Positions 1 through 64,000 of a stretch of 64,000 nucleotides of DNA are shown one piece after another. This stretch comes from Azolla caroliniana (Eukaryota > Plantae > Polypodiophyta), in assembly GCA_043228905.1 (NCBI GenBank), contig JBHGNT010000007.1, forward strand, positions 14,136,001 to 14,200,000. Direction: 5' to 3'. How positions within the stretch are numbered: the first letter of the stretch is position 1; each line of letters begins with the position of its first letter. Made by a program: the position numbers and the translations under genes. Below the pieces are notes generated by a model. It searched no databases. It was given only the letters and a program-made list of their open reading frames with translations, and had not been told where the DNA came from.

Positions 1-609
1 TGTATGTTCTCTATGCACATAACATTATGTATGAATGAATGTATGCTGGAAAAACATCATACATAAGTACATAAACAGTAGGTACTACTAACCTACATGT
101 ATGTATGTCATGTAGTAAATACATACACATGCATGGGATGGTAGTGAATGTACATATCATCATCATGTGACCACATCATAGTAATCATTAAGGTGGGGAG
201 GGGCTAATAAAACTCTTAAAAGCAAGAGTGTTTTAGGATAAGCTGACACATGCATCTGTATATGCATGTATGTATATATATTAATTAAGAGCAAGCATTA
301 AATACATGTTGAGGCATACATTATAACAATCAAATGTTAAATATGTAAAAGGAGAGCTTTGTATGTATATTGAATGCTGTATACCAATAATTGCAGGTAA
401 AACCAACAACCAGCAGTGAGAGATTGATCTTCTCAATGCACACACACACACAGAGAAATGTGATCTTTGCACTCAATACATATGCATTGAAATCTGAGCC
501 TTGTTTTGTAATGTTTTTGAGAGAGTTTTGTGTGTGGGAACACATTAAAAACACTCTCTCATCCGTGCATCTTTCTGCAACACCCAAAAACAAAACAGAG
601 CATTAAATG

Positions 610-639
610 CTCTCTCTCTCTCTCTCTCTCTCTGTCTGT
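610..639. repeat. (CT)n microsatellite
   Basis: ctctctctctctctctctctctctgtctgt read directly. Confidence 0.9.
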
Positions 640-1512
640 CTACCAACAGGACACTCTCTTCCTTTTCCAACACTTCTCACTCACTCTTTTTTACTTTCCT
701 TCTTCTAGAAACTAGACACAACCCCACCCCAAGTGAAGGAAGAAGGCCTTATTATGTAACAAGAAGAAGTTTTCATTTTAGTCATTTGCTTTTTTCATGA
801 GGCCTTTTCGTATGGTCGGTCACTTTGGTTCACTCAACCGAATCAACAAACAAAGCGCTTACACTTCTGTCTCCTCCGCCCGACCTTCCAAGGATTCGAA
901 AAAGAAAGAAAGAAAGAAACCACGGAAGAGGGAAAACCACAAGGCCCCTCACCCCGAGATGATCCGATGGCAAAGGGACGACAGAAACCACAATGGTTCT
1001 CGCCTTTACTTTCTTCTTCCTTTTCCTCAACTTTCTCCAGATTGTATAGAATATAGATAAAGACGCTCTCATGCGGTGGGGAGGGGGACAATAAAACAAG
1101 AGTTCGTTTGCTTGGCCACGAAACAAAGGATCCAAATTCTCGGCTTTTCTTGTCGCTTGCTTTCTAGGCCTAATGTGTTTGGGAAACCTTTCCTTTGCTA
1201 ATAGTTAGAGCTTCCTTTTCATTTATGGGAATAAAAACTATACACATATACTTCCATCGGGTTCTATTCCCTTTATAAATATTTTCAACCAACAAGCTCA
1301 ACGACTCAATGAGTGTTATGGTGAATGAGGGAACCTTTTTCCACAACACTATTTAGGGTCAATATGGGCAAGTAACCACATGTCAAAGACTTGAAATCCC
1401 CCCATCATAAGCAACCATCATGACTTTAAACTCGAGACGTAGAGGCCCACCACTCTGCCATTTAAAGCCACCCCCTTCTATCTTCAAACCTCAATACTAG
1501 AAATATTTCAGA

Positions 1513-1698
1513 GATATCCTTCCAAGCTCATCAATTTTGAACAAAGACTGAATTTTGCATAATCTCTTTTAGCAATTTGGATCATTTTGTCTACATATCC
1601 TTTAGTTCCCATATATCCTTCCAAACCAATCGATCATGATAAATGAGTGAATTTTGCATAATCTTTTAACAAGTTGAGTCATTTTGTCTACATATCCT
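1513..1698. repeat. Diverged tandem duplication, unit about 100 bp
   Basis: atatccttccaa...gaattttgcataatct...tcattttgtctacatatcct occurs twice in succession. Confidence 0.7.
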
Positions 1699-4600
1699 AA
1701 ACTTTAAGCCTAATAAACATAACTAAAAGTATTTGGGTCGTATTAGTGAGTGTCAAGGAGCATGAGAGTGCTCGATGTACAACCGTGACTTGGCAAAATA
1801 TTCTCAAATATATATGTCATGTTTTTCTTTAAAGAATTCAACGTCATTACTTGATTATAAAATGGTACTTCAAAATTTGATGAAACGTCTTATGCATAAC
1901 AAGTGTATATTAGATGAAAGGAACTTAAGCTCAAACCATCCTAACAAGTTCTATTGGCATGATAAAGGGTCTTATTATGCACACCCCTATTTATGACATG
2001 TATGACCAATGAGTTAGAATCTTTAGACATAACAAATCATTATAAATACTCCATACTAAACATTGAACTCAAGGATCAATACTAGACAACATGATGCAAT
2101 ACAAGCTATATCACCCTTTACACAATAATTCTAAGGTTACATGAAAATAACTCCAAAACTTAGTGGAGGGTTAAAGTTGTGTGCCAGTAGCCGTCCAGAA
2201 ACTCAAGGTGGAATATGTGTGCTAGTAGCCTATAGAGTAATAGATTGTTTACGCACTTGTTGCTTCCATGTAAGGGGCATATTACATCGAGAATGTGAAG
2301 TCCAAAGAGACCATACATTCTTCAAAGTCAAAGGAGATTGTCACTTAGAACAAGGATAAGTAAAGCTTTAGGATTGTGGTACTCTTAACGTACAATCTCA
2401 AACACACAAGGAACTTTAGATGGATCCTTCCAACAAACGTAATGTCTTAACAAACATGATGATGCAATGGTGAAGTTCATGCTTTGAAACCTTAGATTAT
2501 CAAGTTAAGGTCTCAACCAATGCATCCATTATAAAAAACATGACTGTCTTGTTTTGCAATCATGCAGTCTCTACTCCTAAACTATGGCCATGCCATCATG
2601 CACACATATAGTTGGTACTAAAAAATGTTTCCTGAAAATGTAATGACTTTCCAAAAATCATTGCCAGTTATTGAGTGAACTTGGTTGCACAAATTCACAT
2701 CCAAGCCTTGGGACAAGTTGTTTCTGAACCATGCACCATGAAATCAACGTCAAGTACGAGATAAACATTAACTCACAAATTTCACTTCTACCCCTCGTAC
2801 CAAATTTCTCCCAAAACATCACTTTCCACGATGCAAGGATTGAAAATGATATAAAGGGCAGTGGTGGGGGAGACACAGCTAGTTTGTAGTCTTTTTTTGT
2901 CAACAACTTCAATATCAAGCTTCAACATCCATCAACATGATTCTATTCAAACACTTTCCGACATCCATTTTCACCCCTCTATTGAAAACTACATATGGCT
3001 TCATGCCCTATTGTTACATTTGTTCCATTTTTTGACATAAATTACTTGTCGCAATGGAATCTTGGGTCTATCTAGTGTATCAATGATGTTTTGCAAAAAT
3101 ATTCGACAAAAATACCAATATATATATGGTGTTTATCTTGTCTTTTATTTCTGAATAATATTCAAAGCCAAGAATGTCTTGATCAAAACGACGGTATGTC
3201 CAAATGCAAAATAATACAAAAGCCAACATAAAAGGTTGTACTGTTGTGAACCAAGAGTCTTATGTGATATTCACTCCATTTTTTATGACACTAAAAGCAT
3301 ATTGATCCAAGAATGTTGCAGTTTATAGTCACATTATAAAATACCAGTATGTAAAATATAAAAGCTTTATTTCCGAAATACAACAAATAATGGTCTCTAG
3401 AAGGTATGTTTTTCGTAAAATATACCTAGTCGTATAATGGTGAAGCCTCCCAAGACTAGTTGCAGCTTTGATTTAGACCTTAAGGTATGATATGTATTAT
3501 TTTGATATGGAACAATGGAGCAAGTTTTGGGCATCCAAAATCAAATCATTGTGTCTTCTCCATGTTGCATTTTGGCCAAAGCAACCAAGAATATAGCCCC
3601 TAAATGCAACACACATTTTCAAGGGTTTACATACGAAACATGGAATTATACTAGTTTGAATGTATCTATAAGCCACACATTGGAGATCAAGGCATAGACA
3701 TATATGATATGTGATTGTATCTCGTACCATCATCCTGCATTCTTAGAATTCATTCTATATATAAAGTCCTCTAGATTTTGACATCATTATAATGATTAAA
3801 CAATGCTTATACCTTGGCTTTTTTCATCCTTCCCCCAAAGGACCTTACATGACAACTTTTGATACTCAACATGTTGGTTATAATTTACTGTATGAATTCA
3901 TTGTAGCCTTTGGGCATCTTTCCAATAATACTAAGGTGAATCTTTATTTTTATTTCTTTTAAGTAAATAAATTGCATAGCTATTTGTTTTTAATACATTG
4001 TCTACCAAAAGGTCCCAGCACCACAAAAATTATCCAACGATTGTTTAAGTGTACATACAATGAATAATTCCTTAGTCCTTGACTCCCTTTCTCTTTTTGA
4101 TACAATTAAAAGGTACATATGTATCTCTAAACATAATGAGAAGCTAGAGGCAAAAGAATTATTTTACTTCCAAAATGAATGGCATATCTTAATCATACAA
4201 TTCATCTTCTCTGCTCAAAATGCACATTGTTTGATATTGGAGATCAAAAAAATATTTAATTGGTAAGATTGCCTATTAAATGTATGGATGACCCAGATCT
4301 TTCATGGAGTGTCTCCTATTCTATGCAGGTAATAAAAGTTCAAATTTGCATTAGCCCAAGAGAAACAAAAGTTTTACTTGGATGCACACACACAAACAAA
4401 AGTAAATCAGATTAATCTTTTATCTCTTCAATCTCTATAAGGATAAAAGCTCTCGTTCAACTTTAATTGAAGAAACCTTTATGTCACTAGGCATATACAG
4501 CAGTTTAACTAAATATTATTGTATGTTCACCATGCAAATTATTTCCAACAAAACTATGTACCAAACAAAATTCTCACTTCAACAGATGATTACTAGTAAA

Positions 4601-5110
4601 CAAAAATATACAGTTTGCATACAGCTACAGCCGCCATTGATGTATGTTGCAATGATGAGTTTTATTCCTTGTACTTCTTTACCTGGATTTGTTTCCAGCA
4701 TGGTCTGACAGGAGGTTACAACATATCTTTTCCTTATGAACTACTTACACAATACAAAAGATTAAATTATCAATCGGAATAAAAGTGCCCCGCACTCATC
4801 AGTCCATGGATGGATTACTGTAAATGGTTCTAGAGACTATCATTAATCCAAACGGATAAAATTTCAGAACCAGATATTGTTTCCGCCATTTATAACTCAG
4901 CTTAGCATATTTTCTATCGTAATCACGAAACAGCCAGCATTCACAAAATATCAAATGTAGCTCAGCTATAAGCTACAAACATTGAAATTAAAAAGACAAA
5001 TGAATTTCAGATTAACAGATCAGGCATTTAATTGTGCGGAACTGAAAAAACACCCTTTGCAATGCAATTATGGTTTAAGGGCTCGATTGGCTCATAAAGC
5101 TTAATGCGCT

Positions 5111-8100
5111 TTACCGCCCTTCTAAATTAGCATAATGCATGTCCCGTGCTTTCTGTCCCCTTGTCCCTTCTTCATATTCTACTCTCTTTTTACGAGCTCT
5201 CTTCTTAGTCGGCAAACGTGGTTCAATGAGACCTTGTTTCTGTAGGCTGTTATATCTCTCCTTGACTAAAGTATAGCATCCCTGAGGTAATGTTCACATA
5301 TTAGTTAGACATAGAATGATCAATTTTTCTTTTGTATAAAAAAAAAACTATACATATATACTCTGACCTTCAATTTGCGCAATGATCCTGTAACTTCATC
5401 GGTTAGGAGTACCTGTAAAGGTTCTGGCTGATACCTGTAACAAACAGAAAATAAGTATTAGAATAATCTCCTAGAGAAGCAAGCAATCTACATTGAAAAG
5501 TAATATACACAGCCTTAAAAATAGATCAAACTAATCTACTTTAGTAGAAAACTTTCATTTTTCATATGGTAAGGAAATGTGATTTTATAGTTCTCATCTA
5601 TATTTATAGCTGATTGCTAATTCCTGTCTCGTAAAACATTGTGTGACAAGAACCTTGGACCGAGACGATAGTTACAGATAACCCAGGAATGTGGAATATA
5701 TGTTAAATAACAAGATCAGCTACCTGCATAGCAATTGATTTCTTCATAGCAAGAATAAATTTTTAAATTTCTTGATTCTTCCACACCTATTTTTTCCTAG
5801 TTGTGGGGGTAAATTAGCATGTTTCTCCTGCTTTGAAATTGTTCGTCGTAGCCACTCCCTGTGTTGCACCTGTTGATCATGTGCAATGGACTTCTCTATG
5901 TCATCCAACCTGTTCACATGTCAGATTTACCAAGCATAAAAAAAAAAGAGATAATAGACTTCCTCCTAAATAAACACAAAAAGAAAAATTTACATGAGCA
6001 TGCAATAGATTCCTATTGAACATCAAACAATAAGATCTACATAAGTAAGAAGATATTACGGATTTACCGAGCTAAATCTTTCTGAACTCTAGCTCGCTTC
6101 ATGCTTTCCTCCTCCACTCTCAGCTTCTCTTTTCTTCGTTTTTTCCTATTCAGGTCAGCCCTCGTGAGCTTCTTTATTTTGATTGGCCTAGAAAACATTA
6201 ATCCAAAAAATTAGTGCGTCAAGTTACATCACTGAATAGCATGGTAGAATATCAGCACAAGTGTTACCTTGAGATTTCGTTATACTCTTCTCCACAGCTT
6301 ACATCTTCTGCACCTTCATCTCCCACTTCTAAGAAGTACATCTGCAAGTAATTAACAAGAAGCAACTTAAAATAATCTTAAAATGAATGGAGGAACTGAC
6401 TCTTGATACCATCAATGATCACATGTCAGGACCAATGATTGTAACATGGCAAATTTTGTGCCCTCACAAATTGGTGGAAGATAGCTTCTCACTCAAACAT
6501 TAAACTACTACTTAAAAGGAAATATCATACCCATTGTTTGGACATCAGTTCTCAGGAGGATCACAATTGCCACCCACATACACTCTGGCTCCATAACACA
6601 AGCACATATAGATGCCTTTTCATTTGCAGGATTCCGCAGAACATACAGAATGAAAAGAGGGGTGCATTCACCATCCTTAAATAGAAGGAATGCAAAACAG
6701 GTGAGGACTGCTAAACAATGGAAGTGGCGTGAGTATGAAGGTGGCATGATACTAGGATCTGTATCTATGGACTGATCTATATCACCTATTAATGTGCACG
6801 GATGCACCCATGGCATGCCCTTGAGAAGCCCTGCCCACTGACACTGATAGAAGAGCTGCAAGTTTGGCATACACTTGCAGAGGGCCTATGGCATGGCATG
6901 TCTACTATCAGGATTCGGCCCTCAATATACCAGCCACCACAGCCACGTCTGACCATATCCTCCTTGGTCAAACCCTGACAGCAGAAATGACCACATGGCA
7001 ACTGCAACAGCGCATCAACTAACCAGGAAACATGGACATTGAGCAGCTCATCTATTTAACATGCACACTTGACCACTTTTTCAGAGATGACGGGGCCGTG
7101 AGTTCCAGGACAAGCTCAATTCAATTCGACCTTCTTCAAAATTTACATCACCTTTCCATCAAGTTGCTTGATATACCAAGTGAAGGTGGATATATGGATA
7201 CATGTTTGTAAGGATGTGCATCTGCCATGTATATATAAATAGCGCCACTTTCCCTATCCCTGTGTTGATGCAAAGAATAATTTGTGGCTTAGGAGCCCCA
7301 GATGATGATGCAATAACAGATATTACCTCTTCAGATACATATATAGCCTCTATTAAGAATTTTTTATGTCCACTGCTCAGATAGACTGGTTCTACAGAGA
7401 TTTTTAGAGACAGGCATCGATATAGGTTCCTCTATTCACATGCCGCATTGTTAGTTTTAATCAAATGTCAAACACTTTTAGTCATAATGTACTACTTAGA
7501 ATAGCCACATAAAGTATTTGGAATTCTGGTTTGAATTCAAATAAAAACCATCACTCACATCTTCCTCATCAACAATGGTCCCTGGCAGTGTTCGAGGAAT
7601 AGGTTTTGGCTCCAATTCTTTCTGATATATTTTCTGCATCTCTTGAGCAACAGCAAGCCCCAAAGCTTCCTAAATAAAATGTTGCATAAAGAACATTAAT
7701 ACCATTTCCTCCACATATTTAAGGTGTGCTCATGATTGCCAGATCATGAGATGATTTGAAATCTTACTTGATGATCCTCAAACCGGGGATTATACGAACA
7801 TCCTGGTGCATCCACTTCCACAGCTAGAATAGACTTCTTTCTCTTAAAATTTATATAAAAAAATAGGTTAAAATCTTCCAAAAGAAATCATATGATAGAG
7901 AAAATCACTAGTATTACATATATGTTTCTAATTGAAGTCAACAAAACCTATAAATGATTACAAATCGAAGGTTATCACCTTTTCATTCATGGTATTTTTT
8001 ATATTGACTTTATCTGGTCCACAAAGAAAAAGGAAATTATTAGACTTTCATGAAAAGCAGTGTGCACTTATTTACTCACAAATGATGTTAATACAATTAC

Positions 8101-10495
8101 CAAAGGATTCAAGCACAGTTAACATCACAAATATTGCCACATATGAGAACAAGTATCTGATATTGCCACATTAGACCAGATATTTAAACAAGAAAGGCAC
8201 CTTCAGAACCCCAGATGTCAAGGCTACATCGTACATTTTTCTTGTCAATCTGAGACATATTCCAAGCACAATAAGCAATTGGCACATCTTATTCTGCTTC
8301 TAGTAAAGTATATAAAGAACAACCACTTACCTTTGAATTATTAAATTGTTGCAAATTTGTTTTTATTGATTTCTCTTTCTTGAGCTTTTTTTTTGGTGCC
8401 ATTAGAGGTTGCACAAGAGATGCTCTCTGAAGAATGACATCAGAATGCAGAACTTTTTCCCGGTATTTTGCAGATTTCTTTGCAAGTGACAGATCTGGAA
8501 AATTTTTGCATCACAATGATTTAGCTAAAGTTTATACTTGCAAAAACTCTCATACAATTCGTAAGTTAAGACATCTAAGGCATGAACATAGTTAGAAACT
8601 AGAATTCAAACACATCAAAACAATTGTGACACACCTAAAGGAAAAGGAGAGAGCATTTGATTCACAACCAAGATAATCATTACCTTGCCCACATTGACCA
8701 CATATTCTAATCACCCAACCTTATTCACATTTACATTGACCATGTATTATAAACAGCAGTCTCATATATCAGAAGGAAACTTTGAAAATTATACCAATCA
8801 GAACTTTGGACTTATCCTAAGCTATCTGTTTGTGCTCCACACACATATCTGCTAACTACAGTCTACAACCAGTCACCTTGTTGATGTATTAACCTACAAA
8901 TATAAGGAGTGATTCACGAAAAAAATACAGAAATGAATAGAAAAGGTTGATGTAAACATCCCAGGGCAATACAGGAAAAGCACAGAATGTAATTAAAAAA
9001 AACATTTTTCTAGAAATTTTGCTTCACATTGTCCCATAAATTAGAGAGAGAGGAAATGTAGTAAGAAATTTCTTTTATTTTTTGGAAGTCCGCTTTGCAC
9101 TGTGTCAGTTTTTCTAAGTCTATATGCTCTCCAGAATATGCCAGTAAACATAGACTCTTGATACAGGAGCAATATCAACATTCAAGTGCCCAGCTTTAGA
9201 AAAGGGAGATTGACAACTTGATCATGCATAACAAGGATGCAAAAATAACACTTAAGAATAGTTAGACATGAAAATTGATCATATAACCAGTAGAATAAAA
9301 GCATTTGTAAAACAAATATTACGTTAAATGCCCTATTTACAAGCAAAATTGGAATTTGTTCCGGCAACCACAACATTATTGACCACTTTACTGTAATATT
9401 TACACCCTAGCCAAAATGCTGAATTTCTTTATATTTGATATTCTTGTGCCTACTAATATTTAGATCCAAACGTAGAATCTCTTGGGAATCTCCATTTAGT
9501 GCAATGTTTACACACTACCAAAACACAGAGTTTATTCATCTACAATACTATTGTGTCAACTAGCATTTATATGCAAATGTAGAATCTCTTTAGAACTTTC
9601 ATATCCAAATGTAGAATCTCTTTAGAACTTTCGTATACAAATGTAGAATCTCTTTGGAACTTTCATATGAAACCACAAGCTTGTTTCTACCAATATTTTA
9701 CACACTAGCCAAAACGCCAAGTTTATTCATCTATATTACTATTGTGCCTCCTAACATTTATATCCAAATGTAGAATCTCTTTGGAACATTCATATCCAAA
9801 CATAGAATCTTTTTAGAGTATTCATATCCAAATGTAGAATCTCTTTGGAACTTTCATATAAAACTGGAAGCTTGTTTCTACCAATATTTAAGCCCCAAAA
9901 GTGGAATATCTCTGAAACCCCCGAAATGACCATATTGCATTTCCCCGAGTCTCGCAATGTGTAAATAAAAATACCAAGAAGTTCAAAGATAATCAATTCA
10001 CAAATGGAAGAGAAAATAATAATTTACCTTTCTAACATACATTTAGCCCAAATTCTCTAAAAGCCAATAAGAATACCTATTTGAAACTTAACTTCTCACA
10101 GATAATCGCTGCAAAGAAGGTCGAAAAGAAATAATACTAGTAATAACCACCCTTACAATTTCACCTAATATTGTTGACATACATTTCGCCCTAACTCATG
10201 CACACGTCAATAAAATAGTACCTCCCTAAAAGAAGGTTCATAGAATTACTCCAAAAAAACGAAGATATATACGAGCAAGAAAGAAACGAAGAATAAGATA
10301 TAAAAAGGAGACAAAATACTAACCTGAAGATTTGTCGACAAAGAATAGGCTTTCGTCAGGAAGAGAGACAAGTGAACCACCGCTGCGTTCATCGCGATCT
10401 GTCTTCTGAGCAAAATCATCTTCTTCCTTCGTGCTGATGTTTGCACGCCATGCCTTCTTCCCCTTGCGAGACGTCTTGCTCTTCTTCTTCGCCAT
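5111..10495 (-). CDS. NOP53: Ribosome biogenesis protein NOP53 (GLTSCR2/PICT1 family), 11 coding exons, 386 aa
   Basis: Manually spliced exons 10324-10495, 8331-8494, 8201-8249, 7979-8013, 7768-7842, 7559-7669, 6268-6341, 6068-6187, 5787-5909, 5368-5434, 5111-5281. All introns are GT-AG with consistent phase; total 1161 nt ending TAA. Protein MAKKKSKTSRKGKKAWRANIS...LFFVD (Mtr4 arch-interacting motif LFxxD)...DIWG...AVEVDAPGCSYNP...VLLTDEVTGSLRKLKGC...RYNSLQKQGLIEPR matches Nop53 family hallmarks. Confidence 0.95.
9460..9890. repeat. Intronic minisatellite, about 32-bp unit (atccaaatgtagaatctctttggaactttcat) with higher-order duplication
   Basis: About seven copies of tagaatctct, plus repeated aagcttgtttctaccaatattta and gtttattcatcta blocks, in NOP53 intron 1. 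Confidence 0.8.
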
Positions 10496-10675
10496 AGCTC
10501 ACAGAACAGCAGACACCAGAAACACAAGAGTCAGAGAGAGAGAGAAAGAGGGGCAAAAAAATTATTCTCTTCCCCTGTATATACTATGTACTAATACTCC
10601 AAACATACCCCTCGGATTTTCTTTATTTCACCTGGATGCCCCTATTGCGTGCTGAGGAAACAATGGAGAAGAAAA

Positions 10676-10695
10676 GGGGGGGGGGGGGGGGGGGG
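10676..10695 (+). repeat. G20 homopolymer about 180 bp upstream of the NOP53 start codon
   Basis: Run of 20 G read directly. Confidence 0.9.
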
Positions 10696-12120
10696 AGCAC
10701 TTCATAGCTCTCTTGTGCACAACATATTAATGCCCTTCAAATGCTTCTCCGATCTTCAATTTTGCTTCTTCTCCCACTCTAAGAATGCTTATAACTAAGA
10801 ACTGAGAATCGGTTTCAGTTTGGAGATTGTCTAGTGGGGGCAACAAAGTAAGCTCAAATGATGATGCGACATGACATCATTGGTCATCAATCAGTTGATG
10901 TTGAACCAACGCATCCAAGCTTACTCAGCCGCTCAGTGTCGAGCATGAACCCCAACACTTACGTGTTGTTGTAGTGGAGCTAAACATTAAAGAAATGTTT
11001 AAAGTTTTTTGTTATGTTTGGGGAAGACAATTTCGAGATGCCCCTTTTGCTTTAGGGGCTTTCTTTAACATTCATTCATTGCAGAATAAATGAGGTTGAT
11101 AACTCCAACTTCTTTGTTGAGCCCCTAATAGAAATCCTACATACTCATGTAGCATAATAAGATCACAGAATTCAAGAAATTTTTGCTCGATGGATTCTTG
11201 TTCTAGTTATTCGAAATGAGCCTCAAATTGGAAACTTGTGCCTATTAGGCAAATAGTCATCAGCTGCAAGAAATGTGATAATAATGATGGTTTCTTGTTT
11301 GGGCTATACAATCTTGGATGGAAATATTTGAAAACCATGAGAACCATTAGTCAAAAAATCTTGCTAGTTGTATGATGGGTGTGTGCACAACCTAAAGGTC
11401 ATAGAGTGTATAATATGGAGTAGTACAATGGGTGTAAAATAGTGTTGAGCGAACAAGCTCAACTGGATCCGGATCGGCTAAATAAGCCAGAGTTGAACCG
11501 GAGTCTAGAACGAAGAACTAGATCGGTATCCGGAACCAAGAGCCATGTCGGAGAGTTGGATCATAACCCGGATCGGATTGTAACCGGTAGGCCGTTGGAG
11601 GCCTACGACTCTACCCTAGTACATAGGCATATTTTTGGGAGTCAATGTCTCATGCTATGTATGAGCATTGAAGTACTTGTCAGTATTTCTGTCCTTTATA
11701 GACTTGTATAAAAGTGCTCATTGAGCACATTATATGCACAGAGGTCTTTGAGTATTTTTGAATTTGAGTTTATGTTGTTCTACTCTCTTTGTCTCTCCCG
11801 CATACTCTCTGTGTGTGCTCAAGTTTTCCATTAAACATTCGTCTGTTTTCTATTGCTATACGGTAGAGCCGGTTGTGTTTGTTAGCTTCCGCACGCTAAT
11901 ATTTACATGGTATCAAAGCACAAGGGTTGAAAATCCTCTACTGCCGACAAGAAACTTGAGAAGACTAGAGGAAACCTAACTTTCGGTAAGAACAAACCGA
12001 AAAGAAAAGAAATGGACAAAGGGATGGCAAGCTCGCTTCCGGTTGAGAAGCTCGATAGGAACAACTATGCATCTTGGTCATACAAGATGCACTAGCACCT
12101 ACGTGGACATGGGTACTAGA

Positions 12121-24379: not shown

Positions 24380-27300
24380 TGAAAGGACTACACGCTCTTA
24401 AAACAACGCTCGGCCACAACCGAGTCTAGGATCAAACACAGAAAAACAGATAATGTACGCACGACACAGTAAAGAGAAGAGTACACAGGATGTTTACGTG
24501 GAAAACCCAAACACGGGAAAAACCACGGCAGTCCACAGACTGCAAACTATCACTATGTTACAATGTACAATAGATGAACATAGAGGCAACGACCTCTTGC
24601 TCACTGTCTTCGCCACAGGCGGCGGTTACAACAAAGACAACGTCCTCTTCGTCTCTCACTCTCTCTCTCTGTACACAGTTGCACTCAAAATCTTGCACCA
24701 ACAAGAATGAATACAACTCCATACTAAGTTTTCCCTAAGTCATATTTATACTAATATGACTTTTCAGCTATTTACAAATATAGCCCCAATGGACTCTTAG
24801 AAACATATTTACGAATATGTCCCTTCATCTAGTGAGCACTCCTCATCCGGCTTGCATCATCCGGCTCTTGCTGGGCACTCGTCATCCGGTTCTCACCGGA
24901 CCTTCCTTGCCGGGTACTCATCATCTGGTTCTCACCGGGTCTTCCTTGTCGGGTACTCATCATCCGATTCTCACCGGGTCTTCCGTTGCCAGGTACTCAT
25001 CATCCGGTTCTCACTGGGTCTTCCGTTGCCGCGTACACATCATCCGGTTCTCACCGGGTCTTCCGTTGCCGGGTACTCCACATCCGGATTCGGCCTCGAC
25101 CGAGTTGCTCATCCACACTGTTCTTCTCACTTCCCATCCGGAGGGACCTATTTCCTAACAAACTCCCCCTTCACTCCGGCATGGGATGTCTTACTAGTCT
25201 GATCCGCTTCCGACATGCATCCAGCTGGTCGAGTATCAGTACTTTGGTCAGCATATCTGACCTGTTCTCGGCCGTGTGGATCTTCGTCAGCACGAACTCT
25301 CGATCTTCTACTCGCTCCCGGATCCAGTGATACCTACGCTAGATGTGCTTCGTCTTGGAATGGTACGTTGCGTTCTTAGCAAGGTGGATGGCACTTTGAC
25401 TATTGCAATGGAGTCGGTATTCATCTTGCCGGACACCGAGCTCTCCGATGAAGTCCTTCATCCATAATATTTCCTTGCCGGCTTCCACAGCCGCCATGTA
25501 CTCCGCCTCCGTGGTTGACAACGCAACCGTCTTCTGCAGCCTTGACTGCCATGAGACAGCTCCCCCTGCATATGTCATTACATACCCGGATGTAGACTGG
25601 TTGGTATTCACATCAGCTGACATGTCCGAATCGGTAAAACCGTCAAGTTGAGGTTTACCGGAGCCGAACCGAAGACACATATTCGAAGTGCCCTTCAGGT
25701 ACCGGAGTATCCATTTGACCGCGTTCTAGTGCTCCTTGCCGGGATTGCTCATAAACCGGCTCACCACTCCGACTGCGTATCCAATATCCGGTCGAGTACA
25801 GACCATTGCGTACATCAAGCTCCCGACGGCAGAGGCATATGGAACCTTCATCATATCAACCTTCTTTGCTTTCGTCTTTGGGCTTTGCTTGCCGGATAGT
25901 CTGCAGTTTGCCAGGAGTGTTGATTCGACCGGTTTTGCTTTTAACATGTTGAGCCGCTGAAGCACCTTTGTCATGTATTTCTCCTGTGATAGCCACAATT
26001 GCTTCGTTGGCCGGTCCCGAATGATATGCATCCCCAGCATCTGTCTTGCCGGACCCAAGTCTTTCATTGCGAAAGTTCGGTTGAGAGCCTTCTTCAACAT
26101 CCGTATTTTGGCTTGGTCCCGTCCGACGATCAACATGTTGTCCACGTACAGAAGGAGTATCAGGAAGTCGCCTCCTTCAAACTTCTTCACAAACACGCAG
26201 TGATCGGCCTGTGTCTTGTGGTACCCTTGATCGGTCATGAAGGAGTCGAACTTCTGGTACCATTGTCGGGGAGCCTGCTTCAGTCTGTACAGGCTCTTCT
26301 TCAACTGGCAAACCAGGTGCTCCTTCCCTTTCTCCACGAATCCTTCCGGTTGCTGCATGTAGATCTCCTCTTTGAGGTCACCGTGAAGGAATGTCGTCTT
26401 CACGTCTAGCTGCTCTACCTTGAGGTCCATGCTTGCCACTATACTCAGCACCGTCCGGATGGAGGTCATCTTTACTACCGGGGCAAATATCTCGTCAAAG
26501 TCCACGCCCTTCTTCTACTGGAACCCCTTCACCACGATCCTGGCTTTGTATCTCGGGGGTTTGTCGGCATCTCCTGGTTTCAACTTGTACACCCACTTGT
26601 TTTGGAGTGCCCGCTTTCCTTTCGGCAACTCCACCAATTCGTACGTATGGTTCTCATGCAGGGAATCCATCTCATCCTGCATGGCACTTAACCATTTGCG
26701 GCTGTGGGTGTCATCCTTCACTTCTTTGAAGCTTTCCGGCTCTCCCTCATCGGTCAGCAGCACATGCTCTGCATCCGGAAATCTCTGGGGGGCCCTTCTC
26801 TCTCTGAGAGGATATCTTCGTCTTTGGCCTTCGGCAACCGACTCCACTATTTGTTCTTCATCCGAATCCGATTCTGGGTCTTGGCCAGTTCCGATTTCAA
26901 CTTCCTCTACTTCTTCTTCTGCCGGTTTGGTATCCTCACCGTAACCGGCTGGTTCCTCGAGTGTCAACCGGCTCTTAGCCGGGTGTGTCCGAATCTCATC
27001 GTAGTTCATTATCTTCTTCTCCAACTCCCAGTCTGCAAGAGTCTTGTCCTCCATGAAGATAATATCTCGACTCCGGAAAGCCTTCTTGTCAACCGGATCC
27101 CATAATCTGTAGCCGAACTCATCATCGCCGTATCCGAGGAATATGCATGGCCGGGTCTTTGGGTCCAACTTTCCTCTCCGGTCCTTAGCAACATGCACGT
27201 ACACGAGACACCCGAACACCTTTAGGGGCCGGTAGGACACTTCCTTACCGGTCCACACCTTCTGCGGTGTGTCTCCATCCAAGGGCACTGAGGGTGATCT

Positions 27301-30026
27301 GTTTATCACATACGTCGATGTCGACAACGCCTCAACCCAAAACGTCTTGGGTAATTTTGAATGTGCCAGCATACTCCGGACCCTCTCCATTATGGTCCAG
27401 TTCATCCTCTCGACTAGCCCGTTTAGTTCCGGCGTCTTCGGCACGGTAAATTCGAGCCGGATTCCCTTCGAGCGATAGTACTCCTCGAACTGCCCCCGGT
27501 ATTCACCTCCGTTATTTGCTCGAACCGCCTTCAGCTTCCGGCCGGTTTCTCTTTCCACTCTCGCGTGGAGCTCTTTGAAGACGGATAACACCTGATCCCT
27601 TATCTTCAATGGTGTGGCCCACAGCTTCCGGATGTGGTCATCTATGAACATCACGAAGTACTGCGATCCGGCATGTGACTTCGTGTCCACTTGACATACA
27701 TCAGTATGCACCAACTGCAATGGTGCATTACGTCTCATCGGTGGCCTCGATCGGAAAGAGGTCCGATTTTGTTTACCGGCCAGACACTCAGTGCACTTCT
27801 CCAAGTGCATGTTCTTCACTCGAATGAGGTTGTCGTCTGCAAGCCTCTTCATCCCCTTCTCGCTCATGTGATACAGCCTCTTGTGTCACAACTCACTGGC
27901 AGTGTCGGAAGCCATGTTCACTTCTTCCGAGCATAACCGGGCATTCATCAGGTACAACGTGTTTACCTTCTGGGCCCGAGCTACAATCAGGCTCCCTTTG
28001 CTGAACTTCATAACACCGTTCCGGATGCTACCCGTGTAGCCTTCATCATCTAGCCGACCGGCTAATATCAGGTTCAGACGAACCTCCGGAACGTGTCAGA
28101 CATCCTTTAGCAGCAGCTTGCATCTGGTTGGTGTTGTCAACCACACGTCTCCTATGCCGACAATTCGACATGTACCTTCATTCCCCATCCGGACACAACC
28201 GTGATCACCGGCTGCGTAGGATGAGAAGCATTTCCGGTCCGGGGTAAGGTGGAACGACGCTCCGGAGTCGACCACCCAGGTCATCTCGTCGCCGACAAGG
28301 TTTAGCTCACTCTCCTCGGTGATGAGCATCAACTCTTCTTCACTTGCCACGATTGCCGTCGTTCCCTTCCGGTCCGTCCCCCTCCGATCTTTACCGTTCC
28401 GGTCCGGTGTCCGCTTCGAATCGGTACCATCGGTTTCCTTGTCTTTTCGGAAGTGCCGACAGTTCTTCTAGAAGTGTCCCGGCTTGCTGCAATAGTAGCA
28501 GGTAGGCCTCCCCCTTGACTTTGACCGTGTCCCCGACTTCTCCCGGTTCTGGGGACTACAGTTCCTTTGTCTTCCGCGTTCCGATTTGGTAACGAGCGCT
28601 TTGGAGTCGGAGTTCGTATCCTTGTCTTTCCAACGCGCCTCCTCATCTAGCAAGCTCGACTTCACTCTTGCCAGGGATAACCGTTTCCCTTCTGGCCCGA
28701 CATTGCCCAAAGTGATAACCAACGTCTCCCAGCTATCTGGGAGGGAACCGAGCAGGAGTAGTGCTAGTACCTCATCGGCGAGAGGTACTTCTAATGATGT
28801 TGCCTGGTGGATCAGCCCCTGGAAGGCATTCATGTGCTCTGCCATGCTGGAGCCATCTTGGTACCGGAGTCTTACTAGCTTCCGAAATACCGAAACCTGA
28901 TTAACAACATTTTTGTTTTGAAACATAATGCCTATCTTCTCCTAGAGCTCATGAGCCTTGCTCTCTTCATTGAAGTTGTTGTATAGACTCATGTCGATGA
29001 AGCACCGTATGTACGCTGTTGTCTTCATGTGCATCACCTCCCATATCGTGGCGTCGATTTTGTCCGGTCTCTTGTCCCCAAACTGAACTGGCAACCAAAG
29101 ATCTTTAACCACGAACATGTCCCTCATCTTCGACTTCCACACCGAATAGTTGGAGCCGGTGAGCTTGAACATGCCTCCCAATGAATTGTCCATTTTATGT
29201 GTAACCTCGCTCTAATACCAGTTTGAAAGGACTATGCGCTCTTAAAACAATGCTCGGCCACAACCGAGTCTAGGATCAAACACTAAAAAACGGATAATGT
29301 ATGCACGACACAGTAAAGAGAAGAGTACACAGGATGTTTATGTGGAAAACACGGGAAAAACCACGGCAATCCACAGACTGCAAACTATCACTATGTTACA
29401 ATGTGCAATAGATGAACACAGAGGCAACGACTTCTTGCTCATTGTCTTCGCCACAGGCGGCGGTTACAACAAAGACAACATCCTCTTCGTCTCTCACACT
29501 CTCTCTCTCTCTCGCTCTCTCTCTCTGTACACAGTTGCACTCAAAATCTTGCACCAACAAGAATGAATACAACTCCATACTAAGTTTTCCCTAAGTCATA
29601 TTTATACTAATATGACTTTTCGGCTATTTACAAATATAGCCCCAATGGACTCTCAGAAACATATTTACGAATATGTCCGTTCATCCGGTGAGCACTCCTC
29701 ACCGGGCTTGCATCATCCAGCTCTTGCCGAGCACTCGTCATCCGGTTCTCACCGGGCCTTCCTTGCCGGGTACTCATCATTCGGTTCTCACCGGGTCTTC
29801 CGTTGCTGGGTACTCATCATCCTGTTCTCACCAGGTCTTCCGTTGCTGGGTACTCATCATCCGGTTCTCACCGGGTCTTCCGTTGCCGGGTACACATCAT
29901 CCTGTTCTCACCGGGTCTTCCGTTGCCGGGTACTCCACATCCGGATTCGGCCTTGGCCTATCGGCCTCGACCGAGTTGCTCATCCACACTGTTCTTCTCA
30001 CTTCCCATGGGAACTATTTCCTAACA
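24380..30026 (-). mobile_element. Ty1/copia element D (Tnt1/Tork-like), full length, few stops
   Basis: LTRs 24380-25160 and 29224-30026. TSD ATTCG/ATTCA. PBS (rc gctctaatacca) 29209-29220; PPT next to 25160. gag from 29193 (MDNSLGGMFKLTGSNYSVWK), PR WVVDSGASFH, INT, RT, RNase H. Confidence 0.95.
24872..25090. repeat. 39-40-bp tandem array in U3 of element D LTR (also about 29728-29950)
   Basis: Unit gggtactcatcatccggttctcaccgggtcttccgttgcc, about 5-6 copies in each LTR. Confidence 0.9.
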
Positions 30027-30436
30027 ATTCAGACGGAGGAAGAGGACGCTGCCGTGCAAGAAGAGGCCGATTCGGCCAAGGACGAGGCCGACGAGGCCCG
30101 ACTTACGAAAACAACTCGCAATTTCGGCATCGAGACGGAAGCCATCGAGGAACCTTCGGAAGAAGGGGGAGCTTCCATTCTGGTCCGAACCGACAAAGCT
30201 CGGTCGAATGCGGATATTGTGGAAAAATCGGTCACCACGAAGAAGAATGTCGTAAGAAGATACACGAGTCGGCTTCCACTAGCCGACAACTAACCAACTA
30301 CGCCATCAACTCCGACTATGACGATCGCGGCGGAATGTTTGTGATGAGACATAAAGCGAATTCTATGTCGGCCTCTACTTCTACTAGTGCCTTCGGTTTG
30401 GAAGACGTATGGTTCATCGATTCCGGTGCCTCAAAC

Positions 30437-33400
30437 TGTCGAATACGAGTTTATAATGGCCATATTCACACTGTCCCTTTGGACAACCCATGTTTGGGCT
30501 ATTTCTATAAATAGCATAAAGGGCAGTTGCCCTAGGACAGTCACTATATAAAGTGACTTTGTAACCTTTAGAAAAGGTTGGTTGTCAATCTTTGTAACTT
30601 TTGCTATTGGAATATAACGTTTTCCTTGTGCCTATCTCTCCCTCTCTCTGACTATCTTGCTTATGCGCATACACAAGTTCTTCATCACGAATGTTGCTTG
30701 CACTTCCGCATTGATGGCCTTGTCCCCAGCATTTGGTATCAGAGCGTTGGAGGTTCTTCAACTCGCTGCCGGCCGTCATAGTACACCACACAACATTTTG
30801 TTTCTGTTTTTCTTGAAGAACAGAGAAGAGAGAAGACAAACAGGAAGTCAGCATTTCATTGTGTTAAACCACTAATTGGAGTAAGCTAAACGGCTGTACT
30901 CTATTCCTGTGATTGTAACCACTTGAGGTGAGCTCCTTGTGCAACACCCGACCTAATTGTGCTTCATTTGGTTAAACAACATCCGAATAGGTCATCAGAC
31001 GCTATTCACCCGCTTGTTATAACCACCCACTGCAGATTGGTCTCCTGGCAACAACCAAATTCGTGCTTCATTCGGCTTATCAACATTTGGGAGGATCAGT
31101 TGGATCTGTCGCTCTCATCGCTGTAGTCATCTGAAGCAAAATCGGCCCAAACAATCGTTTTCGTGTAATCGGTAATCGGCATACGATCGGAAGCTAATCG
31201 GGTTCACTCCGACTCGGCAACATTCGGGAAGACCAGCCGGTTTTGTCCCTCAAGTTACCGGAGTCACTCCAAGCAAGTTCAGCAAACAAATATCCAAAAC
31301 CAAGCCGACTCGGGTTCAAAACCGACTAGAACGCTATCGGGTGAGCCAACCGGCTACACCCACTAAGGTTCGTAGTCAACTCCGAACTGGGTCTTCCCAA
31401 CTGAAACCGAATTAGATGGCATCAACATCTGGCTCATCGGAAATGAGTCTAAGGAGGTTCGACGGCTCGAACTTCAACTTCTAGAAGGAACAAATGCAGG
31501 ACTATCTCATAGTCAAGGGTCAGATAGACCCGATTGAGAATGAAAATCCTCTAGAAGCATACAAGGGAAACGAGTGGCTAAAGCTGGACAGAATTGTCCG
31601 CACCATGATTTGGATGCACTTGTCGGAGTCAGTGTACTTCACAGTGCAATCATGCTCGACAACTTTTGAACTATGAAAAACATTGTCGGAAACTTATGAA
31701 AAGAAGGTCGTTGCAACGAAGATGTATCTGATCTAGTGCCTCTACAACTTGCGGATGAAAGAATCCGATTCAGTTTAGGCACACCTCAACGAGTATGAAA
31801 GCATAAGCTCCCAAATCTTGTCTCAGGGGATGGCAATCGAGGATGAACTCAAGGCAATGATACTCATGAGTAGTCTCCCCTCTTCATGGGAAACTTTCGT
31901 TACAACTGTGTGCAATGCTTCAACATCTGCCGTTAAGTACTCTGAAGTCATGAGCACAATCTTGACTGAAGCAGCTCGGAGAAAGTCTTTCGCCAAAGAC
32001 TCGGCAGATGAAGCTTACGTAGTACAAGGTTCGGCCGACCGATCGAACAACCGGGAAAGAAGTTCTTCCCGACCGTCGAACAATCAGCGAAGCCGGAGCA
32101 AGTCCCGGGATAACCGAATCTGCAACTACTATAAGAAATTGAGACACATCAAAGCCGACTACCGGGCACTCAAAGCAAAAACTGACAAAGCTCAGAGAGC
32201 AGATTAGAAGAGTAGCCGACATGAGGAGGTCAACTACGTCGGCTCTTCAGCCGAAATTTTGACGACCGACCCGAACATATTGTCCATAGAGAACCTAGTC
32301 GAATCAGAAGTTCTGCTTATGACTGAGGAATCAAGCACATGGCTCCTAGACTCGGGCGCATCGTATCATGTGACACCTCACCGATCTCAGTTTCGGAAAC
32401 TCGCAGCACTGTGCTATAATCGGAATCGGCACCGTAGAGCTCAACCTTCTGGGCGGCTCTACACTCGTACTACACAACGTCCGACACATTCCTGAGCTCT
32501 CAAGACCCTTGATCTCAGTTGGACAACTTGACGAAGCCGACATCCGTGCTGGATTCTCATCAGGAGGGTGGACACTCCACAAAGGGATCCTCCTGCTTGC
32601 TCAAGGACCAAAGGTACATTCCTTGTATCCTTTATATGTCACACTCAAAGAGGGTGACTTATTTTTGGTTGATATCCCCGTGTCATCGTTATGGCACGGA
32701 CGACATGGACACCTCAGCAAGGCTGACATAATGCACCTATCTAGAGTTGGTTACATCCCCAAACTCTCCTTCTCGGATCACCAATTCTGCGAGCATTGCC
32801 AGTACGGCAAATAGGTAGCCGCATCACACCCGACATCAACACCAAGAGAATCGAGTCCCCTCGATTTGGTCCACTCGAACATCTGTGGCCCGATGCTACA
32901 TCAGTCTCTCGACGGTGCTTCGTACTTCGTCAGTTTTATTGACGACTCGACTCGGAAGGTGTGGTCTTACCCCATCAGAACCAAAGATTGGGTGTTCTCA
33001 ATCTTCTCTGAATGGCTTGCAATGGTCGAAAATCAAACCGGTAGGAAACTGAAATGTTTCCGAACCGACAATGGAGGAGAATTCAAGTCTGAAGAATTCG
33101 TCAAATTTTGCCGGGAACGTGGCATTCGACATGAATATACGGCACCTTATAGTCCGAAGCAGAACGAAATTGCAAAACGTATGAATCGAACGATTCAAGA
33201 ACGCGTAGTATCCATGCTCCAACACTCCACACTGTCGGATGGCTTCTGGGCAGAGGCTCTACTTACAATAGTACACATCATAAATATGTCGCCAAGTACC
33301 TCTAGGACTTAAAATACCTCAGGAAATATGAACCAATAGTACGTCGAATTATGACAAGCTAAGGATCTTCGGCTGCGAGGCGTATGCCCTCATACCGAAA

Positions 33401-35659
33401 GACGACCGTTGGAAACTCGAACCAAGATCAAGGAAATGTGTTTTCCTTGGATATGGGCCCGACGGCGAGATCAGATACTAACTCTGGGACCCTGAGCACA
33501 AACAAATCATCTGAAGTTCGGACGTCGTGTTCAACGAGTCGGCTATGCATAAAACGGTCGAAAGGCCTATTGAAGTCCGAAGGGTAATATTCTCCGAAGT
33601 GCGAACCTTTCATGAAGGCCCAACCCACAACACGAGATTGGTTTCATGGGTAACCGACAACTCTCACACCGAATCCACCGATTCGGCACAACTGAATGGC
33701 TTGGCTCCCAACCATTCAACATCGACACCCGGTGCGACTAGTCCGGTCATACCTTGCAGATCTGAGAGACTATCGCAACCTTCGGAGAGGTACTCTCCTG
33801 GAATTCTCTTTACCGTCGCTGGCGAATCGACGTCTTACGAAGAAGCATGGCATATGGCGATGGAGTCGGAAATGCACTCCATTCGGGCAAACAAGACTTG
33901 GGACTTGGTCTAATTACCGAAGAATCGACATGCTCTTCCATGTAAGTGGGTCTATCGCCTAAAAGAGATGTCTGACTCGACCAACCCAAAGTACAAGGCC
34001 AGATTAGTTGCGAAGGAATTTAGACAAGAATATGGCGTCGACTTCGACGAAATCTTTTCACCAGTGGTGAAAATGACAACCCTTCGTTTCATGCTCGACG
34101 TCGTGGCCGCCGACAACTTGGAGCTGATTTAGCTAGATGTAAAAACGACATTCTTGCACAGTGACCTACGGGAGGAAATCTATATGGAGCAGCCGAAAGG
34201 CTTTGTGGCATCCGGCCAGGAACATCTAGTCTGCCAACTCAGGAAGAGTCTCTACGGCCTGAAACAGGCACCCCGACAGTGGTACAAGAAGTTCGACGAC
34301 TTCATTCAATTGGTCAGCTTCTCAAAGAGAGATGAGGACCACTGTCTCTTCACCAAAATAGCTCAAGACGGGTCTCCCGTCTTCCTCATCATCTACGTGG
34401 ATGACATGCTACTCTCCGGTCGGCATGCCGAAGAGCTCACCGAACTCGTTTGGAAACTACGGTTGAAGTTTGCCATGAAGGACCTCGGTCCGGCAAGACA
34501 CATACTTGGTATGAAGATTAGTTAGCATCGCGATAACCGACAACTTTTCTTGTCTCAAACCGACTACATCAGACGTGTCTTGGAACGCTTCAACATGCAC
34601 TCAGCCAAGCCTACCTCGACCCCGCTCCCCATTAACCTTCGGCTGTCTCAACGAGACTGCCCGACATCCGGTCCGGAGGGGGAAGATATGAAGTCGGTAC
34701 CATATGCACCAGCAGTCAGCTCCCTTATGTACGCGATGGTTGCGACACGGCCTGACATTTCTCACGCCGTAGGATTCGTCAACAGATTCATGCACAACCC
34801 AGGCCGATCGCACTGTAACGCAGTCAAGCATGTGTTTAGATATCTAGCTGGCACAAAAGACCACGACATTCTCTTTGGCCCGAACTCAACCTCAGGTGTA
34901 GTCGGTTACACCGACTCAGACTTCACCGACTGTGTGGACAATCGGAAATCAACAACTGGATACTATTTCAAATTTGGCAACGGAGCAATCTCGGGGAAGT
35001 CGAAACTTCAGGAGTGCACAACCACCTCAACGACCAAAGCGGAATATGTAGCTGCGTCCGATGCGGCAAAAGAAGCTTTATGGCTCGGTCATGGCTCGGT
35101 CGACTGGCGCACACGTTTCGACAAGTTGACCTTGACTCGGCTCCAGTTGTCTACAGCGAGAGTCAGGGTGTTGTTGCTTTGTCAAAGAATCTGGTTCACC
35201 ACAACGCCTCCAAGCATATCGACGTTCGATATCACTTCGTTCGGGACTGCATCATTTTAGGGAAAATCGGACTTGAGAAAATATCCACAACCGATAATGT
35301 CACACATGGAATGACCAAGTGTCTTTCGGCGGATCGTTTCCGGTCCCTTCGGCACCAAATGGGCGTAACGAAAAATCGGTCCGGTTAAAGTCGGACACAC
35401 AGCACATGATGGTTTCGGACCACCGACATCAGTTCTTTGAGGATTGGCTTCAGCTCTTCCAACTCGACCGGTTCGGTCTTCTGTCTTTGGATCTTGCCGA
35501 CTCTAACAAAACCGATATGTTCGATAAACCTTGTATATACCTGTAATTTTTTAGATAACCCATGTATACGCCCATTACGGGGGAGTGTCGAATACGAGTG
35601 TATAATGGCCGTATTCATACTGTCCCTTTGGACAGCCCAAGTTTGGGCTATTTCTGTAA
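30437..35659 (+). mobile_element. Ty1/copia element E (Tnt1-like), 3' LTR truncated
   Basis: 5' LTR 30437-30731, PBS tggtatcagagc at 30734. gag from about 31416, PR WLLDSGASYH, INT, RT (YVDD), RNase H. PPT then 3' LTR from 35586, ending after about 74 bp where host C resumes. Confidence 0.92.
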
Positions 35660-38648
35660 CCGACCCAATTATGTCGAAACCGGAGACGACACTACGCATC
35701 CGATTCGGCACATTGGCAAACTTATATTAAAAATGTCTTGCATGTATCAACTATCACGAAGAATTTGGTCTTCATCGGCCAAATTGTAGAGCAAGGAATG
35801 CAAGTACGATTTAATCAAGGCAGTTGCTTCATCGAAAAAGAGGGCCAACTCATTGCTTGCGGACGAAGAGAGGGTTGAATGTTCATTCTCGACTCACACG
35901 AGATGAAATCGGCCATGTTCGAAAAGGACATGAAAGCCGATTTTGACATAGAGTTATGGCACAAGCGGATTGGCCATATCAACCTCCAAAAGCTCAAGGC
36001 AATGCAATCGAAAGGAGTCGTCATTGGGCTCCCGACATTCACGGAGAAAGAGATTGAAGGCGTGTGTGCCGCTTGCCAATTCGGCAAGCAACATCGGCAC
36101 CCATTTCCGAAGGAGTGGAACGTGAGCAAAGGTGTACTCGACGTAATTCATTCTGATGTATGGGGTCCGGCTCAGATGGCTACATTCGGCGGATGCTGAT
36201 ACTACGTGGCCTTGATCGACGACTTCTCTAGGCACACCTGGATCTACCCCATGCGACAAAAGAGCGAAGTGTTCAGACACTTCCAAAAGTTTAAGAATGA
36301 AGTTGAGAAAGCCACGGGCCGACATGTACGATGTCTTTGGTCAGATGGAGGCAAGGAGTACTTCTCCAACGAATTTTCGGCGTTTCTACGGAAAGATGGA
36401 ATATGGCGAGAGTTTTCGTGTCGACTTACGCCACAACAAAATGGAGTGGCCGAACGAAAGAATCGGCACATCCTCGAAGTAGCATGGGCCATGATGAACG
36501 AAAAGCATGTGCCGAAGTTGTACTGGGTAGAAGCGGCTAACACGGCCGTATATCTCATGAATCGGTGTACGACATGGGGTGTGCATGAACTTACTCCGCA
36601 CGAGAAGTTTTTCGGAAAGGAGCCGGACCCATCACATGTTCGGAAATTCGGCTCCATTGCGTACGTGCACATCCCCGATGGGAAGCGACAAAAGCTTGAC
36701 CCAAAGTCGAAGAAATGTATCCTTGTAGGATACTCATTGGAGCAAAAGGGGTACAAGTGCTACAACCCCTCAACTCAAAAATCTCGAGTAAGTTGAGACG
36801 TCGTTTTCGACGAGTCCGTATCCTGGTACGCACCAGAGACAACTTCGACTTCGATTCCGCTCGACCCGGATTCCACCGAAATAGAGATAGAAGCCAAAGA
36901 TCGACTCACGCGTATGTTCGAAGAAAGCCCAATTACGACAAGGCTTAGTGGGCCACAAGAGCCCCCAAGCGATCAAAGCACATCTCGGCCGAGTCTGAAG
37001 CTGGACAAAGGGAAGGCAAAAATGCCGGAGTATGAAGACGATCATTTCGACGGTATTGAATCGACTCACTCCGTCAATAGTGAGTTTGAAGGCCTTGAGA
37101 TCCGGAAAAATGGACCGGAGAAAGCCGTAGTATCTACAAACGAGAAGCTCCGCCAATCCACCCATGAAAAGAACCCCGTAAGCCAATTCGGCTACAACGA
37201 TTATATGGCATACCATTACGCCTTTATGATGAAGGTAGCGAAAGTACAAGAGCTTGAAACCTTTTCCGAAGCCGCGAGGGCCCGCGATGGATCGAAGCAA
37301 TGACTGAGGAGATGCGTGCACTACGCAAGAATGAGACATGGGATCTCGTTCCCCACTCACCGCACATGAAGGCAATTAGTTGCAAATGGATCTACAAGGT
37401 GAAGTATAATGCCGACGGCTCCGTAAACTGTTACAAAGCTCAACTCATAGAGAAAGGATACACTTAGACGCATGGAGTCGACTATGAAGAGACATTTTCC
37501 CCCATGGCAAAGATGACGACGGTGCGGACCGTAATTGCACTCGCAACGGCGAAAGGGTGGCACCTCCACGACATGGACGTCACGGATGCTTTCCTCCAAG
37601 GCGAATTAGAAGAGGAGGTGTACATAGTACAACCTCTCAACTTCGAATCATGCATTCATCCGAAAGCCGTGTGCCGACTCAAGAGGCCACTCTATGGCCT
37701 CAAGCAAGCACCGCGTGCTTGGCATTCGAAGAATATGCAATATCTTCATAAAATCGGATTTTGAATGTCAAAATCCGACAACTCCCTCTACATACGCCAC
37801 GACTCTAGAAGCCTACTTGTCATCATCCTCTACTTGGATGATTTGGTTATTGGAGGGAAGCATTTAGTCGACATCAACAAGGTGAAGTCCCTCCTCTGCA
37901 ACAAACTCGAGATGACGAACATGAAGGAGCTTCATTACTTCCTAGGCATTGAGGTAATTCGGACTCCGGCCGGCATTATGATCTCTCAACGGCACTACAT
38001 CCTCAACTTGTTATACAAGTTTGGGATGACTGAGTGCAAATCGGTCGCTACGCCTCTTGATTGAAACCTCAAACTAGATGCCGACTCCCGCATAGACGAG
38101 TGCGAGCTGACCCAATATCGTCAACTGATCGGCAGCCTCATCTATCTCACGATCACTCGATCCGACCTTAGCTATCCAGTCAGACTCCTGAGCCAATTCA
38201 TGCAAACTCCGTGAGATATCCATTTCGATTGCGTCAAGTGAGTATTACGATACGTGAGCAACACAATGGATTATGATGTTCTATACACATCAGCCACACC
38301 AATACGACTCCAAGGGTACACATACGCGGACTGGGCAGGCTACAAAGCTGATTGACGATCGACCTCCAGATTTATCTTCTTGCTCGGTAGCGGAGCAATA
38401 TCTTGGAGTAGTAAGAAGCAGCCTACTGTTGCACTTTTGAGTACGGAGGCCGAATACAAGGGCGCAACTGTAGCTACATGTGAAGCCATATGGCTTAAGA
38501 GGATTTTTAAGGATCTGGGCGTCCCCATCAAGGATTAGACTCCCATTTATTGTGACAACATGAGCAATATATATTTGGCTCGGAACCCGGTGTTCCATGC
38601 ACGCACAAAGCACATCGAAGTGCACTATCACTTCATTCGAGAGCGCGT

Positions 38649-41600
38649 TGTCGTGAAGATTTCGGGCCATGGTGAGAAACTGGGGAATATCGGAGGAATC
38701 GGCGGGGTGGAGCATGTGCACTCACCCTTGTACAAATCGTGTAAATGATAGGGGCGCCATCATGGCGCCAGACAGTAGTTAATTCGGGACAGAGGATCCC
38801 ATGTAATAAGGGATTTATCCCACATTGTTACGCATCCCTCTCCTTGTTCTATAAAAGGAAGGGAGCGCCCTTTGTAAAGGGGTTGCCCATTTTGAGTTAG
38901 GAGGGTATATCGTTAGAGTTAGGGTTTCACCTTGGTAGTTTTCTTTCTTTCTTTCTTCTTCTTCTTCTTCGTCATCATGTGGGTTGAGAGTTCGTGTCTA
39001 TTTAGGGTTTGCTTATGTTCGGTCCCCTGTGCAAGACCCCGCTCGGCGCGACGAGCCTGAGAACTCCCCGATCGGCGGCTTGGCAGTAGACTGCTGTTGT
39101 AACCTAACCTACCTAGGTTCGGCTCGAAACTGGGGCTGTATCTTTTCCCTTGTAATATATATACTCATATATGTTTGTGCATATTGATGTATTTGGCAGT
39201 GTCAGGAGCATAGCCCCTTTGTTTCCTGTGCATAAGAGTCGGTGTCGCGTGCATGCTCTTTCTCTCTCCTTCTCTCTCTTTCTCTCTCTCTCTCTCTCTC
39301 GTGTTTGGTTGCCTCTGGGATGTGTCCGGAGTCGGTTTCTCGGTATCCCTTCCTCCCTAGTCCGAGACCCCTGTGGTCCCGCCCTTTTTGACACGCATGT
39401 GCGTAATAACGCGACATTATTTGGTGAACTCGACGTGAAAGGGCGGCAAGGGAGAATGGAGTTGGAAGAAGACGACTTCACCCAACTTTTTGTCGAAGCA
39501 GTGAGGGAGTTTGGACGAGTAACAACAAGGAGAGAGACGACGTAGCTAGTTGTTGAGCAAGTGGTCGAAAGAGTCGGTCGTTTCAACGGGGACAACCTCC
39601 CATTCTACTTGGAAGCCTACAACGCGGAAATGGAGGAGCGAGGCGTAGACGAGGTGTTGAGGCTGGGGTTCTTCTGTTGGGTCGTCACCGTCTGCATGCA
39701 CATGGAAGTGAAGGAGCTGTGAGAAGCTCATAGTTCATGGGAGGCCTTCGAAGAGGCGCTCCTGCAGGCATATGGAGGACGGTGGAAGAGCCGGGGACGA
39801 CACGGCTTCGACCAGTAGGTGGCATCAGTGAAGACCCACCGGGGCGCAACGAAGGCATTCCGAGAGTTTGAGCGACGGCTTGCTCGGCTCCTGGAGCGGG
39901 AGCAAGGTATGGTGGGGGTGGACAAAGCCCTGTTGTTCATTAGGTCGATCGACTGAGCGGAACGGGAGGCCATCGGGATTGAGCTCGAAGACGAGGACGA
40001 AGTGAATGGCCTTATAGAGGACTGGTCGAAGGTCGGAAGGGTATGCCGACGGCTGGATGACGATCGAGCCGAGAAGGCTAGGAGGAAGGCGCGTGATGGC
40101 GCGCCATCACAACGGGAAGAGGTCGAACGGCAAAGAGAGTCGGCAAGGCTCGACTTCAGGGCCAAGATTGCGAAGGCGTATGAAGATCTCGAGGCAATGC
40201 TCGAAGAAGAGGAAAGATCAAGGCCGCAAGCCGACGCCGAGGAGACGGACTTGCCCCACGAGATGGCAGAAGATCGGTATGACAATAGCACGGGAGAGGG
40301 TGCGGAACAAAACACCCTCTCGACTTGCGGAGATAGAACGGCCGAGGACAAGGCCGATATACCGATCGAAGAATCGAAACATTGGGGCCGGCGGTTTCGG
40401 GAACGTCGGCCCGAAACTCTGGACATTGGAGAAGCATGCCCAGGCAGGGCTTGCGTGATCGGGAAGAAAACGGCCACCGACCACAAGGAGCCGGTGGCTA
40501 CGGACAAGGGTGTAAATAGGATGAGTGATTCTACGCGTCTTCTCATGCTTTCTCCCGAGATGATGGCAGTCGGACCTGAGTGCCCACGTGAGTCCCAAGA
40601 GGAGGAAGGCGGCGGCGTGAGACCGAGAATCTCCGGTGAGATGATATGAGGAAGGAATGGACAAGTGCCCTCGGAACCGATTTCGAAGAACTCAACATTC
40701 GGGCCCTTACGCCCACGTGAGACCGAGGAGATGGATGACGGTACCGAGGAGTCTTGGCATGATGCCAACGAAGATGGAGGGGAAATGGCCCACGAGAAGG
40801 TCGATGAAGGGACCAAGAAATGACTTGACCTGGGACCGAACCGCGTGGCACTCCGATTCGGGTGGGGCACGATCCGGTCGTGGATTGTTCAACCGGGGCT
40901 AGAATTGGCATGAAGGTGCCAATACGGGAGAGGGTGCGGAACGAACCACCCTCTTTTACATGGGGAGAAAGACCGACCGGGAAAACGTCGGGAATCAAAA
41001 GGAAGGTGATCAAGGGTTCAGAATGAGCCCGGTAGGATCGTCATCAGAGTCGAAACTCTGGACATTGGAGAATCAAGCCCAAGCGGGGCTTGGTTGATCA
41101 CAGAGCGGATGCTATCCATCCGCTAAAAGGATCGGTGTCCTGGGACGAGTTGTCGGAAGACGTTACGAAATCGGTTACCCACATCTTGTCCGGGGACTTC
41201 GGCAGTTTGGCCGACGTGGCAACGTGAGACCGAAAGAGATGGAAGATGGAGGCGGGAACGCAGCTAGGAGAGCAACGACAAGTCCAGGAGAAGTACAAGG
41301 GACGAAGAGGAGAGCGAAGACCAGTCCTATGGGTCACCTCACACCGGATCTAGAGACCGACGGTCAGCATCGAATCCAACGTAAGACCAGGATACTGACG
41401 GTGGAGGCAGCAGAACGGGACCCGACAATCCAGAGAATGACGAAGGGTCTTGGACAAGAACCGGGTGGAGCGGACTTCTGGATAACCGATCCGGAAGAGG
41501 GGAGAGAGCAGGCCTACAAAGAGGCTGGGAACATGGTACGTCAGTACCACGGGAGAGGGTGTGGAGCGTGCCACCCTCTCGACTTGCAGACAAGGACGAC

Positions 41601-43470
41601 CCGGGATAAGGGTAAGAGATACGACGAGCCAGAGGAGGATCCTTCACACCGGTTCTAGAGACCCCGATGGTCGGTCCAAGAGCCGGCGTGAGACCTAGAG
41701 TGATGAACGATGCGGGCGAGGGGATGAAGGCAAAGGGCTGCAGATGGGCAGTCTACGGAGATCCTCACACCGATCTGGCGGTTGGCCTGAGAGCCAGCGT
41801 GAGTTCTATAGGAGAGATCGGTGGCGACAGGAGAATGTGTTCAATAGAAGAGGTCAGACTACTGCGAGAAGAAAACGGCAAGCGGTGCTGCCGCGACCTT
41901 ACACACACCGGTTCTAGACACTCCAGCGATCGGCCCGAGAGCTGGCGTGAGACCTAGAGTAAGGAACGGTGGTGGCGGCAAGGTGAGCAACCGAAGGCAG
42001 AAGGGGAGGTCCCACGAGATCCTCCCACCGATCCGGTAGTCGGCCTGAGTGCCGGCGTGAGCCCTATAGGAAAGGACGGTGGCGGCAGGTGAATGTGATC
42101 GGACGACGAAGGTATAGTGGCAAGGAGGTATCGGGCTGACGAGGCGGCCACAAACCAAAACTGGACCTTCCAGCAAGGTCGATGGAAGGAAGGGGGAAGA
42201 AGAAAAGGAAAACCGGTCCTACGGGATCCTAACACCAATCCGGAGACACCTGTAGTTCGAGCCGACATGGCAATGTGAGACCGAGTGAGAAGGGTGGTGG
42301 CGGTAGGAAACAGGAACCGGCGATGTAGGAAGTGCAGATGGGCGATCCTACGACGATCCTCACAACCGATCCGGAGACTCCAGCAATCGGCGACGAGAGC
42401 CGGCGTGAGACCTAGAGAGAAGGACGGTGGCAGCAGTAGAACGTGATCGAACGATGGAAAGCAGAGCGAAAGGAGCTATGAGGCCGGCAATGTGGCCACG
42501 AACCAGATACAGTTCCGACGGGTAGAGTTGGCAAGACAAAGGTCGGAAGCGCTTGGTATGAGAGTCAGTGACCCAACAAAATGGAGGCCCGAGAAGGATT
42601 CTTCACACATGCCCGGAGACCCCGACTGTTCGGCCGACGTGGCAATGTGAGACCGAGGGTAATGGAAGATGGCGGCAAGGGGATGAAGGCGGCAACAGGA
42701 GAAGCACTGACCAGCCAAGGCATTATGTGAACGAAGGAGGCCATTGTGAGCCGGTACGCGGCAAGGGTGATCTTCCGGTAAGCTGTCGGGGGACACACCG
42801 GTTAAGGAGCGGTGTGCCGAGCCGGAAGGGGCGCACTCGAAAGCGGAACGGAAGACGTGCGTGTGGCCATCAAGGGCCAAAGCGAAGCACGAGTACGGGA
42901 CGGTGTTTGGCAGAGGCGGTGCCAAACAAGGAAGGCAGAAGACGGTACACGGAGGTGCCGGGAACGAGAACATGTGTGCACGTAAACAGACTACGCGGGA
43001 CGGAGACCGAAAACATGATCAAGGGCTGGATGAGGATCCTCCACGCCCTCTTCAGAGATCTCAGCGGCTCAGTCGGAGTGGCAATGACTATCGTGGTGTG
43101 CCAAACCCGAAGATAACAAGCTGGTGGGGGCGAGGGGATGCCAGTAAGCGGAAGGCTCCATACCGGTGGCAGAAGCGCAAGACGAAAGTGGCCAAGCGGA
43201 CTACTACAGGGTGTTCCTCGGATGTGGAGGACACCAGTATGCGGAGGAGCGGCGATGCACGATCTAGCCGGGCGAGGGCCGACAATGCGTGCATAGGACG
43301 AAACCGGGGTTCGGCACGGGTGGAGCCGAACATGGGAAGGGGAATGCGCGGCGTGCGAAGGTGCCGGAGCGGGAACACCGGCGGGGAGATAGGTTGCCGG
43401 TTCAGGTGATCTCGCATAGAAGGCCAAAGAGGGAACCAACCAATCGTTGTAGCAACAACTTGCACAACTC
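38649..43470 (+). mobile_element. tRNA-Trp-primed Ty3/gypsy-group element F, gag-only (no pol seen), 3' end missing
   Basis: LTR 38649-39416 (TGTCGTGAAG...GCGACA), PBS tggtgaactcgacgtgaa. Degenerate gag homologous to G and H (RFNGDN, GVDKALLFIRSID, IELEDED...NGLIEDW), then about 3 kb of repeat-rich sequence without PR/RT/INT motifs. Right boundary approximate. Confidence 0.8.
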
Positions 43471-44230
43471 ATATCAAGAGAAGTCGGATATATCCCACTT
43501 TAGGATATTCAGCTCAATCGCGTACGTACATATTCCTGATGAGAAGTGGTAGAAGCTCAATCCTAAGTCGGAGAGATGTATCCTCTTAGAGTACTCGCTC
43601 AAACATTTGGGGTATATGTTATTCAACCCCTCTACCAAGAAGGTAGGAGTGAGTAGGGATGTCATATTCGTTGAATCGGCATCCTAGTACATAGTTGAAT
43701 CAACCCCAACCGATCCAATCGAAACTAATTTCCACATAGACTCGGGGGAGGATGATCGACTAAGGCTCACAATAGAGGAAAGTCCAATCTTATCTAGGTT
43801 GAGTGGACCACAGGAGCCCCTGAGTGACCAAAGCACGTCCTGGCCGAGTCTGAAGCAGGACAAAGGAAAGGCCAAAATGCATGAGTACAACGACTCAGAT
43901 GAAAACGAATTGGATCACTCACCCAATAGTGAGTATGTTGGATTGGATGTGCCAATCATGAGGACATTTGGAGCCGAGAAAGTGCTCAGAAAGACAAGCG
44001 AACATCCATGTTGCTCCACCCGAGAGAAGAACATAGTTAGCCGATTCGGTTACAATAATTACATGGCATATCATTATGCATTCATGATGAAGGTGGTGAT
44101 AGTCCAAGAACCGGAAACTTTTTCTGAAGCCGCGAAGGACCGATGATGGGTCGAAGCAATGAATGAGGAGATGCAAGCACTCTCCAAAAATGAGACATGT
44201 GATCTTGTTCCCTCTTCACCCCATCAAAAG
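43471..44230 (+). mobile_element. Ty1/copia internal fragment L (integrase C-terminus to RT start), C-like family
   Basis: IAYVHIPDEK...SRFGYNNYMAYHYAFMMKV...EPETFSEAAKD, near-paralogous to 36650-37350. Confidence 0.85.
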
Positions 44231-46577
44231 TGTAAAAGTTAAGGTGCGGAAGCGTAGACCCAACTGGCTCAGCCGGATAGCAACAGAAAATAGAACCAAA
44301 GGTTTAATGGAAGCTTGAAATTACACAAACGGGGGGGAGACAGAGAGAGCAAAATGTAAACTCTATTTCAAAAATAAACTCAATACTCTGTGCATATAAT
44401 GTGCTCTGTGAACATTTTTATGAAAGATAAGGTGCGGAAGCTAAGACAAAACCGGCTAGTTCGGATAACAACAAAACACAGAACGGAGGTTTAATGGAAA
44501 GCTTGAATACACGGGAGAGACATGGAGAGTAGAATAGTAAAAATTCAATTCAAAATAATAACACTCTGTGAATACAAATGTCTTACATAACACTTTTTAT
44601 ACAAGTCCTTAATAGGACTGACATGTACTTCAATGCTCATACGAGCGACTGACACTACCTCCGAGGAATATGCCTACGTACTAAGCTCGGACCGTAGGCT
44701 CCAATGGCCTACCGGTTCTCACTATTCTGGAGTACGATCCGGTTCTCCGGTCCGGCTCTAGGTTCCAGATACCGATATATCTGAACACCTATCTGGTTCT
44801 CCGTTCCGGATACTGATCCGGCTTTGGCTTACTCAGCCAATCCGAATCTGGTCGACTTTGCCCGCTCAACACCTCCCCTCAAGCTCAACTTGAGATCGGA
44901 TCACTATGTGTGTCCACCAGTTCTCTCCTCCGGCTCCTCCTAGCATCTTCTCGCCTTGCTCGCATGCTCCTTAACCCGTCTGGTCTTGCACACCTCGACC
45001 TTCTCGGTCGACTTGTCTGCTCATAAGGCCCATCTAAGCTCCTTCATTGTTACGACTCCGACGCATCGCGACCCTTCAGTTCCTCTGTGTCAGTGTTGAC
45101 TTCCACTACCTCCTTGTCCATTTGGCCTTCAGTTGATCCGACTCCTCTTCCGGATCGGGTGACTTCAGTTTGTTCCAGCTCTTGTCTGAATTGGATGCAA
45201 GGTTGTTATGTACATTAGGTACGGTACAAATACCATACGTATTTAAAGTATTAATACCCGTATAGTACCTCCCAATTTAAAAATACGTTAAATACGTTTT
45301 CTTAATATGTTAAATACTTATAAAATACGTATTTTACGTATAGTACGTTAAATACTTCTAGAATTTGAAAATTATTTACCTTTCTAAAAAATATCTATAA
45401 TATTGTAAAAAACATCTATGTTTACACAAATTTGTGATGTACAATATAGTTCTACATCCTAAAATGTATATAAGACATTTGAACATTTCACATCCTAAAA
45501 TACTTGTAGTAATATGGATGTTGACATTCCCTTATTCTATAAATTAGTGTAAGTGTGTATCACGATGTTCTACTTCAAATTGTAATTATTTACAATTATG
45601 CCTTCATAGATTGAGGAATCATCTACGGTTATCACACTCATAATAGGTTTCTCTTTTATTTGTTTTCTTCTTCTCTCTTCTTCGATTATCACACTCAAAG
45701 TCAGGACAAGTTTATGTCTTCTTTTCTCTCTTCTTCTTCTTCATCTTCTTCATCGTCGTCTCTTCTATTCTTCTTTCTTCCTTCCTTTGGCTTCTTTTTC
45801 ACTAAAATCTTTTCTTTCTTTTGCTTTTTGTTGGGGTTTTACTTACATTTTCTTTATAAATACGTATTATACCAGTTTTTTTATAAATACGTTGAATACC
45901 ATATTGGACAAATGTACATGATATTTGACTGAACAACATTGAGGTATAGTACGTACTATACAAATGATGAGGTACTATACGTATTTAAACGTTAAATACG
46001 GGTACGTAAACAACCATGATTGGATGTCTACAATTCTTCCTCAATATTCAGGCCCTTTACCACATCGGACTATGTCCGGGTCTTGGCCTTCTCCTTCTGG
46101 TCGGCTCTGTCTTTCTTGACTCTCCCATCATCGCCGTTTGTTCCAACTTGTTCAGACGTGCCGACTTCTTCAGTTGACTCGACATCTTCTTCTTCTTGTC
46201 TCCCTTGTCTCTCCGGTTCTTTGTCTGGTGCCATTACCTGCTTTCCTAGTAACCGTTCCAGTTTCCTCCTTTCTCCCCCTCAAGTGTGGCATGTCGAGAT
46301 GCTGAAGACCAAGCATCTCCGAAAAAAGCTGCAACTTGTCCAGGCCGAGAGGTTTGGTGAAGATGTCAGCAGTTTGTCGATCAATCGAAACATACACAAG
46401 TTCGGCTTCACCGGAGAGGACACGCTCACAGACAAAATGGTAGTGCACCTCAATGTGCTTGGTCTGGGCGTGAAAAATAGGGTTCCTCGCCAGTTGTATG
46501 CTAGTGAGGTTGTCACAGTAGATTGTCATCGAATTAGATACCGCCAACTACAGATCCTTTAGAAGCCTCTTGAGCCA
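44231..46577 (-). mobile_element. 3' part of A-family copia element M (RNase H end, C-terminal extension, PPT, composite 3' LTR)
   Basis: LTR sequence 44231-44871 is reverse-complementary to the A LTR. PPT rc cctcccctcaagctcaa at 44872. [13 protein letters not shown] in ORF 46170-46547. Confidence 0.88.
45198..46018. mobile_element. Non-autonomous hAT-type DNA transposon (821 bp)
   Basis: Perfect 8-bp TSD ATTGGATG (45190-45197 and 46019-46026). Imperfect TIRs CAAGGTTGTT / rc CATGGTTGTT. Subterminal AATACG/TACGTA repeats; AT-rich; no transposase ORF. Confidence 0.88.
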
Positions 46578-47658
46578 TGTTGAGTGGACAAGCTGAACCG
46601 GATCTGGATCGGTTGAATAAGCCATAACTAGATCAGAGTCCAGAATGGAGAACTAAATAGGTATCCGGCACAACAGACCGGATTGTAATCGGTAGGCTGT
46701 TAGAGGCCTACGAATCTAGCCTAGTACGTAGACATATTTTTAGGAGTCAGTGTCGGTTGCTGGTATGAGCATTGAAGTACTTGTCAGTACTTATGTTAGT
46801 CTATGTAAGGACTTGTATAAAAGTGCTCTCTAAGCACATTTTATGTACAGAGCGTTATTATTTTGAATTGAGTTTATATTGTTCTGCTCTCTCTGTCTCT
46901 CCCATCTAAGGTTTCCATTAAACCTGTGTCTATATTCTTTAGCTATCTGGACGAGCCAGTTTTGTCTTAGCTTCCGCGATTGTATTCTTTTACATGGTAT
47001 TAGAGCGTGAGGGTTGAGAACCTTTGCAGCTGACAAGCATTTTCTGAAGACAAACCCTAACACCGGGTAAAGAACACATAGAAGACGCATATGGACTGAG
47101 GAATGGCTAGCTTGCTCCCGACAGAGAAGCTCGACAGATCCAACTACGCATCTTGGTAGTACAAGATGCACCAGTACCTGCTTGAGCATGACTACTAGAG
47201 TTATGTTGACGGAGCAATGATATGACACCTGATGTGGCACATAGGGACTTCCCGACTTGGGAACAAACGGCAACCAAAGTTATGTACTGTGTTGCGTCCA
47301 GTGTCGGTGATAAACTACTGAGCCATATCCGGGATGCCAAGACGTCGAAAGAAGCTTGGGGAAACCTGGAGAAGGTCTTCACCGCAAGCACCACGACCCG
47401 GAAGTTACAACTTCGACTAGAGTTGAGCAATGTCTAACAAAAGGACATGTTGGTGGCCAACTATATGGCCCGGATCAAAGCCATTTGTGATTCACATGCC
47501 TCTATCAATGTGACCGTTGAGGAAGATGAGATGGTGCAGGTTTGTCTCGCTGGCATAACGTCAAAGTTCGGAGTATTCTGGACAATGGTCTGTACAAAGG
47601 AGAATACACCCTTGTTTTTTGACTTACAGTCGATGCTCCTAGTATAGGAGAACCACGC
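46578..47658 (+). mobile_element. A-family copia element N (5' LTR and gag only)
   Basis: LTR 46578-46994 similar to the A LTR, PBS tggtattagagc, gag EKLDRSNYASW...FFDLQSMLLV; cut by LTR J. Confidence 0.9.
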
Positions 47659-48095
47659 TGTCGTGAAAAATCCGTCACTACGTGCGGATCGTGAGGCGGA
47701 ACCGCCGGGGTTCTGGACTAGAAGGATTCAAAGTTTGCACTAGCTTTAGCAAGAAAGGATTTAAGATAGATTGAGAGAGATTGATATGGAGAGAGAGAGA
47801 TTGAGATAAAGATTGAACGTTTGACTTTAGATTTGAGAGACAAGATACATTAAGATAACTTGATTTATTATTATTATTATTAATTTCTTCCCACTTTCTT
47901 CATTAGCCCCATCTTGCTTGACCTCCATTCTTTTATAGATCCCCCCATGAATATGATGCATGGGAGGGTGCAAGACATGCATGTAACACATGAAATGCAT
48001 GCGATGCATGTTTGCCATGTCACTCATCCAAGCTCTCATGTATGAGATTTAACATATGAAAAATACAATAAAAATATAACTTTAAAGTCATGACT

Positions 48096-48152
48096 TAGCT
48101 TAGTGGTAAGTCATGTGGCTCTTATGTAGGAGGTGCAAGGTTCAAATTCTTA
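48096..48152 (+). promoter_or_regulatory. tRNA-like A-box/B-box module in LTR J
   Basis: TAGCTTAGTGG...GGTTCAAATTC with the same 44-nt spacing as in H. Confidence 0.6.
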
Positions 48153-49124
48153 CTTACACCATTGTAAACACAAAATTTTACAAGGCTTTAGTCTTGTTTT
48201 TACAAATGTTTAACTACATATTACATCTTCAGTTGACATCCAATGAACTGATGGAACCGTTGTCGAGATATTACGCAAGTGCGTGTGGAAACGAGGCGGG
48301 ACCGCGGGGGTCTCGAACCAAAGAGCAAGCGAGGGAGGAGAAAGAGAGAAAACCGGCTACGCAGGACCGAGGATACACAGGGACACGGCCCTTCAGCACA
48401 GAGAACGCGAACAGACACCGACACAGACAGATGCGAATGACTAAATATGTATATTAACAAAATGGCTAACACGACTACAACCCTCGATGGGGCACAGGTT
48501 GGCTACAACCGAACAGGCCGGCGAACAGATGCCGATGCCTGTTCGCTTCGACGCGCAAAGGGGGCAGCAGGTCGGAGGTGCTGCCGAAAGCACTCGGGCG
48601 TTCCTCGAAACAGCGCGAGCCTCCTCGGAACCCTGCACAGAAAAGCTATGGAGCTCAAGAAGGAAGGAAACAGAGAGAGAAGCGTCCAGAAACGGTCCGG
48701 CAGCACTTCCTCCTCTCTGCGCGAGATGCCTGCAACAGCTCTTTCCTGCTCCTTATATAGGCCGACGAGCAGGCCGTCATGTCAACTTTATTCCCTGTCC
48801 CTTTCGAACAGGGATTCGCTCCGTTCTTCACGCATCCGCGTAGTTACGCCGCCGACTCGTACAGTTCCTTAGCTCGCGCGCGCGACCGAAAAGACTGTTC
48901 GCGCGGTCTTTGTCTCCACTTGTGTTAGGGCCCGTTCCTGCCGATTATCCTCCTAATTCGCTTCTATGTACAACTTGGAGCGTGCGCGCGTGAAGAACCG
49001 GTTCCCACGCCTTGGTGCGCCGATTCCGCTTATGGACGGTTTTCTTCACGACATCCGCCCCCACCTAACCGCGCATCCTCCGGTATGCGCCAAGAGAGTT
49101 GGGACGGAGAAAACCGGCCCGTCT

Positions 49125-52100
49125 TCATTCCTCGCCCGTTGGTTCTTCCTCGTTTTCGGATCGTTCGTCACTGCTGACTAGGAGTGTCGGGTCTGGCTCG
49201 TCGTCGTGTCGCTTCTTGAACGCCTTGATCCGCTTCCCTGCAACCGGTATCGCCATTCTCGTGCCGTCGAGTTCCGCCAGGTGATATGTCCCGTTGTCAT
49301 TGGCGCTCCGTACCACGTAAGGCCCGAACCACCTTCGTGCGAACTTCCGTGTAGCTCGGTGCTGGTTGTCGAGGCTGCTGTCGTAGACGAGCACCCAGTC
49401 ACCTTCCTCGATTTTCTTCGGTCGGGGCCGGTGCGTTCGGTCGAACCTGGCTTTGTTCTTTGTCCTCGCCACCCGGAGCTTCTCCGCAGCCAGTTCCACG
49501 TCCTCCGGTCTCCGCTCGAGCTGTCGTATACGCGCGGCCAACAACTCCTCCCGGCTCATCTCGTCCCTCCAGTCGACCGTTGCCCACGAGGAGATCGTCT
49601 GTTCCATCGGCATGATCGGCTTCTGGCCGAACATGAGCTCCGTCGGCATGTACCCGGTTACCGAACTGTGCGTGGTCCGGTCTGCCCACAAAGCATAAGG
49701 TAGCAGCCGCGGCCAGTTACCGACTCGGCCTCCGCATGCCCGAACCAACGCCTTGGCGATCGGCCCGTGTCCGCGCTCCACCTTTCCATTCGCCTCCGGA
49801 TTGTACGCAGTGGTGAGCGAGAGCTTAACTCCCAGCCGGTCGAACAGCTCCGCGGCTTCTTCGGCGTCCAACTCCCCTCGGTCAGCCACGATCTTCCCGA
49901 TGCACCCGTACCGGCATATCACGTCCTCGATTAGGAACCGACATACGGCCGCGGTCGTTTTGTTCGGAAGGACCCGGCCTTCCACCTGGTTCGTCAGATC
50001 CTCCCGCGCTAGGACCAAGTACCGCATCTGTCCTACCCCCATTGGCATCGTCACCAGATCTACCATCCATTTGAAGTGGATGGTCGGAGGGTACGTAGGG
50101 TGAAGCTCGTCCCGGTGTCGGACCACGGAGTGCATCTGACAGCTCTCGCAAGTTGTCACGAATCGATGCACGTCCCGGTACAGTCCCGGCCACCAGTACT
50201 TCTCCTTTATCTTCTCGAACGTGGCCCAAGTTCCACGGTGTCCGGCCCAAGGGCTGTCGTGGTAGGCCGTCAGCAGCTCCTCCTGTTCCTCCTTCATCGC
50301 CACCACCCGGAGCGGAGCGCCGTCCCTCTTCTTCGGGTGCTTCCATAGATAGCCATCCCGGAGAAAGAACCGGTACGCTTTCTTCCGGATCCGGTTGGCC
50401 TCGTCTTTCATCCATGACGCATCCGGCGCCATTGTCCTCAAGAACCCGCCGATCTGCAGCCACTCCCCGTCGTACTTGCTCGCGTCGAAGTCGTTAAGCG
50501 CCGGAGTGCTCGTCCCGTCGGTTGTTACGTATGCTGCCTCGAAGAAGTCCACGCCGACCTCTTCGTCCTCCGAAACCATGCCGCCCTTGTCATCGAACCT
50601 CGCCCTCGAAAGCATGTCGGCCATGGCGTTGTCTTTCCCGGAAATGTGTCGTATTTCTGGGTCCAGGGACTTGATGTACGCTATCCACCTGAGCATTGCC
50701 AGGTCCGGCGTCGCGCATCCGGAAACGATGCCGAGAATCGGCATGCAATCCGTCTCTATGATTACCTCTGTCCCGATCAGATAGTCCTTGTCGGCCTTCA
50801 CCGCCGAAACGATACCCCAGAGTTCGCGTTTAACCTGGGCGTATCCTCGCTGCCGCTCACTGAGGACCTTCGCGCCGAATCGGATCGGAAACCGATTGCC
50901 GTCCTCGTCTTCTTGGTTGACAACCCACCCGATTCCGGTCGGACTCGTGTCAACCGTTATGTACACTGGGGTGCCCTTCCTGTAGACGGCCTTTCGGAGC
51001 GCCGGTGCTGCCGAAAGAGCCTCCTTCAGCTTCCGGACCGACTCCGTGTGCTTGTCTAGCCATTCGAATCTTCGCCCTTTCTTCAATAATCCGTACAGCG
51101 GCTCCGCGACGTGCGCGTAATGCGGGATCCATATGTGGTAGAAGGCGCATGCTCCCAAGAATCTTCGTACTTCCGTGACCGAGCTGCAATCAGGCTTCAT
51201 CGCGGAGATGGCTTCTACCTTTGCCGGAGACGGTTTCCGGCCATATGGTCCACATAAATGTCTCCCCCGAGAAGGTGAGCCTCGCATCCTCTAGCTTTTG
51301 CAGCACCTTCTCGCAGTCGTCGATGTGCGTCATCACGAATCGCCGGCATCCGTCTGGCCCGATCGTCTCGTCCTTCTCTTCTACCGGGCATCCCTTGATC
51401 GGGATGTCGTCTAGAAACGGCATGGTGATGTCCGGGATGCAGTCCCTCAGCACCTTGTTCATTGCATTCACCATGTGGGCCACTGAGTTGGTCCCTCCTT
51501 GCGGCAGCGTACACATCCGCACTAGGCCGAGGGGAGTTCGCATCGTCGTAATGTCTCTGCTCTCCACGGCTAGCTGGAACTGGTCGTACCCTGAGTATAG
51601 ATCACCGACCGAGTAAATCGACCTTCCGGCGAAGGCCTCCGCGAACTCGTCTATGGTCGGTCCGATCCCTGCGTTCCGAATGGTCACTCTGTTGACCGGC
51701 TGCAGGTCCTGAATGAAGCGCAACGATCCGTTTTTCTTTGGTACGGTAAACCATCGGTTTGAATATGGGGCGCTCGACGGCTCGAGAATGCCCATATCAA
51801 CTTTCTGCTTCAACAGCTCCATCAACTTCGGGATGTGAGCTCTCGGAACCGGAATTGGCTTGAGATTCCACGGTACATGCGGCACCGTGAATATCACCAT
51901 TGGCTCTACGATCGTCGGGTCTACGCACCCGATTTCCTCCGGTGAGAATGCGAAGGCTTTCCCGTGCCTTCCGAGCATTCTCCAAAACCGGTCTTCCTCC
52001 ACCGGCAGTAGGAACCCGCCCCCACCGATCTTCAGTTCGCGGAGCGTCTCGTTGGTGAAGGTGTGTCCTATGCAGGCCGGATCTCGTAAGCTGGGGTCCG

Positions 52101-52575
52101 ATGCAACCCCTTTGATTCGGGATTCGCTGCCCTCCGGTAAGGGCGCCGCAACTGGCCTCACCTTCCGGTCCACAACCTTGTACTTGGTGCTAACTCGGGC
52201 CGTCCGTTCCGACTCGAGCCCTCGACCGAAGTCCGCGATGACTTCGTACATTTCTTCGGAACACGCCGGTATCGTCCGGTCTTCGTTAAGGCCTTCTTCG
52301 ACTACCTTCCCCAGCATCCCCAAGGTGTCGTCGAAGGAGACTGCCTCCACGGCTCCGTCGATTTCTTCGTCAGGGCCGAGAACTCCGCACGCCCGAAGTC
52401 TCCCCTCCGTCTTTGTTTTCTCTCGGCCGGCGATGCCGACCATCGTACATGCTCCGCTGTCGGAGAAGCAAAATTTCCTACCTATTGTACACGGTTTTAT
52501 CGTACAGATGTGGGGTTTTCCCGGAGCATCCGGACTGTCGCGGCCCCACGCCTTGGCAGTCCTCTCTAAAAATCC
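49125..52575 (-). pseudogene. pol (RT-RNase H-integrase) of element G, one internal deletion/frameshift near 51260
   Basis: RT IQDLQPVN, DLYSGYDQ, LPQG, FLDD; RNase H; integrase HHCC (H...GHRG...CESC), DDE core and GPY motif; no chromodomain. Confidence 0.92.
52510..52575 (-). promoter_or_regulatory. Predicted -1 programmed ribosomal frameshift signal (slippery G GAU UUU plus pseudoknot)
   Basis: Heptamer 52575-52569 directly before the gag-PR stop, 6-nt spacer, stem 1 GGACUG/CAGUCC, loop GUGGGG pairing with downstream CCCCAC. The -1 frame is open into RT. Confidence 0.75.
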
Positions 52576-53696
52576 TCTCGGTTTTCGGAACCGAGGGAGT
52601 CGCGGTTACGTTCGTGGTTCGGCCGTACCGTCAGAAACTGGACCGAATGGCGCCCGTCTTGGCTTTTGACCCTCGCGTAGGCCAAACCATTGTCCAGCAC
52701 CTTGGTCTCCATTCGTGCCGCCGTGATGTACGGCTCTCCCAGTATGACCGGATGCGAAGACGTCTCCTGCACGAAGAAGTGCTGGTCAATCTCGACGTCG
52801 CCGATCTTGACTCGCACATTCGGACAGGCCCCGTGCAGTTCCTCGGTGGCGCGCGTTGCTGCCCTTATTTTCCACCCGTGCTTGGTGTTGATCGGCCATT
52901 TGCCCTTCTTATAGAAGTCCATGGACATCAAATTGATCTCCGATCCGTGGTCCACCAAAGCTATCACCGGTTCCTGGACATCGCCGATCTTCACCGGGGT
53001 TTCCGTGGTCGCTCGGGCCCAGTGTGGTCTCGAATAGTGGCTTTCCGCCCACTCGTCCCCCAGCGCCATGTCGTCTAGGTGCGTCGTCCGCACTTCCACC
53101 GGTTTTTCCGGTTCTGTCTCCGTTGACAGCCTCTTCCGTTGTCGTGCCTTTCGGCTCCGGATCGTTTGCGTGAGTCGGGTGGGAACCACTGGGGTTTTGG
53201 ACTAGGAGAAAGAAGAATATGAGATGAGGCTAGTAATGGATAGGTATAAAGAGTTATAAGATAAGAATCTCGTGAATCCCACGAGTTTAGTATATTTAGT
53301 CAATATTTAGGTAGTAAGAGAGAATTATTTTTAGCAAATTCGTGAATCCCACGAATATTTTAGATTGATTGATCATTATAGAAAAATAATCAACAAAAAC
53401 TACAATGTGCTCCCCATCCTTATATAGTGATGGGAGAGACTAAGCATAGCTACATGCTTTTTCTAATATGTTCATGCACACTAAATGTGCATGTGATGCT
53501 TTTCTAATCCTTGCTTTGATTTGCTAAATATAGTGCTCATGCACGCTAGATGTGCATGAGTCACTTTTTAGTTGCTTGCGTTTTTCTATAAAATATTCAC
53601 GCACTCTAAATATACATGATTTACCTTTTAATAAAGGTAGGCGCAAATAAAGCACTTATAATTATTAAATCTATTTATAGAACACTAAAGATAAGG

Positions 53697-53750
53697 TAGC
53701 ATAATGGTAAAGTTGGGGTTTGGCTACGTGGAGGTACAAGGTTCAAATCT
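53697..53750 (+). promoter_or_regulatory. tRNA-like A-box/B-box module in H LTR (second copy 56339-56392)
   Basis: TAGCATAATGG fits TRGCNNARYGG; GGTTCAAATCT fits the B box; spacing 44 nt, as in tRNA genes. Confidence 0.6.
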
Positions 53751-53815
53751 TGCCCTATGCACGTGATAAATATCTTGATATTCTTATTTTATTTATTTAT
53801 ATGTAATTAAATCGG

Positions 53816-55744
53816 TTATATTATTTTTACTTTTTCACGTAGTGTACGAAATACACTACGACACTCGCCCCCTCCGAACCCGCACATCCTCCGGTATGTG
53901 CCGAAGTTGCCGATGCTCGTTGTCTCCCCTTCATCCTCCGTTTGTCCCGCTATGTCAACTTTGTCTCTCCATTTTGAGTAGACCCATTCTTTCCACCCGA
54001 ACCATTGTCGCCATCCGATCCACCATATTCTTTGTTCTCTCTCGTCATATTCTTGGCCCTTGTCATTCGTGGTAGTGTCTTTTACTGGCCTCTTTGTTGT
54101 CTTCATCAACCTTGACTTTTTTCCGGATCGCTCTCGTCCGATCGACTTTCGGTTTGATCGGCTTCCGATCGGATTCGTATTCGGCCGAATCGGAATCGGT
54201 TGTTCGCTTTCGATTGAGTCGGTCTCCTTCCGGCCCGGTTTCGATCTATCGGTTTTGGTTTCGGTTGGCTTTCTTTTCCTCGTTTTCACCGGCCTCGACC
54301 GGTCCCACCTCCGATTGAGTCGGATTAGCTTCTTTCCGGATCCGTCTCGTCCGATTGGCTTTCGGCTAGGTTGGCTTCCATCCATATTCGCGTTCGGCCA
54401 AGTCAGACTCGGTCGATCGGTTTTGACCGAGTCGACCCCTTTTCGGGTCGGCTTTCTTTCGGATCGGAATCCCGTCCGGATCACCTTCCATCCAAACCGG
54501 CTTCCGACTTTACCTTTCTTGCTGCCACCTCCCGTCTCTCCGGTCTCACGTTGGTTCTCGGACACAACTGCCGAAGTCTCTAGAATTAGTGGGTAGGAAT
54601 CCTCGGTATTATCATCCTCCATTGTTTCACCCATAGCCATATTCTCGGCTATCTCTCCATCGTATGCATCGACTTCGACCTTTGTTTTCTCTCCGCCACC
54701 TTCCGTCTCTTCGGTCTCACGTTGCCTTTCGAATGCAACCGCCGGAGTCTCTAGAATTAGTGGTGGGGAAGTCTCGATATGGCCATCCGTCGTTGATTCG
54801 TCCATAGTCACCTTCAATTCGATGTCATCTTTCATGGTGACCTCCTCAATCAAGTCCTCCTTGCTCTCTTTCACTGCATCAATTATGCAAACATCAATTA
54901 TGCTTACCCCTTTTTCACCCGATGTTTCGGACACTTGTATTCCGAAATCTTCTTCTACACTTGGGTTATCGGCCTTATCCTTTGTCGTTGTTCTTTCGCA
55001 AGACAAGAGGGTAGCTTGTTTTACACCCTCTTCCGTCGGACCATCATGTTGTATTTCGGCCTTCATATCGGCTCCATCGTTTGTCTTCAATCGACCATCC
55101 TTCATTGGCCATGTCGTTGACAAGATTCTCATCTTCCTCTCATCATGTCTCCGGCATACCCTTTGGACTTCGGCCCAATCTTCAGTAAGACCATTTGTAC
55201 CTTCATCGTCTTCGAGTTCAATCCCGATGTCCTTCCTTTCTTTTCGATCGATCGATTTTACGAACATTAGGACTTTATCCTCCCCCACCAATCGTTGTTC
55301 CCGCTCCGAGAGTCGAGCAAGACGATGCTCGAACTCTAGGAATGCTTGTGTTGCACTTTGGTGGGTCTTCTCCGATGCCACCCATTCATCGAACTCTCGC
55401 CGATCTCGTCCCTTCGGTCTATCGTAATCATATGCCTCTCGTAAAGCTCCTTCAAAGGACCCCCATGTTGGGTTTTGTTGTTGTATCTTGTAGATTCTTT
55501 CTTGTAACTCATCCGTGGCTACCCGATTGAAGGATGTCACTTGCAATCCTTCTGGTATCCCACATCGTATCATCTCCGCCTTGTAGTCACGTAGATAGCG
55601 TGACACATCGTTTCCGTTGAATTGTCCGTTTCGTTGTACGAGCCGCTTTACTACCGCCGTGATCTCCGACATCGCTCGTTGTTCTTGTAGCATCCGTTCG
55701 AACATCATCATCATCATGTTCATCGCCTCTTGTTGATTCTCCAT
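53816..55744 (-). CDS. Intact Gag-like ORF of element H (about 642 aa from the first ATG) with long acidic/basic tail
   Basis: N-terminal about 220 aa align by eye with G Gag (FNGNDVSRYL / FDGKDATRYL, VLMFVKSID / VLLFVKSVD, GLTEDW / GLTTDW). No stops; the stop codon lies inside the 3' LTR. Confidence 0.8.
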   Translation of the reverse strand: MENQQEAMNMMMMMFERMLQEQRAMSEITAVVKRLVQRNGQFNGNDVSRYLRDYKAEMIRCGIPEGLQVTSFNRVATDELQERIYKIQQQNPTWGSFEGALREAYDYDRPKGRDRREFDEWVASEKTHQSATQAFLEFEHRLARLSEREQRLVGEDKVLMFVKSIDRKERKDIGIELEDDEGTNGLTEDWAEVQRVCRRHDERKMRILSTTWPMKDGRLKTNDGADMKAEIQHDGPTEEGVKQATLLSCERTTTKDKADNPSVEEDFGIQVSETSGEKGVSIIDVCIIDAVKESKEDLIEEVTMKDDIELKVTMDESTTDGHIETSPPLILETPAVAFERQRETEETEGGGEKTKVEVDAYDGEIAENMAMGETMEDDNTEDSYPLILETSAVVSENQRETGETGGGSKKGKVGSRFGWKVIRTGFRSERKPTRKGVDSVKTDRPSLTWPNANMDGSQPSRKPIGRDGSGKKLIRLNRRWDRSRPVKTRKRKPTETKTDRSKPGRKETDSIESEQPIPIRPNTNPIGSRSNRKSIGRERSGKKSRLMKTTKRPVKDTTTNDKGQEYDEREQRIWWIGWRQWFGWKEWVYSKWRDKVDIAGQTEDEGETTSIGNFGTYRRMCGFGGGECRSVFRTLREKVKII

Positions 55745-58700
55745 CCCCTTGCCACCCGTCTTCACGTCGGGTTCACCAACTGTGTCGTGCCTTTCGGCTC
55801 CGGATCGTTGCGTGAGTCAGGTGGGAACCGCTGGGGTTTTGGACTAGGAGAAAGAAGAATATGAGATGAGGCTAGTAATGGATAGGTATAAAGAGTTATA
55901 AGATAAGAATCTCGTGAATCCCACGAGTTTAGTATATTTAGTCAATATTTAGGTAGTAAGAGAGAATTATTTTTAGCAAATTCGTGAATCCCACGAATAT
56001 TTTAGATTGATTGATCATTATAGAAAAATAATCAACAAAAACTACAACGTGCTCCCCATCCTTATATAGTGATGGGAGAGACTAAGCATAGCTACATGCT
56101 TTTTCTAATATGTTCATGCACACTAAATGTGCATGTGATGCTTTTCTAATCCTTGCTTTGATTTGCTAAATATAGTGCTCATGCACGCTAGATGTGCATG
56201 AGTCACTTTTTAGTTGCTTGCGTTTTTCTATAAAATATTCACGCACTCTAAATATACATGATTTACCTTTTAATAAAGGTAGGCGCAAATAAAGCACTTA
56301 TAATTATTAAATCTATTTATAGAACACTAAAGATAAGGTAGCATAATGGTAAAGTTGGGGTTTGGCTACGTGGAGGTACAAGGTTCAAATCTTGCCCTAT
56401 GCACGTGATAAATATCTTGATATTCTTATTTTATTTATTTATATGTAATTAAATCGGTTATATTATTTTTACTTTTTCACGTAGTGTACGAAATACACTA
56501 CGACACCGTTTCACCAAGTCCACGATGGAGTCGTGGAACTCCTTCTTGGCGATTCCCAGCACCTCTCGTAACGACAACTCCACCTTGCTGTCGAGGATCC
56601 GTTCCTCTAGGACCTTTCGTAAGTCCGTGGTCCTTTCTATCTCCGTCCCCAGACGGTACCCGCCCTTCTGGGGTTTACCTTGCGTACCGGCACCGCCGGC
56701 TTCGTCCCGTCGTGGCCCGGACCGGGTCTCGTATCGTTGTGAGGGCCCGGTCGTCCCGGGTTTCCCCACCCGCTTCTCTTCTACCAGAGCCTCGTAGTTC
56801 TGGCAAGCGGCTTCCACGAAGCCCGTCTTTTCCTCGACCGGGTCGCTCCACCCGGTCATCTCCCGTACCCGTTTCTCCGCACGGTCCGATTCCTCCCTTT
56901 TAAGCCTTGCACCGGCAAGGCCTTCCAGCATCGTCGGCCAGAATCCGGCTTTGCTTTCCCTTCGGGCCTCGCCGCCCCCGACTCGAATGCCGGCCGACGC
57001 CGAGTAGTGGACGGTTTCCGCGTGTCGGGCCGCCGCCTCTTCCATCAACCTTTTCATACCACCTCGCCCGTCGTTTCGGCTCAGGGCCCTTCGGGTGTCG
57101 CTGGCATGCACCCGTCCTTCCCACAGGTACACCACCCTGTTCCTCAGCGCCTCCGCGAAGTCGCCACAGTCCTTCCGAATGTGGCCGACTTCATCGCACC
57201 ACATGCACCTGTTTCCTGCCGCCGGCCGTCGGTCACGAGCCGGTTCGCCACCTTCCCTTCGGGCTTGCGCGATTTGGAGGTCCTTTATCGCCCTCGTCAA
57301 TTCCTCCAGCGCCGCTCCTCCGGTTGAGCCTCTGACTACGCCGGTCGAAGCCGAACCGGTTTCCAACCACTCTCGGGTCTCTTCCTTTCGCACCTGTGGC
57401 GCTGGTTCGAGCTTCCTTGCTGCGACCGAGCCCGACCCGGTTGCCCCGTTATCCGCCCATTCTCGCCGTTTGTCGAAACGGCCACAGACTTTCTTGACAG
57501 CCGCCCAGTCGGTAGTGAGCCCGTCTTCGGTTTCAAGCAAGAGGCCCACTTGCTCCCGATCCCGCTCGTCGACCGACTTGACAAACAGCAAGACCCGGCT
57601 CGTGTCCAGGATGGTTCGGTCGAGCGCCGAAAGGCGCGCAAAGTTTTCCTCGAACTCCCGGAGGAGTGCCGACGCGTTTCTTCCCTTCCCCGGGGACTCC
57701 ACCCATTCCATGAACCTTCGCTTCAAAAGCCGGAGCGCGTCGTCCAGCCCGTATCTCTCTAGGAGCCGACCTTCGAACTCCTCCCAGGTACGGCTCTCCG
57801 CCCGCACCTCGAGCACCTCCGCATGGATGCTCGGCATCGCCACTCGGGGAAATCCGGCAAGACGCCTTTCTTCCGGAATGTCCCGCATCAGCATCTCTGC
57901 ACCGTAGGACGCCAAATACCTCGTGGCATCCTTCCCATCGAACCGGCTGATCGTGCCGACGACCGCCTCAATAGCTTTGTCGAGGGCACCGGTGCCCTCG
58001 CGCGCGTTTACAATCCGATCCACGGCCGAAGCCATGGCCTCTGCAAGATCCGACCCCCTCATCTTCTGCTCTTCTGCCGCCTCCTTCACGTCGGGTTCAC
58101 CAAAGATGTCGAGATATTACGCAAGTGCGTGTGGAAACGAGGCGGGACCGCGGGGGTCTCGAACCAAAGAGCAAGCGAGGGAGGAGAAAGAGAGAAAACC
58201 GGCTACGCAGGACCGGGGATACACAGGGACACGGCCCTTCAGCACGGAGAACGCGAACAGACACCGACACAGACAGATGCGAATGACTAAATATGTATAT
58301 TAACAAAATGGCTAACACGACTACAACCCTCGATGGGGCACAGGTTGGCTACAACCGAACAGGCCGGCAAACAGATGCCGATGCCTGTTCGCTTCGACGC
58401 GCAAAGGGGGCAGCAGGTCGGAGGTGCTGCCGGAAGCACTCGGGCGTTCCTCGAAACAGCGCGAGCCTCCTCAGAACCCTACACAGAAAAGCTATGGAGC
58501 TCAAGAAGGAAGGAAACAGAGAGAGAAGCGTCCAGAAACGGTCCGGCAGCACTTCCTCCTCTCTGCGCGAGATGCCTGCAACAGCTCTTTCCTGCTCCTT
58601 ATATAGGCCGACGAGCAGGCCGTCATGTCAACTTTATTCCCTGTCCCTTTCGAACAGGGATCCGCTCCGTTCTTCACGCATCCGCGTAGTTACGCCGCCG

Positions 58701-59005
58701 ACTCGTACAGTTCCTTAGCTCGCGCGCGCGACCGAAAAGACTGTTCGCGCGGTCTTTGTCTCCACTTGTGTTAGGGCCCGTTCCTGCCGATTATCCTCCT
58801 AATTTGCTTCTATGTACAACTTGGAGCGTGCGCGCGTGAAGAACCGGTTCCCACGCCTTGGTGCGCCGATTCTGCTTATGGACGGTTTTCTTCACGACAC
58901 CGTTAGACAATTTTGTTCGTTTCACACCGAAAATCTTCAAGATACCGTGCCTTGCGATCAACCTATTCAACCGACCCGACACTGGAAACCGGCAAGAAAA
59001 GACAT

Positions 59006-60152
59006 TGTCGTGATGTTTCTAACACGCAGTGTGAAACCACCCTCGAAAAGAAGCCAAATATCAATTTAAATAAACTAGTATTGTGAAGTCAACTTTATTG
59101 GTAGGCAAAATACTTTTTCATTTTGCCAAAGATAATTCCTTATAAATAAAAGGTCAAAGGATTGAACCTTACAATAAATAATGATGAATATTAAGTTAGA
59201 GGCGGTTTTCAAAAGTAGAGAAAAAGATGGAGAGAAAAAAAAAACACGCGTGGATATGATGAGTATGGTAGAGAAATAAGCTCATAATTTCCTCGTCAGA
59301 TGTCCAAATTAGAAAATAAAATATGCATAAGAAAGCTAACCCAAAGAGCTTTCCAAGAATATCTTGCATGTGAAATTTGGGGCTAGAAAACAGAAATAAT
59401 GAGGAAAAGAAAAGTTGACTCATATAGACAAGCTTTTTTTTAGGGGAAAAAGGCAATCGATCCTAAACCTATAAATAAGAGCCTATTCTAGTGAAGAAGT
59501 GGGGGAGGGAGAAGGAACACGGAAGCTCTAGTCAATTGGAAGGCAAAAGAAGAAGGATCAACAACATCGAGAGGCATCATCAACAAAGAATCACCTTCTT
59601 CTATATTCCACTCTCTTCTTTCCTCCACCTCTCATCCCCCATTCCTTTATAAACAAACAATCCTTCATATTCACATCCAACCTATTGTAACATGATTCTT
59701 ATATTATAAAAGAATCGATTATTTTGATATAAACTAATGCTTTCTTTCATCTACTTGTCTTATGTGTAAATCTTGATTGTGTTGTGCGTGTGAGCTCTAA
59801 TTCCTTCCAGTCCATAACCCCAACAGTTCCGCCTCACAATCCGCGCATAGTGACAGGTATTTCACAACATAATTAAGTGGTGAACCTGACGCGAAGAGGT
59901 GGTAGGAAGGATTCAAGTGCTTGCAATAGAAGATTAGAAGATGGCTTCTTCGACAAACACCCAAGCTGATGAAGTGGCGAAGTTGGTGGCTATTGTCGAG
60001 CGAATGATGAGAGCCCGAGATAATGATTCAAGATTAGACAAGGCCATCAATTGGACTGTTGAGATAGCGGGCCAATTTGGTGGAAGAAATATTACAAATA
60101 TCCTCGCCATATACAAGACAGAGATGCAACAACGAGATGTCATCGAAGAGAA
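59006..60152 (+). mobile_element. tRNA-Trp-group element I (5' LTR and gag start, truncated)
   Basis: LTR 59006-59869 (TGTCGTGA...TCACAACA), TATA at about 59470, decayed PBS tggtgaacctgacgcgaa at 59878. gag MASSTNTQ...RLDKAI...QFGGRNITNIL homologous to G Gag. Confidence 0.85.
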
Positions 60153-61193
60153 AAGGGGTGTGGAGATCGGTCGGCATTCCGTCATGCCAAACTTGTACAA
60201 CATATTCAGCACATAGTGTCTTTGTGAGAGCAATATGTGGTCAGGGGTCTGGATCACCTCGATCCCAAGAAAATAATGAAGGTCCCCCAAGTCCTTCATT
60301 TCAAATGCGTTCGATAACTAGGACTTCACTCTACCAATTTCAACGAGTCTGGGTTCGGTGATGACTAAATCATCTACATACTGGATGAACAGTGAAGAGT
60401 CGGACTTTGAGGCTGCAAACCCCATCTTACACAATTGGTGCATGATCTTCACATTCCAAGCTCGGGGGGCTTGGTTCAGACTGTAAAGCGACTTCTTGAG
60501 TTGGCACACTGCCGACTTGTTCATCTCCAATTGGAAACTAGGGGGTTGGATCATATAGACCCGTTCTTCAAGGTCACCTTGAAGAAATGCATTCTTCACG
60601 TCCATTTGGTGAAGGTGCCACCCCCTTGCTACAACAACTGCCAGCACCACACGAACCGTCGTCATCTTCGCTACCAAAGTGAAGGTCTCGTCGTAGTCGA
60701 TTTCGTGGGTCTGTGCGTATCCCTTTGCCACTAACGGAGCCTTGTACTGGTTGACTGAAGCATCGGCATTGTACTTCACCGTATATACCCACTTACAACC
60801 GATTGGTTTACACTGTCGAGGAGGGTCAACCAGGTCCCAAGTGTCATTGGCATCGAGTGCCCGCATTTCTTCTTCCATAGAAGCACGCCAATTTGCGTCT
60901 TTCGCTACTTCTACATAGCTCTCTGGCTCACACACTTCTGTCATCTTGGTCATGTACACATAGTGATGTGCCATGTACTCATTGTATCCGTACCATTTTA
61001 CAAGGTTCTTTTGGCAGGTTGACCGACACAACTTTTCGTGAGCCGGTTTGAGGCCTTTCTTGGCCGGTTCAGATTTCGTTTCTAAAGATCCGACTTCGTT
61101 CTTCCGAAGTCAGAATCCCTCTGATCTTACTCTACATTGTCAGTGTCGTATTCTGACATCTTTCTCTTCCCCTTCTCTTTGCGCATGAACCGT

Positions 61194-61986
61194 TGTTGCG
61201 TTGTTACGCGCGTGCGTGTCGAAAGGGCGGGACCACGGGGGTCTCGAACGAGGGAGAAAGGGATGCCGAGAAAACCGACTCCGGGCGCGACCCGGACGCA
61301 ACTGAACACAAGAGAGAGAGAGAGAGAGAAGAGCGAGAGAGAGCATGCACGCGACACCGACTCTTATACACACAGGAAATAAGGAAAAGAAACGCACCCG
61401 ACACTAGCAGAGACACAAATATGCTCAACCCGTTATATATATGATTACAAGAGTGAGTTACAACTCCGGCTCCGAGCTGGACTGAGGTAGGCTAGGTCAC
61501 ATCAGCAGTTTGCCGCCAAGCCGCCGTCGGGGAGCTCTCGGGCTCGTCGTGCTGAGCGGGGTCTTGCACAGGAGGCCGAGTAGAAGTAAACCCCCACAGA
61601 ACATACAAGTTCTTCACCGGGCTAAAACCCTAAACGGACACGAAGGGGCTGAAGAAGAAGAGGAAGAAGAAAAAACGAAACCCTAAACGAAATAGGGTGA
61701 AGACCAAAGTGGAAACCCTAAGGGAACAAGAATAAGATGAAGAGGAAGAACTCTACCAAACCCTAGACCTAAGTGGTATACCCTCCTAACTCAAAATGGG
61801 CAACCCTTCATAAGTGACCCCTCCCTTCCTTTTATAGCCCAAGGAGGGAGGGACCTTACAATGTGGGATAAAATTTCCCCTCTTATTTCTATACATCATT
61901 TCCTAGGAAACATGGGCACATGTTGTACACCACCGATTTGCCCATTCCACCCCGGTTTCACACCGTAGCCGGAAATCTTCACGACA
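61194..61986 (-). mobile_element. Solo LTR of the F family inserted in K
   Basis: Reverse complement starts TGTCGTGAAGATTT and ends CGCAACA, similar to the F LTR. 4-bp TSD CCGT on both sides; K reading PRRRFM is restored on removal. Confidence 0.92.
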
Positions 61987-62101
61987 CCGTCTCCTCGGTT
62001 TCTTGTGTGGGGAGAGCACGGTAGAGTCTCCACTATTCTCCGGTTCTTTATCTGACTGGTCATTCCGACATAGCCGCTCAATTGGCCCACTTAGTCGGAA
62101 T

Positions 62102-62417
62102 GAGATAAGACTCTCATCTAGAGTACCAAATCCTTCTTCATATTCTACCTGAACCTCTCTAGGTTCACTAGCCTCATCCTCCGGAATCAGGTCTTCGTCG
62201 GGAGTTGGAGTCACGAGAGAGTACCATGATTCCGACTCATCAAACTCAACATCTTGACTGAGATAAGACTCTCATCTAGAATACCAAATCCTTCTTCATA
62301 TTCTACCTGAACCTCTCCAGGTTCACTAGCCTCATCCTCCGGAATCGGGTCTTCGTCGGGAGTTGGAGTCGCGAGAGAGTACCATGATGCCGACTCATCA
62401 AACTCGACATCTTGACT
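62102..62417. repeat. 158-bp tandem duplication inside element K
   Basis: gagataagactctcatctaga...catcttgact present twice (starts 62102 and 62260). Confidence 0.9.
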
Positions 62418-64000
62418 TATTCGGACCTGTTTAGTCCGGGGGTTATAACACTTATACCCCTTCTGTTCATGCGAGTGGCCGATGAGTATGCACTTCTCCA
62501 ACTTCGGATCTAGCTTCCTCCACTTCTCATCCGGTACATGCACATATGCTATGCTACCGAATATCCGAAGGTGTCTCAAATTCGGCTTCTGCCCGAAATA
62601 TAGCTCATGTGATGACACCTTATCTCTGATCCGGTTTTGGATGTAGACGATAGTCCGAACCGCCTCATCCCAGTAGAACTTGGGCATACTCTTCTCCTCT
62701 AGCATTGCGCTTCCATCGACAATCGATCGGTTCTTCATTTCGGCCACACCATTTTGTTCCGGTGTGTATCGACAGCTAAATTCTCTCCGAATTCCTTTCT
62801 GTTGCAGATAACTGTTGAATTGGCTGGAAAAATATTCTTTTCCACCATCCGACCGCAGGCACTTAATCTTTCTCTCTGTTTCCCATTGAACGAAGCTTTG
62901 AAGGTTCCGGAAACATTCGAAAACTTCGCTTTTCCTCTCGATGAGGTAGATCCAAGTGTGCCCGCTGTAGTCGTCGATGAAGGAGACAAAGTACTGACTC
63001 CCGCCAAGACTAACTCTCTATGCCAGTCCCCATACATCTGAATGGATTAAGTTGAGCTTGTTACGGCTCCGGTTTTGTTCGGTGGGGAATGGAAGCCGGT
63101 GTCGCTTCCCGAGTTGGCAGGCTTCACATATTTGGGCCTTGTGGCCACTAAATGTCAGCAAACCGAAAACAACTTGTTTCGATTGCAGGTCCTGAAGCCT
63201 TCGGTAATTGACGTGACTGATCCACTTGTGCCAAAGATCGATGTTCCGATTTGATCTTTTGTTCTTTTGCAAACATAGAGGAGCCTACGTTGTTGATGTC
63301 GAGGATGAACATCCTCCCGTTGCGACGCCCTTGCGCGATTATTCGGCCTTCTTCTTCAATGAAGCACCTGAGGTGCGTAAACCGCACCTGCATTCCCTGG
63401 TCGATGATTTGTCTGACTGACACAGGTTCTTTATGATTGTCAGAACGGGTAGTATGTTCATCAACTTTAACTTTTGTCCAACATGGCTTAAAAGGGACTT
63501 CTCCGACATGCACAATTGGGTGAGGGGTGTCGTCTCTGATTTCGACAATTCCCAGTTGTTCCGGTTTCTCTACAAATGAGAACCACTCTTCATGGCTCAT
63601 CATGTGATTAGATGCTCCAAAATCAACGTACCACACTTCATCCAATCCGGAAGTGGTCTTCTTCATCGAGTTCGCCTTATGCTTCATCATGAAGGTTGGC
63701 CCCTTTACCGGTCTTCCCGGTTCCGGATCTTTCCAATCCTTCTGCGTAGTGCGAGCTTTGCTGGTTTCCTTGTTCAGACTTGTCGGATCCGGATTTGTTT
63801 GAATTGGTGCACTTTTTCCAACACTCGCTTTCTCTGTGGCCTTTCTTGCCACAAAACCAACATTCCGTGTCGGCCTTCCCATGTCGGTTTCCGGCACCGT
63901 TTTGACTCCCCCTGCTCGTAGAGGGTTCGGAACTACTGTCGGCACTATCTCAGTGCCTTCGATTCTACTCTTGTCGGACGCCTCCATTGCGTGCCGACCC

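What the first reader, a model, noticed from the sequence alone, without database searches (positions are those of the whole stretch)
38645..61990. tRNA-Trp-primed Ty3/gypsy group inserts at a CG-centred 4-bp target (NCGT)
Seen: three independent complete insertions (G, H, solo LTR at 61194) all duplicate the same 4 bp, CCGT. The unpaired junctions fit too: F left GCGT, J left ACGC (rc GCGT), J right CCGT, and I left ACAT (one CpG transition from ACGT). So 6 of 7 sites have a central CG and the seventh is a plausible decayed one. The copia and chromovirus neighbours instead make unrelated 5-bp TSDs (CTAGA, ATTCG). Known: most plant LTR elements make 5-bp TSDs with weak preference; CG-type 4-bp targeting is known for some insect errantiviruses such as ZAM. 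Inference: this integrase, which lacks a chromodomain, may read (methyl-)CpG directly. That would steer insertions into CG-rich methylated transposons and away from the CG-poor gene space, explaining the nesting.
Basis: partly seen in the sequence, partly recalled or inferred. Interest (0 to 1): 0.85.

Follow-up and report, generated by a model that had tools for sequence, protein, structure and literature searches.

The report
CG-targeting Phygy-like plant retrotransposons
A group of jumping genes in this plant genome inserts almost only at CG dinucleotides and duplicates 4 bases, a habit already described for the Phygy group of mosses, to which these elements likely belong; the idea that they read DNA methylation remains untested.

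Summary
G (48261-58899), H (53140-56505) and a solo LTR (61194-61986) each sit between two CCGT copies. Empty-site comparisons confirm 4 bp for H and the solo LTR. Outside the window, 19 of 23 distinct flanks have a central CG and the other 4 are TG/CA, against 3.6% background. The motif is V-CG-B (no T first, no A last; ACGT commonest), not NCGT: only 9 of 19 end in T. This is not new. REXdb lists Phygy with a 4-bp NCGN duplication, a tRNA-Trp primer site and no chromodomain. G matches those traits; its named relatives are from liverworts and a fern. I could not place it on a tree with real Phygy sequences. The likeliest mechanism is direct sequence and shape readout by a plain integrase. CG supply alone favours transposon DNA over gene DNA 5.7-fold here. 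Methyl-CpG reading is neither shown nor excluded (about 12%).

The parts
38645..38648 (+). F left flank GCGT (single junction, inside a copia RNase H region)
38649..39416 (+). F 5' LTR; primer site follows at 39422; degenerate gag-like interior, truncated near 43470
   Evidence: 77% like the solo LTR over 418 bp
47659..58944 (-). J: LTR of the I-type family, split by G; flanks ACGC (47655-58) and CCGT (58945-48) do not match
   Evidence: ends homologous to I's 3' end and to an LTR in L020
48257..48260 (+). G left target duplication CCGT
48261..58899 (-). G: Ty3/gypsy element, LTRs 48261-49053 and 58107-58899 (98.9% alike), about 7.3 kb without H; gag, protease, RT, RNase H, integrase; interrupted by H and by a frame break near the end of RT
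49125..51290 (-). RNase H + integrase frame (P0001): HHCC, D411-D470-E505, GPY/F-type C-terminal domain, short acidic tail; no chromodomain, no extra RNase H
53136..53139 (+). H left target duplication CCGT
53140..56505 (-). H: non-autonomous element nested in G, LTRs 99.4% alike, same primer site at 55762-55778, gag-like frame only
56506..56509 (+). H right target duplication CCGT
58086..58102 (-). G primer-binding site (tRNA-Trp type; the tRNA identity is recalled, not from a call)
58900..58903 (+). G right target duplication CCGT
59002..59005 (+). I left flank ACAT (CA-type, likely a decayed CG)
59006..60156 (+). I: 5' LTR 59006-59869, degenerate primer site at 59878, truncated interior
61190..61990 (-). 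Solo LTR 61194-61986 with CCGT on both sides, inside a copia pol
   Evidence: (a paralogous copia near 20760 has one copy of the 4-mer position)

Best explanation
These are several related non-chromovirus Ty3/gypsy families, likely of the Phygy lineage, that duplicate 4 bases centred on CG, and their integrase likely picks the site by reading DNA sequence and bendability directly rather than a methyl mark. Shown: 4-bp duplication, CG centre, avoidance of T first and A last, a plain integrase with no added reader domain. Inferred: a 4-bp stagger needs a sharp bend at a flexible central step; base contacts from the integrase narrow that choice to CG; the non-autonomous H borrows a G-type integrase; TG/CA junctions are CG sites that decayed after insertion; nesting follows from the higher supply of CG sites in transposon DNA.
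For: 19 of 23 distinct outside flanks are CG-centred against 3.6% background (p 3e-24); first letter T 0 of 23, last letter A 0 of 23. Two more flanks from contigs read CCGT and ACGT. Empty sites show one copy of the 4-mer for H (35 contigs in X5, 12 in X8) and for the solo LTR. CG already stands at the homologous uninterrupted site in 2 of 2 cases checked. REXdb Phygy: 4 bp (NCGN), tRNA-Trp 81%, no extra domain. Retroviruses with 4-bp duplications favour a central pyrimidine-purine step and disfavour T and A at the same two outer positions (PMC4422553). Bacterially made ZAM integrase binds a CGCGCG oligonucleotide directly (PMC2527525). The model is a plain integrase, best matches PFV and Ty3. 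CG decay dominates here: 5 of 9 differences between G's LTRs are CG to TG/CA. V-CG-B sites are 5.7 times denser in the transposon part than in the gene part.
Against: No Phygy reference sequence could be obtained and no listed relative was named Physcomitrium, so lineage rests on structural traits. G without H (7269 bp) is below the Phygy range of 7656-9968. Bendability alone does not explain the result: CG is only 15% of pyrimidine-purine steps in the flanks, so base-specific contacts must be assumed, and none was shown. No methylation data were seen. The TG/CA cases also fit an enzyme that accepts T as a 5-methyl-C mimic. The three solo-like outside LTRs (L004, L012, L032) have flanks that do not pair, so the outside set gives single junctions only. 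All 34 loci were found with one LTR-end motif covering the G, F and solo families and may come from one host. In the ZAM paper the CGCGCG site alone was not sufficient for cleavage.
Confidence: 0.75

Rival explanations
1. The integrase reads methylated CG (5mCpG on both strands), so insertions are drawn to methylated DNA without a chromodomain.
For: Near-strict CG centre; no TA among 23 flanks although TA is twice as common as CG in the flanks. All four exceptions are TG/CA (p 4e-4). The integrase has lineage-specific conserved positions near the predicted target-DNA surface: an acidic residue at the PFV Ala188 position in 121 of 121 near relatives, and a C-terminal loop with Q in 110 and H in 108 of 121.
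Against: No methyl-binding or chromo domain by Pfam or fold. ZAM shows CG-type binding by a bacterially made integrase to synthetic DNA. CG supply alone predicts the nesting. Nothing here measures methylation.
Confidence: 0.12
2. Same behaviour, but a separate lineage that is not Phygy: a sister clade or convergent CG targeting in non-seed plants.
For: No Physcomitrium-named protein among those listed (120 of 181; 74 of 74; 20 clusters looked up). Size slightly below the Phygy range. REXdb called Phygy species-specific.
Against: The joint match of 4 bp, NCGN, Trp-type primer site, no aRH, no chromodomain and no extra ORF fits only the Phygy row among 15 Ty3/gypsy rows. Phygy has since been reported in a liverwort (PMC12885004), and G's named relatives are liverwort and fern proteins.
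Confidence: 0.1
3. The CG centre is an accident of CG-rich neighbourhoods, or the duplication is really 5 bp with trimmed LTR ends.
For: The transposon part of the window is CG-rich (o/e about 1).
Against: Background is 3.6-6.7% against 83% observed; CG is hit even in CG-poor flanks; empty sites show four bases; five-base pairs mismatch.
Confidence: 0.01

Closest known systems
Phygy, non-chromovirus Ty3/gypsy clade of Physcomitrium patens (REXdb; Neumann et al. 2019, PMC6317226)
   Same: 4-bp duplication with NCGN preference, tRNA-Trp primer site (81% of 186), no chromodomain, no aRH, no extra ORF.
   Different: Probably another host (inferred: GC-rich elements, no Physcomitrium-named relative listed); G slightly shorter; the motif here resolves to V-CG-B; a non-autonomous partner (H) shares it.
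TatI (REXdb)
   Same: 4-bp duplication, tRNA-Trp primer site.
   Different: TatI carries an extra archaeal-type RNase H in all 4 elements; G shows none. No NCGN preference listed.
Selgy (REXdb)
   Same: Non-chromovirus, 4-bp duplication, no extra domain.
   Different: tRNA-Ala primer site, 4.4-6.7 kb, no NCGN preference listed.
ZAM errantivirus of Drosophila (PMC2527525)
   Same: CG-rich target (CGCGCg) bound by the integrase itself.
   Different: Longer consensus, needs a second nearby site; retrovirus-like element of insects; G has no room for an envelope gene after integrase.
Retroviral intasomes with 4-bp stagger (PFV, MoMLV; PMC4422553)
   Same: Central pyrimidine-purine step; T and A disfavoured at the outer positions; closest folds.
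   Different: Their preference is weak (63% enrichment of YR); here it is near-strict and CG-specific, and the Ala188-equivalent residue is acidic rather than small and neutral.

Membership tests
Phygy (REXdb) | RT/RH/INT group with REXdb Phygy sequences (the criterion that defines the clade) | not testable with these tools
   REXdb FASTA too large to read; no Physcomitrium-named protein returned. Tree places G in a clade of 120 integrases with six named Riccia proteins, support 0.985.
Phygy (REXdb) | 4-bp target duplication | tested here: met
   3 of 3 complete insertions; empty sites for 2 of them
Phygy (REXdb) | NCGN target preference | tested here: met
   6 of 7 window sites; 19 of 23 outside flanks, remainder TG/CA
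Phygy (REXdb) | tRNA-Trp primer-binding site | tested here: inconclusive
   One conserved site behind the 5' LTR of F, G, H, I and in 9 of 34 loci. That it matches tRNA-Trp is recalled; no tRNA gene was found to check it.
Phygy (REXdb) | No chromodomain, no aRH, no extra ORF | tested here: met
   Pfam on all G frames; model ends in a beta domain plus short tail; the window's chromovirus does hit Chromo, as a positive control
Phygy (REXdb) | Length 7.7-10.0 kb (descriptive; the paper calls size a weak classifier) | tested here: inconclusive
   7269 bp without H, 5% below the range; one copy only
TatI | Extra archaeal-type RNase H | tested here: not met
   No such Pfam hit in G at E 0.1 or 0.001, nor among the listed domains of near relatives
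Selgy | tRNA-Ala primer site and 4.4-6.7 kb length | tested here: not met
   G is 7.3 kb; primer site is of the Trp type (recalled identity)
Chromoviruses (Tcn1, Galadriel and others) | Chromodomain after integrase | tested here: not met
Errantiviruses (ZAM) | Envelope gene after pol | tested here: not met
   Integrase stop at 49125 lies about 60 bases from the purine tract and 3' LTR

The most novel reading that the evidence does not exclude
The Phygy-type integrase is a methyl-CpG reader: its conserved acidic core residue and C-terminal loop recognise symmetrically methylated CG, giving a chromodomain-free route into silenced DNA, and each old duplication stays a target so that copies stack end to end.
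Probability: 0.12. Interest if true: 0.8.

Novelty: new member of a known kind. Interest (0 to 1): 0.3.

Why it matters
It extends a target rule published for one moss to what is probably another non-seed plant and sharpens it from NCGN to V-CG-B. It also names integrase positions that can be mutated to ask how a near-strict CG preference arises. That is useful to transposon specialists and possibly for sequence-biased insertion tools, but the central observation has been in print since 2019. It would matter much more if methylation were what the enzyme reads.

Tried and rejected
No whole genome was held, so no genome-wide logo. No relative in viral contigs. A short-stretch lay gave only two single-contig flanks. 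The protein Atlas gave no answer. Searches for a tRNA gene matching the primer site found nothing. Earlier findings of the scan: none. PMC7466625 (P. patens transposons) has no passage on target sites or Phygy; PMC6839031 (GingerRoot) concerns a 6-bp DNA transposon. Rejected: five-base duplication; CCGT as part of the LTR; NCGT as the motif; J as an intact solo LTR with a matching pair; TatI, Selgy, chromovirus and errantivirus membership.
Full report
Observation. The window has a gene-like part (1-10 kb, GC 33-39%, CG o/e 0.35) and a nest of LTR retrotransposons (CG o/e 0.98). G spans 48261-58899 on the minus strand with LTRs 98.9% alike; H spans 53140-56505 inside G with LTRs 99.4% alike; a solo LTR spans 61194-61986. 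Each has CCGT on both sides and the five-base readings mismatch. The inner LTR junctions lead to a primer site or purine tract, so the four bases are host DNA. F (GCGT), J (ACGC, CCGT) and I (ACAT) are single junctions. J is an LTR of the I family split by G, and its flanks join unrelated DNA.

Length of the duplication. A paralogous copia near 20760 aligns to both flanks of the solo LTR with a four-base overlap. Contigs of other G-family copies run from 56506 straight into the letters left of H's left duplication, with one copy of the 4-mer: 35 contigs in run X5 and 12 in run X8 (4 of 20 listed runs were laid, and only 24 of about 5200 loose-end rows were shown).

Wider sample. No genome was held. 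A motif for the LTR 3' end found 34 metagenome loci. Nine lead to the primer site, one ends at the contig end and one is a duplicate, leaving 23 distinct flanks. Nineteen have a central CG, four have TG or CA, none has anything else; CG background in those flanks is 3.6% (p 3e-24). First letter: A 15, C 6, G 2, T 0. Last letter: T 12, G 6, C 5, A 0. Against the background of CG sites the missing T and A have p 4e-4 and 1.5e-3. The motif is therefore V-CG-B with ACGT commonest (8 of 23). Only 9 of 19 CG sites end in T and 3 of 19 are CCGT/ACGG. Six unambiguous 5' flanks in the same loci are also CG-centred, one of them ending in A (CCGA); a seventh (CCGG) is ambiguous. Two single-contig flanks read CCGT and ACGT. 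Where outside insertions fell into a G-like pol, the uninterrupted window copy already has CG at that place (2 of 2). Limits: one search motif, possibly one host, and the three solo-like LTRs there have non-matching flanks, probably from collapsed assemblies.

What the elements are. G encodes gag (weak DUF4100 hit), an aspartic protease, RT, RNase H and integrase, with no chromodomain and no second RNase H; it is interrupted by H and by a frame break near the end of RT. H has a gag-like frame and no pol hit, so it is non-autonomous. Named relatives of G's RNase H-integrase are Riccia sorocarpa and R. fluitans proteins (about 45-66% identity) and one Adiantum nelumboides protein (55%); 120 of 181 hits were listed and all 74, where identity drops to 36% or less outside this group. 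A FastTree tree of 245 integrases (302 passed the coverage filter; 57 redundant cluster members dropped; the Adiantum protein failed the filter) puts G in a clade of 120 with six named Riccia proteins, support 0.985. The host is probably a non-seed land plant; an attempt to name its lineage failed.

What is known. Neumann et al. 2019 (PMC6317226; passages, section 9, Additional file 5 read whole; files 1 and 3 too large to read) state that Phygy elements prefer NCGN, and list Phygy as 186 elements, 4 bp, NCGN, tRNA-Trp 81%, 7.7-10.0 kb, no extra domain. No other Ty3/gypsy row has this combination. Jedlicka et al. 2019 (PMC6911290; passages) report GC-rich centres in 4-bp duplications and Phygy nested in Tcn1. 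A liverwort genome paper reports Phygy, enriched at centromeres (PMC12885004; two passages). The defining test, a tree with REXdb Phygy sequences, could not be run; the unread files hold those sequences and per-element duplications. The tRNA-Trp identity of the primer site is recalled.

Mechanism. The integrase model (mean pLDDT 86) is a zinc-finger, catalytic core and beta-rich C-terminal domain with a short disordered tail, best matched by PFV and Ty3 integrases. Serrao et al. 2015 (PMC4422553; abstract, section 6, passages) show that 4-bp integrases favour a flexible central pyrimidine-purine step, disfavour T and A at the two outer positions, and touch bases through PFV Ala188 and Arg329. 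That accounts for the V and B and for the step type. It does not account for CG over TA, TG and CA, since CG is only 15% of such steps in the flanks; base-specific contacts are inferred. Candidates are the Ala188-equivalent position, acidic in 121 of 121 near relatives, and a conserved C-terminal loop. ZAM integrase made in bacteria binds a CGCGCG oligonucleotide, though that site alone is not enough for cleavage (PMC2527525; passages). The TG/CA exceptions fit decay: 5 of 77 CG sites already differ between G's two LTRs, 5 of 9 differences in all.

Methyl reading. Nothing here measures methylation. Nesting needs no methyl reader, because V-CG-B sites are 5.7 times denser in the transposon part than in the gene part of this window. 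Insertions also occur in CG-poor DNA (L002, L017), and the gene part shows TG/CA excess (o/e 1.29), a sign of past methylation. The hypothesis is not excluded: TA is never used and T can mimic 5-methyl-C (recalled). One paper search on these terms (listing only, 30 of 46 shown) showed no title on methyl-CpG reading by an LTR integrase; that is a thin basis for saying it is not in print.

Verdict. A real feature, already described for Phygy; here a likely new member in another host with a sharper motif. Interest 0.3; methyl-reader case 12%, interest 0.8 if true.

Noticed in passing
L013 near 1103-1117 (minus strand) and L020 near 2705-2719: Two LTR ends abut through a single ACGT (tail to head in L013, head to head in L020), as if an old duplication was re-used as a target.
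   Followed up: partly
window 49125-51290, P0001 residue 473 and 640-654: The position equivalent to PFV Ala188 / HIV Ser119 is Glu or Asp in 121 of 121 near relatives, whereas retroviruses have small neutral residues there; a C-terminal loop is also conserved.
   Followed up: partly
window 1-10000: Intron-rich gene region with CG o/e 0.35 and TG/CA o/e 1.29, against 0.98 and 1.0 in the transposon nest. First exon near 10497 (minus strand) resembles NOP53 by recall; Pfam gave no hit.
   Followed up: partly
window 24380-30027: Copia element whose 5-bp duplication reads ATTCG on the left and ATTCA on the right, itself a likely CG decay.
   Followed up: yes
window 12121-18387: Chromovirus-type element with chromodomain, Met-type primer site, perfect CTAGA duplication and LTRs ending in TA rather than CA.
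   Followed up: partly
window 58945-59005: A 61-bp stretch between J and I that matches nothing else in the window; J's flanks join copia gag to this stretch, suggesting recombination between elements or a deletion.
   Followed up: partly
window 56476-56505 and 53834-53863: H's LTR 5' end contains a short perfect-looking inverted repeat just inside the terminus.
   Followed up: no
proteins P0244-P0300: A second tier of mostly unnamed pol proteins at 34-41% identity lies next to this clade; their hosts and target sites are unknown.
   Followed up: no
window 62098-62417: A 162-bp tandem duplication (96% alike) inside a copia pol.
   Followed up: no

Follow-up and report, generated by a model that had tools for sequence, protein, structure and literature searches.

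The closest described counterpart of the element analyzed here is the Ty3/gypsy lineage Phygy, for which Neumann et al. (2019) give an NCGN target duplication, a primer site for tRNA-Trp and an ORF organisation entered as 'ND' in the lineage table of PMC6317226. In that table, overlapping frames at the junction of protease (PR) and reverse transcriptase (RT) prevail in no lineage. A 2016 review (PMC5009743), in its summary of a 2003 survey, names just two kinds of plant retroelement whose gag and pol frames are separate, and both are +1. In the literature covered, which is mostly open-access and includes the 2003 survey by way of the review, no PR-RT frameshift or pseudoknot is described for Phygy, for bryophyte elements or for any plant retroelement, and the accessible portions of PMC7466625 and PMC11963269 contain nothing on recoding.

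The window studied here is a stretch of 64,000 nucleotides from the fern Azolla caroliniana (contig JBHGNT010000007.1, positions 14,136,001 to 14,200,000). It contains a Phygy-type Ty3/gypsy element whose PR-RT junction we interpret, with a probability of roughly 0.88 on the strength of comparative sequence evidence, as a programmed -1 frameshift cassette composed of the heptamer G GAU UUU, a UAG stop and, starting 6 nt past the heptamer, a predicted pseudoknot. The junction feature is real and conserved; that it is functional is likely.

The retrotransposon and its PR-RT junction

The junction sits in an LTR retrotransposon of Ty3/gypsy type that bears the hallmarks of Phygy and lies on the minus strand. 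Its two LTRs (5' LTR, 58107..58899; 3' LTR, 48261..49053) are 793 nt long, agree at 783 of 792 positions and are flanked on both sides by the 4-bp target duplication ACGG (58903-58900 and 48260-48257), which has the NCGN form. The primer-binding site at 58086..58102 matches the complement of the tRNA-Trp 3' end, and the motif complementary to it was found in the host tRNA-Trp(CCA) genes at 4/4 loci scanned. The domains follow the order GAG-PROT-RT-RH-INT, with neither a chromodomain nor an extra domain in a Pfam scan. The nearest named proteins are predicted proteins of Physcomitrium patens (61-67% identity), and named homologues also come from the liverworts Riccia and Calypogeia and from the fern Adiantum.

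The Gag-PR ORF has its first ATG at 58062, and its 5' part (56506..58062, with a weak DUF4100 match) is severed from its 3' part (52566..53139, recognized as aspartic protease by ORF and Pfam) by a nested gag-only LTR element at 53140..56505, which has an ACGG duplication and a tRNA-Trp primer site of its own and lies outside the frameshift signal. This nested element, with near-identical LTRs (within 53140-56505, minus strand), probably represents a non-autonomous passenger from the lineage of its host element. The -1 frame (51190..52605) comprises a linker of about 130 codons followed by RT and comes to an end past a private gap near 51260 that changes the frame and in which 38 nt are missing relative to 27/29 sister copies; the RT end, RNase H and integrase make up the remaining pol at 49125..51290. 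The nested element in gag and the gap in RT render the window copy defective, a point absent from the first-pass annotation of this DNA.

The same host genome holds 63 matches in total to the tRNA-Trp 3' motif, with clusters at C8:17796786-17823371 (spacing about 1.2 kb), C16:4989495-5105657 and C5:10105608-10112201, and the four scanned tRNA-Trp genes lie outside these clusters; the primer tRNA of the Phygy-type lineage may have been amplified in arrays. Elsewhere in the window there is a related gag-like remnant with internal repeats (39700-43500, plus strand), a piece resembling the LTR end of the window family (61226-61263) and a different gypsy element (13770-17948, plus strand) with a tail that looks chromodomain-like by eye, in which a single in-frame stop at 14511-14513 parts the gag and protease frames, a case either of readthrough or of decay. 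ORF translations also mark copia-like remnants at 25726-27885, 34526-36796, 43688-47433 and 59934-60317.

The first-pass annotation had placed a heptamer, a 6-nt spacer and two stems between protease and RT, and all are present in the sequence of the minus strand from 52575 to 52510. The slippery heptamer G GAU UUU (52569..52575) is in phase with the upstream ORF, which ends ...EDF, and conforms to X XXY YYZ if G GA is tolerated in the first position. The spacer UAGAGA (52563..52568) contains the Gag-PR stop UAG (52566-52568). In the predicted pseudoknot, stem 1 pairs GGACUG (52557..52562) with CAGUCC (52532..52537), as suggested by folding and covariation, and stem 2 pairs GUGGGG (52544..52549), which sits in the stem 1 loop, with CCCCAC (52510..52515), as suggested by a tail-swap test described below. 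In the window family and its close relatives a small hairpin, CCGGA/UCCGG (52534-52522, minus strand), shares bases with the 3' side of stem 1 and might form at the expense of the predicted pseudoknot.

The frame terminated by UAG has a weak aspartic-protease match (Pfam gag-asp_proteas, E 0.002, below the curated cut-off), while the -1 frame, which had been described as open into RT, indeed bears RVT_1 (Pfam, E 4e-10) within 52605-51190. Ten codons before the heptamer, the -1 frame of the window copy is closed, which confines any shift to about 40 nt. Taken alone, the structure in the window is not striking in comparison with chance: plain MFE folding, a method that cannot fold pseudoknots, returns a z-score of -0.95, which is not significant; an equally good two-stem score is reached at 166/8880 other element positions (1.9%); the tail of stem 2 has no pairing advantage over shuffled tails (32 of 200); and Rfam gives no relevant match (one chance hit, E 5.8). 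The junction is the top scorer among the 14 slippery-like heptamers of the window element. It is conservation and covariation across families that lend the real support.

Conservation of the frame break and of the predicted structure

The 21-nt junction has 318 exact matches in its own genome (reversed control, 0), and the register is kept in 30/30 of the loci first examined, with UAG as the stop in 28. The own-genome examination covered the best-scoring 150 of 7407 candidates, and 90 loci were fetched, which left 82 distinct copies once 8 duplicates had been dropped. RT lies in the -1 frame in 78 of them (77 with an open linker) and in +1 in 3, and one copy has no RT hit; in the protease frame RT was found in 0/81 copies with an RT hit. 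With RT in -1 in 78/82 copies and in frame in none, the break is not a private indel. Copies retrieved with a distant protein query have RT in -1 in 28/30 cases, and copies that are uninterrupted carry gag plus PR in a single open frame, mostly of 709-787 codons.

The same arrangement is evident in more distant relatives, of which 80 metagenome loci were recovered (protease identity 61-99%; 79/80 from one assembly series); a scan of viral contigs for relatives returned none. The stop of the PR frame is reached in 78/80 loci and, counting backwards from the stop with no heptamer filter, is directly preceded by GGAUUUU in 60 and by GGAUUUC in 3, or 63/78. Nine different amino acids precede DF in these relatives, and their codon ends in G every time, against a background of 691/2530 for G at third codon positions. 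RT hits in 58 loci fall in -1 in 51, in frame 0 in 3 and in +1 in 4. In the -1 loci the frame downstream of the site is open, with no conserved start, and the linker is stop-free in 51/51, where frame 0 has 2-15 stops; the length of the open linker ranges from 121 to 156 codons across relatives. The 3 frame-0 loci contain stops in frame 0, and none of the 58 loci with an RT hit has a stop-free PR-RT frame. Two of the four +1 loci are decayed and two, L109 and L110, are intact. Among homologous proteins 56/120 end exactly in DF, with variable tail length, and this ending is also frequent in more distant representative proteins; a frameshift signal at the end of Gag-PR would explain why predicted proteins end in DF so often. 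At two metagenome loci (L112:2908-2979 and L140:935-1006) the Gag-PR stop is shifted into stem 1 and the proteins end DFxxxPL, an ending also seen in predicted proteins of P. patens and Adiantum (P0099, P0107, P0264).

Grouping 53 of the 58 RT-hit loci, those with an open linker, gave 23 clusters. Their representatives were chosen with a heptamer-like filter, so that heptamer counts among them are partly built in; the 63/78 count is unaffected. The codon after the heptamer is UAG in 9 clusters, UAA in 7 and UGA in 3, with a later stop in 4. In 21 clusters, placed all over the RT tree, the break falls at this motif and is followed by a long open frame. The tree was built from metagenome relatives only, leaves out L077, L105 and L112 (short RT), has no outgroup and is weak in its backbone.

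The family alignment recommended in the first-pass annotation shows the frame break, the heptamer, the spacer and the two stems retained in the 23 clusters, with compensatory changes. MAFFT, which is blind to structure, aligns the clusters nearly gap-free; the stem 1 core spans columns 14-44, begins 6 nt past the heptamer and has its 5' strand in the same columns in 23/23 clusters. Both sides change in 9/12 stem 1 pairs, amounting to 28 cells versus 13.0 +/- 3.4 in shuffled alignments (0 of 500), and 79.7% of stem 1 cells pair versus 28-41% in slid controls; the window family carries G-C where most other clusters have A-U. For stem 2, loops with their own tails reach -11.4 kcal/mol versus -9.5 kcal/mol with swapped tails (3 of 100000 permutations), with several G-rich stem-2 loops, that of the window included, not individually significant. 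The two-stem score puts the site within the top 3% of locus positions in 22/23 clusters, L077 being the one that fails. These shuffle counts are not probabilities, since the structure was picked after the sequences had been seen and the 23 clusters are related, and they are inflated by that kinship, by the post hoc choice and by the origin of 79/80 loci in one assembly series. Stem 1 also overlaps coding sequence (R-T/A-I...N/D-S-P), and protein constraint may add to its conservation. A predicted structure that could act as stimulator is found a few nucleotides past the heptamer, with covariation.

Together, the fixed break, the in-phase G GAU UU(U/C), the compensatory changes in stem 1 and the pairing of stem 2 with its own partner make programmed -1 frameshifting between PR and RT likely. 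Under this reading, most translation would terminate the Gag-PR frame at G GAU UUU UAG. The predicted H-type pseudoknot, which the RNA would have to adopt in vivo, would stall ribosomes from 6 nt downstream, and the tRNAs on GAU and UUU would slip in tandem and re-pair on GGA and UUU, so that a minority of ribosomes, set back by one base, would continue into RT-RNase H-integrase. Gag-PR would be the major product and Gag-PR-RT-RH-IN the minor one, and the frameshift would set the ratio of enzymes to capsid while leaving one protease per Gag.

Other routes from protease to RT have to be weighed against this. Splicing in the manner of Ogre could join Gag-PR or an upstream exon to RT with UUUUUAG as the 3' splice site: some Ogre transcripts have the stretch that parts GAG-PROT from RT spliced out as an intron (PMC6317226, in the passage on Ogre), the window has UUUUUAG and the sister family of L109 and L110 has UUUUUGACUAG|G. 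We regard this as very improbable, given that the acceptor-like UAG stands right behind the U run in just 9/23 clusters, that the linker is coding and that the reads lack joints. An AG is missing from the spacer in 4/23 clusters, and the linker stays open in the RT frame in 51/51 -1 loci, which an intron would not need; the site is spanned, at low depth, by 143 poly(A) reads (two runs of a relative), none with a joint, the RNA reads as a whole being thin in coverage and drawn from relatives mostly 90-95% alike. The open linker and the joint-free reads, low in depth as these are, do not describe the non-coding spacer or intron of an Ogre-type element, and the pseudoknot would be left unexplained by splicing. 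Separate translation of Pol, through reinitiation or internal initiation at an AUG past the Gag-PR stop and perhaps aided by structure, appears just as improbable. The window does have such an AUG in the RT frame downstream of the stop (MVGIAG), and a pseudoknot follows the gag stop in Candida Tca2, where its role is questioned (PMC2194720); reinitiation is nonetheless disfavoured by the position of the first in-frame AUG, which varies from codon 3 to codon 111 across the 23 clusters while the open frame reaches back as far as the heptamer wherever the AUG lies, and no in-phase G GAU UUU would be needed.

The break might instead be an inherited defect, with a master element of a single ORF mobilising the copies in trans. 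Many copies, including that of the window, are broken elsewhere, and among the best 150 of 7407 candidates two own-genome copies have longer open frames, of 954 and 1040 codons. Against it stand the 21 clusters over the RT tree in which the break comes with the same motif and leads into a long open frame, and the fused young copies that the first-pass annotation had named as its own disproof do not appear at any locus with an RT hit, be it own-genome (81) or metagenome (58); the idea of a single-ORF master is already largely refuted, and we give it an even smaller chance than splicing. The same very small chance falls to readthrough of the stop in the manner of MuLV and to polymerase slippage. 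A stop followed by a pseudoknot does resemble gammaretroviral readthrough, and in Retand one stop separates PROT from RT (PMC6317226, passage on that lineage). Readthrough cannot reach RT here, since RT lies in another frame than the stop; more stops follow in frame 0, and all three stop codons are used. The U run is merely 4-5 long, no extra-base reads at it are listed among the 143 low-depth reads of the relative, and the stem keeps a fixed, ribosome-compatible distance, all of which speaks against polymerase slippage.

A sister family in the -2/+1 register

The intact loci L109 (2498-2569) and L110 (2836-2907) read CAG GUU UUU (U/G)AC UAG, are 76% identical over 1.2 kb and form a clade at 100/100 in the RT tree. 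Long open frames flank their junction in the -2/+1 register, and a strong predicted pseudoknot is kept behind a spacer of 5 nt. This sister motif has 95 matches in the window's own genome (at loci including L171-L190 and L218-L247), with RT in -2/+1 at 17/20 of the loci examined. A query that excludes the junction gave -2/+1 for 25/30 sister copies (23 with an open linker), other frames with stops for 3 and no RT for 2. RG GUU UUU is in phase and is followed by an ORF in -2/+1, an arrangement fixed among copies, and in most of them the -1 frame has a stop immediately behind the site. A contig from another run crosses the sister junction without a gap. RNA reads of the sister family number 4, 4 and 0, too few to inform on the junction, which none of them crosses. 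In the liverwort Calypogeia fissa a homologue known from its protein alone (P0227) ends VFY, like the -2/+1 family.

From these sequences the sister family is a candidate for a structure-driven -2 frameshift, in a register that DNA renders identically for -2 and +1; a +1 shift, or splicing at UUUUUGACUAG|G, are candidates too. We infer that the sister register was derived from -1, going by the distribution of clusters (18 to 2) in a tree without outgroup. We lean, at slightly better than even odds, toward a broader proposal: that the whole Phygy-type clade, in mosses, liverworts and ferns alike, relies on a single conserved post-protease frameshift pseudoknot to express RT-integrase, and that in one sub-lineage alive today the cassette went from -1 to -2 when G GAU UUU became AG GUU UUU and the 6-nt spacer shrank to 5 nt. 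If true, a retroelement would depend on a natural -2 frameshift driven by RNA structure, and evolution would have put the mRNA-tension model to the test, in that the post-slip A-site codon would end 7 nt before stem 1 in both registers. Spacers 1-2 nt shorter favour -2 slips in vitro (PMC3458567), and the -1 and -2/+1 sister families in one genome would provide a natural test of that finding.

Comparison with known systems

With this analysis the Phygy lineage would gain an expression mechanism concrete enough to test, together with about 20 naturally occurring versions of a compact predicted frameshift pseudoknot. Annotation pipelines probably treat such elements as defective or bridge the site with invented introns, to judge from predicted proteins that run through it.

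Like Phygy, the window element has the NCGN duplication, the tRNA-Trp primer, no chromodomain match and no extra ORF. It differs in that the organisation listed as 'ND' in PMC6317226 is here GAG-PROT overlapping RT-RH-INT in -1, in that homologous protein ends of the window family also occur in liverworts and a fern, and in size: without the nested element the window copy, which has a deletion, measures about 7.3 kb, below the 7656-9968 bp published for Phygy from P. patens only. The Tat elements Ogre and Retand likewise have a polyprotein split between protease and RT, with a spacer or intron at the split in Ogre and a single in-frame stop in Retand (PMC6317226, relevant rows). The frameshift reading of the first-pass annotation is supported, with one correction: a split of this kind is nothing unusual in plants as such, as Ogre and Retand have GAG-PROT / RT-RH-INT.

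Among viruses, MMTV and HTLV share a -1 shift between pro and pol (PMC5009743, passage on retroviruses). They need two shifts, so that their protease is sub-stoichiometric, whereas the window family has gag and PR in one frame. In Rous sarcoma virus the protease may be encoded at the end of Gag, which would make its layout the closest, though the review passage words it otherwise. Its gag-pol frameshift likewise has a pseudoknot as stimulator (PMC5009743, same passage). The earlier statement that G GAU UUU works in plant RNA viruses is borne out by the relevant part of that review, in which G_GA is accepted in umbraviruses and dianthoviruses and G_GAU_UUU is the site of pea enation mosaic virus; these viruses have the identical heptamer with a stop close behind, and differ in using a bulged stem-loop with long-range pairing rather than the compact local H-type pseudoknot predicted for the window family. 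The sister family, with AG GUU UUU, RT in -2 and, in most copies, a -1 stop directly behind, resembles the -2/-1 site GG GUU UUU of the arterivirus PRRSV, which has no RNA structure at the site and needs nsp1beta and PCBP (PMC4937337), where the sister family keeps a predicted pseudoknot 5 nt downstream. The proposed -1 shift is a known mechanism, new in its position and in its lineage; as a bridge between PR and RT it appears to be undescribed in plants, and the candidate -2 offshoot is the more surprising part.
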